DNA from: a virus
IMG/VR virus record: IMGVR_UViG_3300009184_000038
Location: 10,546-74,545 of that record
Length of the DNA stretch: 64,000 nucleotides
Direction: 5' to 3' (one strand)
Shown: positions 1 to 64,000 of the stretch, piece after piece
Layout: the number at the start of each line of letters is the position of its first letter
Numbering within the stretch: the stretch's first letter is position 1
Made by a program: the position numbers and the translations under genes
The notes under the pieces: generated by a model
Databases searched by the model: none
Seen by the model: only the letters and a program-made list of their open reading frames with translations
What the model was told of the DNA's origin: nothing

Positions 1-176
1 GCGCCGACGAGATGCCTATGCGGAAGTATCGCCGAATGGAGCGGGCCTGGAAGGAAACCCGTCGCCAGTGGCGGCAGATCGAACGTGTCTTCGGCAATAT
101 CGTCGGCCTTGACGAGCTGGATTCGTTTTAACCCCCGTGCATGAGAACCAATAACCCCCGTAGCAGGAAACGAGAA

Positions 177-377
177 ATGAAACCGATGCTCCCCTGGTGG
201 TCGTGTTCAGCAACGATCCTCGAGTTCGATCCCGTCTTTGGAGAATACGTCGATAACACCATCGATCATGACACGCGGGCCGCGACTGCGGAGGAGGCTG
301 AAGAGGATGCCCGCGAAACGTGGAGCGATCACGGGTACAACCCCGAGCGAGTAAAGGTGCGGAGGGTCGAAGGATGA
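177..377 (+). CDS. Hypothetical protein (acidic, 66 aa)
   Basis: ORF with purine-rich leader, ATGA-coupled to the next gene. Confidence 0.5.
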   Translation: MKPMLPWWSCSATILEFDPVFGEYVDNTIDHDTRAATAEEAEEDARETWSDHGYNPERVKVRRVEG

Positions 378-664
378 ACGCCTACCAACTCTCCCCCCGC
401 GTGACGCTCCAGCCTGGCGATCGATTCCGCGCGAGCGGCGGCCCCTACTGGAAGTGCGGCAGCGAAACGATACCGATGGCAGCTCGTGGCTTATTCACGC
501 TCGTTGAGGTGCTCCGCAGGAGGAGCCGGGTCTACCTCCTCGCGGTCGGGCGGGAGGGCTACTGCCTCCTGCACGTCGAAGGCAGGAGGAAAAACAAGTC
601 GATGCCGAATCTCGTCTGCCGGCCGTATCGGATTCGGCGGGCGGCCAGCCAGAAAAATCCTTGA
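374..664 (+). CDS. Hypothetical protein
   Basis: ATGA overlap with the upstream gene; protein-like composition. Confidence 0.55.
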   Translation: MNAYQLSPRVTLQPGDRFRASGGPYWKCGSETIPMAARGLFTLVEVLRRRSRVYLLAVGREGYCLLHVEGRRKNKSMPNLVCRPYRIRRAASQKNP

Positions 665-681
665 GCCCAACGAAAGACCGC

Positions 682-710
682 TTGACTACTAGCCAATCTT
701 TCTTTAGGAT
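682..710 (+). promoter_or_regulatory. Sigma70-type promoter TTGACT-N17-TAGGAT
   Basis: Hexamers at 682-687 and 705-710 with a 17-nt spacer, intergenic, upstream of ORF 795. Confidence 0.6.
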
Positions 711-794
711 TGCCACAGAACGAGACGATACTAGCAGGGGCCGCGGTGGCCCCGACCGGCGAAACGAGAAAACCCCGACTAGGAGAACGCGACG

Positions 795-1064
795 ATGGGA
801 GCCGTGAAACGATTTTACGAAGACTGTGCCGAGGCAGGCCGATGCCCGCTCTCGACGGAGGCTTTCGGATATCTGGACGACCTGGAATGCGAGCGAGATA
901 TCGACTGGATCGGCTACTGCGAGCATGACTATGTCGGCCGTGACGGTCGACTGTACGTCGAGGAGTGCATCACGATGGAGTCGGCCCGCCGGCTTATTGC
1001 CGAGGGGCTGGCGCACCCCGAGATCGTGAATTTCGTGGAGTGTTTCGGAGATATGTGCGTCTGA
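795..1064 (+). CDS. Hypothetical protein
   Basis: AGGAG upstream of ATG; 89 aa. Confidence 0.6.
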   Translation: MGAVKRFYEDCAEAGRCPLSTEAFGYLDDLECERDIDWIGYCEHDYVGRDGRLYVEECITMESARRLIAEGLAHPEIVNFVECFGDMCV

Positions 1065-1255
1065 CGGGATTCCCCGCCGACACGAACGAGTACGAGTTCG
1101 TCATTACTTCCAGCCGCATCGTCGGCCAGCTCGTGATGCACGACCATGAGGATGGCACTGCGGAGTATGACACTCCGTTCACGATGACCCTCGCCGGCCT
1201 CCACAACTTCCTGCGGCAGTTGCCGCGCCATGCGAATGCGTTTGCTATCGACTGA
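1055..1255 (+). CDS. Hypothetical protein
   Basis: GTG start after GGAG; fills the gap in a plus-strand operon. Confidence 0.4.
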   Translation: MRLTGFPADTNEYEFVITSSRIVGQLVMHDHEDGTAEYDTPFTMTLAGLHNFLRQLPRHANAFAID

Positions 1256-1334
1256 ACCAGACCTAGCACCCGCGCTCGAGGGCCGCCGCCACCCCCGAGC
1301 GTGATAACCCCGAGCGGCGAAAGCAGAGGACACG

Positions 1335-1793
1335 ATGAAGACGAAGACCCCAAAGAAGCGGCTGACCGGCAAGGCCGTTGACCGCGAAATCGATGAAGAG
1401 CGAGCCCGCCTGCGGAAGTACCTCGCGAAGCTCACGCTGGAGAAGCCAAGGAGCGACGACAGCGGCTATGAGTATCGGCTGCCGCTGACGTTTCGGATGT
1501 TCACGATCGTGTATCAGATCGACAAGGCAATGGTCGGCACGCCCGACTACATGGGCATCGCCGGATGGTGGAGCTACGAATACAAATTCGACCTGCGCGA
1601 GGCGACGAATAAGGAGCGGAAGAAGGCGCACGACGCCATCCTTGCCGCCGGCCTTCCGTTGGACGGCGAAAGCCAGGAGCACGCCCAGATCGTCGCCTGG
1701 GCAACGAACAACGGCAGGATGGCTGCCAAGGCAATGGGCGGCAAGTGGTCGCCGTACCGTGGCCCCCGACCGGCGAAACGAGGTGCGACATGA
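1335..1793 (+). CDS. Hypothetical protein
   Basis: AGAGGA RBS; 152 aa; ATGA-coupled to the next gene. Confidence 0.65.
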   Translation: MKTKTPKKRLTGKAVDREIDEERARLRKYLAKLTLEKPRSDDSGYEYRLPLTFRMFTIVYQIDKAMVGTPDYMGIAGWWSYEYKFDLREATNKERKKAHDAILAAGLPLDGESQEHAQIVAWATNNGRMAAKAMGGKWSPYRGPRPAKRGAT

Positions 1794-2071
1794 AGAAAGA
1801 CGACCGCGTGATGCGGGACTATGTGATGGGTGGCAACTACGTTGGCACCGTCGCGACGATCTGCTCCCTCCGCGAAAACGGGTGGAGCGTCGAAGAGATT
1901 GCTGCACAGATGCCGATCATCGGCAAGACTTGTGGCAACGAGGCGATACGGGCAGCCGGCTTGAACGGTGGGCCTCGAGTTAGTTCGCTCTACGAGCACA
2001 TGAATCTGTTCGGAGAGCAACTGTGTGAGAGACTGCGTGAACTGCGGACGATGGATATTTCCACCAACTAA
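1790..2071 (+). CDS. Hypothetical protein, possible HTH (GWSVEEIAAQM)
   Basis: ATGA overlap; GAGG RBS. Confidence 0.55.
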   Translation: MKKDDRVMRDYVMGGNYVGTVATICSLRENGWSVEEIAAQMPIIGKTCGNEAIRAAGLNGGPRVSSLYEHMNLFGEQLCERLRELRTMDISTN

Positions 2072-2084
2072 GGAGACCCCGTAC

Positions 2085-2261
2085 ATGAAAAACAGACTCA
2101 ATCCCTACGAGGCCGGCTGGCTGACATTTCTGGTCAGCTCCGGCATCGCCAGCGAGGCCGACTGCCGTGCCGCGATGAACCGCGTGGCCCAGGAAGCCCT
2201 CGACGAGATCAATCGCCTGCGGGCGAAAAAGAAGGCTGGAAAACGTCGCAAGGATCGATAG
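2085..2261 (+). CDS. Small hypothetical protein
   Basis: TAAGGAG RBS upstream of ATG 2085. Confidence 0.55.
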   Translation: MKNRLNPYEAGWLTFLVSSGIASEADCRAAMNRVAQEALDEINRLRAKKKAGKRRKDR

Positions 2262-2324
2262 GCTACTAGCCGATGGTTTGATTAGCTACTAGGAACGATT
2301 TCACCTGAAGAAAGGAGGCTCAGA

Positions 2325-2633
2325 ATGAGCCGTTCAGTGGGCGATTCGGTATGGCTCTCGACAACGCACGTCGCGTTTGACGGTGAGGCCAGAGCACACA
2401 TTGTCCCGGCCACCGTGGCTGGCGTGTTTGAGAACATCGTGATGGTCAAGATGCCGAGCGGTATGGTCACTTCGGCGAGGCAGGGCGTGGATTCGCTCTG
2501 CGACAGCGAGGCAGAGGCATGGGCTCTCGCTGCCCGCGAGTTGTCCGAGGCCCGCGATCGCGTCCAGGCGGCGATCGACAATGCCGTCGCCAAGGCGGCC
2601 AGCAGTCGCGTCGGGGAGGCTGTCGCGACATGA
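2325..2633 (+). CDS. Hypothetical protein
   Basis: AAGGAGG RBS; 102 aa. Confidence 0.65.
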   Translation: MSRSVGDSVWLSTTHVAFDGEARAHIVPATVAGVFENIVMVKMPSGMVTSARQGVDSLCDSEAEAWALAARELSEARDRVQAAIDNAVAKAASSRVGEAVAT

Positions 2634-2776
2634 ACCCCCGTGCGTGGAAATGGGTCATGGATGACCTGATCCGCACCCTCGTGCTCGTCCGACTCGGGCA
2701 ATTGCTCGGGTCGGAGAGCACGGCGGCGCGGGCCGTCCACGACCTCGTCGAGGCTGTTTTTTCGATTGTCAGATGA
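2630..2776 (+). CDS. Small hypothetical protein
   Basis: ATGA overlap; GGAGG RBS. Confidence 0.5.
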   Translation: MNPRAWKWVMDDLIRTLVLVRLGQLLGSESTAARAVHDLVEAVFSIVR

Positions 2777-2795
2777 TTGGTATGACGCATAGAAT
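2766..2795 (+). promoter_or_regulatory. Putative sigma70-type promoter TTGTCA-N18-TAGAAT
   Basis: Hexamers at 2766-2771 and 2790-2795, upstream of ORF 2831. Confidence 0.4.
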
Positions 2796-2830
2796 GTCAC
2801 CCGTACCCCCGAGCATAGAAACTAGAGGAG

Positions 2831-3205
2831 ATGACGATGCTTTACGTTCTAGGCGACTCAAGTGAGCCGCGGCAGTTTAGGCGAAAAGATGGCGAGTGGA
2901 CGCCGAACATCGACGATGCCGAGCATATGACCATCGAAGATGCCATCGACAAGCAGGCCGAGCTGATCGACGACCCCCGCATCATCAACGTATGCGAGGC
3001 ACCGCTCATGCACGAGGCGATGTACGCGGACATGGGCCGTCGGTTCGACGAATTGCAGGAGCGGCTTCGCGAGCACGAAGTGTTCCTCGAGTACGAGATC
3101 GGCGAGGGCGACGAGACGACTTGGAAGATCACGTTTGAGCGGGCTGGCGTGGCCCTCGTTCTCAAGCTGGAAGACCCGAACTCTTTTGAAATGGTGGACG
3201 CATGA
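2831..3205 (+). CDS. Hypothetical protein (acidic)
   Basis: GAGGAG RBS; 124 aa. Confidence 0.65.
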   Translation: MTMLYVLGDSSEPRQFRRKDGEWTPNIDDAEHMTIEDAIDKQAELIDDPRIINVCEAPLMHEAMYADMGRRFDELQERLREHEVFLEYEIGEGDETTWKITFERAGVALVLKLEDPNSFEMVDA

Positions 3206-3483
3206 ACGACGAGTTTAAAGACTATCTGACGATCATCCAGACAGCCAAAGCCGTAGGCTGCTCGCGGCGAACGCTGTACCGAGTCGTTGAGCGGATCGGC
3301 ACCGACGAGATCGTGACCGTGGCATTCGGCAAGCGGCTCGTCCACAAGTCGAAGGTTGCCGCCATCAAGGCCGCCTATATGCCCCTGGGGAGTAAGAAGC
3401 ACTCAATGGCTGCTCGTGCCTGGGGGTCGGCCGGCGGGACGCAGAAGCGAATCAATCGCGAGAAGGCAGCCAAGAAAGCCTAG
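3202..3483 (+). CDS. Helix-turn-helix DNA-binding protein (excisionase/MerR-like)
   Basis: YLTIIQTAKAVGCSRRTLYR HTH; basic tail. Confidence 0.65.
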   Translation: MNDEFKDYLTIIQTAKAVGCSRRTLYRVVERIGTDEIVTVAFGKRLVHKSKVAAIKAAYMPLGSKKHSMAARAWGSAGGTQKRINREKAAKKA

Positions 3484-3767
3484 CTCGAGTCGCGGGCCGT
3501 GCGCCGCGCATGGCAGGAGTGGCACGTTGTCCTTAAATTGCTCATGGACTCATCACCCCCTTTCGACTTCTCGACGATATGGTCGATGTCGGGGCTGCCG
3601 GTGACGAGCAGCCCGCACAACTGGCAGATGCCCATGTCGCGGGCGATCACGGCAAGCCGGGTGCGCCGCCACGCCGCAGAGCAGTAGCCGCGGGCCGCCG
3701 CCGTCGGCCGCTCCTGCCCCCGTGCAGGGGAACGATCAGGACGGTACGTCGGGATTCTTTTCGGCAC
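3480..3767 (-). CDS. HNH endonuclease of the terminase-associated (HK97 gp74-like) type
   Basis: RGY..AWRR.R..V..RD..CQLC...DHIV...GGD...NL...CHSCH pattern. Confidence 0.9.
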   Translation of the reverse strand: MPKRIPTYRPDRSPARGQERPTAAARGYCSAAWRRTRLAVIARDMGICQLCGLLVTGSPDIDHIVEKSKGGDESMSNLRTTCHSCHARRTARDSS

Positions 3768-4080
3768 GAGCCTGCTCCTGCCAGCCGACCATGAGTACCT
3801 GATGGGCCTGCCTGCGCCGCCACCACTCGATGATCGCCTTGACGATCAGTTGGGCGAGCACGCTGATCAGGATCGCGGCGATGACCGAGCCGTACTGATC
3901 GCGAGCCCGTAGGCGTAAACGAGCGGAGAGCACCTCTGCCATGCGGTCGGGCGGCGCGTCGGTTGGGAACTCCTCGACCGCCCACTCGACGAGCCGGTCG
4001 CGGAGGGCGGGGTGAGCCGACAGCCGGATACCGCCTGCGCGGTTGACGTAGGTTTTCAGCGTTTCGTATTTGGCGGGCAT
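3736..4080 (-). CDS. Hypothetical protein with C-terminal hydrophobic helix
   Basis: YGSVIAAILISVLAQLIVKAII segment. Confidence 0.65.
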   Translation of the reverse strand: MPAKYETLKTYVNRAGGIRLSAHPALRDRLVEWAVEEFPTDAPPDRMAEVLSARLRLRARDQYGSVIAAILISVLAQLIVKAIIEWWRRRQAHQVLMVGWQEQARAEKNPDVPS

Positions 4081-4334
4081 GTGCCGTCCTTGCATGGAGC
4101 GGAGGACGACGTGACTTTGTTGCCCTTACAGACGGGGCATACGGTGCGAACGGTTCCGTCAGTCAGATAACCAAGGCCGCGGCAATTGCTACAAACACCA
4201 GACGGAGCTGGAGCTGGCTTCGCCTGCGACATGAGCGAGTATCTGCCGGCCACCGCGACGAAAGGTCGGAGGTCTTCGGTGGCGCTCGAGCAGCCGCAGA
4301 GCAGGGCGGCGAGCATGAGGATGCACTTATACAT
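4056..4334 (-). CDS. Putative lipoprotein with DnaJ-type zinc-finger motifs
   Basis: MYKCILMLAALLCGC signal with lipobox-like end; CSNCRGLG and CPVCKG motifs. Confidence 0.65.
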   Translation of the reverse strand: MYKCILMLAALLCGCSSATEDLRPFVAVAGRYSLMSQAKPAPAPSGVCSNCRGLGYLTDGTVRTVCPVCKGNKVTSSSAPCKDGTCPPNTKR

Positions 4335-5325
4335 TGCCGGCGGCTCCGTAGGTCGTGTGCTTGCGACGAGGCCAGCCTGCAACGCTTGAGAGTGCGATGC
4401 ACTGGCACTTATCGATCGTGTCCGCGAGTGCCCAGAAGCAACCCTCGGGAATGAGCAGATCGGTGCCGAGCACCTTGCGGCTCCCTGAGTTCCAGCGGCT
4501 CCACGAATTGCACCACGCCACCAGGGCCTGACCGTATTTCTTGTGCGTCTCAGGGCGGTCGTCATATCCGACGAAAGATTGACTGTGAGCCCAGCGGCCA
4601 ACCTGACGACTTACACCGTCTTCATTTCTTGTGTTCTCGAATCCAAGCGACGAACAGTTAAACACGCCGAACCCAGACGCGAGGAAGTCGCGAACTTGGC
4701 TTCTGCCGCGAAGGAACGTCGCCGTCCTCGCGACATATTGCTTGCTCTCGCGAAGCCACGCATCGCCTGGAGGAGTCGCGCCGCCAAGCTTGATTGTCTT
4801 CTCGGTGTAGCGAGTCAGATCGATCTTCAACTCTGGATATGGCTTGCGGATCAGGAAGCCTTTCTCGCAGGCGACCTTCGCGGCTTCAGAACACACCCAG
4901 CCGTCCGAATTGAAGCCCCGCCAGGAAAAAAGGCTCTCCGCCGCGATAACTGATTCGCGAATACCTTCAGGCGGCAACTCAGGAGCACCCTCGAGTCTGC
5001 CCGTCACCTCATCGGGTTTGTTGTCGTATATTTCTGCGCTAAGGCTCCCGAGCAACGCCCGAGAGCATCCCCATGAGACGCAATCCCCCCAAAGTTGACT
5101 TGGCCCCGGCAGGCTCCCAGGAAACACCGCATCAATCGTTCGCCACAGCGTCGAAAGCCTGCCAGCCCCGGCCTCTTCCAGCCCCCAGTCATACGCGACG
5201 TTCGCGCCATTGGGATCGCCACCGTATCTCAACACATAGTCGGCGAACACCTCGTCCGCACGCGGGTCTTTACGGCAGCCGACAAAGCCGCTCGAGTAAG
5301 CAGCCGATGGGTCGAAATCACTCAT
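4327..5325 (-). CDS. Papain-like (C1 family) cysteine peptidase
   Basis: QLWGDCVSWG (Q, C), WAHSQSFVGY (H), NSWS (N) in catalytic order. Confidence 0.8.
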   Translation of the reverse strand: MSDFDPSAAYSSGFVGCRKDPRADEVFADYVLRYGGDPNGANVAYDWGLEEAGAGRLSTLWRTIDAVFPGSLPGPSQLWGDCVSWGCSRALLGSLSAEIYDNKPDEVTGRLEGAPELPPEGIRESVIAAESLFSWRGFNSDGWVCSEAAKVACEKGFLIRKPYPELKIDLTRYTEKTIKLGGATPPGDAWLRESKQYVARTATFLRGRSQVRDFLASGFGVFNCSSLGFENTRNEDGVSRQVGRWAHSQSFVGYDDRPETHKKYGQALVAWCNSWSRWNSGSRKVLGTDLLIPEGCFWALADTIDKCQCIALSSVAGWPRRKHTTYGAAGNV

Positions 5326-5812
5326 TGCCGTTCACCCTGAAGGCGTGGGCGAGCACGTTGCAGGCGGCGAGCAGCTTCTCGCCAGTGGCCTTGTCGATAG
5401 CCTTCACGTCGGCACCGACGGCGTTGAAAAAGACGGAGTCGATCGCCTTGTCAAGGCCGGGGTACTTGCCCACGTTTTTCTTCTGAATGGCAAGCTGGAG
5501 CGAGCCGGCGTGGAACACGGTGAACTTGTCGGTGTCGCCGATGATCGGAGCCGATCGCTCGCCGTCCTGCTTCAGCACAAACGCCGTCGCGTCATAGAAC
5601 GCCGCGAGATACTGCCGGTCGGAGGGCAGCATCTTCGGCAGGATCGCCTTTAGCTCCGTCGCCCAGGCGAGCTGCTCGGCCGAGGGCTTCGCCGCCACGG
5701 CGACGGCCGCGGCCGGCTGCGGAAGCTGCGGCCACGTCACGCTCATGTTGCCGCCGCGCCACGCGAAAAACAGGATGACAGCAGCCACGATATGCCTCGC
5801 TTCGACTTTCAT
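5318..5812 (-). CDS. Membrane-anchored or exported protein
   Basis: N-terminal hydrophobic segment followed by a Pro/Ala linker. Confidence 0.7.
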   Translation of the reverse strand: MKVEARHIVAAVILFFAWRGGNMSVTWPQLPQPAAAVAVAAKPSAEQLAWATELKAILPKMLPSDRQYLAAFYDATAFVLKQDGERSAPIIGDTDKFTVFHAGSLQLAIQKKNVGKYPGLDKAIDSVFFNAVGADVKAIDKATGEKLLAACNVLAHAFRVNGNE

Positions 5813-6081
5813 TTGTCGCTCCCCGCCACCAAGGCCAGCGTCAGTGTGTCAATAGCTGCCCGCTGCGGGCTCTTCTCGTCGCCCAGGAGGCCCGTGCTGT
5901 TCAGACGGGTGCGAACCAGGGCAAGGTTGGCAATGGCTTCCTGATAGCTCACAGAGTCGCCCATCGAGGGCACAGGCACCGCCGGCATCCTGCCCCAGAT
6001 CGACTTGACCACGGCGACGATCTTGGGCCACGCGAAAACAATCGCCGCGACGATTGCGGCACCAACTTGCTCGTATGTCAT
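5809..6081 (-). CDS. Small membrane protein (holin-like candidate)
   Basis: VGAAIVAAIVFAWP TM segment; ATGA coupling. Confidence 0.6.
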   Translation of the reverse strand: MTYEQVGAAIVAAIVFAWPKIVAVVKSIWGRMPAVPVPSMGDSVSYQEAIANLALVRTRLNSTGLLGDEKSPQRAAIDTLTLALVAGSDK

Positions 6082-6371
6082 TTGATTTCCTGTGCCACGA
6101 TTGCGAACCAGTTAACGAGGGCAAGACCCTCGGGTGTCTTGATGACGGCCTCGACCAGAGTCAGGAGGTCGTTGTCTTTGTCGGTAGGTGTTTTGTCGGC
6201 GGCCATCCGAAGGGCGGCGATGATCGCGACGGCCTTCTCGGCTGGCGTCTTCGCTACGGCGACGGCCTCAAGCTTCGCTAGCAGGGGAGCCCACTGAGCC
6301 AGGAGCGCGATCTTCCCCACGAGTGACAACGCACCGTAAGCATCGCCGAACGTCTCTTCATTTGCGGCCAT
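6078..6371 (-). CDS. Hypothetical protein with TPTDKDNDLL motif
   Basis: Amphipathic helices; coupled operon. Confidence 0.6.
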   Translation of the reverse strand: MAANEETFGDAYGALSLVGKIALLAQWAPLLAKLEAVAVAKTPAEKAVAIIAALRMAADKTPTDKDNDLLTLVEAVIKTPEGLALVNWFAIVAQEIK

Positions 6372-6543
6372 TGCGATTCCGCTCCAGAAACTCTTGGTAA
6401 TCCCGGCTAGCCGTCCGACCCTCGCTCGTCAGCTTGCCGCGAGAGTACGGTTGATCGCGAACGAAGACCATCAACGGAGTCGAGTCGTTGCCGCGGCGAC
6501 TCTCGAACTCTCGCTTGTCGATGTCTTCGTCGTCAGTCATCAA
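6358..6543 (-). CDS. Small hypothetical protein
   Basis: Overlapping-gene chain. Confidence 0.45.
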   Translation of the reverse strand: MMTDDEDIDKREFESRRGNDSTPLMVFVRDQPYSRGKLTSEGRTASRDYQEFLERNRNGRK

Positions 6544-6734
6544 TCATCACCGTGAACCATGAAGTTCACGCCGTCGTAGGCGTCGTCGAATACTGCCCTG
6601 GCGAAATCGCGGGCCTCTGACCGGCCGATCTTTCGTCCGAACGTCCAAATCTCGTCATCGACGATTTCGTCGCCTTTGCTGATCGTCAGCCGCGCTTCCG
6701 TCGGAGCTATCACCAGCCGTACTTCTGCCAGCAT
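6540..6734 (-). CDS. Small hypothetical protein
   Basis: AAGGAG RBS; overlap chain. Confidence 0.5.
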   Translation of the reverse strand: MLAEVRLVIAPTEARLTISKGDEIVDDEIWTFGRKIGRSEARDFARAVFDDAYDGVNFMVHGDD

Positions 6735-7008
6735 CGATGATGTCTCCTTTGGTAGTGTTCATTCTACCAAGACGAAGCTCCCTCTCGGCGGGATGCCAGC
6801 CCGCCCGAATCTTCGCGCATTCCAGGCGAATCTGGGCCGGCGTCGGCAGATAGCACTCTGGTGCCGTTCGCTCGGGCAAGCATAAAAACGCTGCTGCCGC
6901 AGCGAGGTCGTCTGCCGTGAAATCCAGTTCAACGCAGATTTCTTCTGCCGTTGAGTCGCCCTTCCAGAGCCGTCGCAAACTACGCTTCTGGTTGGCGGTC
7001 AATTTCAT
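6655..7008 (-). CDS. GcrA-like HTH protein (paralog of 9325-9660)
   Basis: LRRLWKGDSTAEEICVEL HTH plus PTPAQIR...IRAGW.PAERE motif. Confidence 0.65.
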   Translation of the reverse strand: MKLTANQKRSLRRLWKGDSTAEEICVELDFTADDLAAAAAFLCLPERTAPECYLPTPAQIRLECAKIRAGWHPAERELRLGRMNTTKGDIIDAGRSTAGDSSDGSAADDQQRRRNRR

Positions 7009-7874
7009 GGCAGGATGGCGATGTACCTCGAGCCGGGGTTCATGAAGAGCTGGTAGCCGGCCTTCTGCATGGCCTTGTGTAGCGGCACATGCTCACAGTC
7101 GCTGCCGTCGTAGACGCCGGCTAGGAACGCCTCTCTGCGGTAGAGGCAGAGGCCGCCGAACGCGGAGTTCATCGGGATCGGCGGCGAGCCGGCCGGCGGG
7201 AGGAGCGCATGGAACCAGTTGTGATCTCGGCGATCCTCCCACCAATTAAGCCTCGCCGCCCACGCATCGTACCCCGCGATCCCAAAGCCGCCGCCCTCCT
7301 GGCGGACGAACAGCGAGTAACTCGCCATCGCCCCCGGCTCACGCCGATGGAAAGACTCACCCATCATCTCGCAGAACCAGCCGAGGCTGTTGAGCACGCC
7401 GTCGACGCTGAACCCGCCGTGCGGGTCGGTGTCCAGCACCATCACATAGCTCGCGTCAGCGGCATTTAGCCGTACCCACTCCTGGCAGCGGGCGCGGCAT
7501 TTTGCCAACCGCTCCGTCCGCTCGGGCTCAAAGCCTCGAGCATCCAGGCCGCCGAGGGTGTCGTGATCGACGGTCACCCACTGGCGAATGGCGAAGTCGT
7601 CGAGCACGGCGGCCGTCTCGTCAGTCGAATCGTTCTCATAAACGTAGTAGACGCAGTCGCGCCACAACCCCGCCAGCTCGTCGACGAGTCTCAACGTGTT
7701 CTTTAAGTGCGGCATCGAGTTGCGGGCGATGCTGACGATCGCCAGCTTGCGGCGGCGGGCCTCGACGCGGCCGAACTCAACCCGCTCGCGGAAGCCGGCA
7801 GCGTATTTCTCGCCGATAGACCAGAAATCCTCTGGCCTGCTGATCTTCATGCCTGGGCAGTAGGTGAACTTCAC
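7005..7874 (-). CDS. GT-A glycosyltransferase, CAP59/GT69-like
   Basis: ARNS, YENDSTD, RLAKCR, VLDTD (DxD), SAFGGLCLYR, CEHV motifs; GTG start overlapping upstream stop. Confidence 0.8.
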   Translation of the reverse strand: MKFTYCPGMKISRPEDFWSIGEKYAAGFRERVEFGRVEARRRKLAIVSIARNSMPHLKNTLRLVDELAGLWRDCVYYVYENDSTDETAAVLDDFAIRQWVTVDHDTLGGLDARGFEPERTERLAKCRARCQEWVRLNAADASYVMVLDTDPHGGFSVDGVLNSLGWFCEMMGESFHRREPGAMASYSLFVRQEGGGFGIAGYDAWAARLNWWEDRRDHNWFHALLPPAGSPPIPMNSAFGGLCLYRREAFLAGVYDGSDCEHVPLHKAMQKAGYQLFMNPGSRYIAILP

Positions 7875-8488
7875 GATATAGCCTTGATCATGGCGGCCTT
7901 GCGGTCGGGGAAACACGTCGCGTGGAAGAAGCGACCGCCATCGACCCCACGGGGGTCGTTGACGTGCGGATTCCACTCATACGGCAACTCAGCCCAGGCT
8001 CGGCCCGCCGGCGCCGCGACGGGGGTTGCGTCGGGATCGCCGCCGAGGGCGGCGATCAGAGCCGCCTGCTCCCACCAGCAGGCAGATCGGCGAAAGCCGT
8101 TGAGCGGCCAGAGGCTCTCAAGCATCTTGGCGGCCTCGGCCCGCACGAGCCATACGCCGCAGTTCGGGACGGCTCCGTCTCCGGTGTTGTGTATCACCAT
8201 CCCCATCGGGGCGGCGGCCGGCAGATCGTCGAGGATATCCTTGTCGTACTCGAAAACGGCGACATCGGCGTCCAGCCAGAGCACGGCGTCGTAGCCGCCC
8301 CGCAGGAGAGAGACGATCAGTGGTATCTTGCCCCACGAAACGTGCCGACCGATGCCAGCGAACTGCTGCCCCGACGGGACGAACAGGTCATACCCATGCG
8401 TCTGCGCGTACCACGCGAACGTCGGCAGCGACACGTCCAGCAGCTCGGCCATCGGCCCGAGGCCGAATGTCGTGAGTACCTTCTTCAT
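7871..8488 (-). CDS. GT34 (MNN10/GMA12-like) glycosyltransferase
   Basis: WGKIP, YDAVLWLDAD, NCGVWLVR, WEQAAL motifs. Confidence 0.85.
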   Translation of the reverse strand: MKKVLTTFGLGPMAELLDVSLPTFAWYAQTHGYDLFVPSGQQFAGIGRHVSWGKIPLIVSLLRGGYDAVLWLDADVAVFEYDKDILDDLPAAAPMGMVIHNTGDGAVPNCGVWLVRAEAAKMLESLWPLNGFRRSACWWEQAALIAALGGDPDATPVAAPAGRAWAELPYEWNPHVNDPRGVDGGRFFHATCFPDRKAAMIKAIS

Positions 8489-9003
8489 TTCCACCCCATG
8501 AAAAGCACGCGACCTTTACCGTCGGCGTCGGTCGCCGTATGCGAGAACTTCGCCGCCACCGCGGCCTGCATCTCAGGTGTGAGCTGCTCGTAGTCGTGGA
8601 TCGCCAGACCGCTCGCGATCTCGGCACACCCGAGGTACTCGAAGAGCGCCGCTGGCCCGTGAACCGCGTCGTGGAAGATGAAGTCGAACTGCCCCGGCAG
8701 GCAGGAGGCCAGGAAGCCGCCGGCACTGGATGCCACAGGATTGATGTTCGTCAGCCCAAGCGTGGCCCAGTAGACCGTCCGCATGGCCTCCGAGACCGTG
8801 TCGCACAGGTCGACGGCGGTGATCGTGCTCCTGGGAGCCGCCCAGGCCATTGCCGCGGCCGACCTCCCCTCGTGGCTGCCTAGCTCAAGGATACGCCACG
8901 CCTGACCTTCGACGGCCTCGCAGAGCATCCGAATGTGCTTGCGGTCTGTCGTCATCGGGTGCGAGTCGTCAAGGAAATCGACGAATTCACGCCAGCCTGT
9001 CAT
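8485..9003 (-). CDS. Class I SAM-dependent methyltransferase (Methyltransf_24-like)
   Basis: ILELGSHEGRS, AVD, FDFIFHDAVH, IHDY motifs. Confidence 0.85.
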   Translation of the reverse strand: MTGWREFVDFLDDSHPMTTDRKHIRMLCEAVEGQAWRILELGSHEGRSAAAMAWAAPRSTITAVDLCDTVSEAMRTVYWATLGLTNINPVASSAGGFLASCLPGQFDFIFHDAVHGPAALFEYLGCAEIASGLAIHDYEQLTPEMQAAVAAKFSHTATDADGKGRVLFMGWK

Positions 9004-9293
9004 TGAAGAGTCTCCAGAAACGCCTTGGCCTCGGCCGCCGAGGTGACGACGGCCACAGGGCATCCTGCCGATGCGAGTTCCCGCATCCGGTGATTCTGGA
9101 TTTTCGTCGGCTCTTCGCCTGGGCGTTTGCACTCGAGCCAGACGGCTCGACCATCCTTGATCATGAGCACGTCGGGCACGCCCGACATGGTGAATGCGTT
9201 CCCGTGGAACTTCGTCACCCAGAAGCCCGAGGCGCGTCCTTGCGCCATAACTTTTGCAACTATGGTTCGCTCCAGGGGAGCTTTCCGCTGCAT
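9000..9293 (-). CDS. VRR-NUC (PD-(D/E)XK) nuclease, resolvase-like
   Basis: GVPDVLM...WLECKRPG...Q motif. Confidence 0.9.
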   Translation of the reverse strand: MQRKAPLERTIVAKVMAQGRASGFWVTKFHGNAFTMSGVPDVLMIKDGRAVWLECKRPGEEPTKIQNHRMRELASAGCPVAVVTSAAEAKAFLETLQ

Positions 9294-9299
9294 TCCTTG

Positions 9300-9329
9300 A
9301 TTGTCTTACACGGTGGCTTGACGGTCAAG
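9300..9329 (-). promoter_or_regulatory. Sigma70-type promoter TTGACC-N17-GACAAT with palindrome CTTGAC-G-GTCAAG over the -35
   Basis: -35 at 9323-9328, -10 at 9300-9305; the ATG at 9293 lies about where transcription would start. Confidence 0.55.
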
Positions 9330-9660
9330 TCGAAAAGACGTACTGCTCGCTGTGGAAGTAGAAGTGCGGAGCCTCGACAGGCTTGCGTCGGCAGCCGACT
9401 CGTCTGGCCTCGCGCTCTGCGGGCGTCCACGTCGCGCGGATGGCGGCGGTCGCTGCGGCGATCTCTTCCAAAGTCGGGTCGGGCGTCTCAGTGTTCCTGG
9501 CTGCGCTGAATCGATGCGGCCGGATGCCCAGCGCGTGCTTGCGGGCGAGGTTGAACAAGTGGCCGCGGGTACAGCCGAGTTCAGCACAAATCTGATCGCT
9601 CTTCATCTCGCTCTTCCAGAGACGGGCAAGTTGTTTCAGGTCAATCGGCGGGCAGTGCAT
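9325..9660 (-). CDS. GcrA-like HTH protein (paralog of 6655-7008)
   Basis: LARLWKSEMKSDQICAELGCTRG HTH plus DPTLEEI...IRATWTPAERE; AAGGAGG RBS. Confidence 0.7.
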   Translation of the reverse strand: MHCPPIDLKQLARLWKSEMKSDQICAELGCTRGHLFNLARKHALGIRPHRFSAARNTETPDPTLEEIAAATAAIRATWTPAEREARRVGCRRKPVEAPHFYFHSEQYVFST

Positions 9661-9759
9661 GAGGTTTCCTCCTTGAAGAATGGGACTACGGTCGAACAAT
9701 ATTCGGGTCGAAGATGTCGCTGGCTGCGACAGGTTCAGCGGACGTGTCGTCATTTGGGT

Positions 9760-10071
9760 TTATTTGAGCCGCTCCAGCAGCGAGCGGAGCGTGGCGATCA
9801 CGGTAGCGTCGTTCTCGCCGTGCATTGACGCCTCGATCGCCGCCCGCTCCTCGTCGGTGAGCGTGAAGTTCAACTCGCAATGCTGCGTCACCGTGCCGCG
9901 AACGTGCGGGCACACCGTTTCGCAGCCTTCTACTGCACCATTTCGCAGCCGCTCAATCTCGTCGGCCGCTGCCTCAAACAACTCTCCCCCGTGAGCGAGG
10001 TGCAGGCCACGCCAGTGGCGAAGCCGAGAGACGATGTCTCCCTCGTAGGCCCGTCGGTCAATGGTGTTCAT
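9760..10071 (-). CDS. Modular accessory protein (DIVSRLR..AADEIERLR + LTDEER..TLRSLLERLK)
   Basis: ATGA coupling; motifs shared with neighbouring genes. Confidence 0.75.
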   Translation of the reverse strand: MNTIDRRAYEGDIVSRLRHWRGLHLAHGGELFEAAADEIERLRNGAVEGCETVCPHVRGTVTQHCELNFTLTDEERAAIEASMHGENDATVIATLRSLLERLK

Positions 10072-10166
10072 TTCATCCTCTCGAGCAGCCTGCGGAGCGC
10101 GGCCGCCTGGCACATCCAGCACCGAGTCCACCGACCGCCGCACCTGTGGCACACGCCTCGGTTCAT
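10068..10166 (-). CDS. 32-aa Cys micro-protein ending ALRRLLERMK
   Basis: ATGA-coupled at both ends; CHRC and CWMC; shared C-terminus. Confidence 0.55.
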   Translation of the reverse strand: MNRGVCHRCGGRWTRCWMCQAAALRRLLERMK

Positions 10167-10567
10167 TTGAGACGCTCCAGCAGCGAGCGGAGCGTGGCGG
10201 CGTGATTGCTCCAGTTGTTTGACCACGGGGCGAGGGGGCCGTCGCCAATCTGCGAGAACCACTCAACCGCCTCCCGCTCGTCTTCTCTGAGCCGCAGCAG
10301 CTCAATCTCATCCGCCATCGCAGTCGCATATTTCACGCCGCACCCAGCCTCGTCTTCGGGCCATGTGGGATTGAGGCCAGCGCGATCCCACGCGGCTTCA
10401 ATGGCGATCTCGTCTTCAGCCCGCCGTGATGGCAACGCATAGAGCGGGACGACCGTCCAGCCCCACTCTCTGGCGGCGGCGTCTGCCTGCTCCTTCAGCA
10501 AGTAGACCGCAGAGCTTTCGCTGCCATCAGTGGCAACGGCAATCCATGCGGCGGGTTCTTTGCTCAT
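10163..10567 (-). CDS. Modular accessory protein (EPAAW..VVPLY + ADEIELLR + TLRSLLERLK)
   Basis: Shared motifs; coupled stop/start. Confidence 0.75.
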   Translation of the reverse strand: MSKEPAAWIAVATDGSESSAVYLLKEQADAAAREWGWTVVPLYALPSRRAEDEIAIEAAWDRAGLNPTWPEDEAGCGVKYATAMADEIELLRLREDEREAVEWFSQIGDGPLAPWSNNWSNHAATLRSLLERLK

Positions 10568-10820
10568 TTCGCACACCTTGCAAAACACGTTTTGGAATCC
10601 ACAGCTTTGTTGGCCCTTTTTGTTTCTTTCCTCGCGGCGAAAACACTTTTGATGGCCCAGCGAACAACGGCATAACCCGCACCGGCCCTACGCTATAGCC
10701 AGCAATGAAATCGCCCCACCACATGGCTTCTGCTTTTGTCCTGTAGACGTGCGATAGGTCAATGGGTGAACGCTTTTCGTCTACAACGCACCATGCAATG
10801 GGTTTCCGTCTTACTGCCAT
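10527..10820 (-). CDS. Hypothetical protein (KPIAW..VMPLF module)
   Basis: Resembles the N-terminus of 10163-10567. Confidence 0.5.
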   Translation of the reverse strand: MAVRRKPIAWCVVDEKRSPIDLSHVYRTKAEAMWWGDFIAGYSVGPVRVMPLFAGPSKVFSPRGKKQKGPTKLWIPKRVLQGVRNEQRTRRMDCRCH

Positions 10821-10838
10821 AGCGTCACTCGTTTGATG

Positions 10839-11561
10839 TCATTTGCGCATACGCGCCAGAAATGCCTTCAGTGTTGCCGCGACCTCCTCGTACTTGGCAT
10901 CCGCCGTGAGGCGACTGTAAGCCAATGCAATCGCCTCTCGCTCTGCGTCAGAAAGAACTCGCGACTCCAGCAATTCGATGTGCCGCGCCAGTCGGTACAT
11001 CACGCCAGCCGTCTGTCGCGACCACTGATCGAACGTCTTGCAGACGCCTTGCAGATTCTCAGCCGCCTGATAAGCGATGCCAGCCATGCCGACGGTGCCC
11101 TCGCCATGCACACTACCCTCGCTTGGTGTATCGTCCCGATCCGTATTAGTGTTCGTGCGTTTTTCGTCGCCTTCATCATATGATGGGCTCTCCCATTCCG
11201 GCCGCAGCCTGACGAGCAGCGACCGCATTACGCCGTAGACGCTCATGCTGGCGATTCTGCCGTCCTCGACCACACACTCAATCGCATCAATCTCGGCTTC
11301 AGAAAGATTGCCGGTGCCCATAGCGGGTAGCGTCACGGGTTTATCAGTCCCGCCGCATCCGCCCCCATTCCCCAGTGGAACTGAGGATTCAGATGGGTCT
11401 GTACGGGCTATCGCTTCCGGCACAGCGTCATGATTTGTTCGCCCCCGCTCGCGGATCATGGCGTCGGCCATTTCGTAACACGATTTTGCAATCTGCTCGT
11501 AGCCGAGAACGCCCATCCCGCGAGTTAAAGCTGCGGCGGCGAAATAGTCACGGTCAGTCAT
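10839..11561 (-). CDS. Modular accessory protein (TDRDYFAAAAL..ADAM + two LS.AE.EAI modules)
   Basis: ATGA overlap at 11558-11561; paralog of 11558-12016. Confidence 0.75.
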   Translation of the reverse strand: MTDRDYFAAAALTRGMGVLGYEQIAKSCYEMADAMIRERGRTNHDAVPEAIARTDPSESSVPLGNGGGCGGTDKPVTLPAMGTGNLSEAEIDAIECVVEDGRIASMSVYGVMRSLLVRLRPEWESPSYDEGDEKRTNTNTDRDDTPSEGSVHGEGTVGMAGIAYQAAENLQGVCKTFDQWSRQTAGVMYRLARHIELLESRVLSDAEREAIALAYSRLTADAKYEEVAATLKAFLARMRK

Positions 11562-12016
11562 TTCAGTCGCTCCAGCAACCCGCAAAGCAGTCTTTTGTAT
11601 TTTTCGCGGTTGTGGCTCTGAGTCAATCTGGTCAGCGGCTTTCGCAATTCCGCAAAACACTCAATCGCCTCCCGCTCCTCGTCGGTGAGGGCTGGTGTAT
11701 TGCCGGTGCGAGGCAGCCCACGTTCGACTGACTCGCTTTGCGCCAGTAAGCTCCGCTCGGGCTCCCGAGTGCTTTGCTGGACGCACGCTTCCGGCACAGC
11801 GTCATGAGCTGGATGGTAGTATACAACGTCGCCAGTAGACAGAACCGCCGTGCGTGGTTGCGGCGTTGGCGAAGTTCGCTCCCGCTCACGGAGCATGGCG
11901 TCGGCCCACTCGTAGGCGCGAGCCGCGAAGCTGGGCATGGCGCATTCAGTTCGGTCGCCGTCGTCTGCAAGCAGGCCCGTCAACGCCGCTGCGGCAAATA
12001 TGTCTCGGTCAGTCAT
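11558..12016 (-). CDS. Modular accessory protein (TDRDIFAAAAL..ADAM + LTDEEREAI..LLERLK)
   Basis: GGAGGAG RBS; shared motifs. Confidence 0.75.
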   Translation of the reverse strand: MTDRDIFAAAALTGLLADDGDRTECAMPSFAARAYEWADAMLRERERTSPTPQPRTAVLSTGDVVYYHPAHDAVPEACVQQSTREPERSLLAQSESVERGLPRTGNTPALTDEEREAIECFAELRKPLTRLTQSHNREKYKRLLCGLLERLK

Positions 12017-12333
12017 GTCGGCTCCTCCATCGGCACGAACTGGAGATCAAAGAGCTTCCCGTCACGATTTCGATAGACCATCTTCGATATCGACTCGTCT
12101 CTATTTCGCCACACCGCCATCATCCCCGGCACCACGCCCCACCGATTCGGGTTGTCTGCGTAGCATCGACAGGCTCTGAAGATGCGGCCGCTGTGCGTGT
12201 TAATCAAAAACGACCCGTCAAATCCCGCATACGCTGGCGTGACGCACGGCTCTGACTTGGCGGCTGGCTGCGAGGCGACCGCGCCTGCGGCGAATGACGA
12301 GAGCCACGAGAAGAAACTGCGGCGATCCATCAC
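12013..12333 (-). CDS. Small protein with twin-arginine-like N-terminus
   Basis: MDRRSFFSWLSSFAAGAVA; GGAGG RBS. Confidence 0.65.
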   Translation of the reverse strand: MMDRRSFFSWLSSFAAGAVASQPAAKSEPCVTPAYAGFDGSFLINTHSGRIFRACRCYADNPNRWGVVPGMMAVWRNRDESISKMVYRNRDGKLFDLQFVPMEEPT

Positions 12334-12740
12334 TTCACCTCCGGTGTCGCGCCGCCAAGAAAATTCATCTTCTTTAACGTCAGCGTGATTGCACTCTCTA
12401 TTGATTTGCGGTCTTGGTCAGTGAGCATGAATTTGGCTTCAGGTGGCTCGGGCAGTGGCATCCAGTGCGAAGCACACCACGCTCCGCGCTCGGTAGAGAA
12501 CCAGCCGCCACGCTTGTTAAATGTGGCTTCGCCAACCTGTCCAGTCATGCCGCCACCTTCAAAGCAGGCGATCACACTTTGCCCGTCTTCGGGCAGTTGC
12601 TCCGAAACAGGAATCCAGCAGCGTTCTTTTCGCAGCCGCTTGATTTCAACAACAGCATCTTCCAGAAGCGGCGGCGCGTCTGTGTCCCAGAACGTGTCGT
12701 GCCGAAATGACTCCTCTATGCGTTCGACGATGTCAGTCAT
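12330..12740 (-). CDS. DUF551-domain accessory protein
   Basis: WIPVSEQLPE...SHWMPLPEPP. Confidence 0.85.
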   Translation of the reverse strand: MTDIVERIEESFRHDTFWDTDAPPLLEDAVVEIKRLRKERCWIPVSEQLPEDGQSVIACFEGGGMTGQVGEATFNKRGGWFSTERGAWCASHWMPLPEPPEAKFMLTDQDRKSIESAITLTLKKMNFLGGATPEVK

Positions 12741-13069
12741 TCGGCACCTCGTGTTCCTTGTATGACTCGACTCCTCAGTCTTTCAAGTTCCTCTTCCGCC
12801 CTTGCGAGCCTCACCGCCACCGCCCGATACGGATCAGGCTGAAAGCTGTCGCCGGTTCTCTTGTGGACGAACTCGCCGCAGATGCTGTCTCGCGACGTGC
12901 GAGGGTGCTTCCACTCCAAGGCTCCCAGCACCGGGATAGACGGCGGATAGCGGTAGCACTCGCCGACCTTCTCGTCGCCGTCCACGGCAAACCATCCACA
13001 GTTCTCGCAGACTTTGCGGCTCTTGCCCTGCTCGTCGGCGAGCTTCTTGATTTGCTCGAAGTCTTTCAT
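12737..13069 (-). CDS. Four-Cys protein (CxxC..GEC.RYPP..CGEF) with C-terminal coiled coil
   Basis: CENC, GECYRYPP, ICGEF. Confidence 0.7.
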   Translation of the reverse strand: MKDFEQIKKLADEQGKSRKVCENCGWFAVDGDEKVGECYRYPPSIPVLGALEWKHPRTSRDSICGEFVHKRTGDSFQPDPYRAVAVRLARAEEELERLRSRVIQGTRGAE

Positions 13070-13320
13070 GTCTTTCCCCAGTGAAACATCATGACTCCGA
13101 TTGCCATGCACGACAGGCCAATAGGCATCGACATGAACAGCCAGACAAACGGCAACGCAGCACCGGCACTCAAGTCTTTATCGATCGGACACGCAAGGAC
13201 GTTGATGATGTACCAATTTAGGTACGGCTGGTTGAGCGTGAAGAGCGGGGCGGGCCACGCCACCAAGCATGCGCCGAGGCATAGAAGGACGAAGCCGATG
13301 AAGGTGGCGAGACTCTTCAT
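13066..13320 (-). CDS. Small membrane protein
   Basis: Two hydrophobic segments; ATGA-coupled at both ends. Confidence 0.6.
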   Translation of the reverse strand: MKSLATFIGFVLLCLGACLVAWPAPLFTLNQPYLNWYIINVLACPIDKDLSAGAALPFVWLFMSMPIGLSCMAIGVMMFHWGKT

Positions 13321-13670
13321 GCCCAAGTCACCGTGATCCTCATGAGTTCGCCCGCAGTCACAGCGTAGCTCACGTTGATTGGGCGCAGCTTCTTGGTGTA
13401 TGTCTCGACCATCAAAGTGTCGTCCCCATTCTTGCCGCCGGGGGCGTGAACGTACTCGACCTCGCAGTGCATTAGGCCGTCGTAGGTCTGGTGGCATGAG
13501 ATCGAGGTGACGTGACACTCCTTGAGCATCGAGAGCAGATCGTTCTGCACCGCGAGCGGCTTAGGCAGTGCCTTGCCAGTCGCGACCTCTGTTCCAGTCG
13601 GCAGCTTCACGCCACTGGCGATAGCCGTCGTCACTGCCATCAGCGAACCGAGAAAGCCTCTGCGATCCAT
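13317..13670 (-). CDS. Protein with twin-arginine-like N-terminus
   Basis: MDRRGFLGSLMAVTTAIASG. Confidence 0.7.
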   Translation of the reverse strand: MDRRGFLGSLMAVTTAIASGVKLPTGTEVATGKALPKPLAVQNDLLSMLKECHVTSISCHQTYDGLMHCEVEYVHAPGGKNGDDTLMVETYTKKLRPINVSYAVTAGELMRITVTWA

Positions 13671-13828
13671 TACTTCACCTTCCCTTTCGGCGCTTTCCAA
13701 AACTTAGGGTCGTCGAACTTCTTGAACATCTCTAGCAGCATCGGCCTTTCGATCTTCTCCCAACACTCCTTCGCGAGCTTTTCGTCGTCGCGGCACCACC
13801 AGTACGGGTCGATTGGCTTCTCGCTCAT
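13670..13828 (-). CDS. 52-aa hypothetical protein (not in the ORF track)
   Basis: MSEKPIDPYWW...KGKVK; ATGA/TAATG coupling on both sides. Confidence 0.5.
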   Translation of the reverse strand: MSEKPIDPYWWCRDDEKLAKECWEKIERPMLLEMFKKFDDPKFWKAPKGKVK

Positions 13829-14049
13829 CGGCCCTTCTCCATCTCAATGATCCTCTCATCAAGCGTCTTATTGACATCCCGCAACGCTTCGATCAGCACC
13901 CGCTGCTGCTTGTTCTCCTTGACCAACGCATGGAGCCTGTTCTCGCGATGCGCATAGGTGCCCCGATGCCGCTCAAGCTCGGCCTGAAGCTCGCGAACGA
14001 CGCGGCGATTAAAAAGCCAGTCAGTAAGCTGACCAATCATGTAGATCAT
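13825..14049 (-). CDS. Small coiled-coil protein
   Basis: Heptad pattern; coupled. Confidence 0.6.
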   Translation of the reverse strand: MIYMIGQLTDWLFNRRVVRELQAELERHRGTYAHRENRLHALVKENKQQRVLIEALRDVNKTLDERIIEMEKGR

Positions 14050-14255
14050 GTTCGCTCCCAGGCGTTGACGGTCTCACTGTGACGCATGATCTGTTTGACC
14101 CGGTGGCCGTCGATCACCTCGTCCTTCCGGTAGACGTGGATGACGGCCCCAGCGGCCAGCGGCATCTCGATGCACTCGCGAAGCACGGGGCGGATAGCAC
14201 CGTCGAGCGGGCCACCGACGAACTCGAGCTGGATGAAGTCTTTCATGGTTCTCAC
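14046..14255 (-). CDS. Small protein with GGPLDG motif
   Basis: FVGGPLDG, a recurrent motif in small phage proteins. Confidence 0.65.
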   Translation of the reverse strand: MRTMKDFIQLEFVGGPLDGAIRPVLRECIEMPLAAGAVIHVYRKDEVIDGHRVKQIMRHSETVNAWERT

Positions 14256-14264
14256 TCGCGGGCC

Positions 14265-14296
14265 GGGGGCGGCGGCAGACGAGAACCGCCGCCCCC
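14265..14296. other. 11-bp GC hairpin without U-tract
   Basis: GGGGGCGGCGG...CCGCCGCCCCC, intergenic. Confidence 0.45.
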
Positions 14297-14312
14297 AGCG
14301 TGGCGAAGACGA

Positions 14313-14642
14313 TCAGTTGCCGCTGTAACGGAGGACGGCGAACCAGCCGCGGCGAGCCGGCGAGTAGCTCACGCCGCGTTCGACGATGCGGAGGCGGCCT
14401 CGGACGGCCTCGGAGTAGAAGCAAGCCGACTTCTCTGCGGCACTCGGGCTGACGGTCGAGAAACCGATGCCCTCTTTTTGGTTGCCCCTGAGAACTCGGC
14501 AATGCCTGAGCAAGCCCGTGCGGGCACAATCATCAGCCGTCTCCTGGGCACTGACCACGGTGGTCGTCGTCACGATGACGTTCTCGGCCGAGGCGATTGT
14601 GGCGCAGCAGGCCACGGCGAAAGCAAGAAAAAAGGAACGCAT
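14313..14642 (-). CDS. Secreted small protein, minimal CAP/SCP-like
   Basis: Sec signal MRSFFLAFAVACCATIASA; A...G...H...EGIG...C...GWFAV pattern; AAGGAGG RBS. Confidence 0.65.
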   Translation of the reverse strand: MRSFFLAFAVACCATIASAENVIVTTTTVVSAQETADDCARTGLLRHCRVLRGNQKEGIGFSTVSPSAAEKSACFYSEAVRGRLRIVERGVSYSPARRGWFAVLRYSGN

Positions 14643-14685
14643 AGTCAATCCTCCTTGAAATGAAACGGGACACAAACCGGCAGGC

Positions 14686-14714
14686 ATTGTCTGCAACAGT
14701 AGTGTGACTGTCAA
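14686..14714 (-). promoter_or_regulatory. Sigma70-type promoter TTGACA-N17-GACAAT
   Basis: -35 at 14709-14714, -10 at 14686-14691. Confidence 0.65.
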
Positions 14715-14923
14715 GACTGATCCAACCCTTCGACGAACTTCCTCATCTCAGTCGCGTAGACCTCGACCGACTCTGCCAAGAGATAAGAAGCAGTCGCCAG
14801 ACCGTGAGCATCAACTTGTTGCGCAGCCTTCGCAGTCGCCTTAATAGCCGGAATCGTCGTAGACAGCATCCTCTCAATGTTCATCATTCGCATAGCGATG
14901 AGGATTTTGTCTTCGGGTGTCAC
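14711..14923 (-). CDS. Hypothetical protein
   Basis: GTGA overlap with GNAT stop. Confidence 0.55.
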   Translation of the reverse strand: MTPEDKILIAMRMMNIERMLSTTIPAIKATAKAAQQVDAHGLATASYLLAESVEVYATEMRKFVEGLDQS

Positions 14924-15324
14924 TTGCGTGCCTCACGCCACGTCCCGTCTGGCTTCCGGTCGAAGCTCGCGTAGAGAATCCCCAGGCGGCTGGCGAGCGA
15001 TACCATCGCCGGCCGGAACACGGCGACGAACTCGTGATCGCGGAACACGCCTTCCGTCCGCAGGCCGGCGGTGCAGAGCGTAGCCACGCCGCGGCGGCGG
15101 TAGGCCGGCGATACGAACGCCTCGAGCGTCGGTATCTCATTCCATGCCTCGCTCCTGGCCCAGCCAATGATCTCGCCTTGATCCAGGCAGATGGCGATCG
15201 TGCCGGTCACGGTGCCGCCGAGCAGTGCCCGCTGGAACTCGCTTTCCGGTCGCGTCAGGTGGTCGGCGATGAATCGACGCTCTGAGGGTCGCAGAAGGTC
15301 GGTCTTGAGAACGAATAGCTCCAT
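14920..15324 (-). CDS. GNAT-family acetyltransferase
   Basis: FVSPAYRRRGVAT acetyl-CoA motif A. Confidence 0.8.
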   Translation of the reverse strand: MELFVLKTDLLRPSERRFIADHLTRPESEFQRALLGGTVTGTIAICLDQGEIIGWARSEAWNEIPTLEAFVSPAYRRRGVATLCTAGLRTEGVFRDHEFVAVFRPAMVSLASRLGILYASFDRKPDGTWREARK

Positions 15325-15998
15325 TACTTTTCAAGCTCCCGCAGCACGCCCTCGATGATCGGGTGCCTGACAATGTCTGTGCCCTTGAACTCGACGACGC
15401 CAACGCCCTTCAGGCCCGACAACCGCTGCATCACGTCGATCAGACGCCGCTCGCTCCTGGGGAGGTCGGACTGGTCGGCATCGCCCGTGACGATGATCTG
15501 GCTGCCCGTACCGAGGCGGGTGAGAAAGAGCTTGAGTTGCCCGAACGTCGAATTCTGTGCTTCATCAAAAATCATGACAGAACGCGAGAATGTGCGGCCT
15601 CGAAGGTATGCGAGAGGCGCGATCTTCACCGCGCCGCTGATGCGGTCGCGGGTATGGCCGCGCTTGCCGGCGATCCGCTCGAGCGCGTCGAAAAATGGCA
15701 CGAGGTACGGGCCGACCTTCTCTTCTGCACTTCCAGGCAAGTAGCCGAGCTGCTCCGTCGCCACCGACGGTCGTGTGATCACGATGTTCTCCACCTTGCC
15801 GTCAACGAGCTGCTGGACGGCGTAACCGCTCGCCAAGTGTGTCTTCCCCGTGCCGGCTGGGCCGAGCACGAACGTAATCACGCTCCTGCTGATCACCTCG
15901 AGCGCGTGAGCCTGGGCCTTCGTGCGTGCGGCGTAGCCCTCCGGCGGCGGCGGCAGTGCGGGCTTCTTCTTGGATTGGCGTTCGCGCTTTCGGTTCAA
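15324..15998 (-). CDS. phoH: PhoH-family ATPase
   Basis: GPAGTGKT, LGYLPGS, AYLRGRTF, DEAQN, GDADQSD, RHPII. Confidence 0.96.
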   Translation of the reverse strand: MNRKRERQSKKKPALPPPPEGYAARTKAQAHALEVISRSVITFVLGPAGTGKTHLASGYAVQQLVDGKVENIVITRPSVATEQLGYLPGSAEEKVGPYLVPFFDALERIAGKRGHTRDRISGAVKIAPLAYLRGRTFSRSVMIFDEAQNSTFGQLKLFLTRLGTGSQIIVTGDADQSDLPRSERRLIDVMQRLSGLKGVGVVEFKGTDIVRHPIIEGVLRELEK

Positions 15999-18421
15999 GT
16001 GTTGTCTCCTTTAGTGGCCTTATTAATGCGGTAACCGAGCCAGACCATGCACGGCACGGCCATGCTGTTTCCGAGGGCGCGGTAGCGGGGGCCGTCGGCG
16101 GCTGGCTTCTTGCGGAAGATGATGTCTGTGTGTCCTGCGGGGAAGCCTTGCAGATACTCGCACTCGGATGGCGTGAGGCGGCGCACTTGCATGGAACTGC
16201 GGACGCTGGCGTCTGCGACGAACGTGTCCTGTGAGTCACGGCCACTTCCGAACACCCCGCCCTTGCCCTGCGCACCAGCGGAAATCGCATACGCTGGGTC
16301 TGGGAATCCAGACGGAGTCGGCAAGCACACATTGACCGCGTCGGCTCGCCCGCCGCCGCCTGGATTCGTTAGGGAAGGAACGACGCCGTCCTTCATGATC
16401 TCCGGCACCTTGACGCCGTCCCGCGAGCGATTGGCGAAAGCCACAGCAACCATGTGCTTCGGCGGCTCGTGCCGCTCGTCCCAGCCATTCAAGCAAGCAG
16501 AAACGGCGGCCTCTTCGTATCGCGGAGCCTCTTCCTTACTGTGCGGGTTCGTCGCCTTGACGTAGGCGACGGCAGGCTGCGCGATATACGTCTGCTGGTG
16601 GCTCCCAGGCTCTGCACTGCACACGCTGGCGACATCAAGAATGCGAACCTCTTCTCGCTGGTTTTGGGTGAATGCGACGGCGTGCGGCTGACTTGCGTCC
16701 ATCGTCGGAGAAAGCTCCTCCAGCGGATTGAAAGAGGGGTTCCGCAGTCGAACTCGTCCCTCCGCATCTGCACTAGGAGTTTTTGCGACCCCCTCTCTCC
16801 CGGCGTCACCTCGCAGCCCGTAGGCGACGGCCAACTGGCCGCCAGCGTTTGCGTTGCCGTCAACGTGCTGCATCGCCCGCATGGTCGGCGACAGCTCTGC
16901 GGTAGCATCGCCGCTGTAGTCCTTGGCCGTAAACGCGACGGCAGGCGTGTTGCACCGCTGGAGCGGGCCAGTGCCCTCTTCTGTGATGCCCAGGCTATCA
17001 TTGGCCTTGCCGTAGCCGCCGCCGTTCTGCCAGTTGAATCCCACGGCGTTTGCGGGCTGCGCGATCACGCATGACGGTCGGCTCGGCCTGTCTTCTCCCT
17101 CGGCCCGCAGCGTGCCCGCTATCTCGTCTTTCATCCAGAAACCTTGGCCGCTCTCCCGCATTGCGTGAGCCTGCGCGGTAGCACAGACAACCGTATCCTG
17201 ATCGCCCTTGTCCGCATCGGCCGAAAGCGGCGGCGCGATATCTGATGGCTTGCCGTCCTTGCCTCGCGTGAAATGCGATGGCTTAAAGCAAGTCGCCTCG
17301 TCAAAGACACCCCCTGTGGTAACGATCGGCGTTTGGCCTTCGTCCACCGTCGTGTTCATGCCCTTGTGCATTCGATGCGTCAGCGGGTTGGCGACAGACG
17401 GCAAAAATGCGACCGCTGTATGCGTCCTGTCCGTTAAGCCCCCCCCCCTGTGAGCACCATCAGAGAGAGTTCCAACAACATTAGGAACGCCGACAACTTC
17501 TCTCTCACCAAAAGCCGCAGAACCGCAGCCTTTGAAGTAGTGCGAGTCCAGCGTGCCTGCACACTGCCCGCTGATCCCCACCGCCGCCGGCCCCCTAGCG
17601 ACCATGCTGCCAGCCACGCCGTCCTGCGTGATCTGCGGCTTGTACTGAGCATTCACTCCTTGGTTGAACATGGCTCGGTCAAGGTAGCACGGCTCACCAC
17701 CGACTCGAGGGCGTCCTTCAGTGCCGGCGGCAGCTCCTTGCCCCGCTTTGCTGCGCGACGGAGGATTCCCTCGCACGCTTTCGCGGAGAGAAAGTATCTC
17801 GGATGGACAGGCGTCGTCTCCAAGACTTGCGACAAGTTCACAAGGCACGGCAACGAGAAAGACTCGCCTACGCCTCTGAGCCACCCCAAAGAATTGGGCG
17901 TCAAGGATTCGATAACCCACTCGTCGGGTTTCTCCACAAACATAGCCTGCTTTAGGCCACTTACCTGTTTCAGTTTGAGGGGCTTCATCGCACCCAGCGA
18001 GCGCTCCGATGAGGCATCCAAAGGCGTTGTCCTTTGTTGAGAGGAGTCCAGGGACATTTTCGTAAACAGCAATTGCTGGCGGTCTTCCATGACGCTTTCT
18101 CACTTCATCTATGTGGTTCAGTAGCCTAACGTAGGCTAGCGTGATATTGCCTCTATCATCATCCAGACTCTTGCGGAGACCGGCCACGCTGAACGCCTGA
18201 CACGGCGGGCCTCCGACGAGGAGGTCGCACTCCGCAAGAATTTCTTCGGGCCATTCGGCGAACTTCGTCATGTCGCCGAGGTTCGGCACCTGGGGCCAGC
18301 GAGCCGCGAGCACGGCAGACGGGAACGCCTCGATCTCGCTGAATGCCAGCGGCGTCCAGCCAAACCCGTGGAATGCGACAGTGGCGGCCTCAATGCCGGA
18401 ACAGATGCTGATGTAGTTCAT
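15995..18421 (-). CDS. C5-cytosine DNA methyltransferase with greatly expanded variable region
   Basis: SICSGIEA (I), GGPPCQAFS (IV), ENVPG (VI), QRRRRVF (VIII), RRLTPSECEYLQGF (IX), GNSMAVP (X). Confidence 0.95.
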   Translation of the reverse strand: MNYISICSGIEAATVAFHGFGWTPLAFSEIEAFPSAVLAARWPQVPNLGDMTKFAEWPEEILAECDLLVGGPPCQAFSVAGLRKSLDDDRGNITLAYVRLLNHIDEVRKRHGRPPAIAVYENVPGLLSTKDNAFGCLIGALAGCDEAPQTETGKWPKAGYVCGETRRVGYRILDAQFFGVAQRRRRVFLVAVPCELVASLGDDACPSEILSLRESVRGNPPSRSKAGQGAAAGTEGRPRVGGEPCYLDRAMFNQGVNAQYKPQITQDGVAGSMVARGPAAVGISGQCAGTLDSHYFKGCGSAAFGEREVVGVPNVVGTLSDGAHRGGGLTDRTHTAVAFLPSVANPLTHRMHKGMNTTVDEGQTPIVTTGGVFDEATCFKPSHFTRGKDGKPSDIAPPLSADADKGDQDTVVCATAQAHAMRESGQGFWMKDEIAGTLRAEGEDRPSRPSCVIAQPANAVGFNWQNGGGYGKANDSLGITEEGTGPLQRCNTPAVAFTAKDYSGDATAELSPTMRAMQHVDGNANAGGQLAVAYGLRGDAGREGVAKTPSADAEGRVRLRNPSFNPLEELSPTMDASQPHAVAFTQNQREEVRILDVASVCSAEPGSHQQTYIAQPAVAYVKATNPHSKEEAPRYEEAAVSACLNGWDERHEPPKHMVAVAFANRSRDGVKVPEIMKDGVVPSLTNPGGGGRADAVNVCLPTPSGFPDPAYAISAGAQGKGGVFGSGRDSQDTFVADASVRSSMQVRRLTPSECEYLQGFPAGHTDIIFRKKPAADGPRYRALGNSMAVPCMVWLGYRINKATKGDNT
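17439..17448 (-). repeat. G10 homopolymer inside the MTase variable region
   Basis: C10 on the plus strand; longest homopolymer I noticed in the window. Confidence 0.9.
17653..18090 (-). CDS. Nested alternative-frame ORF, putative MTase beta-like polypeptide
   Basis: LSQVLE...PRYFLSAKACEGILRRAAKRGKELP motif; same strand, different frame inside the MTase gene. Confidence 0.65.
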   Translation of the reverse strand: MEDRQQLLFTKMSLDSSQQRTTPLDASSERSLGAMKPLKLKQVSGLKQAMFVEKPDEWVIESLTPNSLGWLRGVGESFSLPCLVNLSQVLETTPVHPRYFLSAKACEGILRRAAKRGKELPPALKDALESVVSRATLTEPCSTKE

Positions 18422-18561
18422 TTCTTCTTTGCCTTTTCCTTGGCGTTTTTGGCGATATCAAGAGCGATGGCGACTGCCTGCTTGTGCGGACGACCAGCCT
18501 TCATCTCAGTCTTGATGTTCGCGCTGATTGTCTTCGGGCTATACCCCTTTTTGATTGGCAT
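18418..18561 (-). CDS. Small basic phage protein (47 aa, not in the ORF track)
   Basis: MPIKKGYSPKTISANIKTEMKAGRPHKQAVAIAL, a recurrent phage family motif; ATGA-coupled to the MTase. Confidence 0.75.
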   Translation of the reverse strand: MPIKKGYSPKTISANIKTEMKAGRPHKQAVAIALDIAKNAKEKAKKK

Positions 18562-18661
18562 TCTTGCCCTCCACGATGATTCGGAACTCGGAGCACCCGC
18601 ACTTCGGACATGGCCCGTTGGTTTTCTTTGGCTCGTTGCAGCGATTGCAGAAGCGGTTCAT
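18539..18661 (-). CDS. 40-aa zinc-ribbon micro-protein
   Basis: CNRC and CPKC; ATGA overlap with the HNH stop. Confidence 0.5.
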   Translation of the reverse strand: MNRFCNRCNEPKKTNGPCPKCGCSEFRIIVEGKNANQKGV

Positions 18662-19290
18662 GGGAGTAGCCATTCTTCAAAGCCCCGCCACCCGATCTGA
18701 GCAGCCCACTGAACGCTTACGCCGCTAGGGAACTTCAGCCGTCCGTGCTTGTGAATCTTGCTGTGACAGTCGGAGCACACTGTCAGGAGATCGGAAAGCT
18801 CTTCTCTGAATATGCTTTCGTATGCAACGTGATGGCACTGAATCTCTTCAGAGTCTCCGCACAGCACACACATCATTGAATCGTGCTCAAACCTTGCCGA
18901 ACGAACAATCTGCCAATGCGGTGTCATGTAGTAAGCCGAACGCATCTCTGGAGTTACTCTTGCAAGCGATGGCTTCTGCCTCGTGTCGGGCATGAAGTAA
19001 GGAGAGGCGTGGCTTCCGTCGCCCTTAATCAAAAAACCATGTGCATTTCGCAACTGCTCAACAACAGGCGCTAGCCTGCTGCCATCGCTCAGTTCGCTTT
19101 CGTAGACGCTTTTTTTCAAAAGGTCGCCTGACCTTAGTCGAGCAAGAACGTCGCATTGAGCTTCGTCTCGCTGATGAAAGTCACGAGCTGTGTTTTTCAG
19201 CTCTTCCGCTGCCTCAAACGGAATGCAGGCAGACAAACACGAATCGATGCTGTTTTCGTATCCCATAATGCCCCCTGCCTCTGTGGTCAT
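18658..19290 (-). CDS. HNH endonuclease with N-terminal extension
   Basis: YY.TPHW..VR, CVLC, CHHVAY, L.TVCSDCH..IH. Confidence 0.85.
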   Translation of the reverse strand: MTTEAGGIMGYENSIDSCLSACIPFEAAEELKNTARDFHQRDEAQCDVLARLRSGDLLKKSVYESELSDGSRLAPVVEQLRNAHGFLIKGDGSHASPYFMPDTRQKPSLARVTPEMRSAYYMTPHWQIVRSARFEHDSMMCVLCGDSEEIQCHHVAYESIFREELSDLLTVCSDCHSKIHKHGRLKFPSGVSVQWAAQIGWRGFEEWLLP

Positions 19291-19502
19291 TGCCCTTTCC
19301 TCTCCTCAAGCCAGTCAGCCGCCTTCTCAAGCCACGCGGCGACTCTCCGCAGGGCTTCTGGGTTTTCGCTGTAGTCGGGATCGCCTTCGCACGGCGGGAG
19401 CGTGTCGAACATGACATCGACATACGGCGTCGAATGCTCCTCGTCGCGACAGGTCAGCGAAAACCGCTCGTCGTCGATGTCGATTGGGGACGGTGGTTTC
19501 AT
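19287..19502 (-). CDS. Hypothetical protein
   Basis: ATGA coupling. Confidence 0.55.
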   Translation of the reverse strand: MKPPSPIDIDDERFSLTCRDEEHSTPYVDVMFDTLPPCEGDPDYSENPEALRRVAAWLEKAADWLEERKGQ

Positions 19503-19614
19503 TCGTCATCCCCCGTCATGTAGGGAAGCAGGCTGAAGTAAAAAACCGCCCCGACGGCCACGAGCAGAGTCGTGACGTTAAGCCAGAGGCTCATGTGTGA
19601 TTCGATTGGGGTCA

Positions 19615-19857
19615 TCACTCACCTCGCAGATAGCCGAGCCATGTGCGGGCCGGCTTCCGCAGCTCTTCGACCTCGTCGAGAAGGCTGTTGAGTGCCTTCT
19701 CGGCGTTCTCGAGGCGAACGGTCAGGGCCGCGACTGACTTCGTCAACGCGACGGCCATGCGGTCGGTCGATTCGCCTTCTTCGCGAAGGTCGTGAACCGC
19801 CTGGGCGATACCGGCGATCGTCTTTTCAACGCTGCACTCGGGCTTTTTCTTTGCCAC
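19615..19857 (-). CDS. Coiled-coil hypothetical protein
   Basis: GGAGGA RBS before GTG; heptads. Confidence 0.55.
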   Translation of the reverse strand: MAKKKPECSVEKTIAGIAQAVHDLREEGESTDRMAVALTKSVAALTVRLENAEKALNSLLDEVEELRKPARTWLGYLRGE

Positions 19858-19907
19858 CAGAAATCCTCCGTGAATGAAACAACGAACGAGAACAGAAAGC
19901 CGGTCGA

Positions 19908-20096
19908 TCACGACGCGGCCTCCTCCGTTTTCGGAGGGGCGCGGTAGATCAGTTCCTCGCGGATGATCTTGACGTGCTTGGGTGCGTCGATGACGAGCCT
20001 GACCGTCTTGCCTACGACAGACTCGACCGTGATCTCGATGCGAGGCCGATCCAGAATGAGCTTCTGGCCGGGGCGACGAGTTAAGCAAAGTGCCAT
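19908..20096 (-). CDS. csrA: Carbon storage regulator CsrA/RsmA homolog
   Basis: LCLTRRPGQKLIL...IEITV...VRLVIDAPKHVKIIREEL matches the CsrA consensus. Confidence 0.9.
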   Translation of the reverse strand: MALCLTRRPGQKLILDRPRIEITVESVVGKTVRLVIDAPKHVKIIREELIYRAPPKTEEAAS

Positions 20097-20129
20097 GTGG
20101 GAATCCTTTCCGCTGTGGTGATCAGTAGC

Positions 20130-20606
20130 CTAACGAGTGGTGCCAGTAGCGTCCAGATGTTTTTTGCACATCTCGCGAACCGTCGGTCGCGGGTGGTTGT
20201 CGATTGCCCATTTTAGGTAGTCCAGGCCACGCGGCTGCTTCTCCACCTCTGGTAGCGTGAGGCCGGCGAACCGACCGTCACGCAGGACGAACTCCTGATC
20301 CCTCGGCTTCAAGTGCCCCTTGATCGCTCGCACCCACTGGCCGGTGCCACAGAAGACGCACGACACATACCACTCGCCGCCGTCCTCGTAGAGGATGTCG
20401 TGGAGTTGGGTGCCGCAGGCGGCGTCTGCGCAGTCGTAGGTGTGATCGATCATGCCGATTGGCAGGATCGCTCGTGGAGCAATTCCCCCTATATAAATAG
20501 GGTCTTTTTTGGGTTTCTCGGGTTCAATTGGATGGGCCGCGGCCGGTTGCGCGCGGGAGCGTTTTCGGGTCGGCTCATCTGGCGAAATGTCGAATAGCAG
20601 GGTCAT
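20130..20606 (-). CDS. Zn-ribbon plus ExoX C-terminal/DUF3820-like protein
   Basis: CADAAC/CVFC; GRFAGLTLPEV...DYLKW. Confidence 0.6.
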   Translation of the reverse strand: MTLLFDISPDEPTRKRSRAQPAAAHPIEPEKPKKDPIYIGGIAPRAILPIGMIDHTYDCADAACGTQLHDILYEDGGEWYVSCVFCGTGQWVRAIKGHLKPRDQEFVLRDGRFAGLTLPEVEKQPRGLDYLKWAIDNHPRPTVREMCKKHLDATGTTR

Positions 20607-22294
20607 ATGGGCATCTCCATGCGGAACTTCTCTCGGGGGTCGTGGGCCACAATCAACTTCTTTCGCGCTCGAGTAACGGCGACGTACTCGATTCGCCGCT
20701 CCTCGTCGTGACGGTCTTCGCTGCGTTCCTCGCCTTCGCGGATGCGGCGGCCGACGCTGGTCAGGATGATCACGTTGTCGGCCTCCATCCCCTTGGCCGA
20801 ATGCACCGTCCCGATGCGAATCTTCGGGTTGGCGACGGCTTCGATGCCCCACTGCTTCGCGGCTCGGCACCATGTCGCCCCGCCGTCGATCAGATCGCCC
20901 CAGGTGCCGGCGGCGATCTTCTCGCGGAGGTGGTCGGTGGCCCCGACATCGCCAAGCTCCTCGGGAAAGAGGGCGTCGTAGCGATCTTTCACGCCCCGGT
21001 TCCACTGTGTTTTCGCCCCTCGAATCAGCCACGTCTTCTCGTCGCGGCCGTCGCCTTTCTTGCTGATTGTCGCACTCGGTAGCAATTCAATGGCCTGTGT
21101 CCACTCCTCGGCACTGGCGGGCTGGCCGTTCTGGAGCTTCCACAGGCCCGTCATGCCAGCATCGCGGTTGTAGGCTCCCTGCTTGGCCTTGATCTTCCGA
21201 AACGGAACACCGACATCGTCAAGGATCGTGGCGATCTTGCCGACGTGCCGATTTGTCCTGGCGATGACCAGCGTCTCATCCTTCGGCGACAGATCGCTCA
21301 GATCGTCCTCGAAGTTATCGCTTTCGATGATCTCGCCGTCGTGGTCGGCGGCCTCGACGCCGCGGTTCCAGTACCCCTTGGTGAGCCTCTGGAGGCAGTC
21401 CTCGCCAAGCTGGAGGATCGGCTTCGCACAGCGGTAGCTCTTGGGCATGATCTCCTGCCGATCGACCTTCCAGCCCATGAAGAACTCGCTCGACGCCCCG
21501 GCCCATGAGTAAAGAACCTGAAACGGGTCGCCGACGAGCCACGCCCATCGGCAGGAGTCGCCGGTCACGAGCCGCCGGCAGGCCATGTCGAGGAGGCGGC
21601 TGGCGTCCTGCGCCTCGTCGAAAATCCAGCCGACGACTTCGTTCGGCACCGCGCCCTCGGGCGTGACCATCTCGGGGCCGGTGGCCGGGTTGTTGGCGAC
21701 CCCGACGAACCGGGCGAGCATATCGGTGAAGTCGAGTCGGCCGTCCAGACGCTTGGCCGACTCGTACATCTCGATGCGACGGATCACCTCCTCGGCCGTC
21801 GGGCCGTCGGGCTCCCACTCGTAGGCGGCCTCGGCGATCTCGCGCAGGGGGGCGACCATGCTCCTCGCCAGCGACCAGTAGTTGAGGGCCGCCGCGGCGA
21901 TGGGGTCGCCCGTGTAGATGCCGATGCCCCCCTCGGAGTCCTCGTCCACGCAGTAGGACACGTCGCTGCCGAGGGCTTCGCTGATCCACTTGTCGTCGGC
22001 CTTGCTGCCGCCAATGACCTCGCCCTTCTGGATGCCGAGCTGCCGGTAGGCCACGCTGTGGGCGGTGCGGAACCAGCCGTGCCGCTCGAGTTCCGACTGC
22101 TGCATTCCCCAGGCCGCAGCAGCACGCCCAGCAGCCTCGCTGCGGGCCGCCCGCGTAAAGGACGAGAAACCGATGGCGAACGGATTACCGCCCACCTCCG
22201 GCCTCGCCAGAGCCTTCTCGGCGGTGTTGATCATCAGCCTTGTCTTGCCCGTTCCGGCTGATCCGACCGCCCGAAGAACCTTCAAATCGTCCAT
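20603..22294 (-). CDS. UvrD/Rep-like SF1 helicase
   Basis: GSAGTGKT, SFTRAA, DEAQD, GDPFQ, SYRC, TVHSAKGMEAD, YVAVTRAR. Confidence 0.93.
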   Translation of the reverse strand: MDDLKVLRAVGSAGTGKTRLMINTAEKALARPEVGGNPFAIGFSSFTRAARSEAAGRAAAAWGMQQSELERHGWFRTAHSVAYRQLGIQKGEVIGGSKADDKWISEALGSDVSYCVDEDSEGGIGIYTGDPIAAAALNYWSLARSMVAPLREIAEAAYEWEPDGPTAEEVIRRIEMYESAKRLDGRLDFTDMLARFVGVANNPATGPEMVTPEGAVPNEVVGWIFDEAQDASRLLDMACRRLVTGDSCRWAWLVGDPFQVLYSWAGASSEFFMGWKVDRQEIMPKSYRCAKPILQLGEDCLQRLTKGYWNRGVEAADHDGEIIESDNFEDDLSDLSPKDETLVIARTNRHVGKIATILDDVGVPFRKIKAKQGAYNRDAGMTGLWKLQNGQPASAEEWTQAIELLPSATISKKGDGRDEKTWLIRGAKTQWNRGVKDRYDALFPEELGDVGATDHLREKIAAGTWGDLIDGGATWCRAAKQWGIEAVANPKIRIGTVHSAKGMEADNVIILTSVGRRIREGEERSEDRHDEERRIEYVAVTRARKKLIVAHDPREKFRMEMPI

Positions 22295-22439
22295 TTGATC
22301 CTCCTGATCCCCCACTAGCGGGGCGTAAGATGGGTAAACCTAGATTTTCCGTCCACAAAAACCGCTTTACGTCTGAACTTTTTGGTGCCTGGACGTGGAT
22401 TCCCCGGATTTTACGAAATTTCGCGGACACCCTAAGTCC

Positions 22440-24248
22440 TTATCCAGCAATGACTTCCGACTCAATCCGCAGAATCCGCGTCTCGGCGCGATGTTTTTCA
22501 CCATTTTCGATGGCCGCCTCCCCCGTATTAAGCGGCAAGTTCTCAGCCCCCCCTTCGGCCAGTGATTCGATGGCCGCGATCCACTCTGGCGTGAACACGA
22601 CGTAGCTCCTTTTCGTGGTGCCGAACGTGTGCCGGCCCTCCCTGAAGTCGCGGGCCTTCATGCGGTCGCAGAGCAGACGCTTAATCCGAATCCGCTCCCC
22701 GGCTGCCACGTCGTGGGCTCGTCCGATCTCCTCCCACGTCTTCACCCAGCCCAGCCACATCTCGCCGGGGGTCACCCATCTGGGCCTGCCCGACCGCTCG
22801 GGCTCGGGCTTGTCCTCGCTGGCCGGCTTCGCGCGTGCCAGCGTCTCGAGCAGATAGGCAGCCAGCGTGGCATACCGCAGGCTGGACGTGCCGACGTGTA
22901 CGTCGTCGGTCTTCTGCTTCTCGATGAACAGCTTCTCGAAGAGGCCGGTCAGCTTCGGCCGCTTGCTGTTGCCGTCCTGGCCTCGCCAGATGGTCTGCCA
23001 CTCGCCGATGTCGCCGTGCAGGATCACTCGGCGGGTTGACTCGAATATCTTCTTCGCCACCATCTTCGCCGACTCAAACTCAGCGAACGAGAATGCGATC
23101 TCGCCCTTGCATGGCGTGTTCTTCCACTGCGGGACGCACAGGATAATCTCGGCAGGGTCGGAGCAGATGACGCGAATCTTCCAGTCGCCTGGAGTCCACT
23201 CGCCGTCCTTCCAGCCCTCGACCGCAGCCCACTTGAGCCCGTGCATGGCGTAGCCGCTGACGGGAGCCTGCTGCCGCTTGCCCTCTTCCTCCTCCTGGGC
23301 GATCTTGTCGGCGACGGCCGCCAAGCTCTCCTCGGTTTCGGGCATGGAGTCGCCGCGAGCCTCCATCTTTCGGCGGTACTCGACGCACGAGTAGAAGAGC
23401 GTGCGAATCTGGGCCGGCGTCTTCGGCGGCTTGCATCGCCGCTCGTTGACCAGCTCAATCTCCATGAGCATATCGGCCTGGGCAGCGCCGCTGAGATACC
23501 TCGCGTGACTGAACACCTTGCTGGTGACGTAGCTCAAGAGGTGCGGGTGCCTGCCGCCCTCCTTAATGTCGCCGTGGAGCACGGCCCGCGATGACACGCC
23601 GGCCGACTCCCGCGTGCTCATATCAACGTCGTTGACGATCGCCCGCAGGAGCACGTCGGGCAGCGGGGCGAAGTCAACGTCGTCCATCGACAGACCCGGT
23701 TTCCAGCGATACTGCACGCCGCTCCAGTGCCAGCTCGGCGGCAGCACGCTCTGCGCGTCCAAGTCGCCCGTGCCCAACCGCACCTCCAGGCCACCGGGCT
23801 TCACGACCGCGGGGCAGCCGGAGAGGCGATCGTCCCACTTGAACAGCCGGTGCTCGGAGCGGCCTGAGACGTATGTCGGCGTCTCGATCTCCGTCAGACC
23901 CATCGTCTCGGCGTGTGCCTTTGCTTTCTCGTCATCCCACTCCATGTCGATGACGCCGCTGCGGGGGCCGAGCAGGATGCCGATGTTGAAAGGCTTCCCC
24001 GTATCCTTCGCCTCCTCGACCCAGTCGAGCAGCGTGTCTTCGTCGGCAGCGGCTCGGTCGCCCCACGCCTTGCCTCGCGGGTGCTTGCCGCACTGCATCT
24101 GGGCCGCGCCGCCGATCTTGTGATCGGGGTTGCCGCAGGCGCACGACCCGTCGGGCATGATGCCGTAGTCGCGGACGATCTTGCATCCCTTCGACTGCGC
24201 AAGCGCGCCCTCCTTGAACACGGCATCACCATCGAACTCGAAAGCCAC
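22440..24248 (-). CDS. Bifunctional primase-polymerase (Prim-Pol + PriCT)
   Basis: CACG..GKHP, NIGILLG..SGVIDMEWD, SGRSEH, VLPPS.H.SG..Y.W, EGGRH; AAGGAGG RBS before GTG. Confidence 0.88.
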   Translation of the reverse strand: MAFEFDGDAVFKEGALAQSKGCKIVRDYGIMPDGSCACGNPDHKIGGAAQMQCGKHPRGKAWGDRAAADEDTLLDWVEEAKDTGKPFNIGILLGPRSGVIDMEWDDEKAKAHAETMGLTEIETPTYVSGRSEHRLFKWDDRLSGCPAVVKPGGLEVRLGTGDLDAQSVLPPSWHWSGVQYRWKPGLSMDDVDFAPLPDVLLRAIVNDVDMSTRESAGVSSRAVLHGDIKEGGRHPHLLSYVTSKVFSHARYLSGAAQADMLMEIELVNERRCKPPKTPAQIRTLFYSCVEYRRKMEARGDSMPETEESLAAVADKIAQEEEEGKRQQAPVSGYAMHGLKWAAVEGWKDGEWTPGDWKIRVICSDPAEIILCVPQWKNTPCKGEIAFSFAEFESAKMVAKKIFESTRRVILHGDIGEWQTIWRGQDGNSKRPKLTGLFEKLFIEKQKTDDVHVGTSSLRYATLAAYLLETLARAKPASEDKPEPERSGRPRWVTPGEMWLGWVKTWEEIGRAHDVAAGERIRIKRLLCDRMKARDFREGRHTFGTTKRSYVVFTPEWIAAIESLAEGGAENLPLNTGEAAIENGEKHRAETRILRIESEVIAG

Positions 24249-24463
24249 GGGAACCTCCTTGTGTTGTGTGCAAAGAATCCCCCGCGGAGCCGCCACTGCT
24301 GACGGCCCCGCGGGGTTTAATGTCGCCATCACAGGCCCGTGAGAGATGCACGGGTGATCTGCGACGACTTCGCTGGGTTACAAAGCCACGCCAACGCATA
24401 GGCTGCCGGCCCGCTGGGACGATGTTGACCGGCGGGTTTCGTCGCCGGCCCGACAGCGAAGAA

Positions 24464-25246
24464 CTACTCGTCGCCGATGTCGGCAGCGTTCACGGTGGCC
24501 CCGGCGGGCGGCGCGCTGAACATCTGCGTCAGGGGCTTGTGGTAGACCGCTTCGGCCACCGCACCCTGATCCTCACTGATCGTGCCAACTACGCGCGGAA
24601 CGATCTGCGAGTAGGGCTGACCGCCAGCGTTCTTGATTTTCTGGAGCTTCAGCCCGATGACGCACTCGTAGAGGAACGACGGCAGCCGCTTCTTGAACGG
24701 CAGCCAGTTCGCCAGCGACCCCGGCCCGACGGTCACGAGGATCGGCCACGTCTCACCATCGCGAAGGACGGCGAGCACGCGGCTTTCCTTGACCTTCCGC
24801 GAACGGCCGCCGCCCTTGCCACTGCCCCATCCGAACTCGGGGCCGGTGGAGAGCGCCGCCCAGTCGAACTTTTTGTCGCCGATGCGATACCGTTCCAGAG
24901 CCTTGGGATCGCAATCACCGAGATCGTCGGAGACGCGGTAGCCGACGATCAGATCGTGCGTCACGATCACCGGACGCATGTCCGACGGATCATCTTTCGG
25001 CCACAGCGTGCCGCGGCGGCCCTCGGCGACGAGAAGACCGACGATCTCCTCGGTCGTCTCCACGTTGCCTTGGTTGTCAATGCTCCAGACCGTGCCACCT
25101 CCGGCCGGCGTGGGAACGCGGATCAAGTCCTGCTCCCTCATCGGCTCGCCCTCCAGGTTCGCCTGGATGATCCTGGCCTGCCGACTCGTCGGCGACAGCG
25201 CGGGGTAATCGATCACCTTCAAACTCGTCGAAATCGCTGTGCTCAT
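24464..25246 (-). CDS. Conserved replication-region protein, probable ssDNA-binding protein
   Basis: PTPAGGGTVW motif, OB-like beta-rich C-terminal half, acidic tail, gene position. Confidence 0.6.
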   Translation of the reverse strand: MSTAISTSLKVIDYPALSPTSRQARIIQANLEGEPMREQDLIRVPTPAGGGTVWSIDNQGNVETTEEIVGLLVAEGRRGTLWPKDDPSDMRPVIVTHDLIVGYRVSDDLGDCDPKALERYRIGDKKFDWAALSTGPEFGWGSGKGGGRSRKVKESRVLAVLRDGETWPILVTVGPGSLANWLPFKKRLPSFLYECVIGLKLQKIKNAGGQPYSQIVPRVVGTISEDQGAVAEAVYHKPLTQMFSAPPAGATVNAADIGDE

Positions 25247-25316
25247 GGGTTTCTCCTAGAGCGTTTATCGATCCATCAACCAGCCGCGCGGGCAACGCGC
25301 CCGCGCGGCAACTTCA

Positions 25317-25769
25317 TCAGCCGACCGTGACGTGCCGCAGCACAGGCCGGATGTACTCGCTCACGAGGCCGGCGAACGCCGTGCCGTCAGCCCAAGGCTC
25401 GCGGGCATCCTTTCCCGCGGCTTTGTGCATCTCCTTGAGCACAGACTTCAGTTGGCTCGTGTTGACGCCAATGAGCTGCTTCTCCATCCCTGCCGCCCGT
25501 GCCGCAGCCAACACCGCATCCTTGTTGTCAGCCGTGGCGGAAACGGAGTGATCCCACTCCACCCGCCAACTCCGTCCAGCGACTCGAACTCCGTCGAGCC
25601 TCCCAGCCGTCATCTCCTCGACGGCGATTTCTGCGAGCGACTCTCGCCGCTTCTTGAGTTCCTTCACGACCAGCTCGGCCACGTCGATTTCGCGGTCGAT
25701 CTGGGCGATCTTTTCAAGCGCGCTCGAGAGCGGCGTTGTGTCTTGTCCGGTAGGAATTGCAAACGACAT
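25317..25769 (-). CDS. Conserved replication-region coiled-coil protein
   Basis: Sits between the SNF2 and SSB-like genes; VNTSQLKS motif. Confidence 0.65.
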   Translation of the reverse strand: MSFAIPTGQDTTPLSSALEKIAQIDREIDVAELVVKELKKRRESLAEIAVEEMTAGRLDGVRVAGRSWRVEWDHSVSATADNKDAVLAAARAAGMEKQLIGVNTSQLKSVLKEMHKAAGKDAREPWADGTAFAGLVSEYIRPVLRHVTVG

Positions 25770-27105
25770 CGATGACTTCCTTTCTGTTAGAGAGAGCTTC
25801 ATACACGCGGCCGTCTGCCGTTGTCTTATTCTGTAGGTAAGCAACTAGGCTGAAAAACCGCGTGTTTCGTTCCTGCCCAGGCCGATGGAGGCGGGCGATT
25901 GCTTGCAGCCACTCGGAGAGCGAGTGGCCGAGACTGTAAAAGATGCCGACGGCGGCCCTGGTGAGATCAATTCCGATTCCGCCTGACTGAATCTGAGCAA
26001 CCAGTACGGCGGTCTCACCGGCCTGCCACGCGGCAAGGGAGTCCACTTTACCCGACAGCTCGCTCACGGTGCGACCCAGTTGGTTGCAAACGTGCAGGAC
26101 ACTGTCGATATCCGACCGAAACCGGCAGAAGACGACCAGCGGCTCGTTCTCGGGCATATCCTCGAGCATCTCCGCGAAGGCGGCCCGCTTCGACGGCGTC
26201 TCGTCGATCTGCCGCGCCGCGACGGTATCGTCGAGTCGCATGAAGCCGCTGGTGGCCTGGAGCATCCGCAGCAGGCCGACCATCGCGTTCGATGGCGTGA
26301 TGTAGCCGCCATCGACCTCCGCACAGAATTCACTCTCGAGCTGCGTGTAGACTTTGGCCTCCTTGGCCGTCATCTCCACGGGCACCTCAATGTGATGGAT
26401 CGGCGGGAGGTCGAGGACATCCTCGCTCTTCCGCTGGAATGTCGTCGCCGCCACGCGGGCAGCGAACTGCTCGCGGTTTCGCCAGCCGATGACCATGCCG
26501 GGGATCGCGGGATTCACCACGGCGTAGGTGGCCTTGAAGAGCGTGTAGGTCGTGCCGAACGTCGGGCACTCCGGCGATTCGACGGCCCGCCACGTTCCGT
26601 AAGCGTCGAGAGGCGACTGAGCCAGGAGCGTGCCGCTCAATCCGATCCGCTTCGCGGTCGGGTTTTTCTTGCAGAGCTTGGCCGCCCACTTACTGGCCGC
26701 GCCAGACGGCGACTTGAGCCTGTGAACCTCGTCCCACACGAGGCATTCCCAGGACAGCTTTTCAACTTCCTTGATTCGCCAGAGCGATTCGTAGTTGCCG
26801 ACAACGATCACGGGCGATGTGTCGGCCATCGCTGCCATCAGCATTCGGCCTTTGTCGGCCGAGGTGCCGCGGTCAAGCAGGAGCACGCGAATCTCAGGCA
26901 TCCACATTCCCGCCTGCTTCGCCCAGGCGGGAATCACCGCCTTCGGGCAACCGACCAGAATGCGGCGAATGCTGCCAGCGAGCATCATCCGCTTGATTAT
27001 TTCCAGCGTGGTGCGGGTTTTGCCCGCCCCCATGCCGATCCACAACAGAACGTCGCGGCGGCCGTCGGCCCAGTCGATCGCTTCCTGCTGATGTACCCAG
27101 AGCAT
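25714..27105 (-). CDS. SNF2-family SF2 helicase
   Basis: GMGAGKT, DEVH, LSGT, SGGIGIDL, QAIARLHRPGQ. Confidence 0.93.
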   Translation of the reverse strand: MLWVHQQEAIDWADGRRDVLLWIGMGAGKTRTTLEIIKRMMLAGSIRRILVGCPKAVIPAWAKQAGMWMPEIRVLLLDRGTSADKGRMLMAAMADTSPVIVVGNYESLWRIKEVEKLSWECLVWDEVHRLKSPSGAASKWAAKLCKKNPTAKRIGLSGTLLAQSPLDAYGTWRAVESPECPTFGTTYTLFKATYAVVNPAIPGMVIGWRNREQFAARVAATTFQRKSEDVLDLPPIHHIEVPVEMTAKEAKVYTQLESEFCAEVDGGYITPSNAMVGLLRMLQATSGFMRLDDTVAARQIDETPSKRAAFAEMLEDMPENEPLVVFCRFRSDIDSVLHVCNQLGRTVSELSGKVDSLAAWQAGETAVLVAQIQSGGIGIDLTRAAVGIFYSLGHSLSEWLQAIARLHRPGQERNTRFFSLVAYLQNKTTADGRVYEALSNRKEVIDVVCNSYRTRHNAALERA

Positions 27106-27158
27106 CCTGCTGCACTCCTTTGCGTGGGCAGGATAATAGGCTACTAGTCAACGATCAG

Positions 27159-27707
27159 TCAAGCGAGGTTTCGATGCCGCCCTTTTTTCCTGCCTGCCTC
27201 TTGGAGACGGCGGGCCAGGGAAGCGTTGGCTTCGCAGGAGGCTCGCGAGAAAATCCAGCATCGGCTGCGGTTGTTCCTCGTGTTGACGAGGATTCTGGCG
27301 ACGAGATCGCCTTGCTGTGCTAGTCGAGTCGGAAACGTCCAATGGACGCCCATGATCTCGGCAGCCTCGCCTGTGCTGATAGCGTCACCAAACGCAATCT
27401 GATTTTTCACCGCCGCGAGGAGCTTGAGCATCGGCGGCCGGAGGTCGATACCCGCTCGAGGCCGCTTGCCGCTGCCACCCTGCTTGAGTTTCTCGGCGTA
27501 GTCTTCCCAATCCTTCTCGCACTCAGCGAGCGAGTACACCGTGAAGACTCGCTCTGGGTCGCTAACGACCGGGGATGCCAGGGTGCGAGTGGTCAGGAGC
27601 CCCTTCTCGGCCATTCGGTGCGGCGTCGTCCAGTGGACGCCTAAAACACACGCCGCCTCCCAGCTTCCGAGTGCCTGATCGATCTGCTTTGCTTTTGCCT
27701 TTGCCAT
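27159..27707 (-). CDS. Tandem two-domain winged-HTH (excisionase-like) protein
   Basis: Two copies of A..EAA..LGVHWT.P.R.A..G.L; AGGAG RBS before ATG 27707. Confidence 0.75.
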   Translation of the reverse strand: MAKAKAKQIDQALGSWEAACVLGVHWTTPHRMAEKGLLTTRTLASPVVSDPERVFTVYSLAECEKDWEDYAEKLKQGGSGKRPRAGIDLRPPMLKLLAAVKNQIAFGDAISTGEAAEIMGVHWTFPTRLAQQGDLVARILVNTRNNRSRCWIFSRASCEANASLARRLQEAGRKKGRHRNLA

Positions 27708-27900
27708 CTCTCGGTCTCCTGGCGGGCAAGCCGCCAGAGAAGCATATTCCTCGGGATCGCCCAGAAGGACGATTTTGCCCAAACGCCACGGCTCCCCACT
27801 TGACGCGAAGTGGAGGATAGGGGATTTTAAGTGGGAACGCCACCCCCGGCGGTCAACGGCCAGCAATACGCAGTCCGTCCGAAAAACATGGAGGTTGCCG

Positions 27901-28104
27901 ATGCGGAGGTTCAAGGTGATATGCGAGTGGACGGGAGACGTGAGCATGGATGCTGACGAATTGATCGTTTCTGCCGACAGCAAAGAGTCTGCCATCAAGA
28001 AAGCGAAAAAGAAATGGAGGTTAAACATCGGCGCGAAATGGCCCGACGCGCGTCTGGGGAAAGTTTTTATCTTCACGCCGGCAAGGCAGGCAAAGTCGAC
28101 ATAG
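27901..28104 (+). CDS. Small hypothetical protein upstream of the integrase
   Basis: GGAGG RBS; 67 aa. Confidence 0.55.
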   Translation: MRRFKVICEWTGDVSMDADELIVSADSKESAIKKAKKKWRLNIGAKWPDARLGKVFIFTPARQAKST

Positions 28105-28201
28105 GCCGAACCCACTCGTCCACCGCGCCCCACCAAGGGGGGGCGCGCCCACCTAGACTTCAAGCATCGGCGTGGTACTCCTTTTGACGGAGAGTCACCC
28201 C

Positions 28202-29056
28202 ATGCGATTGCTTCAAGTGCTTCACGATTTCTACGCGCCGCTGACGGGAGTCAGCGACCGCACGATCACCCTCTACAGCTACACGCTTCGTGCGTGGGGG
28301 GAGGTTCTCGGGCGACCGCCTGAGACCACAGATTTAGAAGAGCTGTCGGTCGCGCGGTTCTTGGCTCACCGTGTTCGCACGATGTCGGCCGCGACGGCCG
28401 CGAAGGATAAGGCCCAGGTCACCGCCATCTGGGGGTTCTGCTCGAGGCGTAAAATGTGCGAGACGTGGCCTCAGACTCCCAGGATCATCGTGCCCGAGCG
28501 GGTGCCGGAGTGCTGGATGACGGACGAGCTTCAGCGAGTGATCGACTCCGCGAGGCAGGAGCCGTACAGCTACTGCGGCTTCTCTGGCTCGCTGGTGTTC
28601 CCCGCGATGCTCCTGACCGCTTACTCGACGGGGGAACGCATCGGCGCGATCATGGGCCTCAAGTGCCGCGACGTTCGCGGTTGCAGCGTTATCTTCAGAG
28701 CGGAGGATCGCAAGGGGCGTCGGCGGGACATTTTCCGCGACATTAGCGTAGCCTGCGCCGATGCGCTCCTGGCTGTTGCCCGCGGGCCAGAGGATACCGC
28801 CATCCCGTGGGATCGGCACCCAACCTACGTCTACAACCGGCTGAAGATCATCCTCAAACGAGCCGGCCTGCCGCACGGCCGCAAGGACAAGTTCCACAAG
28901 GTCAGGAAGACGACCGCCTCCTACTACGAGGCGGCCGGCGGCTCTGCCCAGCGTCTGCTTGATCACTCGAGCCCAGCGGTCACGAGGAAATACCTAGACC
29001 CCAGGATCGTCAGCCCAGGCGTGCCTGCCCCGAGCGTGCTTCCCAAGGTGGTCTAG
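28202..29056 (+). CDS. int: Tyrosine recombinase/integrase
   Basis: TGER (R), HKVRKT (HxxR), LLDHSS (H), RKY (Y). Confidence 0.92.
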   Translation: MRLLQVLHDFYAPLTGVSDRTITLYSYTLRAWGEVLGRPPETTDLEELSVARFLAHRVRTMSAATAAKDKAQVTAIWGFCSRRKMCETWPQTPRIIVPERVPECWMTDELQRVIDSARQEPYSYCGFSGSLVFPAMLLTAYSTGERIGAIMGLKCRDVRGCSVIFRAEDRKGRRRDIFRDISVACADALLAVARGPEDTAIPWDRHPTYVYNRLKIILKRAGLPHGRKDKFHKVRKTTASYYEAAGGSAQRLLDHSSPAVTRKYLDPRIVSPGVPAPSVLPKVV

Positions 29057-29165
29057 GAATCGGAGTTCCACTCATCAGACATATCTCCGATGGTCTCGGC
29101 AGCGAACATGAGAGCCTGTGCGACTACGGCTATGGCAATTGCTATGGCTGCTAATAGCTTCGATA

Positions 29166-29438
29166 TCAAGTTTGAACCCATGTCGCAGTCTTCTCGTCCA
29201 GCGTCCATCCTTCGCCGGGGCAGGGCGGCACGAACACGTCAAGCGGCTCGTAGTAGCGGTAGCCGATTGCGGCGTAAACGCCGCGAATGTTTCCGTTGTA
29301 GCTAGTCCGAAGGCACCTCTGCCCACGAACGGCTGCGTAGTGGGACTCCCAGTCGACGCCCTCGTTTTCGTCCCGCCCGACGATCACTTCTGTGACTGTG
29401 TTCGTGCCATCATTCGAGAGGAATGCGTAGTGTGCCAT
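29166..29438 (-). CDS. Conserved tail-region protein
   Basis: MAHYA..VTEVIVG..RTSYN..R..YA.IGY.Y...DVF.PP.P, recurrent downstream of Gly-rich genes. Confidence 0.75.
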   Translation of the reverse strand: MAHYAFLSNDGTNTVTEVIVGRDENEGVDWESHYAAVRGQRCLRTSYNGNIRGVYAAIGYRYYEPLDVFVPPCPGEGWTLDEKTATWVQT

Positions 29439-29439
29439 T

Positions 29440-30291
29440 TTAGTTGAACGTCACAGTGTCGGTGCCAGCCGTGATAGTGAGAGTAGTCAGATTCCCCGTG
29501 GTAGACGAGGACGTGGTGAGTCCAGCCCCGACTGTCACTCGCAGCCGAGCGTCGTACTGCACAACGACGACGCCGCTGCCGCCGTTGCCCGCAGCGTTAT
29601 TGCTAGCACTGCCGCCGCCGCCACCGCCGGTATTTGCGCTACCGGCAACGCCGACGTTTCCAACTGTGGAGTTGCCGCCGCGACCGCCGCCACCAGCACC
29701 GCCAGACGCTAGGTTGCTGGTGTTGTTACTGCCGCCGCCGCCACCACCGCCGTATTGCAATCCAGTAATTGCCGAGGTGACACCAGCACCACCAGCACCA
29801 CCGACGGCCCCAGCAGCGTTTGCGCCGTTGGCAGATGCACCACCACCGCCGCCGTGACCGCTACTGGCTGTCCCAGCCCCTCCATTGCCGCCGCCGCCAA
29901 TGCCGATGCCAATAGCTGAAGTGCTTTGTGCGCCACCGCCGCTCGCGCCGGTCATGCCGATCCCCATAAGGCTGTTGGCAGTCGTCGCGCCGCGTGTGCC
30001 GCCTGCCCCGCCGCCGCTGCTGAGTATCGCGTCAAATCGCGAGGACGAACCACCGCCTGCGCGAGTGTCCACGGCGGTCGTTCCTGCTCCACCCGCGCCA
30101 ACTCGCACCGACAGTGGCGTCCCTAGCGTAATCTGCACGGCCTGCTCAATGACGTTGCCAGCACCGCCACCGCCGCCCTGATGTCCGCCACCACCACCGC
30201 CGCCAACAACGAGAACTCGCGCAATCACGCTAACGCCAGAGCGCAGCCGCGAGGCACTCACCAGCGACGATGATGCGGCAGCGATTGTCAT
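29440..30291 (-). CDS. Glycine-rich tail/fibre protein
   Basis: VVGGGGGGG...GGSGVVVV glycine-rich domain. Confidence 0.8.
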   Translation of the reverse strand: MTIAAASSSLVSASRLRSGVSVIARVLVVGGGGGGGHQGGGGGAGNVIEQAVQITLGTPLSVRVGAGGAGTTAVDTRAGGGSSSRFDAILSSGGGAGGTRGATTANSLMGIGMTGASGGGAQSTSAIGIGIGGGGNGGAGTASSGHGGGGGASANGANAAGAVGGAGGAGVTSAITGLQYGGGGGGGSNNTSNLASGGAGGGGRGGNSTVGNVGVAGSANTGGGGGGSASNNAAGNGGSGVVVVQYDARLRVTVGAGLTTSSSTTGNLTTLTITAGTDTVTFN

Positions 30292-30617
30292 GTAATCTCG
30301 ACCCCAAACGCCGAGAACGCCACGTTCGCCGACGCAGCGTAGACCGAGACTACATCCGTCGCAGCCAGCGTTATGCCGAGCGTGAGGGTTGCCGTGTCAT
30401 TCGCAGGAAGTGCAGCGTCATAGGCGAGGTACTGCGAGGTCGCGATCGATGCACCGGCCGGTCGCACGGCGATCCGGTATGTCGTCGCGCTGCTCGCTGT
30501 GTTGCAAACCGTGATGGTCGAGCAGATAGCCTGCGTGGATGATGGCACCGTGTAGAGGGTCGATAGCGTCGTCGCGGAAGGATTTGATTGCCCAAGAACT
30601 TTATGCGTCTGCGGCAT
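30288..30617 (-). CDS. Conserved virion-associated protein
   Basis: KVLGQSNPSATT..TLYTVP...AFGVEI motif. Confidence 0.75.
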   Translation of the reverse strand: MPQTHKVLGQSNPSATTLSTLYTVPSSTQAICSTITVCNTASSATTYRIAVRPAGASIATSQYLAYDAALPANDTATLTLGITLAATDVVSVYAASANVAFSAFGVEIT

Positions 30618-30618
30618 C

Positions 30619-31128
30619 TCAGCCTCCCATCAGCAGAAAAGGATGTATCGGAACGAAGTCGAGCCGTGCCTGCGAGAGCGTGCCAATTGCGAGATCGGAG
30701 GCTGAGATCGCCACAGTCCCAGTGCGGCCCGCCACGCTGACGACATTCGCAGAGACAGTGCCGCTAATCACAGACAGACCCGCCCCAACCACCACGCCGC
30801 CCAAAGACGAGGTGGTGGCATCTGGCAGCGTGTAGCTTGACGATCCGCCGCCCCCGCCGGAAACGCCGACTTCAACGTAGACGCCGTCTGTGAATTGATG
30901 GAGCCTAGACGTGTTGGAGGCGAGGTACAACACATTCGGCAGACCGACTGCGGGAAACGAACTCGTGGTTGCGTAGCTGGCAATTGACGAGAACGTCGTC
31001 ACCACCCCAGCCGCAGAGCGGAAGAACAACCGACCGTCCGCTTGGTTCACGGCGAGAACGCCATTTCCCAGCGATGCCGGAGTATTTCCGGACGTGTTGC
31101 TGTAGAGGTTGCGAACTGTGTTTGCCAC
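30619..31128 (-). CDS. Tail fibre adaptor-like protein
   Basis: G.LAVN.AD.RLF N-terminal motif, YTLP.AT...LGGV, SVAGRTG.V, IHPFLLMG. Confidence 0.7.
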   Translation of the reverse strand: MANTVRNLYSNTSGNTPASLGNGVLAVNQADGRLFFRSAAGVVTTFSSIASYATTSSFPAVGLPNVLYLASNTSRLHQFTDGVYVEVGVSGGGGGSSSYTLPDATTSSLGGVVVGAGLSVISGTVSANVVSVAGRTGTVAISASDLAIGTLSQARLDFVPIHPFLLMGG

Positions 31129-31130
31129 TG

Positions 31131-31838
31131 TCAGAAGCTTCCTGAATCGATAACAAGATTGTCGATGGAGCCGCCAGTGATGTTCACGTTGCTCGAACTC
31201 TGCTGGCTCATCGAGCCGAGGCCGAGGTTTGTGCGAGCCGTGGCCGCATCGGTCAAGTCGCTGAGGTTCGAGGCCTTGGCAAGCTTGCCGCCGATGGTTG
31301 TCGAGATCGTCGTGGAGAAGCTGGCATCCGAGTTCAAAGCGGAGGCCAGTTCTGCCAGTGTGTTTAACGCTTCTGGTGCCCCATTCACCAGCGATGACAC
31401 AGCCGCCGACACGAAAGCCGTCGTGGCGATCTTGGTCGAGTTGTCTCCGGCCGCTGGAGTCACAGAGGCAGGCATTCCCGTGAACGTCGGAGACGCCAGC
31501 GGCGCATAGGTGCTGCTCGCAGAAGACTGCGTGAGATAGGTGCTGCTCGCAGAAGAGATCGTCAGGTAAGTCGTCGCGGCGTTTGCCGTGGTCAAGTAGT
31601 TGGCGAGTTGCGAAGACACGTCAACGGCCGCGACAGCCGAGGTGACATAGCTCTTGGTTGCGAACACCCCGTCGCCGCCGATGGCGATCACGCTTGTGGC
31701 GTTGCCGTCCTGCCCTAGACCCTTGCCATACCAAACCACACCATCGACCTCATTCACGGCGACTTCGCCGTTGAGAAGAGTTGCTGGTGCGCCAGCGTTG
31801 CCCGATACTCTACGCTTCAGCCTAAGACGATTTGCCAT
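31131..31838 (-). CDS. Tail fibre protein
   Basis: APLASPTFTG, NSTKIATTAFV, APEALNTLAELA, ARTNLGLG repeats. Confidence 0.85.
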   Translation of the reverse strand: MANRLRLKRRVSGNAGAPATLLNGEVAVNEVDGVVWYGKGLGQDGNATSVIAIGGDGVFATKSYVTSAVAAVDVSSQLANYLTTANAATTYLTISSASSTYLTQSSASSTYAPLASPTFTGMPASVTPAAGDNSTKIATTAFVSAAVSSLVNGAPEALNTLAELASALNSDASFSTTISTTIGGKLAKASNLSDLTDAATARTNLGLGSMSQQSSSNVNITGGSIDNLVIDSGSF

Positions 31839-31847
31839 GATTGACTC

Positions 31848-32135
31848 CTAAAAGTTTTGTCCATCCAAAATCAGATCGCCTTCTGGCTTGTTGCGCCACT
31901 TGCCGTTCGAGTAACGAATCAAGTCTCCTTCCGCGACGTTGTTCAACTGCACGTCACTCGCCGCAGACAGGGCATTGCCGGGAGGGCCAATAACACCCTG
32001 CGGCCCCTGCGGCCCGATGCCGCCTCCGGCCGTTGCCTCGACGACCGACGAGCCGACGCTCGCGGAGATGACGCCGCTGCCACTGACGGTCGCCGTAATC
32101 GGCTGCGACGAAACACTCGCTGTGATGCTGCTCAT
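31848..32135 (-). CDS. Short collagen-motif tail protein
   Basis: GPQGPQG; LSAASDV...GDLIRY..GKW.N. Confidence 0.7.
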   Translation of the reverse strand: MSSITASVSSQPITATVSGSGVISASVGSSVVEATAGGGIGPQGPQGVIGPPGNALSAASDVQLNNVAEGDLIRYSNGKWRNKPEGDLILDGQNF

Positions 32136-32455
32136 GCGTAGACCTCCACAGTGCCGCTCAAAGCCGTTCGCTGCACGCTGCCGGGAGCCGTCCAGTCAAG
32201 CTGCCATCCGTATGTGCCAGCCGCGAGCGAGGCGGTCTGCGTGTCGGTGAGACTCACAGAGACTTGCCCTGCGGCAGCGTCAGCCAAGGTCGTCGTGAAG
32301 GGCATCACGGTCGCTCCTGTGACGAGACTCGTCACGGCGGCTGAGACTGAGTAGGAAGCCAGCGAGACGTTGAAGTCGATGAGCGTCGAGAAGTCTCCTG
32401 ACTTCTTGAACGCCAGATTCATTGTGCCCGGTAGCAGGCTGAATGTGTTGCTCAT
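32132..32455 (-). CDS. BppU-like adaptor protein (paralog of 44395-44760)
   Basis: F.LLPG.MNL, G.V.VSLT..QT..L..GTY.W.L. Confidence 0.65.
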   Translation of the reverse strand: MSNTFSLLPGTMNLAFKKSGDFSTLIDFNVSLASYSVSAAVTSLVTGATVMPFTTTLADAAAGQVSVSLTDTQTASLAAGTYGWQLDWTAPGSVQRTALSGTVEVYA

Positions 32456-32616
32456 TGTGCTGCCTCTTCGATTGCCTCGATATCACGCCGCCGATCAGTC
32501 GCCATCCGAACCACCGCTTGAGCCTCTGCGAGGGCTCGTGGCAATACGCTCGCCGCCCGCCAGAGACAGTAGCTGCCGATGGTTGAGCAGATGAAGAGTT
32601 CGAGGATGTTGCGCAT
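32452..32616 (-). CDS. 54-aa small membrane protein (not in the ORF track)
   Basis: MRNILELFICSTIGSYCLW...; ATGA-coupled. Confidence 0.45.
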   Translation of the reverse strand: MRNILELFICSTIGSYCLWRAASVLPRALAEAQAVVRMATDRRRDIEAIEEAAQ

Positions 32617-32619
32617 GGT

Positions 32620-33795
32620 CTATGAAATCCAGAGCCGGAACTTTCCTTTTGAATTAGTACTGGAAGCAGTCCAATCCGCTGTTGAACTGTACGAAGTGCC
32701 TGTCGTTGAACTCAATTTGATGACATCTCCAGCGGTAACACTTATAGTCCTGCGCGCTCCGTGTGTGCCGAAAAATGTCTGACTGCCCACAAATGCTGTA
32801 GATAGAGTGCCGTTTCGCACATACCTCACCATGTCAGGGATTTCCGAGCCGTCATTCTCTCTGCCGCCGAACTCAACTGTAAGAGTGCCAGAAACCCCGC
32901 AAGTAAACTGCCAAACACGGTAAGTATTTGCGCCGTATCCCCAACCCCAATCAATTCCGTTTGGGGCAGCCGCGTCACTGGTTTGAAGCGGGCTTGCTGC
33001 TGTTCCGCTGCCGCTCCATGAGTACGCTGTCCCGACATCAGCGGTGCCGCTAGAGGGACTGACTGTAAGGCTCGCCGCACTCGGCGTGACGCTGCTGCTC
33101 GCCGCCGTGAAGGTGCCAGTACCCGCCGCACTCACGCCCGCAACTCGCACGGTATACGCCGTGCCGTTAGTTAAACCCGTCAGCGTGTAGCTAGTGCCGG
33201 TGCTGCCGGTAGACACAGTCTGGGCAGAGCCGCCCGATGGCGTGTATTCGACGGTGTATCCAGTGATTGCAGAGGTGCCGGGCGCAGACGGTGCCGTCCA
33301 AGACAAAGCGATCTGCGCGTTGCCTGCGGTGGCCGCGAGAGATGTGGGTGCATTGGGTGGAGTTCCAGCGCTAGGCGTGACGCTGCTACTCGCCGCCGTA
33401 TAAGCACCCGTGCCTACGCCGTTGACCGCCGCCACGCGGAATCGATACGCAGTGCCGTTCGTCAGCCCCGTGACGGTCGCGCTCGTCGCGGTCGATGCAG
33501 CCGCCGAGAACGTCGTCCACGTTGCACCGTTGTCGCTACTAAACTGCTCACGGTAGTCGGTGATCGGTGCTTGCGCGATCACGCCAGTGGGTGCAGTCCA
33601 AGACAGTAAAGCCTGCGCGTTGCCGCCGGTCGCCGTGAGGCCGGTCGGTGCAGGGGGCAAGAACAAATCCCACCGGGAGTCTGCGGCTCCGGCCGATGCG
33701 ACGAGTTCCCACGCTGATCCTGTCCACGACCACGTCCTTCCGTTGGCCGCGTATGTCTGTCCGACTGTCGGAGATGCTGGTGGAGAGAGCGGCAT
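32620..33795 (-). CDS. Fibronectin type III (x2) tail-associated protein
   Basis: PTGLTAT.GN....LSWTAP...GLTNGTAY.FRVAA repeats. Confidence 0.88.
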   Translation of the reverse strand: MPLSPPASPTVGQTYAANGRTWSWTGSAWELVASAGAADSRWDLFLPPAPTGLTATGGNAQALLSWTAPTGVIAQAPITDYREQFSSDNGATWTTFSAAASTATSATVTGLTNGTAYRFRVAAVNGVGTGAYTAASSSVTPSAGTPPNAPTSLAATAGNAQIALSWTAPSAPGTSAITGYTVEYTPSGGSAQTVSTGSTGTSYTLTGLTNGTAYTVRVAGVSAAGTGTFTAASSSVTPSAASLTVSPSSGTADVGTAYSWSGSGTAASPLQTSDAAAPNGIDWGWGYGANTYRVWQFTCGVSGTLTVEFGGRENDGSEIPDMVRYVRNGTLSTAFVGSQTFFGTHGARRTISVTAGDVIKLSSTTGTSYSSTADWTASSTNSKGKFRLWIS

Positions 33796-35165
33796 TAGGC
33801 GATACCCCATTTAGTCTTCAAAAACGTGCTGATCTGCCCGATTGCGGTGGACGAAATCTGCTGGTCATACAACGCGACCTCGCAGATATAGCCCTTCCAC
33901 CGCTGGTCGGTTGACTGCGAGCCGAGGTTTGCGTAGCCAATAGTAAAACGGTCGCTTCCAGATGCGGGCGTCAACGTCCCACCGTCCTCTGAGTAGTATG
34001 TCAAGCCTACTGCCGTGCCGTTGACATACATCGCAGACGATGGAAGGTTGCCGCTAGGTATAGACATAGCTATGACGGCAAACGTGTTGTTGTAGGCCGA
34101 CGAAGGGCTGAGTTGAGAGAAATATGTATTATTTTGCTGCCATACAAAAAGCGCAGCGTAGTCGTGCCTTACTTGCCATCTCCAGCCAGTATACAAACCC
34201 TGCGTCTTTGCAATCAGCGTGCCATAATTGTTCGCGTCTACTTTGGCGACGATGAATATCGTGCCGCCGGTCGATGTCAGGCCCATTCCATCGACGCCGT
34301 CAAGGCCGAGTCCGATCAGCCCGCCTCCATCGACGCCGAACTGAAGAACTGAACGGCCATTCTGGAAAGACGATCGAAGAGTCGGGCCTGTGTAGGCCGC
34401 ATTGATTGCATCCGCTCGCAGCGTGGCGTGCCGACCGTTCCCCGATCGGTCTTCCCAGCGTTTCACGACGCTGTCCGCCGACGCGACTGATCCGCCAGAA
34501 ACCGCCCCATAGAGCGTGCTGGATTCTGAGGCGTCATACCGTGCAAACAGACCAGAAGTCGTCTGGATGATGTCGCCCGAGGCAGGAGTCACGGCACTGC
34601 TCGCAGACGAAAACGCACCCTGCCCGAGGCTGTTCGCTGCGGCCACGCGGAACACATACGCCGTACCGTTGGTCAGACCCGTCACCGTCGCAGTAGTGCT
34701 GGTTGAAGTCCCGTCGCTGAAGGTCGTCCACGACGAGCCCGAGTTGCTGCTGAACTGAACGACATAGTCCGTAATCGGCACTGCCGAAAGCACGACTGTA
34801 GGTGCCGTCCACGAAACGGTCGCTTGTGCGTTGCCGCCTGCCACAGTCACGCTGGTCGGCGCGGCTGGCGTGAACAATGCTTGAAGCACTGTGTCTGTGC
34901 CGTCTCCACCAGCACTACCACCGCTCACGCCCAACTCAAGGTAAGCACCCTGCCATTGGTAGGCGCGAGACGTGTCCGTTGCCAGATAAATCACTCCGCT
35001 ACTCCCCGTCGCGGGGAATGCGAAAACCGTCGCGGCAGCGACTACTCCGCCGCCACCGCTCGCGGCGACGAGTTCCCACACATTGTTTCCCGCGTAGCGG
35101 TACTCTCGCGAGTTTTGCGTTGACAGTGCCCCAACTGATGGGTTGCTTGGGAAGCTCAGTGGCAT
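33795..35165 (-). CDS. FN3 + LamG/ConA-like tail-associated protein
   Basis: FN3 motif; YDAS...W.D.SGNGRHA and GYICEVALY. Confidence 0.85.
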   Translation of the reverse strand: MPLSFPSNPSVGALSTQNSREYRYAGNNVWELVAASGGGGVVAAATVFAFPATGSSGVIYLATDTSRAYQWQGAYLELGVSGGSAGGDGTDTVLQALFTPAAPTSVTVAGGNAQATVSWTAPTVVLSAVPITDYVVQFSSNSGSSWTTFSDGTSTSTTATVTGLTNGTAYVFRVAAANSLGQGAFSSASSAVTPASGDIIQTTSGLFARYDASESSTLYGAVSGGSVASADSVVKRWEDRSGNGRHATLRADAINAAYTGPTLRSSFQNGRSVLQFGVDGGGLIGLGLDGVDGMGLTSTGGTIFIVAKVDANNYGTLIAKTQGLYTGWRWQVRHDYAALFVWQQNNTYFSQLSPSSAYNNTFAVIAMSIPSGNLPSSAMYVNGTAVGLTYYSEDGGTLTPASGSDRFTIGYANLGSQSTDQRWKGYICEVALYDQQISSTAIGQISTFLKTKWGIA

Positions 35166-35173
35166 GATTACCT

Positions 35174-35470
35174 CTAGTTACCGATCTCGACATAGACGCT
35201 GTTCGCTGTGTCCCAGCGAAGCGCACGTCCAAAATCCGTGAGGATATAAATGGTGTTGCTGGCACCGACAGCAGGCAGAGACCCCGCCACAGCGACCTCG
35301 ACGATGTTCGCAGAGCCGCCAGAACCGCCGGCACCGACGACGGCTGGCCTGTTAGCGGCGTTACCCGCGAACAGCTTGTTGTCTGCCGCGTTGTAGGCCA
35401 GTTCGCCGTAACTGAGAGTCGGCGTCGAGCCTGCGACGTTCGAGCGTTTTATTTTGATGATCTTTGGCAT
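35174..35470 (-). CDS. Short fibre adaptor protein
   Basis: IKIKRS...GELAYN.AD.KLF plus Y...D......W....YVEIG. Confidence 0.7.
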   Translation of the reverse strand: MPKIIKIKRSNVAGSTPTLSYGELAYNAADNKLFAGNAANRPAVVGAGGSGGSANIVEVAVAGSLPAVGASNTIYILTDFGRALRWDTANSVYVEIGN

Positions 35471-35479
35471 TGTTATGTT

Positions 35480-38400
35480 TTACCATGCCGTAAGGGCAGC
35501 AACGAAGTCTGTGCCTGCACTTACGCTTGCCCAATTTATCTGCGGGCCGATCCGAGTCGGCGACAGCACAACCGAGACCGAGTTTCCACCAATTTGAGCG
35601 CTCCTGTTGCTGCCCCAGCCCCACAGCTCGCCTTCTGCCGTGGTCGCGAAGGCGCACTCGCCGCTGACGGAAACGCTTGACCAAGTTTTACCGAGTCCGA
35701 TCTGCGTCGGAATGACTCGGGGGTCGGTCGTCCCGTCGCCAATCCCGTAACTGCCACCGCCCCACCCCCAAAGGCCGCCGCCAGATGTGATCGCATATGA
35801 AATTGCGTTACGCGACGAACCTCCGACCCAGTCGCTTGATGTTCCGATTCGGACGGGTGAGGTTCTGGGCGAGATTGTCCCGTCACCGACTGCGCCAGAG
35901 GCGTTGTAGCCCCAGCCCCATAGCTGGCCGGTCGTCGTTATGGCAAAAGAATTGTCGCCTCCAGCAAAAACTTTTGACCAATTCGTTGCCGAACCAATTC
36001 TCACAAGGGTTTCTGTAGGGTTAGTCGTTCCGTCACCGACTTGGCCGAAATTGTTGTATTCGCCGAGACCCCAAAGTTCACCAGCCGAGTTGATTGCGAA
36101 GATCGTAAACCCTCCGCAGGCGACAGCAACCCAATTGCTTGCCGACCCTATCCTTCGAGGGGTATCCGGCGCTCCCTGCAAATCAACTCCCCAAGAATAA
36201 AGAGCGCCCCCAGCAATTCCCGCGGAGTGGTAGTCGCCAGCAGAAACAGAAGTCCAATTTGAGGCCGAACCGACGAAGAATGGGGAGTTCTTGTTATCTC
36301 GCGAGCCGAGGCCAAGCTGCCCATAACCGTTGAGCCCCCAGGCCATCAAGCGTCCAGTTGTTGTGATCGCTAGCGAATGATACCTACCGGCAGCGATACT
36401 CGAGAATCGAATTGAGGAAAACGATATCAGCCCCGACGGCGGCGGCGGCGGGACGATGTTGTATGTGCCGCTTCCAAGCTGCCCCTGCGCGTTGTTGCCG
36501 CCCCATGCCCAGACCTGACCGGATTCGTCGGGTACGGACAGCGGAGCAGGAGCGCTCGTGAGCGATGTCGAGAACGTGGAGCCCGAGAGGCCAGACGTTG
36601 CCGTCACAACAACCCTATACACGTCGCCGTTGTCGCTCGCATATTTCAAGTTATTCAGAGACAGAGTCGCGGATGCTCTTCCTGGCAAGTCGACGAAGCT
36701 TCCAACACCTTTCGTCTGCTTCTGCCACTGATACGAGAGAGCAGAGAAAGGCGACGTTGTGGCCGATACGAGAAAAGTAGCTGCACCATACAGAGACGTT
36801 TGAATCGTCGGCTGGTATGTGATACTCAGCGACGGGCTGGGGACGTTGAGTGTGGCTGTTCTGCTGAAAACGGTGGGCGCTCCGCTTGCGGAGATCGCTG
36901 CCCGATAAGCGTCTTGATCGTTCACTGACGCAGTGAGTCCTGACAGCGAGAGCGTCCGACTCGTTGCAGAGGGAATGTCGGCGAACAACGACGATCCAGG
37001 CTTCTTAACTTGCCACTGGTAAAAAACGGTCGCGAGATTCGAGGAAGTTGCGTTAGTTGAGAAAACAGCCGAGCCAGTAAGAGACAAGAAATCTTGAGGC
37101 TGCTCTGTGATATTTATGTCCGCTGACGGAACATTCAATACTGCGATCCCGCTCGTCACGCTGACGCCGGAACCATCTGCTGACGAGACGACGACACAGT
37201 ATTCGTCGCCATTATCGGCGGCTGGCGTCAGCCCGGTCAGGCTCAAAACGCTGGCGGTCGCTCCGGCAACGTCAGTAAACGTGCTTGACCCGCCCTCCCG
37301 TTTTCTCCACTGATACCGGAGCGAGCCATACGAGATGGTCGCCGTAACAGAAAGGGCCGCAGTGCCGCTGTAGGTCAATACACTTTTCGGATCGGACAGC
37401 ACCGTGATGGCCGGCAGTGGCACGGTCAGGGTTGCGGAAAAGCTCGTCGCGCCGATCAAGCCGTTTGTACCCGAAATCACAACCCTATAAACGTCGCCGT
37501 TGTCTGTGACTGCCGATAGCCCTGACAGGAAGAGGTCGGGCGAATTAGAGCCTGGAATGTCTATGAAAGGCCCAGCGCCAGACTCTTGTTTTTGCCATTG
37601 CCACGCCAGCGATGAAGAGCCGACCGTTCTTGTAAGGACAGAAAATCTCGCCGTCCCGCTAGAGGCAAAAACAGACGCCGGGTGCGAGATGAACTCAACG
37701 TAAGGCGTGGGCAAGACGGTGAGGGTTGCTTCATTGCTATACGCTGCCGCCGCCCCTCCTGTCGCCGACACTATCACGCTGTAAGCGTCTCCTGTATCAA
37801 ACACGGGGCTTAAACCCGTCAGGGCAAGCGTAGCGCCCGTCGCGCCGGGCACGTCTGTGGAAGTCACGCTGCCCGACTCTCGCTTCCGCCATTGGTATGA
37901 GAGAGTCGCCCCTCCGGTCACGCTTGCGGCCACAGAGAATGTTGCGGAGCCTCCGACGGACGATTGCGAAGACGGCTGACTCGTTATCACGATTACCGGC
38001 ACCACTGCGAACGACAGCTTCGCTGCTTGGCTAGTGACGGATGCTGCGCCACCTGTTGCCGAGACGACCACGCGATACCAGTCGCCGTCATCGCTCGCGG
38101 ACGAGAGCCCCGTTAGCGGCAGGGTTCTGGATGTCGCGCCGGTCACGTCCGAGAACGGGCCTGCGCCCGACTCTTGCTTCTGCCACTGATATGACAAAGT
38201 GGCCCCGCCGGTCACGGTGGCGGTTGCGGCGAACGTAGCCGCATTGCTAGCCGCCTGCTGGCTGGTGGGTTGCGAAGTGATTGCGATAACAGGCAAGGAG
38301 ATCACCGTCAACGACGCCGCCCGCGACGTTACGCTCGCTGCCCCGCCAGTCGCAGAGACAATGCAGCGGAATTTGTCTCCGTTGTCGCTGGGGGATGCGG

Positions 38401-41400
38401 GGTAGATCGACAGGCTGGCACTCGTTGCGCCGGATATGCTCCCGCCATTGGATACATCCACGAAAGCCCCCGCCCCAGACTCCTGCTTTTGCCATTGATA
38501 TGACAGCACAGAGCCGCCCGTGACTGAAGAAGACACAACCAAAGTCGCCGTGCCCCCCTCGGCGACCGAAGCGTCCGCGGGGCTGTTGCTCTGAACAGTG
38601 ATTGCGGGAACAGGAACGCTCAGTGCGGCAGAAAGACTCGTAACCGAGACCGCGCCGTCTGTTGACGAAAGGACAACCCGGTATACGTCTCCGTTGTCGT
38701 TGGCGTAAGTTAGCCCAACCAAGTCGAGGCTCGCACTGGTGGCACCGGAGACAGCCACGAACGGGCCAGCGCCAGACTCTTGCTTTTGCCACTGATATGA
38801 AATTGTCGCACCACCCGTAACGGACGCAGAGACGCCGAAAGTCGCTTCGCCAGAGACGTTTGCAGTGCGACTAGACGGTTGTGACACAATGGTGATGACC
38901 GGAGAGGCTACGGTGAGCGTAGCCGCACCGCTGGTGACGCTAGTCGCTGCCCCCGAGGCAGAGGCAACGACCTGATACAAGTCGCCGTTGTTCGTGGCGT
39001 TTGTCAGCCCGGTCAGCGCGAGTGTTGAACTCGTGGCTCCTGGTATGTTTGCAAAGCTACCAACGCCCGCTGCCCGTCGCTGCCACTGATACGAGACCGT
39101 TGGGGTGAAGGTGGCTACGGCAGTAGCGGTAAAGGTAGCAGAACCACCCACCGCGACTTGGCTTGAGGGCTGCGAAGTAATCGTTATTACTGGAACGGGC
39201 ACCAGAACAGCCACGGCCGCGCTCGTGACACTCGTTGCTCCACCAGTGGCTGAGATTACAACGCGATATAGGTCGCCGTTGTTCAAGGCGTTCGTGAGAC
39301 CCGACAGCGACAGCGTGTTACTTGTGGCACCGCTTACGGTGACGAAGTCGCTGACGCCATAAGCCGATCGCTGCCATTGATAAGAAAGCAGTGCCACTGC
39401 CGAAGCAGAGGCCATAACCGAAAAGGATGCTGCACCACCGTTGGCAGTCTGGGGGGCTGGCTGCTGTACGATGGCGATCACGGGCAGCGGTACGATCAGC
39501 GCCGTCGCGTTGCTGGTGACGCTCGCTGCTCCGCCAGTTCCAGAAACCACGACGCGGTAGGCGTCTCCGTTGTCGTTTTGGTTTGTCAGCCCCGTGAGCG
39601 TCAACTGAAACGATGTCTTCCCGGCGATGTCTGCGAAATCGCTTGCCCCATTCTCGCGTTTCTGCCATTGATATGAGACCGTAACGCCTGCGCTTGCGGC
39701 AGCGGAAATATCAAGCAATGCCTGACCGGAAGATGTATTTGTGGTTTCCGGCAATCTGCCGACAGTCAGCTTCGGATACACAATCGCGGATTCGCTTGAA
39801 TATAGAGCGGCTGCACCGCCAGTCGCGGATACAGCTACCCGATAAACATCCGAGTCGTTGTCTGCCGTCAGGCCGGTCAAGGACAGGGTTGACGATGTCT
39901 CGCCGGCAACGGTCGCGAAGTCGCCGACTCCGTACCTCTTTCGCTCCCACTGGTATGAAAGCGTTGCGCTTTTCGTGACAGAAGCGACCACGGTAAGCGA
40001 TGCCACGCCGTTGATCGCGACCCTCGTCGCCGAGGGCTGCTGCGAGATGGTGATGAAGGGCGCGGGGACGGTAAGGGACACGGCGTTGCTCGTCGTCGTC
40101 GTCGCGCCGCCGGTCGCGGACACGACGCAGCGATATCGAGAGCCGTTGTCGGCAGGGGTTGTGAGGCCCGTGAGGGTCAGCGTTGCGCTCGTGGCAGTTG
40201 GTATGTCAGCGTAAACGCTCGACCCAGACGCGGCTCGTTGCCACTGGTAGAAAATCGCGGAACCAAGCGTGGCGGTCGCCGTAATCGAAAAAGTGGCTTC
40301 TCCAGTCAAGGAGGCGACGGCTGCTGAAGGCTGCGAAGTAATCGCCAGGACAGACGAGGGGACGCTCGCTGTGAGTGTCGCAGAAGCACTATTCACCGTG
40401 CTGAAGCCAGACTTTGAGAATACAGCGCGGTATCTTGACCCGTTATCGCCAAACATCGGCCTAAAAGAGAGCGACGGAGATGTTGCCCCAGCGATAGTTG
40501 ACCAAGTCGCCCCCGCGTCGAGGGATTTTTGCCATTGGATAGACGGGACTCCAAAGGGAGTCGTCGCAGACGATGAGAACGTCGCTGATAGCACGCCTCC
40601 AAAGTCAATGACAGCAGCCGATCCGTTTAGGATGAATCCGCTGCTCGACTTGGCATACTTGATCGCCTTGTTGCCGACGACCTGTCTCTCTGTCGTGAAC
40701 TGAGGCAGCGAGCTTCCCCTGCTTGTCCAAGTGAGGCCGTCAAGACTGGTGTAGAAGACTGGCACGCCCGCAGAGCTTCTTCCGTTCGCCATGAAGCCAC
40801 CGTCGACCGCCGTGATTGTGTCGGCCTGCTGCGCGGCTCCGCCAGATTGGCGAAGAACCCAATTCAGCCCATCGTTGCTGCTCGCGATTCCAGTCGCCGT
40901 CAAGGCTGCATATCTTCCGTCGCGGAACGCTATTCGGCTAATCTCTAAATTAACACCGCCGAAGTCCCACGATCCGTCCGGTCGCTGCGCGTAAATTACG
41001 CTACCGAAACCGCTTGCCGCTGGCCCTACGATGACGAATCGCCTTCCGTCATGCACGGCATGAGTAAGCGTGGAAGCAAAGATGCCCGTTCCTGACGGCG
41101 ACCCCACGCCAGCGTTCGTTACTTCATAAATCGCATCAAAGTTGGCACCAGTCAGTAGAATTTTCGATCCGTCGCTTGAAACGCATATCTCTGGAACGGT
41201 GGAAGACGTTGTTGCCGATACGGAAGTCCAAGAATTCCCATTGCGCGAGAATAGGATGCGGCCTGCGCCTTGGTAAGCAAAGAACCACCCTCCTCCGCTT
41301 TCAACGAAATAGAGATCGGAAGTCACCGATGAAGATGACGCAAGAGACGACGTGGTGCTTGTCCAGTTAATCCCGTCAGTGCTTTTCGCGGAAACGATCG

Positions 41401-44398
41401 TAGCTGACCTTGGAAGAACCGTTAGATAAACTCCGTTTCCATGCACTACTCGCGACCACACGCCAGCGTGTGGAAGTACATCCAGCCGGGAGGCCCACGT
41501 CACGCCGTCGTCACTTGTTGCTAGGTAATCGCCAGCACTCGCGTCGGCTGGCGTTGCGAACCACTTATCGTTCGCGACCGACACGCTGCTCCAAGACCCC
41601 GATGGAAGCGTAAATGTACGAGTCGAGTACGCGGACGAAGCGGCAGTTGTGTTGCTCGGTTGCTGCGTGACCGTGATTGTGTCCGCAGGCACGGTCAGGG
41701 TGGCCGCACTCGACCGAACAGTGCTCCAGCCGCTCTTCTCGAACTTCGCTCTGTATCGCTTTCCAGAGTCGCTGCTCGTGAGTCCAGTCAAGTTCAGCGA
41801 CGAGTTTGTCTGCCCGCTCAAGTCCGAGAAGTTCGCGCCGTCGCTTGAGACTTCCCACTGAATCGTCGGTGCCCCCGCGGGAGACGTTGCGGCAGACGAA
41901 AAGGAGGCAGAGTAGTTCGGCGTCGTGCCAGCAACCGGCTGGCCTGTCTGGCTGGCTGGCTGCGTCGTCACGCTGATTGGTGCCACGTTCAGCGTGGCCG
42001 CATTACTCGTTACGTCAGGGTAGCCGCTTGACGACACGATGCAGCGGTATCGCCGACCACTGTTGCCGGTCTCGGTGACCGCACTCAGCGAGAAGCTTGC
42101 CGACGTGGCTCCGCTCACACTCGTCCAATTCGTTCCGTCTGGAGACGATTGCCACTGGTAGGTCAGGCTCGTCCCAGGGGTCGTGGCAGAGACGGCGAAG
42201 CTAGCTGATGTGCCGTTAGTCAGGGACACGCTCTGCGGCTGAGTCACAATCGAGATCGCCGCCGCTATCGTCAGCGTGGCCTCGCCGCTCGTGAGCGTGG
42301 CCGTCGGAGTCAGCTCGACGGCCACGGCCGGGAACCAACCGCCGACTGCCGAGCCGCCCGTGCCAGACGAGCCTGTCGAAATCACGACGCGGTACTTGTC
42401 GCCGTTGTTGGCGGCGTATGAAAGCGAGTCAAGAGATAGAGTGGCCGACAGCCCAGTTGCGATGTTCGACCAAGCGCCAACACCACCAGCCTGACGCTGC
42501 CACTGATAGAGCAGTTCTGCGCTCTCAGTGGCTGATGCCGTGACGATGAACGTAGCAGCACCAGCCACTGCCGTCTGATCAGCCGGCTGCACCGAGATCG
42601 AGATCGTCGGAGTCGTCCAGTCTTCGATCGCAGCCCGCCGCCACTGGTTCACGTCGTTGGCGACGTAGACGTAGTCTGAGTCGTAGCTGAGAGCACCGGC
42701 CTTTGTGACCGCCGTTGTCGCCGTCGGCGCGGTTGACCAAGCTATCCCGCCAGCCTCAATCGTGACGGCACCTGTCTTGCCGTTGACGCTCTGGACGGGA
42801 GCCGCCGCAGCCGCCCGAGCCGACGTGAAGTAGAGGTTCGTCGTGCCTTCGATCACCGCGTCGGTTGAGCCTGGGCTGCTGGCGATTTCGACGTAGGCCG
42901 ACCCGCTCCATCTGTAGAGCTTGCGAGTGTCGACAGTGACGTAGAGCTTTCCGCTCTCGCCAGTTATGGAAGCCAGCGCGGAGAATGTTGCCGCTTCGAC
43001 GATGTCGTCGACATAGCTCGGGAGGAGGCTGCTCGAGATTTTTCCAGAGCCGTCAAGCGTCACATAGGTGCCAGCCGGCTGCTTTAAGTCCAACGCCGAC
43101 TGTAATCCGATCACGTCGCTTACGGCGTGCGAATGCGTGGAGGGAGCGAAGGTGGCTGGCACGCCCGTCAGATTGCCGTAGGCAATCACAGGCACCGGAT
43201 GGACGTGGTCGGCTCTGGACGCCGTGAGAGCTGAACCACCCCGCGCTACGCCGAGCGGCTGGGGGGTCTCGTCGGCGAGGTTCGCGGTTCCGTCCGCTCC
43301 ACGAGGGATGGTGAAGTTCAACGTCACCGTGCCGCCGCTCGCCACCGTGTCGATCTTCGCAGACGAGCCAGCGGAGCCAGTTGCCACCGTTCCGACTTGT
43401 ACCGTCGTGAACGGGCCACCCGGCCCCTGCGGCCCCTGCGGGATGACGAACGAAATCTGCTGAGACGGAGCTGCGCCCGTGATGGTCACGGCAGCGGTCG
43501 TCCCCGTCGTGACTCCTGCAACGCTCAGTGAGTTCGCCGGCCCCGCCGGCCCCACGTCTCCCTGCGGCCCTTGGATTCCAGTTGCTCCTTGAGGCAGCAC
43601 CAGATTCAGCGTCTGCGTCGGTGCCGTGCCGGTGATCGTCGCCGCGGCGTCAGGCCCAGTGATAACCGTGCCGATCTTGAGCGACGATACCGGCCCCGCC
43701 GGCCCCTGCGGCAGCACAAACGAGAGCGACTGAGACGGGGCCGATCCCGTGATACTCACGGCTGCCGTGGCACCCGTGGTGACGCTACCAATCGACAGCG
43801 AGTTCGATGGGCCAGTTGCTCCTGGCTGAAGCACAAACGAGAGCGACTGAGACGGTGCCGATCCCGTAATGCTGACGGCCGCCGTCGCGCCTGTGGTGAC
43901 GCTGCCAATCGACAGCGAGTTCGCTGGCCCCACCGGCCCCTGCGGCAGCACGAATGAAAGCGATTGAGACGGAGCTGCCCCCGTGATGCTCACGGCAGCC
44001 GTTGTGCCAGTGCTCACGCTACCGATCGACAGCGAGTTCGCCGGCCCCGCCGGCAGCACAAACGAGAGCGACTGGGACGGTGCCGATCCCGTGATGCTGA
44101 CGGCCGCTGACGTTCCAGTGCTGACGCTGCCGATCGACAGCGAAGTCGCCGGCCCCGTCAGGCCAGTGGCCCCGCGAGGCAGCGAGAAATTGAATTTCGC
44201 GGCGAATGCCGAGCCGACGTTCGTGACGGTCGCCGTCTGGGTCGCGTCGATCGTCGTGACCGTTCCAGCCTCGATCGTCGCCGCCGCACCGCCGCCGCCG
44301 CCGCCTTGGGCTCCGACATTGACGTTGACCGTGTCGCCGTTACCCACGACGCTGTTGATGCTCGTCGAGCCGACGACGACAACGCTGATTTCGCTCAT
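35480..44398 (-). CDS. Giant (2972 aa) fibre/adhesin: collagen-linked repeats, ~17 Ig-like domains, beta-propeller, RCC1 repeats
   Basis: QP..Q...ATF....YQWQ...NGD.YR repeats; S.DG..W repeats; WG.N..GQLG.G repeats. Confidence 0.92.
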   Translation of the reverse strand: MSEISVVVVGSTSINSVVGNGDTVNVNVGAQGGGGGGAAATIEAGTVTTIDATQTATVTNVGSAFAAKFNFSLPRGATGLTGPATSLSIGSVSTGTSAAVSITGSAPSQSLSFVLPAGPANSLSIGSVSTGTTAAVSITGAAPSQSLSFVLPQGPVGPANSLSIGSVTTGATAAVSITGSAPSQSLSFVLQPGATGPSNSLSIGSVTTGATAAVSITGSAPSQSLSFVLPQGPAGPVSSLKIGTVITGPDAAATITGTAPTQTLNLVLPQGATGIQGPQGDVGPAGPANSLSVAGVTTGTTAAVTITGAAPSQQISFVIPQGPQGPGGPFTTVQVGTVATGSAGSSAKIDTVASGGTVTLNFTIPRGADGTANLADETPQPLGVARGGSALTASRADHVHPVPVIAYGNLTGVPATFAPSTHSHAVSDVIGLQSALDLKQPAGTYVTLDGSGKISSSLLPSYVDDIVEAATFSALASITGESGKLYVTVDTRKLYRWSGSAYVEIASSPGSTDAVIEGTTNLYFTSARAAAAAPVQSVNGKTGAVTIEAGGIAWSTAPTATTAVTKAGALSYDSDYVYVANDVNQWRRAAIEDWTTPTISISVQPADQTAVAGAATFIVTASATESAELLYQWQRQAGGVGAWSNIATGLSATLSLDSLSYAANNGDKYRVVISTGSSGTGGSAVGGWFPAVAVELTPTATLTSGEATLTIAAAISIVTQPQSVSLTNGTSASFAVSATTPGTSLTYQWQSSPDGTNWTSVSGATSASFSLSAVTETGNSGRRYRCIVSSSGYPDVTSNAATLNVAPISVTTQPASQTGQPVAGTTPNYSASFSSAATSPAGAPTIQWEVSSDGANFSDLSGQTNSSLNLTGLTSSDSGKRYRAKFEKSGWSTVRSSAATLTVPADTITVTQQPSNTTAASSAYSTRTFTLPSGSWSSVSVANDKWFATPADASAGDYLATSDDGVTWASRLDVLPHAGVWSRVVHGNGVYLTVLPRSATIVSAKSTDGINWTSTTSSLASSSSVTSDLYFVESGGGWFFAYQGAGRILFSRNGNSWTSVSATTSSTVPEICVSSDGSKILLTGANFDAIYEVTNAGVGSPSGTGIFASTLTHAVHDGRRFVIVGPAASGFGSVIYAQRPDGSWDFGGVNLEISRIAFRDGRYAALTATGIASSNDGLNWVLRQSGGAAQQADTITAVDGGFMANGRSSAGVPVFYTSLDGLTWTSRGSSLPQFTTERQVVGNKAIKYAKSSSGFILNGSAAVIDFGGVLSATFSSSATTPFGVPSIQWQKSLDAGATWSTIAGATSPSLSFRPMFGDNGSRYRAVFSKSGFSTVNSASATLTASVPSSVLAITSQPSAAVASLTGEATFSITATATLGSAIFYQWQRAASGSSVYADIPTATSATLTLTGLTTPADNGSRYRCVVSATGGATTTTSNAVSLTVPAPFITISQQPSATRVAINGVASLTVVASVTKSATLSYQWERKRYGVGDFATVAGETSSTLSLTGLTADNDSDVYRVAVSATGGAAALYSSESAIVYPKLTVGRLPETTNTSSGQALLDISAAASAGVTVSYQWQKRENGASDFADIAGKTSFQLTLTGLTNQNDNGDAYRVVVSGTGGAASVTSNATALIVPLPVIAIVQQPAPQTANGGAASFSVMASASAVALLSYQWQRSAYGVSDFVTVSGATSNTLSLSGLTNALNNGDLYRVVISATGGATSVTSAAVAVLVPVPVITITSQPSSQVAVGGSATFTATAVATFTPTVSYQWQRRAAGVGSFANIPGATSSTLALTGLTNATNNGDLYQVVASASGAATSVTSGAATLTVASPVITIVSQPSSRTANVSGEATFGVSASVTGGATISYQWQKQESGAGPFVAVSGATSASLDLVGLTYANDNGDVYRVVLSSTDGAVSVTSLSAALSVPVPAITVQSNSPADASVAEGGTATLVVSSSVTGGSVLSYQWQKQESGAGAFVDVSNGGSISGATSASLSIYPASPSDNGDKFRCIVSATGGAASVTSRAASLTVISLPVIAITSQPTSQQAASNAATFAATATVTGGATLSYQWQKQESGAGPFSDVTGATSRTLPLTGLSSASDDGDWYRVVVSATGGAASVTSQAAKLSFAVVPVIVITSQPSSQSSVGGSATFSVAASVTGGATLSYQWRKRESGSVTSTDVPGATGATLALTGLSPVFDTGDAYSVIVSATGGAAAAYSNEATLTVLPTPYVEFISHPASVFASSGTARFSVLTRTVGSSSLAWQWQKQESGAGPFIDIPGSNSPDLFLSGLSAVTDNGDVYRVVISGTNGLIGATSFSATLTVPLPAITVLSDPKSVLTYSGTAALSVTATISYGSLRYQWRKREGGSSTFTDVAGATASVLSLTGLTPAADNGDEYCVVVSSADGSGVSVTSGIAVLNVPSADINITEQPQDFLSLTGSAVFSTNATSSNLATVFYQWQVKKPGSSLFADIPSATSRTLSLSGLTASVNDQDAYRAAISASGAPTVFSRTATLNVPSPSLSITYQPTIQTSLYGAATFLVSATTSPFSALSYQWQKQTKGVGSFVDLPGRASATLSLNNLKYASDNGDVYRVVVTATSGLSGSTFSTSLTSAPAPLSVPDESGQVWAWGGNNAQGQLGSGTYNIVPPPPPSGLISFSSIRFSSIAAGRYHSLAITTTGRLMAWGLNGYGQLGLGSRDNKNSPFFVGSASNWTSVSAGDYHSAGIAGGALYSWGVDLQGAPDTPRRIGSASNWVAVACGGFTIFAINSAGELWGLGEYNNFGQVGDGTTNPTETLVRIGSATNWSKVFAGGDNSFAITTTGQLWGWGYNASGAVGDGTISPRTSPVRIGTSSDWVGGSSRNAISYAITSGGGLWGWGGGSYGIGDGTTDPRVIPTQIGLGKTWSSVSVSGECAFATTAEGELWGWGSNRSAQIGGNSVSVVLSPTRIGPQINWASVSAGTDFVAALTAW
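43297..44290 (-). repeat. ~8 tandem 36-51 aa repeats (GPANSLSIGSV.TG..AAVSITG.APSQSLSFVLPQGP); boundaries approximate
   Basis: Visible at protein and DNA level, ~117-bp period in the core copies. Confidence 0.85.
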
Positions 44399-44760
44399 GG
44401 GGCCACCGCCGTGACGCTGCCGCTAATGATTGTTCGGGTGATCTCGCCGGGGGCAATCCAGCGGAGATACCAGCGGTATGTCTGCGTCGGCGACAGCAGC
44501 TTGGTCTGCGCCTCAGAGAGTCCGATCACCATCGACCCCGTCGTCGGGTCTGGTATGCCGATGGTCGGCTGCGTGATCGTAGTGCCGACGCCGCTCAAGG
44601 AGCCAGCGCCACCGCCCTCAGTGGTCGTGTCGCTTTGATAGATGTAGCTTTCCCAGGAATAGCCTGAAACATTCCGCTGGAGCGAAATGGAAATATTCCA
44701 TTCATCTCCGCGAACCGCTCGCAAATTTAATTCACCTGGGAGCAGCGTGAAATCAGGCAA
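44395..44760 (-). CDS. BppU-like adaptor protein
   Basis: FTLLPGELNL, LSEAQT..L....Y.W.L.W.APG. Confidence 0.65.
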   Translation of the reverse strand: MPDFTLLPGELNLRAVRGDEWNISISLQRNVSGYSWESYIYQSDTTTEGGGAGSLSGVGTTITQPTIGIPDPTTGSMVIGLSEAQTKLLSPTQTYRWYLRWIAPGEITRTIISGSVTAVAP

Positions 44761-44768
44761 TTTTCACC

Positions 44769-45077
44769 TCAGTTCGTGGCCGATTCGCCAAACTGGCCCG
44801 ACTTCTTAACAACCGCCTGCTTGATCTCTCGCTGGTCGGTCGCAATCGCCTGGAGGGTTTCCGCCTGCTTGAACTGGGTCTTGCCGATCTCGTCCAGAGT
44901 CTCTCGAGTTGAGTCCAGAAACTCGGTGTGAGACTTCACAATTGGCACTACAACCGTGCCGTGGAGCGTCACCGCGGCCTCTCGCATGAACCAGATGGCG
45001 ACGGCCAAGAGGACAAGGGGCACTCCGAAACGCTCGGCCACGCGGAACGCGGCCTCCACGAAAGATTCGCTGCTCAT
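44769..45077 (-). CDS. Single-TM coiled-coil protein (holin-like candidate)
   Basis: FGVPLVLLAVAIWF followed by heptads. Confidence 0.55.
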   Translation of the reverse strand: MSSESFVEAAFRVAERFGVPLVLLAVAIWFMREAAVTLHGTVVVPIVKSHTEFLDSTRETLDEIGKTQFKQAETLQAIATDQREIKQAVVKKSGQFGESATN

Positions 45078-45118
45078 CTGCGACTCCGCGACGACGAAAG
45101 ATAGGCCGGTAGCCTATT

Positions 45119-45661
45119 CTAAATTGTAGCAGCGAAGAGCTGGCGTCTGAGGTCATCCAGAGAGCCGGAGTTGTCGATGGTTCTGGCGATCATGTGGTCG
45201 CTCACCCCCGCCTCGCTCTGGTGGGCAGCGGCCTCGTCGGCAAGGCACCGCCAGCCCGGTCGGGCTACCCGCCACACCTCGCCGCCCGCGTCGATGACTG
45301 CCTGGGCCTCGTTGTCGAACCGCACGTCGGTGATGACGACGCCGCGCCCGACGGCCATCTCAGGCTTTGCTCGTTCCATCGTGATGCGAATCCAGATTTC
45401 TGGATGAATGGTGCCGCGCCCCCACTCGGTGCCGAGCGTCTGGAGCATCTGCCTGGGCGACTTTCCGAGCCACGGGATGATGGCCTCTTTCACGTCGCGA
45501 TCCTTGAGTCTGGCGATCGGCAGACCAGTAATTGTCGAAAGACACTCGTAGAGCGGGTCGGCGAATGCCATCTGCACGAGCGCGCCGCCGTCGGAATCCA
45601 GAAGGAATTCTGCCACAGTGTTCTTTCCTGCCCCAGCCGGCCCGCAGAGTCCAATCAGCAT
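45119..45661 (-). CDS. Deoxynucleoside monophosphate kinase
   Basis: GLCGPAGAGKNT, FADPL, PRQMLQTLGTEWGR, DVRFDNE, HQSE, IDNSGS. Confidence 0.93.
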   Translation of the reverse strand: MLIGLCGPAGAGKNTVAEFLLDSDGGALVQMAFADPLYECLSTITGLPIARLKDRDVKEAIIPWLGKSPRQMLQTLGTEWGRGTIHPEIWIRITMERAKPEMAVGRGVVITDVRFDNEAQAVIDAGGEVWRVARPGWRCLADEAAAHQSEAGVSDHMIARTIDNSGSLDDLRRQLFAATI

Positions 45662-46134
45662 GAGAAATCCCTCCCGTCGAAACGAACCGTGACCCCCACC
45701 GTGTCTGCCAAGAGTCTCTGGCTCACGCACGCCTCGGCCAGAATCTTTTCAGCAAGCTCCACCTTGAGCAGCCATCGCCCAGGCGTGGCGTTGCGGAGGG
45801 CGATCAGGCCGACGACTTCCTTGATGCCCGCCATGACGATCGCCCTGGCACAGTCAGTGCAGGCGAACCAGGGGCAGTAGAGTGTCCCGCCGGCCGTCGC
45901 CGCACCCGCCGCGGCGGCCTTGTAGATCGCCGCCCTCTCGGCGTGCTCAATGAAGTCGTACTTGAACGGCCGCTCGAGCCGGTGCGAGGGGCGGGCCACC
46001 CCAGGCGGGACGCAGTTGGCGGCGTAGACGGTCTGGCGGCTCGTCACGAGCACGGCCCCGTTCTGAGTGTCTTTGTCGTGAGAGTGCTGGACGGCATAGC
46101 GGCAGGCTTCTCGGAGGTAGTCGATGTCGGTCAT
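45655..46134 (-). CDS. dCMP deaminase-like protein
   Basis: HAERAAI and PWFACTDC zinc motifs. Confidence 0.9.
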   Translation of the reverse strand: MTDIDYLREACRYAVQHSHDKDTQNGAVLVTSRQTVYAANCVPPGVARPSHRLERPFKYDFIEHAERAAIYKAAAAGAATAGGTLYCPWFACTDCARAIVMAGIKEVVGLIALRNATPGRWLLKVELAEKILAEACVSQRLLADTVGVTVRFDGRDFSC

Positions 46135-47306
46135 TTTGTCGGCCCCGCGACGTGCATGGCGGTGAGGCCACCCTCGGGGAGGTAGATGAAGGTTTCCATG
46201 CCTCGCCGAGAGCCCAGGTAGCCACTGGCCGCGTGCCACTCGTCGGCAGGGGCGATGCTGGGGGCAGTCCGCAGGGTTACAGAGTCCTCTGATGCGATCA
46301 TCTTCTCGGCGGCCTGCCCGTGCAGATGGCCCGTGTGGTATTCCCGATACCAGCACTCAGCCCACTGCTTCGATGCCTCGATCGCCATCAGTGCTGGAAG
46401 TCGCTTTCGTGCGCGATCCCCGTGTGTTGCACCCAGTAGCGTCCCGCCCCATGAGACGTACTGCCGGCGGGTGTAGTCATTCGACACCGCCACTCGCTCA
46501 TCGTTGCGGAACCGCTCGCACAGGATTCGGCGAAACGCGGTCGACAGCATTTCGTCGTGATTGCCTGGAACGACGAGCACGTCGGTCTGAGCTGTTCGAG
46601 AAGCACGCTCGACAACCCCGATCAGAGCGCTGCACCCCGTGTTCCAGACTTTCTGAATTCGCCCGTCGTTGTCCTGGGGAGTCCCTGCCGTCGTCGCTCC
46701 CGCTGGGCCGTCGGAGTTGAAGAGGTCGCCGAGGAACAGGATCGTCCGTTTCGCTGGCTTGTAGGAGTCGCCGATGTCGATTAGCTCGTCCGTTGTTTCT
46801 CGGATGATCGTCTCGGCGATGTTCACGTCGAAGTCAGAATCACCAGTCGATTTTGACCAGCAGTACCTACCAATATGGGCATCCGCGATTACCAGAACTT
46901 GCCAGAGGTCGCCTCGATCTTTCTTCTTGATTGCTTTCTGCTTCGTCCTGGGCAGATTGGCACCCGCGATCATCGCCTCGACAGCTTCTCTGATACCTGG
47001 GCCAGCCTTGGGCTTGAGACGCACCCACACGCGGTGCAGCTCGGTCACGGTCGGCTCGCCATCGTCGCCGGCCGTCGCGACTTCCCATTTGGTCGCTTCA
47101 GATGCAGCTACATCGTAGGCCCGCATATCAGCTTCGATGTGCTGAAGGAGGTCTTCGACCGTCTTGATTCGCCGGCTCGTCGAACGCGCCTCGAGCACGT
47201 CGCCCTCGCGCCGCTGCGATACTTGTTCCGCGTCGGCGGCCGGCTTCGGCGTGGCGGCGGCTGCCGCGGCCGAGAGGATGTCGCCTGTCAGCCCTGCGTC
47301 AGCCAT
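46131..47306 (-). CDS. Calcineurin-like metallophosphoesterase
   Basis: DAHIG, LGDLF, GNHD, HGD, GHLH. Confidence 0.88.
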   Translation of the reverse strand: MADAGLTGDILSAAAAAATPKPAADAEQVSQRREGDVLEARSTSRRIKTVEDLLQHIEADMRAYDVAASEATKWEVATAGDDGEPTVTELHRVWVRLKPKAGPGIREAVEAMIAGANLPRTKQKAIKKKDRGDLWQVLVIADAHIGRYCWSKSTGDSDFDVNIAETIIRETTDELIDIGDSYKPAKRTILFLGDLFNSDGPAGATTAGTPQDNDGRIQKVWNTGCSALIGVVERASRTAQTDVLVVPGNHDEMLSTAFRRILCERFRNDERVAVSNDYTRRQYVSWGGTLLGATHGDRARKRLPALMAIEASKQWAECWYREYHTGHLHGQAAEKMIASEDSVTLRTAPSIAPADEWHAASGYLGSRRGMETFIYLPEGGLTAMHVAGPTK

Positions 47307-47533
47307 CTTTGCACCTGTCGCCATTTGGAGGGTGTGTAACCGCGTGCCGTGAGCTTCTCGACGATCGTCTTCGCCATCTGGCTGGCCGAGACGCCGGTCG
47401 AGCCGGAGGTCTTTCGCCACTGATCACGCACCGCCAGAACGGCGTCTTGATGCTCGCTTGACAGACCTTGGAACCAGCTTTGGTTTGCTGGCGACGGCTT
47501 TGCGCTTTCCAGAATCTCCGCTGCCAAGTCCAT
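47288..47533 (-). CDS. Small putative DNA-binding protein
   Basis: AAGGAG RBS; SASQMAK...QVQRWL. Confidence 0.55.
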   Translation of the reverse strand: MDLAAEILESAKPSPANQSWFQGLSSEHQDAVLAVRDQWRKTSGSTGVSASQMAKTIVEKLTARGYTPSKWRQVQRWLTQG

Positions 47534-47642
47534 CCGGCTTCTCCTTGAGGTGAATCCACCCGTCGTCGTCTGGAATGCCGCCCCCCTCGACCTGTTCGTC
47601 GTCGTCATCGGAGAAGACGAAGTCTTTTGGTGGTTTCGGCAT
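47424..47642 (-). CDS. Small acidic/basic low-complexity protein
   Basis: First ATG after the intergenic gap; long overlap with the next gene lowers confidence. Confidence 0.35.
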   Translation of the reverse strand: MPKPPKDFVFSDDDDEQVEGGGIPDDDGWIHLKEKPDGLGSGDSGKRKAVASKPKLVPRSVKRASRRRSGGA

Positions 47643-47674
47643 GGCCTACAGTCTCTCTTAGTAGTCTGTGGGGG

Positions 47675-48136
47675 TCAATGCTGGTTCTTGCGTGCATTCT
47701 TGATAGCACGATTTACTAGGAATCTGCCAGCAGCGTCCAGAAACGGCAGGCCGCGTTTTTCCGCCTGGACTCTAAGGTGAGCCACGATCTCGTCCATGCG
47801 AAGCTCGCATTCATCGCAGCCCCAGGCGTTCATCTGATGCGCCATCGCATTGCAGGGGCATGTGTCGGTTGCTGTGATTCTAAAAGGCCACCCCGCCAGG
47901 AGCTTTTTCAGCTCCGCGCCTGGGCCGTTCGCCATCCTGACCAGCTCGCTGAAGTCGCTTTCCTTGGGCGACAACCTTGAGCTAAGAGGGAATGCGGCGT
48001 GGCTCGTATCTATCGTCCACAGGTCTCCGTCTTGCGACACAACGCACGGCATAACCTCGTCAAGAGAGTAGCCGCGCTCCTCGCAGCGGGATTCAAGGTG
48101 CATTCTGTGACATTTGACTATGGCAGGGGATTGCAT
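47675..48136 (-). CDS. Cys-containing tail-region protein
   Basis: GPGAELKKLL, CPCN...MNAWGCDEC motif. Confidence 0.7.
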   Translation of the reverse strand: MQSPAIVKCHRMHLESRCEERGYSLDEVMPCVVSQDGDLWTIDTSHAAFPLSSRLSPKESDFSELVRMANGPGAELKKLLAGWPFRITATDTCPCNAMAHQMNAWGCDECELRMDEIVAHLRVQAEKRGLPFLDAAGRFLVNRAIKNARKNQH

Positions 48137-48360
48137 GGGTTTGGTGCGCAAGGCACTCCTTGTCCTAAAAATACTTCGCCGCTTCCGCTGCAAGCGCACG
48201 GCCTGGTTTGCCTGCAAATGACCCTGTTGCTACAGCACGCGCCAGACTGACCGCACTTGCCTTCGCATTCCTGCTGGGTTGAATACCGCGAGCCATCGGT
48301 TTTGCCGTGAATGACGCTGCCACCACCGATCGGTAATTCGTCCGCTTTATAGCAAGGCAT
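48118..48360 (-). CDS. Small Cys-rich protein with GACC motif
   Basis: GACC..C..C.C..G.VF.G.G..C.PNPC. Confidence 0.7.
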   Translation of the reverse strand: MPCYKADELPIGGGSVIHGKTDGSRYSTQQECEGKCGQSGACCSNRVICRQTRPCACSGSGEVFLGQGVPCAPNPCNPLP

Positions 48361-48377
48361 TTTATGGTATCCAGTAA

Positions 48378-48941
48378 CTATTTGCTGATGGTTACGTCAA
48401 CGCAGGCGTAAACGCTCCACTGCCTGCCAGCGCCAGTTACTTTTATTGCAGAGCCATTTCGGAGTAGCTCAAAGGCCGCCCGAATATCAAACCGCCGCCC
48501 TACGTTGGAACAAATGTCATAATCACCCAAGAAGACGCCCTCCATGCTCATGTCGCCGCCGGAAAAAAAGAACCAGTAGAATGTGCCCAGCGTTGGCGGC
48601 CAGCGGCCAGCGGTCATCCTGATGCTGACGCCCTGGGAGTAACTGTAGTTCACGCAGTTGCCAGCAATTGCGCCTTCAATCAATCGATTTGTTCTCGGCT
48701 CAAGTCGCTTGAACGGCCCGTATACGTCTTGCTTCAGGGAGTAAGACCCTTCAATGGTGGCAAATCGAAAAAGGTCTGGCGGTGCGTACAGTCTTCCGCC
48801 TGAGAATTCACCGCCAACGTCATTTTGATCGCAATAACGAAGATTACTGAACGCGAGTGTAATAGAGCTGGGTGGTGTACTACCGTTTGGACAACAACAG
48901 TCAACACATAGCCAGCCGGGGTCGCAGCAAGGACACGCCAT
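48378..48941 (-). CDS. Tail-tip-region protein with Cys-rich N-terminus
   Basis: MACPCC...C..CCCP; visibly lower GC. Confidence 0.7.
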   Translation of the reverse strand: MACPCCDPGWLCVDCCCPNGSTPPSSITLAFSNLRYCDQNDVGGEFSGGRLYAPPDLFRFATIEGSYSLKQDVYGPFKRLEPRTNRLIEGAIAGNCVNYSYSQGVSIRMTAGRWPPTLGTFYWFFFSGGDMSMEGVFLGDYDICSNVGRRFDIRAAFELLRNGSAIKVTGAGRQWSVYACVDVTISK

Positions 48942-48942
48942 G

Positions 48943-49848
48943 TCAAATCTCCAGAGATATGAAGGTGGCCGTGTAAGTTCCTGTCATTATCGTTGCGGTC
49001 TCCGTTTTGGCCGAGGCCAGAATCGTCGCGGATTGCGTGTTCGCCAGCGACACGATCGTCGCGGTCTGCAACGCCCCCGCAGTCCTGAAAGTCGTCGTCG
49101 TGGGGTCGTTGGCGACCTTGAACGTCGTCGTCTGCGGGTTGTTGGCGACCTTGAACGTCGTCGTCTGCGGGTCGTTTGCCGTCTTGATTTTTGTCCTAGC
49201 GGTATTGACTGTGATGCTACAGTTAGAGGTATTTAGATAGGCGCTGACGCTTGCAATAATATCGACCTCGGAAACAGACGACACATACGTTAGGGACTTC
49301 TCTGTGACCGAACTGACGTGCGTGAGTGACAACTCCGTGATCGAACTGACGTGCGTTATCGTCCTTTCCTCACCTGCGCCAGCGAAGTTTATGGTCTTAG
49401 TATCTGCGGAGCTAATGAATGTTATTGTTTGTGGATTAGCCGCGCCTATGTAAGTGATGTCCCGCGTGGCCGTTGCCATGATCGCCGTCTTCGACGACAT
49501 CTGGAACGAGACGAGATACCACTGGGTGCCGTCTTTGGCGATGTTGACGATGCGGCTGGTCGCAGTGCTCTGCGGAGACGGCAGGCTGACGAGCTTGTTC
49601 AGGACGCTGACGGTGTTTGGCGTGCTGGTGATGCCGTAGAACTTCACGCTCTTGGAGGAATCGATGGGCCATGCGCCGGTGGCCGTGCAGACGCGGAAGA
49701 CTTTTGGCGAAAAGCTAGTGCCGCCGTCTTCCAGCGCAGTCGGAATGCGGCTTATCGGCCCACCGAAAGGGATGGACTCCACCTTCGCGATCGTGCTTTT
49801 CAGCTTCTCGCGGAGACTCTCTCCGATAAGGTATTTGCCGTCAGGCAT
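48943..49848 (-). CDS. Minor tail protein with 11-aa tandem repeats
   Basis: ANDPQTTTFKV x3 and THVSS.TE.SL x3; second gene after the tape measure. Confidence 0.75.
   Translation of the reverse strand: MPDGKYLIGESLREKLKSTIAKVESIPFGGPISRIPTALEDGGTSFSPKVFRVCTATGAWPIDSSKSVKFYGITSTPNTVSVLNKLVSLPSPQSTATSRIVNIAKDGTQWYLVSFQMSSKTAIMATATRDITYIGAANPQTITFISSADTKTINFAGAGEERTITHVSSITELSLTHVSSVTEKSLTYVSSVSEVDIIASVSAYLNTSNCSITVNTARTKIKTANDPQTTTFKVANNPQTTTFKVANDPTTTTFRTAGALQTATIVSLANTQSATILASAKTETATIMTGTYTATFISLEI
49084..49182 (-). repeat. 33-bp coding tandem repeat, ~3 copies
   Basis: gttggcgaccttgaacgtcgtcgtctgcgggt repeated. Confidence 0.85.
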
Positions 49849-50942
49849 TAGGAGAACCACCGAATGCCGAAGTTGGAGAAGTTGCTTCCGAACGCCATCT
49901 CTGGCTGGATGCAGATGCGGTTGATCAAAACCTTCTGGGATATCGGAAATGCTCGCGTGTTCCGCGGGGTGCCGTCGTCATTGAGCGCCACGGGCTGCGC
50001 GGATGGCCTCTGAGTCCATCCGCCTTGGCTTGCGGGAACCGTAACCATCGCCCTTGTTCTTTTGGTTTGAGTTCCAAAAGCGTATGTTTGTGGAGTTCCT
50101 TCACTGTTAAGCTGAACTTTTCCGCTCTCGTCATGCTGAAGAGTCAGGGATTCGATGTCAACTTGATCTGGAGACGACAGGCCGTAGTTAATGATATTAA
50201 ACCCAGTCTGCGGCACGGCCATGTCCCATCCGATTGCCTGAAAACCATCTCGCGTGATCGTCCAGTGCGCTCGCACGGCAAAGCAGAATGTCACCTTGAA
50301 CCCGCGAAACGTCGTGTCGCCGAACTGCTCGACCACGGCGCTCGAGGAAATACTTTGCAGCATACAGCAGTGAATCCCGACTGAGAGATTGCTGAAGTTG
50401 AATGCGTCACTGTTCACATAGCCGCAGTAGGCGAGCAACTGGCTCATGTCGCTATAGGAATACTGGTCGATGTTGATGTTCACGACCGGCTCAAGCCGCG
50501 TCACGCCGTCAACGAGATCGCCGACTGGGTTGACCGCTGGAATCCATGAGCCAGACACGCCGCCCGACACAGGCGCTCCGCCCCACGCTGCGATCTCTGT
50601 CAGCGACGTAGTCATCGAATAGAGCGCGGGCCGCTGAGTCGGTGGTTGCCGCCCGGGGTCTGTGCCGCCGATGCCTGCGGTCGTCCGATATTGAGCCGTG
50701 ACGATCCGCACCATGCGGCTCTCGCCGTCTGCCTTGACATCCAGGCTGACGCACGGGATCGGGTTAGCCGACCCAAGCGGGTCGCCGATGTTGACGCCGA
50801 CGGCCTGCGAGATGATGAACGCCTCGTCTGGCGAGTTAAGGAGAATCTTCCACGTTCGCGTTGCCTGATCGGCCAGCGAGCCGCCTTCCGCGCTGCGGCT
50901 GAAGGATTTGCCCTGCGCGAGTTCGGTAACCATCTTGGGCAT
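49848..50942 (-). CDS. Minor tail protein (distal tail/hub position)
   Basis: Immediately downstream of the tape measure; TAATG coupling. Confidence 0.7.
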   Translation of the reverse strand: MPKMVTELAQGKSFSRSAEGGSLADQATRTWKILLNSPDEAFIISQAVGVNIGDPLGSANPIPCVSLDVKADGESRMVRIVTAQYRTTAGIGGTDPGRQPPTQRPALYSMTTSLTEIAAWGGAPVSGGVSGSWIPAVNPVGDLVDGVTRLEPVVNINIDQYSYSDMSQLLAYCGYVNSDAFNFSNLSVGIHCCMLQSISSSAVVEQFGDTTFRGFKVTFCFAVRAHWTITRDGFQAIGWDMAVPQTGFNIINYGLSSPDQVDIESLTLQHDESGKVQLNSEGTPQTYAFGTQTKRTRAMVTVPASQGGWTQRPSAQPVALNDDGTPRNTRAFPISQKVLINRICIQPEMAFGSNFSNFGIRWFS

Positions 50943-53900
50943 TAGAGGAGGACTCCTGGGTTGTTGGCCTTGAGGTCGTTCCTAATGTCCTCAAGGTATC
51001 CCGACTGCTTCTTCAGCTCTGCCAAATTCACGTCCTTCGCCGAGTCGTCGCCTCGAATGAGGCGAGTGAGTTCGCTGGCACCCTGGCTCGTGGATACGTC
51101 GGAGACGTTGAGGGCAGCTCGGGACGGGCCTTGGAGCATGGCGGTCTGCCGCTCGTCTTGGAATCCCTTGAGCATGGGGGCGACGGATTCCATCTGATTT
51201 CGGAATGCTTGTCGGAGGAACTTGTTCGGGTCTTCGCCGGCCGCTCTCATTTGGGCGGCGCGTTCGTTGATGTCGGCCCCTGCGCCTTCGGTGTATTCCT
51301 TGCGGAACCGCTCGCGGTCGGTCAGGCCGAGGTCGCGCCCGCGGAGGGCGCGGTCTCGTTGGTTCTGGGCGATCCGCTCGTCGTCGATGGCCTTTCGTTC
51401 GTCGCGGGTGCCGGCGTCTATGGCACCCTCGTTCTCGCCGCGCATCCTGCGGTTCTCTTCCTGAATGCGATCTCTCTCTGCTATCTCTAGGCCGGTTAGC
51501 CCCCCCTTGGCCTCCTTTTCGGCTAGATCAGCCAAACGCCTGTCATTCGCCGCGATCGATCTGTTGTTAGCCGCGACGGCCGGGTCTTTATCAATCTCTT
51601 TTCGCCGATTGTCCAGATTGTCCTGCAACTCCTGGGCGCGCTGGCGGTCGCTGCGGAGCCGTGCATCGGCCTCGTCTCGCTCGCGTCGGTTCTTCTCGTT
51701 GGGGTTATTGATGTACCGCTGCTCGGCCTCTGCCGCCTGCCGCTCGCTGTCGGCGATGATTTGATTCGTGGCATCCATGCGCCGCTTGAAAGTCGGGTCT
51801 TCGGCGGCTCGCTGACGACCCTTTTCAAGCTCCTTCTCGCGAGCCAAGATGCCGTTGTTGATGGCGTCAAGCTGCTTGCGTTCGGCCTCCGTCAGCCGGG
51901 TGGTTATCATTTCACGCTGCCGGATCAGCTCGATCTCTCGCTTTGTCGCGGCATCCAGCTCCGCGCTCTCTGCCTGATTGAGACCGCCGCCGATCCTGTC
52001 TTTTGCCTCAAGTTCTTGACGGCGTTGATTAATCTCCTCGAGTTCGCGGTTGACCGGCCGCATAAACGGGCTCTGCCGAATCGCGCGACGACGATTGTCC
52101 ACGTCTGCCTGGGCGATTCCGACCGCTGCTCGGTCGTTGATCAACCGCTCCTCTGCCGCGTCCCGTGCCTCGCGGCCGCCGGCACGCAGTGGGTTCTCCT
52201 CGAACGCCCGCTGCGCTGCATCCGCGCCCTGCTCGGATCGCTGCAACGCCGAATCGCCGATTTTGCGAATGCGGGTCAGTGCGGCCTCGATGCCAGCGGC
52301 GGCCTCGGCCAAGGCGGCGGCGGCCTCGGAGGCTTTCTGGGAAAGCTCAAGGCTAGCTCCAGCGGCGCTGCTTGCGGCCTCTGCGGCTCTCAGGTCTGCT
52401 TCGGCCTTTTCGACGGCAGCGTCGGCAGCCGCTGTGTCGCCGCCGGCATCCATAACTTTTTGCAGCTCTGCCCTGGCGTCCCTAAGTTGCTGCTGCCTAT
52501 CACCGACGCTTGCTGCGCTCCTCTCCACGTTCCGGCGTGCCACAAGCTCTGCGTCGGCCGCCGCGCGGCCTCTCGCGATTAGGCCCGCGCGTTCGTTCCT
52601 GAACCGCTCGTTGCCCTCGAGCGATGCCGTCGCTTGAGTGAGCCGCTCGCCGCCCATCGACCGACCAAGACGCACTTCCCTGGCTCTTGATTCCGTTTCG
52701 GCCTGCTTGATGCGGACTGCGGCAACTTGCTTCTCGGCGTCCTTCGCCAAGGCTTCTCGCTGCGCTGGATCGCTCGTCTCTGCCGCCATCTCAACCGACC
52801 GCGCGAGTTTTGCATTCGCTTCCGTCAAGTCTGAGGCAAGCGAGTCAAGCTCTTGCTGGAACCTTGCAGCCCCTGGGACGCCGCGGCTAATCGCGTCGGC
52901 AACATCTTCTTGAGACTCGCGAATGAATCGCGCGGCCTCTTCTGACGCAGACGCAACCTTCAGGGCCATGTCGTCAATGGCCTTCTGGAACGGCGATTCA
53001 AGCTGGTCTAGGAGCGACTGGAGTCTGCGAACGGTCTCGCCGAAGCCGTACTCTCCCCTGTCGGCCTGCGGCTGCAACTGGCCGATAAGTTTCTCAATGA
53101 CATCTCGCTGCGACGAATACGAGTCATCGACCCCTGCCGTCATTTCTCTAGCGCGGCGCTCTCGCTCTTCTTGAGGAACGGCCTCGCGGCCGGTCGTTGT
53201 TCTACGAGTCTGTGGGATGTTCCTAAGAACTTCCTGAAACAACACTTCGCGAAGCTGGCCCGCTCCGTTTATCTCGCCCGTACCAGACCTTACGCCGATA
53301 TTCGGGGCGGCGGGAAGCTGCGGCGGACGGTTCGCAAGAACCCTCGGCAAATCCCGGTTGATTGCCTCGGCCTGTTGAATTCGCCGCGACAGGCCGATGC
53401 GAACCCCTTGGTCTGTTTCTGTCTCAAGCTGCTTCCTGTCTCGGGATATGTTCGCGGCGTTCGTCTGGAAGCCCACGTCCGTTGCAGCAACACGCCCCTC
53501 GCGAAGCTCTCTTTGCTTCCTGCGGATATCGGACACGCCTTGCCCGAACTGCCTGCCAGAATCACCGCCCGCGGAGAGCGTGCTTCGGGACACGGCGTCT
53601 CCCAGAGACCTAAACGCCTGTGCGAGTTCTTCAACAAGACTTTTCTGGCGGGCCAGGGAGTCGTTGAGCGCCTTGGTTTGGTCTTCTGCCGAACGCCCGT
53701 TGTTTGCGAACCTGACAAGGCCCACGGCTACTTGACCGGCCAAGACCGCCCCAAGGCCGACGAATAGCCCCGTTGTGCCGCCCAAAACAAAGGCAAGCTG
53801 CGTCACGTTGTTGCTGACGGCCCGCAGCTTCTGATCGATGCCGCCGGTTGAAGACATGAAGTCGTCGATCGCGAATGCGGCTTGATTAGCAGCGAGCGAC

Positions 53901-55966
53901 AGATTGTCGAAACCACCGCGTCCAACGTCGCCGGCACGTTGCATATCGCGACGGATGCGGTTGACGCTGCCGCCACCGGCTTGAGACGTTGCGTTAACAG
54001 CGGCGGCACGCAATCGATCAATTCGCTGTCTTGTCGCTGGCTCATCTCGAGTTCCTGCTGCCATCGCCTCTGCGATTGCGTTTCGCAGCGCATTAAACGC
54101 AGCCACTGCGGGGCCGCGCGCCTCCGCTTGCGTCCTACCGAGAGCACCCTGCAATGCCGTTAACGCCGCAACTTCTCCTTGAAGGGCACGCTGATCAAGG
54201 CCCAGCCTAATCCCAGTGACTCCTTCGCCGCCGAACGACTGCGCGAAGTTCATCGCCGCCGACGCCCGCGAGGCATCTTGCGTCAGGCGAACGAGACGCT
54301 GTCGCGCTGCTTCGATTTCGCCGGCAATGGGAACCGCAGCCGAATTCAGACGCATGAACTCCGCCTCGGCCTCGCGAATGGCCGGGACGAACCTAACCCG
54401 AAGCGGCTCGGGGAGCGTGTCGATGACGCTCTTGAGCGACGTGATGCTGTTCTGAAGCACGCCAAGCTGTCGAGCAGGAGCCTCGATGTCCATGCCCAGC
54501 GTAAGGCCCGTCGTTCCGCCAAGCTCGGCGGCCTTTTCTGCCTGTGCCCTTCGTATAAGAGTGGCGATCTCGCCGTCGGCCACCCTCTCGGCCAGGGCCA
54601 GACGCTCCTGCTCTGCCGCCTTTGCAGCTTGATTGACCCTGATTAGGTTCGCGATCTCGCCGTCAGCGGCCTTTTGCGACTGAGCAAGACGCTCCTGTTC
54701 GGCAGCCTTTGCTGCCTGCTCTCTCCTGATGAGCGTGGCGATCTCGCCGTCTGCGACATTCTGCGACTGCGCAAGTCTCGCCTGCTCCGCGGCCTTTGCC
54801 GCCTGTTCTCTCCTGATGAGAGTAGCGATCTCACCGTCGGCGACACTCTGTGCCTGGGCGATTCTTGCCTGCTCCGCTGCCTTTGCTGCCTGCTCTCTCC
54901 TGATGAGCGTGGCGATCTCGCCGTCGGCCACTCTCTGCGCCAGAGCCAGCCTTTCCTGCTCCGCTGCCTTGGCTGCCTGATTGACTCTGATAAGAGTGGC
55001 GATCTCACCGTCGGCGACACTCTGTGCCTGGGCGAGTCTTGCCTGCTCTGCCGCCTTCGCGGCCTGCTCCCGCCTGATGAGGGTGGCGATCTCGGCGTCA
55101 GCCGCGGCGGCTGCTCTCCTGCTCGCGTCAGCTTCCGTTTGGATTCGGCGTTCTATCTCGTCATTCAACTGCCTCTGCGCAGCGATCTGAGCTTTGTACG
55201 CGGCAGTCGCCGCCGCCACATCGCCGTTTCGCGACAGCTTTGCCTTCTCAAGAGCAGAAGCAAGCCGCTCGGTCTCGACCGCAGCCGCGCGTTGCTGCGA
55301 GACAAGCTCTGCATAGCCTCTAATTGACTCGGGCGGCAGCTTGCCGATGTCAGACTGAATCGATGCCGATCGCCTCGTTTCGGCGACCATTTCTGGCCGC
55401 TGAAAAGCCAGCTCTCTGCCTGTCGAAAGCCCCGCAACGAGCGAAGACGCCTCCTTGAGCCTAGACATCGCCGCGGTCGTGCGGTCGATCTTCGCGGCAA
55501 CAGCGTCAAATCGCTGCTCGCTGACTTTCCCGGTTCGATTGATCTCGTCTGCGAGCGACTCGGCGGCCTTCTGCGACGATATCAACGCTGGCAGGAAAGC
55601 CCCTTGAATCTCCGCTGGGAGTTTTCCGAAGGCTTTCGCGGCAGCCGCGAGTGGCTTGTTTATCTGCTCCGTCGCGGAATACAGAGCCTGCATCCGCCCC
55701 ACGGCGGTATTGATGTCTTTGTCGGCAAACCCGCGAAACGACAGCTTCCTCGTCGAGATCGCCGTCAGCGCCCGCTCGAGCTTCTGCGCATCGGTGTATA
55801 TGCCACGAAGCGCAGACGATGAGCCCGCTTGGGCGCTGGTCAGCGATCCCTGCATACTGCTCGCGAACTTCTGGACATCTTTCGCGGCAGCGTTGAGCTT
55901 GCTCTGAAAGTCAGCCGTGTTCGCTGAGACGACAGCGCTGATTTTGCCGAGGTAGCCGCTTGCCAT
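50942..55966 (-). CDS. Tape measure protein
   Basis: 1674 aa, Ala/Arg/Glu/Gln helical, central hydrophobic segment, follows the G/GT chaperones. Confidence 0.93.
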   Translation of the reverse strand: MASGYLGKISAVVSANTADFQSKLNAAAKDVQKFASSMQGSLTSAQAGSSSALRGIYTDAQKLERALTAISTRKLSFRGFADKDINTAVGRMQALYSATEQINKPLAAAAKAFGKLPAEIQGAFLPALISSQKAAESLADEINRTGKVSEQRFDAVAAKIDRTTAAMSRLKEASSLVAGLSTGRELAFQRPEMVAETRRSASIQSDIGKLPPESIRGYAELVSQQRAAAVETERLASALEKAKLSRNGDVAAATAAYKAQIAAQRQLNDEIERRIQTEADASRRAAAAADAEIATLIRREQAAKAAEQARLAQAQSVADGEIATLIRVNQAAKAAEQERLALAQRVADGEIATLIRREQAAKAAEQARIAQAQSVADGEIATLIRREQAAKAAEQARLAQSQNVADGEIATLIRREQAAKAAEQERLAQSQKAADGEIANLIRVNQAAKAAEQERLALAERVADGEIATLIRRAQAEKAAELGGTTGLTLGMDIEAPARQLGVLQNSITSLKSVIDTLPEPLRVRFVPAIREAEAEFMRLNSAAVPIAGEIEAARQRLVRLTQDASRASAAMNFAQSFGGEGVTGIRLGLDQRALQGEVAALTALQGALGRTQAEARGPAVAAFNALRNAIAEAMAAGTRDEPATRQRIDRLRAAAVNATSQAGGGSVNRIRRDMQRAGDVGRGGFDNLSLAANQAAFAIDDFMSSTGGIDQKLRAVSNNVTQLAFVLGGTTGLFVGLGAVLAGQVAVGLVRFANNGRSAEDQTKALNDSLARQKSLVEELAQAFRSLGDAVSRSTLSAGGDSGRQFGQGVSDIRRKQRELREGRVAATDVGFQTNAANISRDRKQLETETDQGVRIGLSRRIQQAEAINRDLPRVLANRPPQLPAAPNIGVRSGTGEINGAGQLREVLFQEVLRNIPQTRRTTTGREAVPQEERERRAREMTAGVDDSYSSQRDVIEKLIGQLQPQADRGEYGFGETVRRLQSLLDQLESPFQKAIDDMALKVASASEEAARFIRESQEDVADAISRGVPGAARFQQELDSLASDLTEANAKLARSVEMAAETSDPAQREALAKDAEKQVAAVRIKQAETESRAREVRLGRSMGGERLTQATASLEGNERFRNERAGLIARGRAAADAELVARRNVERSAASVGDRQQQLRDARAELQKVMDAGGDTAAADAAVEKAEADLRAAEAASSAAGASLELSQKASEAAAALAEAAAGIEAALTRIRKIGDSALQRSEQGADAAQRAFEENPLRAGGREARDAAEERLINDRAAVGIAQADVDNRRRAIRQSPFMRPVNRELEEINQRRQELEAKDRIGGGLNQAESAELDAATKREIELIRQREMITTRLTEAERKQLDAINNGILAREKELEKGRQRAAEDPTFKRRMDATNQIIADSERQAAEAEQRYINNPNEKNRRERDEADARLRSDRQRAQELQDNLDNRRKEIDKDPAVAANNRSIAANDRRLADLAEKEAKGGLTGLEIAERDRIQEENRRMRGENEGAIDAGTRDERKAIDDERIAQNQRDRALRGRDLGLTDRERFRKEYTEGAGADINERAAQMRAAGEDPNKFLRQAFRNQMESVAPMLKGFQDERQTAMLQGPSRAALNVSDVSTSQGASELTRLIRGDDSAKDVNLAELKKQSGYLEDIRNDLKANNPGVLL
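54524..55102 (-). repeat. 87-bp (29-aa) tandem repeat, 6 full copies plus a partial
   Basis: ADGEIATLIRREQAAKAAEQARLAQAQSV units. Confidence 0.92.
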
Positions 55967-55970
55967 CGAT

Positions 55971-56294
55971 TCATCCCTGGATTGGCGTGTTCAGTTTCAT
56001 CAGCTCGGCCATCAACTGCTGCTGCGATTGCTCTGGCTTGACGACAGTTGGGATGAACGCGGCCTCGTCTGGGATGTCGTGCTTCTTGTAATTCCCAGAC
56101 GACGCCATGATCACCCGGCACAGTCGCGCCGTCTGGCCCCAAGGGTCAGGCAGCGGCCATCGCTGATCGAATGCGTACCACTCGGCGATCTCCTTGCTGT
56201 CAACCTCCTGCAACAGCTTTTTAACGCTCATCCCCAGAGTTGCGGCTAGGCGGAAGTAGAAACGTCGCTCGGGGCGGCGGGCGAATCTTCCCCC
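55971..56294 (-). CDS. Tail assembly chaperone GT extension (-1 frame)
   Basis: -1 frame open from the slippery site: GGRFARRPERRFYFRLAATLGMSVKKLL...EWYAF. Confidence 0.8.
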   Translation of the reverse strand, partial: GGRFARRPERRFYFRLAATLGMSVKKLLQEVDSKEIAEWYAFDQRWPLPDPWGQTARLCRVIMASSGNYKKHDIPDEAAFIPTVVKPEQSQQQLMAELMKLNTPIQG

Positions 56295-56617
56295 AGGCCA
56301 TCCACGGCCTCCTGCGTGAAGGCGTTCAGCTTCCAGCCGGCCTCGAACAGTCGATTGATCACGACCGACGACTTCTTCCCCAGAACGTCAGCCTCGTCGT
56401 CGCTGAAGAGCCGCTCGCCGTCCTCGTCGCACAAGGCGAGCAGGAGGAAACGAATGCGAAACGCCTTCATCTTCTGGTCAGCGTAGGACTCCTCGAAACG
56501 ATCGCGGTCGGTGCCGGTGAGAACACGAAGAAACACGTCACCTTTCCACTCGGGAACGGCGAACTTCTCCTTGCGAACGTCATCGACAGCCAGGATGCTT
56601 TTACGATCAAGTGCCAT
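56246..56617 (-). CDS. Tail assembly chaperone G
   Basis: VPEW.G.V..R.L.G..RD.FE...LCDEDG.RLF; position before the TMP. Confidence 0.85.
   Translation of the reverse strand: MALDRKSILAVDDVRKEKFAVPEWKGDVFLRVLTGTDRDRFEESYADQKMKAFRIRFLLLALCDEDGERLFSDDEADVLGKKSSVVINRLFEAGWKLNAFTQEAVDGLGEDSPAAPSDVSTSA
56288..56294 (-). promoter_or_regulatory. Programmed -1 frameshift heptamer G GGG GAA
   Basis: In frame near the end of chaperone G; the same heptamer class is known in other siphoviruses. Confidence 0.8.
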
Positions 56618-56662
56618 TTCGATCTGCTCCAAAAAAGTGCGTGCGGTGCGGCATCCTGCCGA

Positions 56663-57028
56663 CTATGCGCCTGTGTAGTCAGTCATAAGAAACTTGAGAG
56701 AACCGCGAACCAACTCGCCAGACTGTGCAGACACAGTTGCTGATTCGCATATCACGCGGCGGCTGATGCTGTATCCCGGCGACGTGAACGTCAGGATGCC
56801 AGCCAGCTTCACAAACGCCCAGGGGTCGGCGTTGATGGTCAGGAAGTCCACAGTTATGGTGCCGCCGGATTGTTCTCCGGTCGGCACCATAACTGTGTAT
56901 CCGCGGCCAGCACCAACGCCGGTCATGTTCGTGACCTCGGCCGTGGGCATCTCCACGGAGATGCCGGTCAGCGTGCCGCTGAAGCCCAAGAAGGAGAACG
57001 TCGCGCCGTTTGCGGTGGCCCCGGCCAT
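56663..57028 (-). CDS. Tail tube-like protein 2
   Basis: Beta-rich 121 aa; GELVRGSLKF end resembles the neighbour. Confidence 0.6.
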   Translation of the reverse strand: MAGATANGATFSFLGFSGTLTGISVEMPTAEVTNMTGVGAGRGYTVMVPTGEQSGGTITVDFLTINADPWAFVKLAGILTFTSPGYSISRRVICESATVSAQSGELVRGSLKFLMTDYTGA

Positions 57029-57048
57029 GTCGGGTCACCTCCAGAGCG

Positions 57049-57378
57049 TTAGGCCACCCGCCAAGTCGCACTGCCCTTGATAAGGTCGCCGAGGGCTCCG
57101 CTGACAGTCGAAGACTGAAGCGTTGCGCCGCCCGTGAACGAGACAGGGCCGCTGATCGAGATCGATCCGGTCTGGGCCGAGACAACCGTCGCGCCGATGT
57201 AGTCGCAGGAGATTTCTCGCTGAACGAAAGTCGGGACGTACTCGCGGCGGCCGCCTGGAGCGATGCCGAGGTGCGAACCGTCAGCGTTGTCGATCGTGTC
57301 GTTGACATTGAAACTCGTGATCGTGAGCGTCGTGCCCGCGTAGGTCATCGACACGCCCATTGCAGCAGTACCGGCCAT
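57049..57378 (-). CDS. Tail tube-like protein 1
   Basis: Follows the terminator gene; AGGAGG RBS; GDLIKGSATW end. Confidence 0.65.
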   Translation of the reverse strand: MAGTAAMGVSMTYAGTTLTITSFNVNDTIDNADGSHLGIAPGGRREYVPTFVQREISCDYIGATVVSAQTGSISISGPVSFTGGATLQSSTVSGALGDLIKGSATWRVA

Positions 57379-57402
57379 AGTGCGCCTCCTTGCGCTAGAG
57401 TC

Positions 57403-57828
57403 TTATTCAGTGGCCTCTGACCACCGAATCTGAAATAGTTGTCGTACCTCGTATGCGGGAGGGAGCTGGGCTCCCACGGCTGCCGGGTCTAGATAGTCAT
57501 CCGTTTCCGAAACGAGCCGTATATCACTAATTGTACTGCCCGCGAGGGTGCCGGTGCGTCCATCCAAAGCAATTCTCACCTCGTCTGCAAGCTCGCGTGC
57601 CGCGTCGTAGTAGAGAGCCCAGGAGGCGATCTGAAGATGAACAACAGGCTGATAGAGAGGCCCGACAAGGCTGGAGTCTCTAGTAATGTTATTCCGCTTA
57701 TAGACGCAAAATGGCAGCACGGCGGTCTTTGGTACGGCAATCGGAAACACTTGAAAGCCCACAAGCCTCGCCACCGCGGGGGTGGTGACAAGCCTCTGAA
57801 AAACGTGCTTTTCGGGCGAGATGATCAT
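57403..57828 (-). CDS. Tail terminator/completion protein (DUF3168-like)
   Basis: LP..VY.R...QI.SWA..Y..A..LA..VR.ALDG. Confidence 0.8.
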   Translation of the reverse strand: MIISPEKHVFQRLVTTPAVARLVGFQVFPIAVPKTAVLPFCVYKRNNITRDSSLVGPLYQPVVHLQIASWALYYDAARELADEVRIALDGRTGTLAGSTISDIRLVSETDDYLDPAAVGAQLPPAYEVRQLFQIRWSEATE

Positions 57829-58562
57829 TGCGTGAGCCTCGCCAGCGTGTTTTCGATGGCGGCCTTCAGCGTGTTGAATACGGCCCCCTGCTGCTCGTCA
57901 ATGGTTTTTTGCATCGCGTGCTTCGCTGGCATCGCCGGGTAGGTATCGCCTGGGTGGAGCGTGATCGGGTGCATCTTCCCGTTGGTGTACCCGAAGTCGT
58001 GCGGGTATCCCTTGCCCATGCGGGCCTGCCGCGTTGCTTCTTTGATGCTGCCCATCAGAAAGTAGTAGCCTCTCGACATATTTGCGAACTGCTGATTGTT
58101 CGCCGACGAGTGCCGTCGCATCTTCCCGTTGATCAACTGATGGACGTTGAGGTACGTCCGACGCCCCTTCGTCCCAGGCTTACGGCGGTCGGTGCCCCAT
58201 TCGACGAGCCATGCGTGGTTGCCCGAACCGTCTTTTTCTGTAGCGCTTCCTGTGCCAGTCTGCCACGGGCCGACGATAGCGACCGCGGCGGCGTCGTAGG
58301 TTTTCGTCTTGATCCTGACCGACTTCTTGAGATTGCCTGTGGCGTTTCCAACCTTGGCTCGATACCCACGCCTAATATGCTCGGCGGCCTTTTTTACCGC
58401 ATCCTCAAGAGCTTTCGGCTCGCCCATCTTGGCGGCAATCGCCTGCAACTCCTCCGCCAGCTCGCGGATGCCAGCCGTCTTGACCGTGACGAAGCCTTCG
58501 GCGAGCGACTTGCCCGTCTGGCCGCCGAATGTTCTGGGCGATCCCTGTCCTTGCGTAATCAT
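57825..58562 (-). CDS. HK97 gp10-like neck protein
   Basis: G..EL...L, TGNLKKS, HAWLVEWGT, MPA.H. Confidence 0.85.
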   Translation of the reverse strand: MITQGQGSPRTFGGQTGKSLAEGFVTVKTAGIRELAEELQAIAAKMGEPKALEDAVKKAAEHIRRGYRAKVGNATGNLKKSVRIKTKTYDAAAVAIVGPWQTGTGSATEKDGSGNHAWLVEWGTDRRKPGTKGRRTYLNVHQLINGKMRRHSSANNQQFANMSRGYYFLMGSIKEATRQARMGKGYPHDFGYTNGKMHPITLHPGDTYPAMPAKHAMQKTIDEQQGAVFNTLKAAIENTLARLTQ

Positions 58563-58879
58563 GTCGCCTCCTCCCTCGCCAGTATCTCATGGATCGAGCG
58601 AGCCTCTCGCTCAAGCACGCTGGATATCTCCATCACGCGGCCGCGCCACATAAGGCGATGCTGGTGCGTGATGCCGGGGAAGAATCGGATGCGAATGCGG
58701 TGGGTGACCAATGCTCCGGCCTGCTGGGCTGCGAAGTAGTCGGCTGCCCTAACGCCCATGACGCTGGCGTAGACCGTGGCCTCGTCCTCCCAGGTCAGAG
58801 TCGTCTCGCCGAACGCGCTCTGCTGATCCACTGGCCTCTGGATCGTCACCCGCTCCCGCATGGTGCCTGAGTTGATCAT
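58559..58879 (-). CDS. Head closure (SPP1 gp16-like) protein
   Basis: G.MRERVTIQ...FG....W...THRIRIR. Confidence 0.9.
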   Translation of the reverse strand: MINSGTMRERVTIQRPVDQQSAFGETTLTWEDEATVYASVMGVRAADYFAAQQAGALVTHRIRIRFFPGITHQHRLMWRGRVMEISSVLEREARSIHEILAREEAT

Positions 58880-58882
58880 CGA

Positions 58883-59212
58883 TCACCCCATCCATAGTGC
58901 GGTGTAGGTGCCTGATCCAGAGGGGGCCGATACCGTGATCGTCGCCGTCACCGGCAGGACTGCCAGCCGGCCGGCGGAGACGTTGATGCTGCCGGCCAGC
59001 CGCAGGACGCCCGCGCCTGTGTTCTTCACGACCAGCGTCGAAAGGGGCGTGGCACCGACGATCTGCACCGCAGCCGTGCCGACGCTGCCATTGATCGTCT
59101 GCGCCGTCGTCAGGGCAGGGGAGAGATGCTCGGACAAGTTGCCGATAGTCAGCGTCGTTTCGTCGACATCGTGGTATACGGCGTCGATGTCGATGCGGGC
59201 GCGAACGGTCAT
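58883..59212 (-). CDS. Hypothetical virion protein
   Basis: Beta-rich; coupled within the neck operon. Confidence 0.65.
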   Translation of the reverse strand: MTVRARIDIDAVYHDVDETTLTIGNLSEHLSPALTTAQTINGSVGTAAVQIVGATPLSTLVVKNTGAGVLRLAGSINVSAGRLAVLPVTATITVSAPSGSGTYTALWMG

Positions 59213-59847
59213 CGGTAGACCCCCTGGCTGGCGGCGGCGAGTAGCGTCTCGAACGTCTGCGGCACCGACTGGGGTGCCCCGGTGACAGCGGGCTGCCGCG
59301 TGTCATAAAAATGGGCCGTCAAAAGAAGGATCAAGTGCTTGACCACGGGCGGCGCGGACTGCCCGTCGTCGCCGTAGCCCGCCGAATACCGCACCGTCAC
59401 CGAGTTCTCGTCGCCTCGAGTCGCCGGCCACGAGCGAGCCCACTGCGGGTAGATGCGGCCGGGGAGGACGCTAGCGTCGATCTGGAAGTCAGTGGCGCTC
59501 GAGAGCGTGCCGTAGGTGCCATCGCCAGTGCGGTAGGTCACAGTCACCGCACGATCCAGCATCGGCAGCCGGGGCAGGATGATCGCCCAGACCGGAAACA
59601 GATCGTACTTGACCTCCCAGACGGTCGTGCAGATCGTGATATCCAGAACGTCCTCTACATACTGCCTCGCGACCGCGATCAGCGACTGGATGTAGAGATC
59701 GTCGGCGTCCGTATCGACGCGGCAGTGCTGCTTGGCGACGGACAGACTGACCGGCTCCACGGCCGGCGACGTGATTCGCCGAAGACTGCGATACGGCGTG
59801 ATCGTCGGCGTCGGGTTCTGCGGCGTGCCGAAGATAATCGTGTCCAT
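59209..59847 (-). CDS. Head-tail connector (gp6-like)
   Basis: EPVSL..AK.HCRVD...DD.YI..LI..AR..VE; AGYG; AHFY..R. Confidence 0.9.
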   Translation of the reverse strand: MDTIIFGTPQNPTPTITPYRSLRRITSPAVEPVSLSVAKQHCRVDTDADDLYIQSLIAVARQYVEDVLDITICTTVWEVKYDLFPVWAIILPRLPMLDRAVTVTYRTGDGTYGTLSSATDFQIDASVLPGRIYPQWARSWPATRGDENSVTVRYSAGYGDDGQSAPPVVKHLILLLTAHFYDTRQPAVTGAPQSVPQTFETLLAAASQGVYR

Positions 59848-60038
59848 TATCGCCTCTTCTTCTGTACCGTCTTGGTTGTCATGTCAGCCCGCTCGACGGC
59901 CACCGGCGCGGCCTCGGCCGTCTCGACCTCCTGAATCAGCCCTCGCCGAATAAGGATGTCGCACATCCCAGGAGACCAGTCGTCGAAGACTTGCCCCTTC
60001 TCGTAGCAGTCGAAGCTCTGGAGGATGCGGATTCTCAA
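59847..60038 (-). CDS. Small head-region protein
   Basis: TTG start overlapping the GT stop; G.V......LIRRG motif. Confidence 0.6.
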   Translation of the reverse strand: MRIRILQSFDCYEKGQVFDDWSPGMCDILIRRGLIQEVETAEAAPVAVERADMTTKTVQKKRR

Positions 60039-60763
60039 TTGACTTGCCCCCAGGCGTCTTCTGGTGCCTTCTGGCCGCTGTTCCAATACTCCGTCGTGTG
60101 CTGCTGCACCTTGCCGCCCTCGGCCTTCCGCGAGGGCCATGTGACCATCAGCTCGGCGTGGCCGACGCTGACGTGCGTTGCCAGCCCCAGCTTGTTCCCG
60201 CACGCGGCCCAGCTTTTCCAGAAGCCGATATCCTCGTCGGTATGCCCGCCAGACCACTCGCCGTCGGCATTCGCCTTGGCAATGAACCAAGGCTTCTTCA
60301 TCTTCTTGAGAGCCGCTGTTCGCAGGAACGTCAGTCCGAAGTGGGCCGTCTCGACCGGCTGGACTACCTTCTGAAAGAAGTCGCCGTCCACGGTTGTCTT
60401 CGCATCCACGTCACTTCCCGCCAGGGCGAACATGACCGCATTGGCCTCCCGCTTGGTCTGGAGCGGCGCGATGGCGTCGTAGCCAGAGTGGAGCAGCAAC
60501 GCCAGCAACGCCTCGACCGTCTTCGAGCTGAAGACCGTGTCGTAATCGATGGTCAGGATGACATCGTTGTCGTCGATGACCTGTTCCATCGCCCGCTGAA
60601 GACACTGGCCCCAGTAAGCACCAGTCACCTTGATGGGGCTGATGCCGTGTGGGGCCAGGGCCGACGAGACACAGAAGAAATTGTCAGTGAACCCAAGTCG
60701 CGGGGTGCTCATCACCGCCGCGACTTTGATTTCCGCTTCGACGTTACCGACACGAATCAGCAT
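60035..60763 (-). CDS. GT-A fold glycosyltransferase within the head-neck operon
   Basis: ILTIDYD (DxD), HFGLT, EDIGF, VGH motifs. Confidence 0.8.
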   Translation of the reverse strand: MLIRVGNVEAEIKVAAVMSTPRLGFTDNFFCVSSALAPHGISPIKVTGAYWGQCLQRAMEQVIDDNDVILTIDYDTVFSSKTVEALLALLLHSGYDAIAPLQTKREANAVMFALAGSDVDAKTTVDGDFFQKVVQPVETAHFGLTFLRTAALKKMKKPWFIAKANADGEWSGGHTDEDIGFWKSWAACGNKLGLATHVSVGHAELMVTWPSRKAEGGKVQQHTTEYWNSGQKAPEDAWGQVN

Positions 60764-60839
60764 GGATCGCTCCTAATATGGAGCGGGCGCGCATCCATGC
60801 GCCTTTGTCGGCCGTCGTGGCCGTCCCGCAGTTCGGGAA

Positions 60840-61262
60840 TCAGCCTCGAATCCAACCGATGCAACCAGCCTCGGCAGCAGTCGTCGGGGCATCGCCACGG
60901 GACAGCCGAGCCGACACGACAGTGTTCACGCTGACCGCGGGGGTCGCCGTGACCTTGAGGTATCGCTTCCGAGCCTTCGTGTCGACATCGAGCTTCACGA
61001 TGGCGGCCGACGCGGTGTCGGTCACGGCCGGGATCGCGAAGTCGGTGCCACCGACGAAGCCGGTGACGTTCGCGTAGGACGAGTTGTCATCCGACTCTTC
61101 GATCTTCAGGACGCTGGCGAACGCCGTCGAGGCGTTGCTGGCACGCATGACAGACACGCTGGCGTAGTCGTAGCCGAGCGAGTCGATCGTCAGGGTCACG
61201 GCACTCGTGCCGACCGAAGCCGGGACGGAGGCCACAACCTTTACATTCTGGGCGTGGATCAT
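60840..61262 (-). CDS. Capsid decoration/cement-like protein
   Basis: ID..GY, IEESDD, KRYLKV; directly after the MCP. Confidence 0.7.
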   Translation of the reverse strand: MIHAQNVKVVASVPASVGTSAVTLTIDSLGYDYASVSVMRASNASTAFASVLKIEESDDNSSYANVTGFVGGTDFAIPAVTDTASAAIVKLDVDTKARKRYLKVTATPAVSVNTVVSARLSRGDAPTTAAEAGCIGWIRG

Positions 61263-61302
61263 GGTCTAGGGGTTCCTTTCCTTGAGGTTTTGGTTGTTAG
61301 GC

Positions 61303-62655
61303 TCACGAGGCCGCGGTCTTGAGGGCAATCACAGGGCCAGCGGTCGTGTTGTCGCCCAGCGAGTGGTGGTTAATGTCGAAGCGAAGTGAGCCCTGGAGAA
61401 GGAGCTGGTCGGTCGTTGCGTACACTTGGTCGTACAGCTTGACCGAGAAGTCCCGGCGACGAGCGTAGATGCTCGACAGGCCCAGGTTCGCGAACAGCAC
61501 CTTCACCTTGCTCGGATCGGAACCGAGCTGGCCGTCCATGACGTGGACGAGGTTCACCGGGTAGCCGAGGAACTGCTCGTTCACGCCGCCACCGACGGAC
61601 TCCACCGTGTTGCCGCCAGCCGCGTAGCGGAGGCGAGCCATCGAGGCCGCGAAGCCGGCCGGCGAGATGTAGAACGCTGCACCCTGGCGAGCATACAGCG
61701 GCATCTTGCCGATGAGCTTGATGAAGTCGGTGACGGTCAGGCTTTCAAAGCCCGTTGCACCCGTGCCGGCGGTCTGGACGGACGCGGTGTGCGTGCCGTC
61801 GTTGATCTTCGGCACCACGCCGTGGATTCCGCCGAAGCTGGAGGTGCCGTCACCGAGCCAGCCGCACATATCCTGCTTGAGCGCCAGCGAGGTGCTGAAC
61901 TCAAGCGCCACTGCGTCAGCGATCGACACGAGAGCGTCTTCGACGATCTCGCTCGACATCCGAGTTCCGACGGCCAGCTTCTTCGCGATGAGCTGCACGT
62001 TCGCGTAGGTCGGCTCGCTCTCGCTCACCGCGGTGCCTTCGCCCACAAAGTAGGCCGAAGTGCCAGTAACCCGCTTGGGGATCACGAGGGTGTCGCGGGT
62101 CATCGTGACCTTCTCGACGTTGCTCGCCGCGAAGGTGCCGTAGTTTTCGACGAGACGAATCACGCGGGCCGCAAACTCTTCCGGCACCAGAGCGCCACCA
62201 GACGAGTTGCTGTTCTCGCCCATCGCACGGCTCTCGACGCCGTGATCCTTGCACCAGCGGAGGTCGTCGGCGTTCTTGAAGATATGGGCTCGGAGCCAGC
62301 GACCGCAGCGATAGGCACTCTCGACAGCCTCGGGGCCGTCATTGAACGCCCGCAGGGTGGTGTGGTGAGGCTGGATCGAACGAATCTCGACCTTCTTATC
62401 CTCGACCTTGGCGGCCACTTCGGCGACGGGGGCCGGGGCGGGAGCGGCCTTCTCGACCACCGCACGCAGCTCGGCTTCCTTGGCGGCGATCCGCTCCTCG
62501 AAGTCGAGGGAGGTCTTCAGGTCGTCGGCCTGATTGCCGAGCGAGACGAGTTCCTTGGTCTGTTCGGCCGAGCGATCCTCGATACCGCCCAGTTCGGTCA
62601 TCCGAGCGGCCACTGCCGCTGCACGTTCCTGGAGACGCTTGAGATTGGACGCCAT
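61303..62655 (-). CDS. HK97-fold major capsid protein with N-terminal delta-like coiled coil
   Basis: GGALVPEE, FVGEG, L.AKKL, GDGT, LGYPV; TAAGGAG RBS. Confidence 0.95.
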   Translation of the reverse strand: MASNLKRLQERAAAVAARMTELGGIEDRSAEQTKELVSLGNQADDLKTSLDFEERIAAKEAELRAVVEKAAPAPAPVAEVAAKVEDKKVEIRSIQPHHTTLRAFNDGPEAVESAYRCGRWLRAHIFKNADDLRWCKDHGVESRAMGENSNSSGGALVPEEFAARVIRLVENYGTFAASNVEKVTMTRDTLVIPKRVTGTSAYFVGEGTAVSESEPTYANVQLIAKKLAVGTRMSSEIVEDALVSIADAVALEFSTSLALKQDMCGWLGDGTSSFGGIHGVVPKINDGTHTASVQTAGTGATGFESLTVTDFIKLIGKMPLYARQGAAFYISPAGFAASMARLRYAAGGNTVESVGGGVNEQFLGYPVNLVHVMDGQLGSDPSKVKVLFANLGLSSIYARRRDFSVKLYDQVYATTDQLLLQGSLRFDINHHSLGDNTTAGPVIALKTAAS

Positions 62656-62807
62656 GATTTGCCTGCTCCTTAGTTTTGAGCCGGCCAATCGCGGTGTGCG
62701 GCGGCCGGCGGGTGTACCCGCTAGCGCGCCGCGCTCCCGAATCCTCGAGACGCTCGCACTGCCCCCCACGACATCCGTCGCGGGGCAATGTGTCTACCTG
62801 TAGACTA

Positions 62808-63998
62808 TCAACCCTTTGGAATGCTGTGCAACTGAGTGCGCAGAATTGTCGCCTTCAAGTTGGCGAGCTTCACTGCGATCTCTTCTGCTTGCTTCGCTGC
62901 CCGCACGTCCTCGGCAGCCTTCTCATCAACAGCCGGAGCCGGCTCGGGCTTCTTTTCTTCGCTCATACGCTCCTCGGGGATGATCCACAGTTTGCAAACC
63001 GCATCGGCAGCGATCTCGCCCTGCACGATGTAGCATCTGCCTTCCTCGCTCTCGAAGAAGACGCAGTTGCTGCACTTCTTGCCGCTCTCGGCGAACGGAT
63101 TCTCCGTCATGTAGTGGGCGTCGTTCTGCGAGAACTGACCGTACTCTTCGGCGATCGCCTCATAGGACTCAGCCAGGGCGAGATTCGCGGGCGAGAGCAT
63201 GGATTCGTACTCCTCGCCTTCGACGATGTCTCGCTCGCCAGCGGCTCGCTCCATCTGCGAGACCTTGGCCTCACTGAACCGCCACGCCGCATCTCCACCC
63301 CAAAGTTGCCACGCTGTGTAACCTGGGGCCTCAGCGCCGGCCTTGCTCCAGCCGGGTCGCTTGTCCACCTTGTGGCGACGGAACCACGCCCGCATCTCGC
63401 GAACGTGCTCGGGGGTCAGTTCCTCGCGGGCGGCGATCTTGCCGGCACGGGCAACAGTCTCCGGCTTGAGCCCGTCGCCCGATCGGCCAGCCTCGTGCAG
63501 GGCGAGGCCACGCTTCGCGGCGGCGGCCATGCCCGCGGTGGGCGTCAGGTTCACGTCGGAAGCGGCTCGCTCCTCGGCGGGAGCGTCGGCGACCGGGCTT
63601 TCAATCGCAGAGTCCACCGAAGGTGCTGCTTCTGGCTGCGCGGAAGCAGCACGCCGATCCACCCACTTCTGACCAGCGTCACCACCCGCCAGTTGCCACT
63701 CAATCCAGGCCGGCGTGCCCGACCAGCCCGTCGCTTTCGCCGCCAAACAGCGTTCGTAGACCTCGGCGAGGTACAAAACCTCTTCGACAGACACGATTTC
63801 GCGGTTCGCGAGCCTCTCGGCAACGCACAAGAGGCGAGAATCGACGTTTTCTGACCGCTGTGCCAGCTTCAGGCCGCGTTTCGCCGCGTTCGCCATCGTC
63901 TGGATGGGCCGGTGGCTCTCGCCGAGAGCCATTTCGATGGCTCGGCGGCTCACAACCACGCTGGAAGTGTCGTAAGCGGGCCGAACGACAGGCCCGAC
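62808..63998 (-). CDS. HK97-type prohead protease, 5' truncated by the window edge, with long multi-domain C-terminal extension
   Basis: Frame open to the window end reading VGPVVRPAYDTSSV (protease motif); upstream of the MCP. Confidence 0.82.
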   Translation of the reverse strand, partial: VGPVVRPAYDTSSVVVSRRAIEMALGESHRPIQTMANAAKRGLKLAQRSENVDSRLLCVAERLANREIVSVEEVLYLAEVYERCLAAKATGWSGTPAWIEWQLAGGDAGQKWVDRRAASAQPEAAPSVDSAIESPVADAPAEERAASDVNLTPTAGMAAAAKRGLALHEAGRSGDGLKPETVARAGKIAAREELTPEHVREMRAWFRRHKVDKRPGWSKAGAEAPGYTAWQLWGGDAAWRFSEAKVSQMERAAGERDIVEGEEYESMLSPANLALAESYEAIAEEYGQFSQNDAHYMTENPFAESGKKCSNCVFFESEEGRCYIVQGEIAADAVCKLWIIPEERMSEEKKPEPAPAVDEKAAEDVRAAKQAEEIAVKLANLKATILRTQLHSIPKG

Positions 63999-64000
63999 AT

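Follow-up and report, generated by a model that had tools for sequence, protein, structure and literature searches.

The uncultured phage analysed here, with a genome of 74.5 kb, encodes a CsrA, a translation regulator known from bacteria, and the best reading of its leader sequences, which we put forward tentatively, is that this CsrA regulates its own synthesis and controls a few late leaders. A functional CsrA would be made from the replication-gene module of the phage, and its dimer would recognise A-N-GGA-N loops in mRNAs of the phage. The case would be strongest for the csrA message itself, with its Shine-Dalgarno (SD) sequence inside such a hexaloop: bound CsrA would block the ribosome there and keep its own concentration constant, as the E. 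coli protein does through the leader of its gene. Further targets would lie in the late structural operon, comprising a glycosyltransferase (GT)-like gene, the tail assembly chaperone (TAC) gene, the gene that occupies the major-tail position and, among relatives, the tape measure gene; in the GT and TAC leaders a putative high-affinity hairpin would lie 23-27 nt upstream of a GGA-containing SD, within the span that one dimer could bridge, and the expected outcome would be repression or tuning of the translation of selected genes. Several operator-shaped hairpins in the window, the 64,000-nt stretch of the phage genome under analysis, are conserved in relatives (Table 1).

Table 1. Genes, leaders and hairpins discussed in the text (window coordinates; hairpins as stem-loop-stem).
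Feature	Position	Strand	Remarks
csrA	19908..20096	-	62 aa; Pfam, PHROG and structure-chain matches
98-aa gene	19615..19911	-	GTG start overlaps csrA stop (GTGA); read from sequence
csrA SD hairpin, GGA-AAGGAU-UCC	20100..20111	-	SD inside hexaloop, GGA 10 nt before AUG
GT-like gene, structured leader	60764..60839	-	four tandem hairpins
GT leader hairpin 1	60824..60838	-	
GT leader hairpin 2	60809..60823	-	
GT leader hairpin 3, GCGC-AUGGAU-GCGC	60789..60802	-	GGA at -33
GT leader hairpin 4, CGCUCC/GGAGCG	60768..60785	-	buries SD
TAC leader hairpin, CGGC-AGGAU-GCCG	56649..56661	-	begins 1 nt past upstream stop codon
SD hexaloop hairpin, GCGC-AAGGAG-GCGC	57382..57395	-	before 109-aa gene at major-tail-protein position (57049-57378)
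Tape-measure gene start region, CAGGGAUG	55972..55979	-	stem degraded in G000 (mismatch)
SNF2 helicase translation-initiation region	27101..27134	-	minimum-free-energy (MFE) fold z-score -2.29
SD hexaloop of 67-aa gene (27901-28104), AAC-AUGGAG-GUU	27885..27896	+	5/6 orthologous leaders
SD hexaloop of gene 9325-9660, UUC-AAGGAG-GAA	9666..9677	-	3/5 orthologous leaders
UCAA-GGAGGA-UUGA	14645..14658	-	ordinary SD outside conserved set

The csrA gene named in the original prediction is real. Its product scores 55.7 bits against Pfam PF02599 (CsrA; cut-off 27, E 4.7e-15), a PF02599 search of the genome itself gives 54.2 bits, the gene falls in PHROG 9500 ('CsrA-like regulator'), and phmmer matches its product to the solved CsrA/RsmE structures 1y00, 2bti, 1vpz and 2jpp. 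Alignment to E. coli CsrA (1y00) shows the LTRR and V.I.REE motifs retained, with LcLTRR of the phage opposite LILTRR, vkiiREEl opposite VSVHREEI and an arginine opposite R44. The RNA-binding residues on the two beta-strand edges of E. coli CsrA, which we take to be L2, L4, R6, R7, V40, V42, R44 and I47, a list reportedly derived from published mutagenesis, have aligned counterparts in the phage protein, consistent with its membership of the family. The gene order PrimPol, helicase, 158-aa gene, csrA recurs in all 10 clade genomes that cover the locus, and CsrA protein identity falls to 35-50% within the clade, this synteny notwithstanding; csrA belongs to the syntenic core of this clade. G004 and G005, in which csrA is missing, were dropped as csrA-less relatives because the replication module lies outside their contigs. 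Downstream, the 98-aa gene shows 58-85% identity in four close relatives and gave no match in family searches, and in further relatives its place is taken by other small genes that equally overlap csrA. All gene calls and starts come from a simple custom codon-bias and RBS caller, and a tRNA scan returned zero tRNAs. Among cultured phages there is no near relative by DNA; the best CsrA protein match is that of VvAW1 (45%), and the major capsid protein (MCP) finds 27% matches only.

Placement of the csrA SD in an A-N-GGA-N hexaloop in every lineage of the clade is the architecture to be expected of an autoregulated gene. The hexaloop is found in all 12 distinct csrA leaders of the clade, carried on five different stems (GGA/UCC, CGGA/UCCG, GCUGA/UCAGC, CGCAA/UUGCG and GAGG/CCUC); in this phage the hairpin is present in the MFE fold, and the 5' arm of its stem provides a second GGA. 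Such persistence of the loop over changing stems, in 12 of 12 lineages, is left unexplained by a rival account in which the hairpins are CsrA-independent RNA elements, with the SD held in a loop, buffered from GC-rich flanks, or with processed mRNA ends stabilised, and in which, as the literature proposes, the main targets of the phage CsrA are messages of the host, whose manipulation would extend to its defences. We regard this account as unlikely, though as the foremost of the rivals. An SD exposed in a loop could also aid ribosome access with no protein involved.

Control by the phage CsrA would extend to the GT and TAC leaders, where the proposed operator precedes the SD. The stems are invariant across 32 distinct GT leader sequences, and so are the A and the GGA of the hexaloop; variation falls at positions 2 and 6 of this loop and, freely, in the loops of the hairpins beside it. 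Because the stems never change, aligned relatives show no covariation, which counts against the proposed reading. The leader folds with a z-score of -3.57, its hairpin is kept in 8/8 genomes, and the SD (GGAG) lies ~23 nt downstream of the hexaloop GGA. In the MFE fold of G000 the GT loop pairs instead with the region of the start codon; relatives, whose spacer reads AACC, AAAC, AAUC or AAUG, do not keep this alternative, and it was rejected. In the TAC leader, the GGA of the hairpin lies 39 nt before the AUG at 56617, and the SD (GGAG, 56627-56630) follows it by ~27 nt. This hairpin is conserved in ~15/18 distinct relatives, with loop AGGAU or AAGGAU and one compensatory stem change (AGGC/GCCU), and is absent in G001-G003. 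It was ruled out as a terminator because the downstream U-run varies among relatives, and the minus strand between 55900 and 61400 holds no terminator-like site. Both leaders have the appearance of the classic two-site layout, in that a hexaloop or pentaloop with GGA precedes an SD that itself contains GGA by 23-27 nt. A single CsrA dimer can reach two GGA sites about 10-63 nt apart, and the spacing of both leaders falls in that range. The placement of these two structural-region sites 25-45 nt upstream of the start, as originally proposed, is borne out by GGA positions of -39 (TAC) and -33 (GT), and upstream hexaloops of this kind, away from the SD and with an invariant GGA, again find no explanation in a phage CsrA directed at host messages. 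Elsewhere in the operon, the SD hairpin of the 109-aa gene, which follows the tail terminator by gene order, is conserved in 7/8 genomes and 31 distinct sequences with compensatory variants (GCGU/ACGC and CACGC/GCGUG), and the tape-measure leaders of relatives carry AUUC-AAGGAU-GAAU or AUUC-AGGGAU-GAAU at -10.

Similar elements are found at other genes. At the SNF2 helicase gene, an SD hexaloop (GCA-AAGGAG-UGC, 27112-27123) is nested in an outer helix in which AUCCUGC (27128-27134) pairs with GCAGGAU, which holds the first two start-codon bases, and this helix or a CCUCC/GGAGG equivalent occurs in all 10 relatives. The leader of the 67-aa gene preserves its hexaloop in orthologues on AAC/GUU, CAC/GUG and GCG/CGC stems. 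In all, a GGA short-hairpin loop at or near the SD (consensus A-N-GGA-N or CANGGANG) is seen in the csrA, GT, TAC, major-tail-position, SNF2, 27901 and 9325 leaders. The five hairpins from which the regulon was first proposed all lie exactly where they had been placed on the minus strand, and as a set they divide: those of csrA, TAC and GT are conserved, and the other two are not. The small SNF2 start-codon hairpin (27101-27111) is confined to G000 and its nearest relative, G007, and is replaced by a longer helix in the MFE fold; of 7 orthologous leaders, that of G000 alone has the hairpin at 14645-14658, which does not form in the centroid fold. Other elements considered as part of a CsrA circuit were set aside. 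The 11-mer GGCAGGATGCC, with three minus-strand copies, two of them within genes, was rejected as an operator and taken as coding, its copy in a nuclease-like gene encoding S-A-G-C-P. In the window, no Rfam family reached its gathering score, and a sponge RNA of the CsrB/RsmZ type, with many GGA hairpins, was found neither there by Rfam nor in the repeat array upstream of the window (genome 7380-7810); the units of the array (TGGAAAC, TGGCAAC, TGGGAAC and TGAAAAA) do not keep the GGA, and it was rejected as a sponge.

Whether such hairpins exceed chance depends on how they are defined. Under the broad definition behind the original prediction (a loop of 3-8 nt that includes GGA, on a stem of 4 bp or more), the expected enrichment in leaders did not materialise: 18/154 leader sites (11.7%) stand against 102/969 in coding sense (10.5%) and 84/866 in antisense and other sequence (9.7%), which is chance level, and the short hairpins are not more stable than those of shuffled sequence. 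Under the canonical CsrA geometry, an A-N-GGA-N hexaloop on a stem of 3 bp or more, 40/225 SDs (17.8%) carry the element against 68/2433 sites elsewhere (2.8%; OR 7.5, p 2e-17) in a pool of 8 related and hence not independent genomes, and 6/55 against 10/356 (p 0.012) in G000 alone. Controls with the GGA or the first loop A changed show no excess at the SD, ANGGAN hexaloops occupy 1.0% of SDs in five unrelated csrA-less phages, and none of 46 SDs in 240 kb of the sole candidate host MAG has one. It is very improbable that chance pairing around SD sequences rich in GGA accounts for every hairpin. That view draws on the ~10% of all GGA triplets in the genome that lie in 3-8 nt loops closed by at least 4 bp, and on the lack of conservation at 14645 and at the SNF2 start codon; conservation with compensatory changes speaks against it, as does a geometry-specific excess that is missing from the mutated-motif controls, the unrelated phages and the candidate host MAG. 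Chance is refuted for the conserved sites and stands only for 14645-14658 and 27101-27111. The excess requires an A as the first base of the loop and an unaltered GGA, which also weighs against CsrA-independent elements.

The comparison with csrA-less relatives that the original prediction called for went against it, with the same SD-hexaloop excess in both groups. In five sister-clade genomes, complete and without csrA, SD hexaloops number 16/105 (15.2%) against 2.6% elsewhere, a rate indistinguishable from the 17.8% of the csrA clade (p 0.64), and CsrA is absent from the sister clade by Pfam and by a custom HMM run over all six frames (best E 0.68). An 89-aa sister-clade gene behind a GGA-AAGGAA-UCC hairpin was considered as a hidden CsrA and proved to be a LexA-type DNA binder. 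The genes with SD hexaloops in the sister clade differ from those in the csrA clade, its orthologous GT, major-tail and TAC leaders having no such hairpins, and three unrelated csrA-carrying phages (F116, VvAW1 and Bcep22) show 0/29 hexaloops at the SD. The hairpin signature does not need a phage CsrA and, given the equal rate in the sister clade and its absence from those three phages, does not track phage csrA. This result is a warning that an SD-hexaloop excess alone is no proof of reading by the phage CsrA, and both halves of it favour a phage CsrA directed at host messages, which also accords with published phage and plasmid CsrA work, where these proteins are treated as host manipulators (PMC8450108, PMC7366521). 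The proposed CsrA regulon is supported in part: the CsrA residues, the core locus, the hexaloop at the csrA SD and the GT/TAC layout endure, and enrichment of the hairpins as a set and their dependence on csrA do not. With similar hairpins in a csrA-less group, the leader hairpins may be read by the phage CsrA or by another factor.

Host assignments bear on this question. One relative of this phage was binned with a Chakrabartia (Sphingomonadaceae) MAG, and CsrA was found neither elsewhere in that MAG nor in any of 120 other Sphingomonadaceae genomes sampled; a sister-clade contig fell in the bin of a Planctomycetota MAG, in which four csrA genes are present. If the former assignment is right, the candidate host family has no Csr system for a host-directed phage CsrA to plug into. 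These bins, together with a signature common to both clades, would fit hairpins that serve as operators for any CsrA present, the sister clade using that of its host and this clade bringing its own, either for a host without one or for a higher dose. We consider this quite improbable: each host hint is a single metagenomic bin, the Chakrabartia contig is phage sequence from end to end and therefore not an integrated prophage, and no prophage relatives were found in 300 genomes of the family, an MCP search of 301 Sphingomonadaceae genomes having returned only the binned phage contig and a 30% match. A broader proposal, improbable as well if a shade less so, is that in a freshwater phage lineage many translation-initiation regions are designed as CsrA operators. 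Its members would carry csrA where the host has no Csr system, as a core gene under autoregulation by way of the hairpin at its SD, and would dispense with it where the host has CsrA. Were this true, CsrA would be a portable part of the phage expression programme and not a tool for host manipulation.

Catalogues of csrA genes in phages date back to 2020 and, to our knowledge, all published ideas on these genes are host-directed. Regulation by a phage CsrA of itself and of selected virion genes would, if true, represent a new layer in phage developmental programmes, with protein-mediated translational control borrowed from bacteria, and the candidate RNAs are short and defined. A 2025 functional-genomics paper calls the role of phage CsrA in the phage cycle untested beyond a small-plaque knock-down (PMC11879866), and hosts without chromosomal csrA have been reported for some csrA-carrying phages (PMC7366521).

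The phage leaders resemble the SD hairpins recognized by CsrA and RsmE (RsmE-hcnA, PDB 2jpp; E. coli CsrA on glgC, cstA and pgaA) in their A-N-GGA-N hexaloop on a short stem, in a closing pair that is often C:G (CANGGANG) and in a loop that overlaps the SD or precedes, by 23-27 nt, a second GGA located at the SD, and the phage protein belongs to the same family, matching the 2jpp and 1y00 chains. They differ in that regulator and putative targets are both phage-encoded, with no sponge RNA found by the Rfam and repeat-array check, and in that the hairpin type is also present in a csrA-less sister clade. E. coli CsrA binds its own leader, SD included, in translational autoregulation, and the phage csrA SD similarly forms part of a GGA hairpin, although the short phage leader has a single compact hairpin in place of four dispersed sites. 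Other mobile elements carry a small CsrA-family gene (phages F116, Bcep22, DC1, VvAW1 and PTXU04, as gp28; plasmid RsmQ), and in VvAW1 csrA likewise has DNA-metabolism genes around it and an HNH endonuclease gene downstream, adjacent there and ~0.6 kb from csrA here; F116, Bcep22 and VvAW1 differ in having no leader hexaloop excess under the same pipeline. T4 RegA, and the MS2 coat protein on the replicase operator hairpin, are phage translational repressors acting on their own mRNAs, and, although the protein folds and RNA motifs are unrelated, the phage CsrA would resemble them as a phage protein that shuts off selected phage genes through an RNA element at the initiation site.

The csrA gene reported in the original prediction is a clear CsrA family member. 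Its product scores 55.7 bits against the Pfam CsrA model (cut-off 27), is assigned to PHROG 9500, and matches solved CsrA, RsmA, and RsmE chains, and its alignment to E. coli CsrA reveals retention of LTRR near the N-terminus and of V.I.REE, including the R44-equivalent arginine, residues that we take to be RNA-binding. In this IMG/VR record (74,545 bp, rated 100% complete, the window spanning bases 10546–74545; G+C about 61%, most genes on the minus strand), csrA is set in a replication module, preceded by PrimPol, helicase, and 158-aa genes and followed by an HNH endonuclease ORF and a C5 methylase. No close relative was found among cultured phages. Through the major head protein, 213 related IMG/VR contigs were identified, and the comparison set comprised eight near-complete genomes (the genome under study, G000, with G001–G003 and G006–G009; 71–99% identity in the major head protein) and two large partial ones, gene starts being assigned in every compared genome with the same in-house caller, based on codon bias and ribosome-binding sites. 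The csrA locus is the same in all 10 genomes covering it, with CsrA identity down to 35–50% in three lineages and the adjoining helicase at 63–77%. The gene directly 3' of csrA always overlaps the csrA stop by 4 nt in the relatives compared (G000, G002, G003, G006, G008, G010, and the phage contig of G011) and encodes small proteins of at least four unrelated types (98, 114, 90, and 131–134 aa), which may represent a swappable CsrA partner or antagonist.

Features of the phage genome discussed in the text (window coordinates unless marked; late-operon genes in order)
Feature	Position	Strand	Remark
csrA	19908-20096	minus	62 aa; Pfam, PHROG, structure-chain matches
Gene 3' of csrA	19615-19911	minus	
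HNH endonuclease ORF	18658-19290		
CGTTAGGCTACTGA motif	20122-20135	minus	about 25 nt 5' of csrA hairpin
SNF2 helicase start region	27101-27134	minus	conserved upstream AUCCUGC(C) paired with GCAGGAU
CTAGTAGCCTA	~27140-27150		5' of SNF2 leader
Major head protein	61303-62655	minus	late operon, first listed
140-aa gene		minus	late operon
GT leader	60764-60839	minus	76-nt intergenic block, four tandem hairpins
Glycosyltransferase (GT)-like gene	60035-60763	minus	late operon
Head-tail adaptor, head closure, neck, tail-terminator genes		minus	late operon
109-aa gene, major-tail position	57049-57378	minus	after tail terminator
Expected major tail site	56663-57378	minus	two separate ORFs
209-aa ORF	56679-57308		another frame
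Tail assembly chaperone (TAC) G	56246-56617	minus	
TAC T	55971-56231	minus	
Tape measure		minus	1674 aa; late operon, after TAC genes
GGCAGGATGCC copies	56660, 9069, 5994	minus	
Genes with SD hexaloops	27901-28104; 9325-9660		
Unconserved GGA hairpin	14645-14658		ordinary SD
Repeat array	genome 7380-7810		about 2.7-3.2 kb before window

The five GGA-loop hairpins originally proposed as a CsrA regulon all exist in the sequence as written, but the excess in leaders expected for them does not: under that broad definition their frequency (11.7% in leaders, 10.5% in coding sense, 9.7% elsewhere) is that of chance, about one in ten GGA triplets in G000 lying in some 3–8 nt loop closed by at least 4 bp. 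A sharper test counted only A-N-GGA-N hexaloops with a closing stem of 3 bp or more, the canonical CsrA/RsmE geometry, at Shine-Dalgarno (SD) positions (-16 to -5). In the eight csrA-carrying genomes (clade A), such hexaloops occupy 40 of 225 SD positions (17.8%) and 68 of 2433 sites elsewhere (2.8%; OR 7.5, p 2e-17), a pooled significance that treats sites as more independent than they are, orthologs from several genomes being counted separately; the hairpin is found in about eight independent leader families. In G000 alone, the figures for all leaders are 6/55 vs. 10/356 (p 0.012). Five unrelated high-GC csrA-less phages (YuA, BcepNazgul, 16-3, D3, and phiC31) yield 1/96 at SD positions (1.0%) and 26/1474 elsewhere (1.8%), 240 kb of a candidate host MAG yield 0/46 at SD positions, and no excess remains in any set when the motif is altered at GGA or at the first A.

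Comparison with csrA-less relatives uncouples this signature from the phage gene. A sister clade comprising over 300 contigs, reached via a Planctomycetota-binned contig with 40% major head protein identity, shares the structural gene order of clade A and has a different replication module. In five of its genomes, all rated 100% complete and one with terminal repeats, no CsrA was detected by Pfam or by our own HMM over six frames (best E 0.68; every clade A genome below 1e-17), yet SD hexaloops reach 16/105 (15.2%, vs. 2.6% elsewhere), a rate indistinguishable from that of clade A (p 0.64) and much higher than in the unrelated phages (p 2e-4). The sister-clade hairpins lie on other genes, such as those for a LexA-type regulator and the DNA polymerase III beta subunit, and are absent from its orthologous GT, major-tail, and TAC leaders. 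Furthermore, the unrelated csrA-carrying phages F116, VvAW1, and Bcep22 show 0/29 hexaloops at SD positions. The signature is therefore characteristic of this broader phage lineage and does not follow the presence of phage csrA. This result favors the main rival explanation, in which the hairpins act without CsrA, through SD presentation or RNA stability, and the protein targets host messages; that explanation, which we regard as rather unlikely, accounts neither for the leader of csrA itself, nor for GGA loops outside the SD, nor for the requirement for A at loop position 1. At the sister-clade junction before the GT-like gene, a TTGACA-like box is found together with a long hairpin and U-run, terminator-like in form.

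Among individual leaders, that of csrA retains its SD hairpin in all 12 distinct sequences, the loop always being A-N-GGA-N although five unrelated stems carry it (GGA/UCC, CGGA/UCCG, GCUGA/UCAGC, CGCAA/UUGCG, and GAGG/CCUC). The GT leader combines a hairpin 3 of the form GCGC-A(U/A/G)GGA(U/C/G/A)-GCGC with a hairpin 4 in which CGCUCC pairs with the SD GGAGCG, so that the SD is buried. Across 32 distinct sequences its stems, loop A, and GGA are invariant, and variation is confined to positions 2 and 6 of that loop and to the remaining loops; the fold has a z-score of -3.57, and no covariation is seen because the stems never change. The leader as a whole is conserved above flanking coding sequence. 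The TAC leader hairpin (loop AGGAU or AAGGAU) is kept in about 15 of 18 distinct sequences, with one compensatory change, and its interpretation as a terminator was ruled out because the U-run following it in G000 is not conserved. The gene at the major-tail position bears an SD hairpin, GCGC-AAGGAG-GCGC, in 7/8 genomes (variants GCGU/ACGC and CACGC/GCGUG), and the tape-measure SD of relatives reads AUUC-AAGGAU-GAAU, its stem being degraded in G000. From these leaders we infer, tentatively and with a little less than even confidence, that the phage CsrA would bind its own SD hairpin, and so regulate itself, together with a few other leaders of the phage, tuning their translation; the binding, the direction of its effect, and its timing are all putative. 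The clearest candidate targets are the GT and TAC leaders, each with two sites, and the major-tail-position hairpin. The original prediction is partly confirmed as an observation and partly supported in its interpretation: conserved, operator-shaped hairpins are present, and the SD-hexaloop signature does not follow phage csrA.

Several further observations concern these regions. Where a major tail protein (about 200 aa) would be expected, there are ORFs of 109 and 121 aa, neither with a family match, both overlapped by the 209-aa ORF. The minus strand has three copies of the 11-mer GGCAGGATGCC and the plus strand none, whereas base composition predicts about 0.04 per strand; one of the three is the TAC hairpin and two lie within genes, that at 9069 being conserved in 4/5 relatives together with the protein. 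The CGTTAGGCTACTGA motif, kept in relatives in the forms TAGGCTACTG, TAGACTACTG, or TAAGCTACTG, and present as its reverse complement CTAGTAGCCTA upstream of the SNF2 leader, is a possible middle promoter or operator.

The csrA, TAC, and GT hairpins of the original prediction are hence conserved, but the remaining two are not: that at 14645 is hairpinned in G000 alone, and the SNF2 start-codon hairpin is confined to G000 and its closest relative. Pure chance explains these two sites only. At SNF2, a longer helix (AUCCUGC/GCAGGAU) replaces the small hairpin, burying the start codon and enclosing an SD hexaloop; this architecture recurs in all relatives, the more distant ones pairing CCUCC with the SD GGAGG instead, and constitutes a self-contained putative translational lock. 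Upstream of the window, the early plus-strand region carries an array of about 11 units in one orientation, CCCCGA(A/C)C(G/A)TGG(A/C/G)AAC, with scattered copies to genome position 10177; the units are conserved throughout the clade. Because their central base varies (GGA, GGC, GGG, GAA), the array resembles a promoter or operator acting at the DNA level and not a CsrA sponge.

The only match among cellular genomes, a relative with 81% major head protein identity, is contig 18 (50.8 kb) of a Chakrabartia (Sphingomonadaceae) MAG, G011. It is phage end to end, and was rejected as a prophage in favor of a binned phage genome; such entries can mislead host assignment. No CsrA was found elsewhere in this MAG or in a sample of 120 further genomes of the family, and the Planctomycetota MAG binned with a sister-clade contig holds four csrA genes. 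These two metagenomic bins, the only hints of a host, are too weak to build on; they suggest the idea that the phage may supply CsrA where its host has none. A reading in which the hairpins are used by any CsrA at hand, whether from host or phage, seems improbable.

Phage csrA genes have been catalogued in 30 of 2517 phages, some of them infecting Burkholderia hosts that lack a chromosomal csrA (Sobrero and Valverde, PMC7366521), and in GenBank and IMG/VR, with host manipulation and CRISPR-Cas suppression as proposed roles (Campa et al., PMC8450108); knock-down of a phage csrA results in smaller plaques (PMC11879866). Full-text literature searches returned no proposal of a phage CsrA acting on phage leaders. 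In F116 (33363–33569) and Bcep22 (31170–31364), csrA lies inside the virion-gene block, directly 5' of the major head gene in Bcep22. The VvAW1 gene (28277–28489) is flanked by an exonuclease and an HNH endonuclease, an arrangement resembling that of G000 with its HNH endonuclease ORF.

Follow-up and report, generated by a model that had tools for sequence, protein, structure and literature searches.

A +1-frame gene nested in a viral C5 DNA cytosine methyltransferase gene: probable source of a detached part of the enzyme

The C5 DNA cytosine methyltransferase gene in a 64,000-nt stretch of viral DNA (hereafter, the window) harbors a second open reading frame (ORF) which, judging from comparison with related loci, is conserved, remains open and is subject to purifying selection, supporting the conclusion that it is a real same-strand overlapping gene. 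The nested product, whose translation is inferred, is probably a part of the methyltransferase made as a chain of its own. We favor, with moderate confidence, the interpretation that the two products form a two-chain methyltransferase that resembles M.EcoHK31I but differs in the detached piece; translation, binding of the two chains and the need of the second chain for methylation are all inferred. The relevant features of the locus, in window coordinates, are as follows.

15995–18421, (−) strand: main ORF, C5 DNA cytosine methyltransferase, 808 aa (PF00145, 3.7e-36; TIGR00675; motif positions)
18053–18061, (−) strand: motif VI (ENV) in the main frame, inside the nested ORF
17864–17878, (−) strand: motif VIII (QRRRR) in the main frame, inside the nested ORF
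16163–16183, (−) strand: motif IX (RRLTPSE) in the main frame, predicted through homology to L009 (see below) to be the docking strand for the nested RYFLS
16052–16072, (−) strand: motif X (GNSMAVP) in the main frame, assigned from motif positions
17653–18090, (−) strand: nested ORF, 145 codons plus stop, ATG start, in the +1 frame of the main ORF (from the ORF list)
17845–18087, (−) strand: N-terminal part of the nested ORF, ~80 codons, overlapping motifs VI–VIII, Ser/Thr/Lys-rich and predicted to be disordered (pLDDT < 50)
17656–17844, (−) strand: C-terminal module of the nested ORF, 63 aa, with LSQVLE, the RYFLS strand and then two helices; the selected and folded part

The main chain combines motifs I, IV (PCQ), VI (ENV), VIII (QxRxR), IX and X, as expected of a C5 methyltransferase. 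Motifs I–VIII occupy the first ~195 residues and are separated from motifs IX and X by a very long variable region; the Pfam profile PF00145 covers main residues 1–193 as profile positions 1–162 and then breaks. The sequence-only reading had placed an out-of-frame, same-strand ORF over motifs VI–VIII, and the 145-aa ORF at 17653–18090 fits this description: (18421 − 18090) mod 3 = 1, that is, the +1 frame, and its translation includes the quoted peptide LSQVLE..PRYFLSAKACEGILRRA..RGKELP. Motif IX was retained in the main frame, again as had been stated, and is absent from the nested protein of the window. The C-terminal module follows the pattern LSQVLE, RYFLS, KACEGILRRA..RGKELP..L..AL, and the conserved residues of the N-terminal part are shadows of the main-frame motifs (ENVPG becomes GKTSP in relatives).

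Base composition changes across the overlap. The GC content at third codon positions (GC3) of the main frame is 0.70–0.73 (~0.71) outside the overlap versus 0.41 and 0.53 inside, the loss of bias that had been noticed earlier, and the nested frame has GC1/2/3 values of 0.55/0.46/0.69, as in a normal gene of the same genome. In the window taken alone, the nested ORF could be a product of chance in a GC-rich virus: the frame stayed open in 12% of synonymous-codon shuffles of the window gene (P about 0.12). This result is compatible with the view that the ORF is untranslated and owes its conservation to an element acting as RNA or DNA, or to mere coincidence in DNA of high GC content. The chance explanation is settled by the comparison of homologs, not by the window alone: for low-GC homologs, the probability of the nested ORF being open is 0.003–0.02, and across homologs the ORF is clearly above chance.

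The +1 motif pair was present and the +1 ORF open in all 173 analyzed loci, a set confined to relatives in which both motif VI and motif VIII were identified; 154 of these loci have the window-type architecture. Interruption of the nested frame by stops in homologs, one half of what had been named as refuting the proposed gene within a gene, was not encountered in this set. Loci L003–L082 were gathered with the main-frame protein only and are therefore unbiased with respect to the +1 frame. The nested ORF is found in the same frame in dmt of coliphage P1 (162 aa) and in MW202711 (137 aa), and measures 131–135 aa in low-GC gut-phage contigs; altogether, the arrangement recurs across thousands of sequence clusters (50% identity), including P1 Dmt, with hosts ranging from Firmicutes to Proteobacteria. 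In an alignment of 44 sequences less than 75% identical, +1-frame stops numbered 13–53 per 10 columns upstream of the nested span and only 2 in total inside it, resuming thereafter, and the +2 frame contained stops throughout. The +1 frame is thus open and stop-bounded across diverged homologs, as expected of an overlapping gene. The N-terminal part was open in 43 of 43 non-redundant homologs, whereas synonymous shuffling predicts 5.7.

Selection on the +1 frame is concentrated in the C-terminal module. The last ~55 nested residues (LSQVLE..RYFLSAKACEGILRRA..RGKELP) show much higher conservation than the main-frame residues read from this stretch; over the 10 columns of ACAGILRRAE, identity is 0.84 in the +1 frame versus 0.35 in the main frame, and main-frame wobble positions are 0.88 identical against a baseline of ~0.3. 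The ratio of changes synonymous only in the main frame to those synonymous only in the +1 frame, derived from 49 independent pairs, was 5.9 upstream, 2.6 in the nested N-terminal part and 0.36 in the C-terminal module. These identities and counts, an informal version of the synonymous-site check proposed in the sequence-only reading, favor the gene: purifying selection on the alternative frame is indicated for the module, and the N-terminal part shows stop avoidance only. These patterns also weigh against an untranslated ORF, which we consider very unlikely: the conservation is codon-periodic and acts at the amino-acid level, with +1-synonymous changes being favored, stops flank the ORF sharply, and some lineages need the +1 frame for motifs IX and X (see below).

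The start of the nested ORF is marked by the following signals.

18088–18090, (−) strand: nested ATG start codon, 29 nt upstream of the first base of the ENV codons
18095–18101, (−) strand: weak Shine-Dalgarno (SD)-like GAGAAAG, upstream of the nested ATG

The nested ATG is positioned at −29 relative to ENV in 25 of the 43 non-redundant homologs, at −56 in 9 and at −71 in 4, and a +1-frame stop is located a few codons upstream of it. Close relatives carry GAGGAAG or GGAGGAAG at the place of the SD-like sequence, and a 4-nt SD core precedes 24 of the 43 nested starts, compared with 12% of random positions in the same genes. The start codon and ribosome-binding site are conserved across homologs, although the SD of the window itself is weak. 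Access to the +1 frame could alternatively be gained by ribosomal frameshifting or transcriptional slippage, producing a chimera of motifs I–V (or I–VIII) and the module. Some database entries, P0092, P0166 and P0158 among them, do cross from the main into the +1 frame, either at ENV or within motif VIII, and in many members the ENV codons include a GGGAAAAC-like run. However, the chimeras are single database sequences with 1-nt indels that destroy ENV or QxRxR, as in errors or mutants; we judged all three to be indel variants and rejected them as evidence of programmed frameshifting. Furthermore, the open +1 stretch starts within a few codons of the positionally conserved, SD-enriched ATG, and a shift after motif VIII would, as inferred from the frame map, remove the beta strand that follows QxRxR. 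Frameshifting thus appears improbable.

The possible role of the nested protein emerges from comparison with single-chain Dcm-type enzymes (PF00145 full length; for instance L191, L201, L205–L219). These share the catalytic motifs of the main ORF and carry in cis, ~25–50 residues after motif VIII, a segment of the form L.DIL ... KY.LS ... helix; unlike in the nested-type genes, their +1 frame contains 1–6 stops across the corresponding 150 codons. When the C-terminal module was compared using hhalign with the post-VIII segment of 15 such enzymes, a match over 33 columns was obtained (Prob 65%, P 6e-5; 0.39 for the reversed control), in agreement with the resemblance of the nested peptide to L.DIL..KY.LS that had been proposed. 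By contrast, the sole hhalign match of the Dcm post-VIII segment to the main-frame alignment was motif IX, with no counterpart of the segment itself, and the main ORF has no in-frame L.DIL..KY.LS plus helix. The nested module may accordingly be regarded as the putative counterpart of the Dcm-type post-VIII segment, an assignment that rests on one moderate profile-profile score.

In several relatives, the module is fused to the remainder of the enzyme. Such genes were identified in Sphingobium, Beijerinckiaceae, Rhizorhapis and Bosea, the proteins being 43–54% identical to that of Sphingobium, and in two viral contigs. In these relatives, the main frame ends 60–96 codons after motif VIII, and the +1 frame continues from the nested module into the TRD and motifs IX and X. 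Motifs IX and X of these genes can be made only via the +1 frame. In P0175, the nested module is fused to an alpha-type chain. In everything examined, the module was seen only inside this type of methyltransferase gene.

The nested protein modeled by AlphaFold2 has a confident C-terminal module (pLDDT 94–97) and an N-terminal part below 50. The complex was modeled not for the window pair but for the compact homolog L009, with a 371-aa main chain and a 137-aa nested chain. The L009 model scored 0.70 versus 0.01 for the best of 3 controls, thereby passing the complex-modeling check that had been called for; in a calibration that is only approximate here, as the alignments were our own, 58 of 80 solved complexes and 2 of 110 mismatched pairs came up to this mark. 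At least 45% of the contacts agreed between runs, and the pLDDT of the partner was at least 53. The tightest contacts link nested Y99-Y100-L101 with main residues 278–283 (the motif IX strand), additional contacts connect nested residues 86–91 with main residues 169–170 and 286–290, and the majority of the invariant nested residues fall in the predicted interface. In this homolog, the C-terminal module is thus predicted to sit against motifs VIII and IX. Such a pass could also stem from the network having memorized the structures of single-chain methyltransferases. L120, a 'beta-long' protein with a natural fusion, folded poorly (pTM 0.35), with confidence only in the module and the IX–X region, and was unusable for mapping the module onto a solved methyltransferase.

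Searches for known relatives of the nested protein were largely negative. It had no match in Pfam or NCBIfam, a hidden Markov model of the nested alignment retrieved nothing from PDB sequences at E values up to 10, and Foldseek against the PDB yielded nothing below E 1. VIA-align against 48,161 chains recovered only generic helical hairpins (best Z 4.8), none above background. In PHROGs, weak matches to phrog_16143 (E 1e-4 to 4e-3) were obtained for two homologs only, not for the window protein. At the nucleotide level, megablast with positions 14000–24000 retrieved no phage record. No published description of the nested gene was found in a literature search that did not include most subscription journals.

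The absence of a solved fold or family linking the module to methyltransferases leaves room for a translated product that is not a structural subunit. It might instead regulate the methyltransferase or act independently, for instance by timing, inhibiting or redirecting the enzyme, or be a small, basic DNA-binding protein that serves infection in some other way. The module is helical and Arg/Lys-rich, the main protein keeps all ten motifs, and the predicted interface would fit an inhibitor as well as a subunit. Nevertheless, the module resembles, in the right order, precisely the post-VIII segment that is missing from the main frame; several diverged lineages carry it joined in-frame to TRD-IX-X, and P0175 carries it joined to an alpha-type chain; and it has been seen in no other gene type among everything examined. 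We therefore regard a non-subunit role as possible but unlikely, and retain the two-chain methyltransferase as the preferred interpretation.

Two-chain C5 methyltransferases are known. According to PMC2836561 and PMC3404938, M.EcoHK31I (Lee, Kam and Shaw 1995) consists of two polypeptides, with motif IX located in the beta chain and lacking from alpha. The window locus resembles M.EcoHK31I in that a small second polypeptide is encoded wholly within the methyltransferase gene, on the same strand and in another frame, and in that the enzyme would be completed in trans, which for the nested protein is inferred. Unlike in M.EcoHK31I, where the small chain has motif IX and the large one lacks it, the main chain of the window keeps motif IX and the nested chain has the post-motif-VIII segment; moreover, the window overlap crosses catalytic motifs VI–VIII. 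Whereas M.EcoHK31I is a single described enzyme, the nested arrangement is kept across thousands of clusters. The sequence-only reading had envisaged a partner akin to M.EcoHK31I beta whose role may not be the same, and this idea gains support from the retention of motif IX in the main frame, the conservation, the hhalign match and the complex model. In M.AquI, a natural two-chain enzyme split in the variable region, alpha comprises motifs I–VIII, and beta the distal variable region and motifs IX–X (PMC3404938). This layout is shared by the 'beta-long' relatives (L163–L166, L099 and L120), with motifs I–VIII in alpha and the module, TRD, IX and X in the second chain, although their two ORFs, unlike those of M.AquI, overlap by well over 100 codons. 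The window locus is not split in this manner: its main frame is continuous through motif X (808 aa), and only the ~145-aa piece is separate.

According to the two-chain interpretation, ribosomes would start at the internal ATG (18090) and read the +1 frame into a 145-aa protein, making the gene dual-coding. The first ~80 nested residues would form a disordered leader over motifs VI–VIII that need only avoid stops, and the last ~55–60 are predicted to fold into a small strand-plus-helices module. The module would correspond to the Dcm-type segment after motif VIII, the start of the small DNA-recognition domain, which the 808-aa main protein lacks, the same DNA in frame 0 specifying a poorly conserved linker. 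The nested protein would most likely dock in trans onto the main chain, at a site flanked by the motif VIII region and the strand of motif IX; this binding would complete the small domain and the hinge, such that the active enzyme would be a two-chain complex. Against this interpretation, there is no direct evidence of translation from ribosome profiling or proteomics, and the main protein, with all ten motifs, might act alone.

The broader proposal, for which we see the case as evenly balanced, is that obligate two-chain enzymes make up a very large group among the C5 methyltransferases of phages, prophages and mobile elements, P1 Dmt included, the second chain being encoded by the +1 frame of the DNA for the catalytic core of the first. 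If so, few dual-coding regions known in prokaryotic viruses would be as widespread or as old, and the nested chain would have escaped annotation pipelines and been co-expressed unnoticed each time these genes were cloned. To our knowledge, bacteria and their viruses rarely contain long overlapping genes on one strand in which both frames are clearly under selection; the present overlap crosses catalytic motifs in an enzyme family that is well known, and thousands of clusters share it, a textbook phage among them. Should the nested chain be needed for activity, the current annotation of these methyltransferases is incomplete, and expression constructs, synonymous recoding or codon optimization would abolish a subunit unnoticed. 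Together, the split, nested and fused architectures form a natural series in which the breaking of enzymes into chains and the rise of overprinting can be studied, and the two-chain idea is directly testable in phage P1 and E. coli.

A short repeat upstream of the nested gene was also analyzed.

18118–18131, (−) strand: 14-nt word CGTTAGGCTACTGA, with an exact copy at 20122–20135 on the same strand

Through this word, the sequence-only reading had hinted at a link between the nested gene and csrA. The exact copies do exist, but the link is not supported: ~19 exact same-strand 14-mer pairs are expected in a shuffled window, the word is not conserved in the closest homologs (L003–L005), and a search of positions 17500–20400 found no sigma-70-like promoter. 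The word was rejected as a shared control element on these grounds and is probably a chance repeat; within it lies the TGA that, in the +1 frame, delimits the nested ORF.

The methyltransferase gene lies in a window that is part of a 74.5-kb virus record and is neighboured by PhoH-like, HNH-like, CsrA-like and UvrD-like genes. As proposed in a sequence-only reading, it contains a same-strand, out-of-frame ORF extending over motifs VI-VIII:

15995-18421, minus strand: main ORF, C5 DNA methyltransferase, 808 aa (Pfam PF00145, 3.7e-36; TIGR00675)
17653-18090, minus strand: nested ORF, ATG start, 145 aa, one base off the main frame
18053-18061, minus strand: motif VI (ENV), main frame, within the nested ORF
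17864-17878, minus strand: motif VIII (QRRRR), main frame, within the nested ORF
16163-16183, minus strand: motif IX, kept in the main frame, far downstream of the nested ORF
16052-16072, minus strand: motif X, kept in the main frame, far downstream of the nested ORF

The loss of GC3 bias in the overlap, also noted in that reading, was correct: main-frame GC3 drops from 0.70-0.73 in the non-overlapping parts to 0.41 and 0.53 within the overlap, and the nested frame (GC1/2/3 of 0.55/0.46/0.69) resembles an ordinary gene of the same genome. The stop of a 47-aa Lys-rich ORF (18418-18561, minus strand) and the methyltransferase start share 18418-18421, while the methyltransferase stop and the start listed for the PhoH-like gene (15324-15998, minus strand) share 15995-15998, which suggests a translationally chained operon. 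A 62-aa CsrA-family protein (PF02599, 4.7e-15) is encoded at 19908-20096 (minus strand), two small genes upstream of the methyltransferase cluster. The region between motifs VIII and IX (16200-17650, minus strand) is variable and, at about 550 residues, far exceeds that of most relatives, whose whole proteins span 371 to about 860 aa.

When the window sequence was shuffled synonymously, with the main protein and codon usage fixed, the +1 frame remained open across all 145 codons in 12% of cases. The window by itself does not show that the nested ORF exceeds chance, and it is the comparative evidence that decides. Tblastn with the nested protein matched 136 phage records, including phage P1 (dmt) and MW202711, where the match is in +1 relative to the annotated methyltransferase, within ORFs that stay open for 162 and 137 aa, respectively. 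To keep the sample unbiased for the +1 frame, 80 viral loci were gathered with the first 260 main-frame residues only; 80 further loci were obtained via a related protein and 28 from bacterial genomes. Motifs VI and VIII were locatable in 173 loci; every one of these has Y[YF]LS and GILRR in its +1 frame, and 154 share the architecture of the window. The +2 frame is open for a mere 10-70 codons in nearly all. We regard it as very probable that the nested ORF is a genuine coding gene under selection; its translation is yet to be shown.

Stops in the nested frame of homologues, one part of what would have refuted the sequence-only reading, were rare. Among 44 aligned sequences (<75% identical), +1-frame stops number 13-53 per 10 alignment columns upstream of the nested ORF, total 2 inside its span and reappear downstream. 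The constraint on synonymous sites, for which a check across homologues had been called for, was evident in the C-terminal module: in the ten columns ACAGILRRAE, pairwise identity is 0.84 in the +1 frame versus 0.35 in the main frame, and the main-frame third codon position is 0.88 identical versus a baseline of about 0.3. Across 49 independent pairs, the ratio of differences silent in the main frame alone to those silent in the +1 frame alone is 5.9 upstream (motifs I-V), 2.6 in the N-terminal part of the nested ORF and 0.36 in its C-terminal module; over the final ~55 codons the nested frame is thus under stronger constraint than the main frame. The N-terminal part has no independent amino-acid conservation, and its conserved residues shadow main-frame motifs (ENVPG as GKTSP; LDAQYFGVAQRRRR as NTSEWxNDA). 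This part is nevertheless free of stops in 43 of 43 non-redundant sequences, versus 5.7 expected.

An ATG 29 nt before ENV is found in the window, close relatives, a low-GC gut-phage clade and fused forms (L163, L099 and L120), with a +1-frame stop a few codons upstream; in enterobacterial relatives the nested start lies at -56 or -71 from ENV. Of 43 nested starts, 24 have a Shine-Dalgarno core upstream, versus 12% of random positions. In the low-GC clade this core reads GAAATGAGG and relies on an AGG codon for arginine in the main frame. The corresponding sequence of the window, GAGAAAG, is weak; the closest homologues (L003-L005) carry GAGGAAG or GGAGGAAG at this place.

In the AlphaFold2 model of the nested protein (38-sequence alignment), residues 1-80 have pLDDT <50 and residues ~100-137 pLDDT 94-97, with helices predicted at 86-92, 103-116 and 122-137. 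The product had no match among the curated families, PDB sequences or solved folds searched. However, in a search of 1.84 billion representative proteins a profile of the C-terminal module matched 4,379 clusters (3,470 with E ≤1e-10). The product thus belongs to a large, uncurated family, whose members gene callers report mostly as short 'hypothetical proteins'. In three database proteins (P0251, P0262 and P0281) the same module follows a shorter 'shadow' region, implying putative nested ORFs also in a methyltransferase subfamily with shorter motif VI-VIII spacing.

Four lines of evidence point to the nested product being a detached piece of the methyltransferase small domain. The reference was the stretch following motif VIII (L.DIL ... 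KY.LS ... helix ... GNGFG) in 15 single-chain Dcm-type methyltransferases from bacterial genomes, with which the nested module aligned in hhalign in the correct order (Prob 65%, P 6e-5, 33 columns; reversed control, 0.39). Searched against the main-frame alignment of the nested-ORF family, the canonical segment found motif IX and nothing else; the main frame lacks this segment. The complex modelling that had been proposed was done on a compact homologue, L009 (main chain of 371 aa, 52% identical to that of the window; nested chain of 137 aa), and scored 0.70, whereas three controls gave 0.01 at best. Of 80 solved complexes, 58 attained that mark, as did 2 of 110 mismatched pairs (rough counts, with own alignments supplied); contact agreement between runs was at least 45% and partner pLDDT at least 53. 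In the model, strand YYL of the nested chain is paired with that of motif IX, LSQTLE packs on the region of motif VIII and on residues 286-290, and the interface holds most invariant nested residues. The model may instead recall single-chain methyltransferase structures, in which case it would show likeness, not binding. On balance, we lean towards the nested protein acting in trans as a structural chain of the methyltransferase, with its translation, binding and need for activity yet to be shown.

In M.EcoHK31I, the alpha gene contains, in a different frame, the coding sequence of a beta chain that carries motif IX (PMC2836561, PMC3404938). The window gene would work similarly, with a second chain inside the methyltransferase gene in another frame, pending evidence of translation and binding. 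However, its main chain retains motif IX, as the sequence-only reading had noted in suggesting that the role of the partner may differ. The defining feature of M.EcoHK31I thus fails, which places the gene outside the M.EcoHK31I family, as a new variation on the two-chain theme. A literature search, including papers on M.EcoHK31I and P1 Dmt, found no description of the nested gene.

The fourth line of evidence comes from natural fusions. In Sphingobium chungbukense, a Beijerinckiaceae MAG, Rhizorhapis, Bosea and two viral contigs, the main frame runs out 60-96 codons past motif VIII, and in such relatives (L163, 1951-3640; L164, L165, L166; L099, L120) the nested module, TRD and motifs IX and X lie in the +1 frame. 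Motifs IX and X of these genes depend on the +1 frame, and the nested module is joined covalently to the small domain. This architecture, kept across four alphaproteobacterial genera (43-54% identity to the Sphingobium protein), is like that of M.AquI, in which the split lies between motifs VIII and IX (PMC3404938). The NCBI annotation of S. chungbukense covers only the 379-aa C-terminal protein. P0175, an intein-interrupted alpha-type chain, has the nested module in cis, in frame at its C-terminus. In P0128, P0135 and P0150 the module comes first and continues through TRD-IX-X into motif I sequence, a layout suggestive of tandem or permuted genes.

The 14-nt word at 18118-18131 (minus strand), pointed out in the sequence-only reading, does have an exact second copy at 20122-20135, near csrA. 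However, about 19 pairs of identical 14-mers on the same strand turn up in shuffles of the window, conservation of the word is absent from L003-L005, and no promoter-like site was found at the repeat; we treat it as chance. The window itself contains 316 such pairs (for example, 750/1764, 6826/23403, 9770/10173 and 9843/11671), and real dispersed repeats thus exist elsewhere in this virus.
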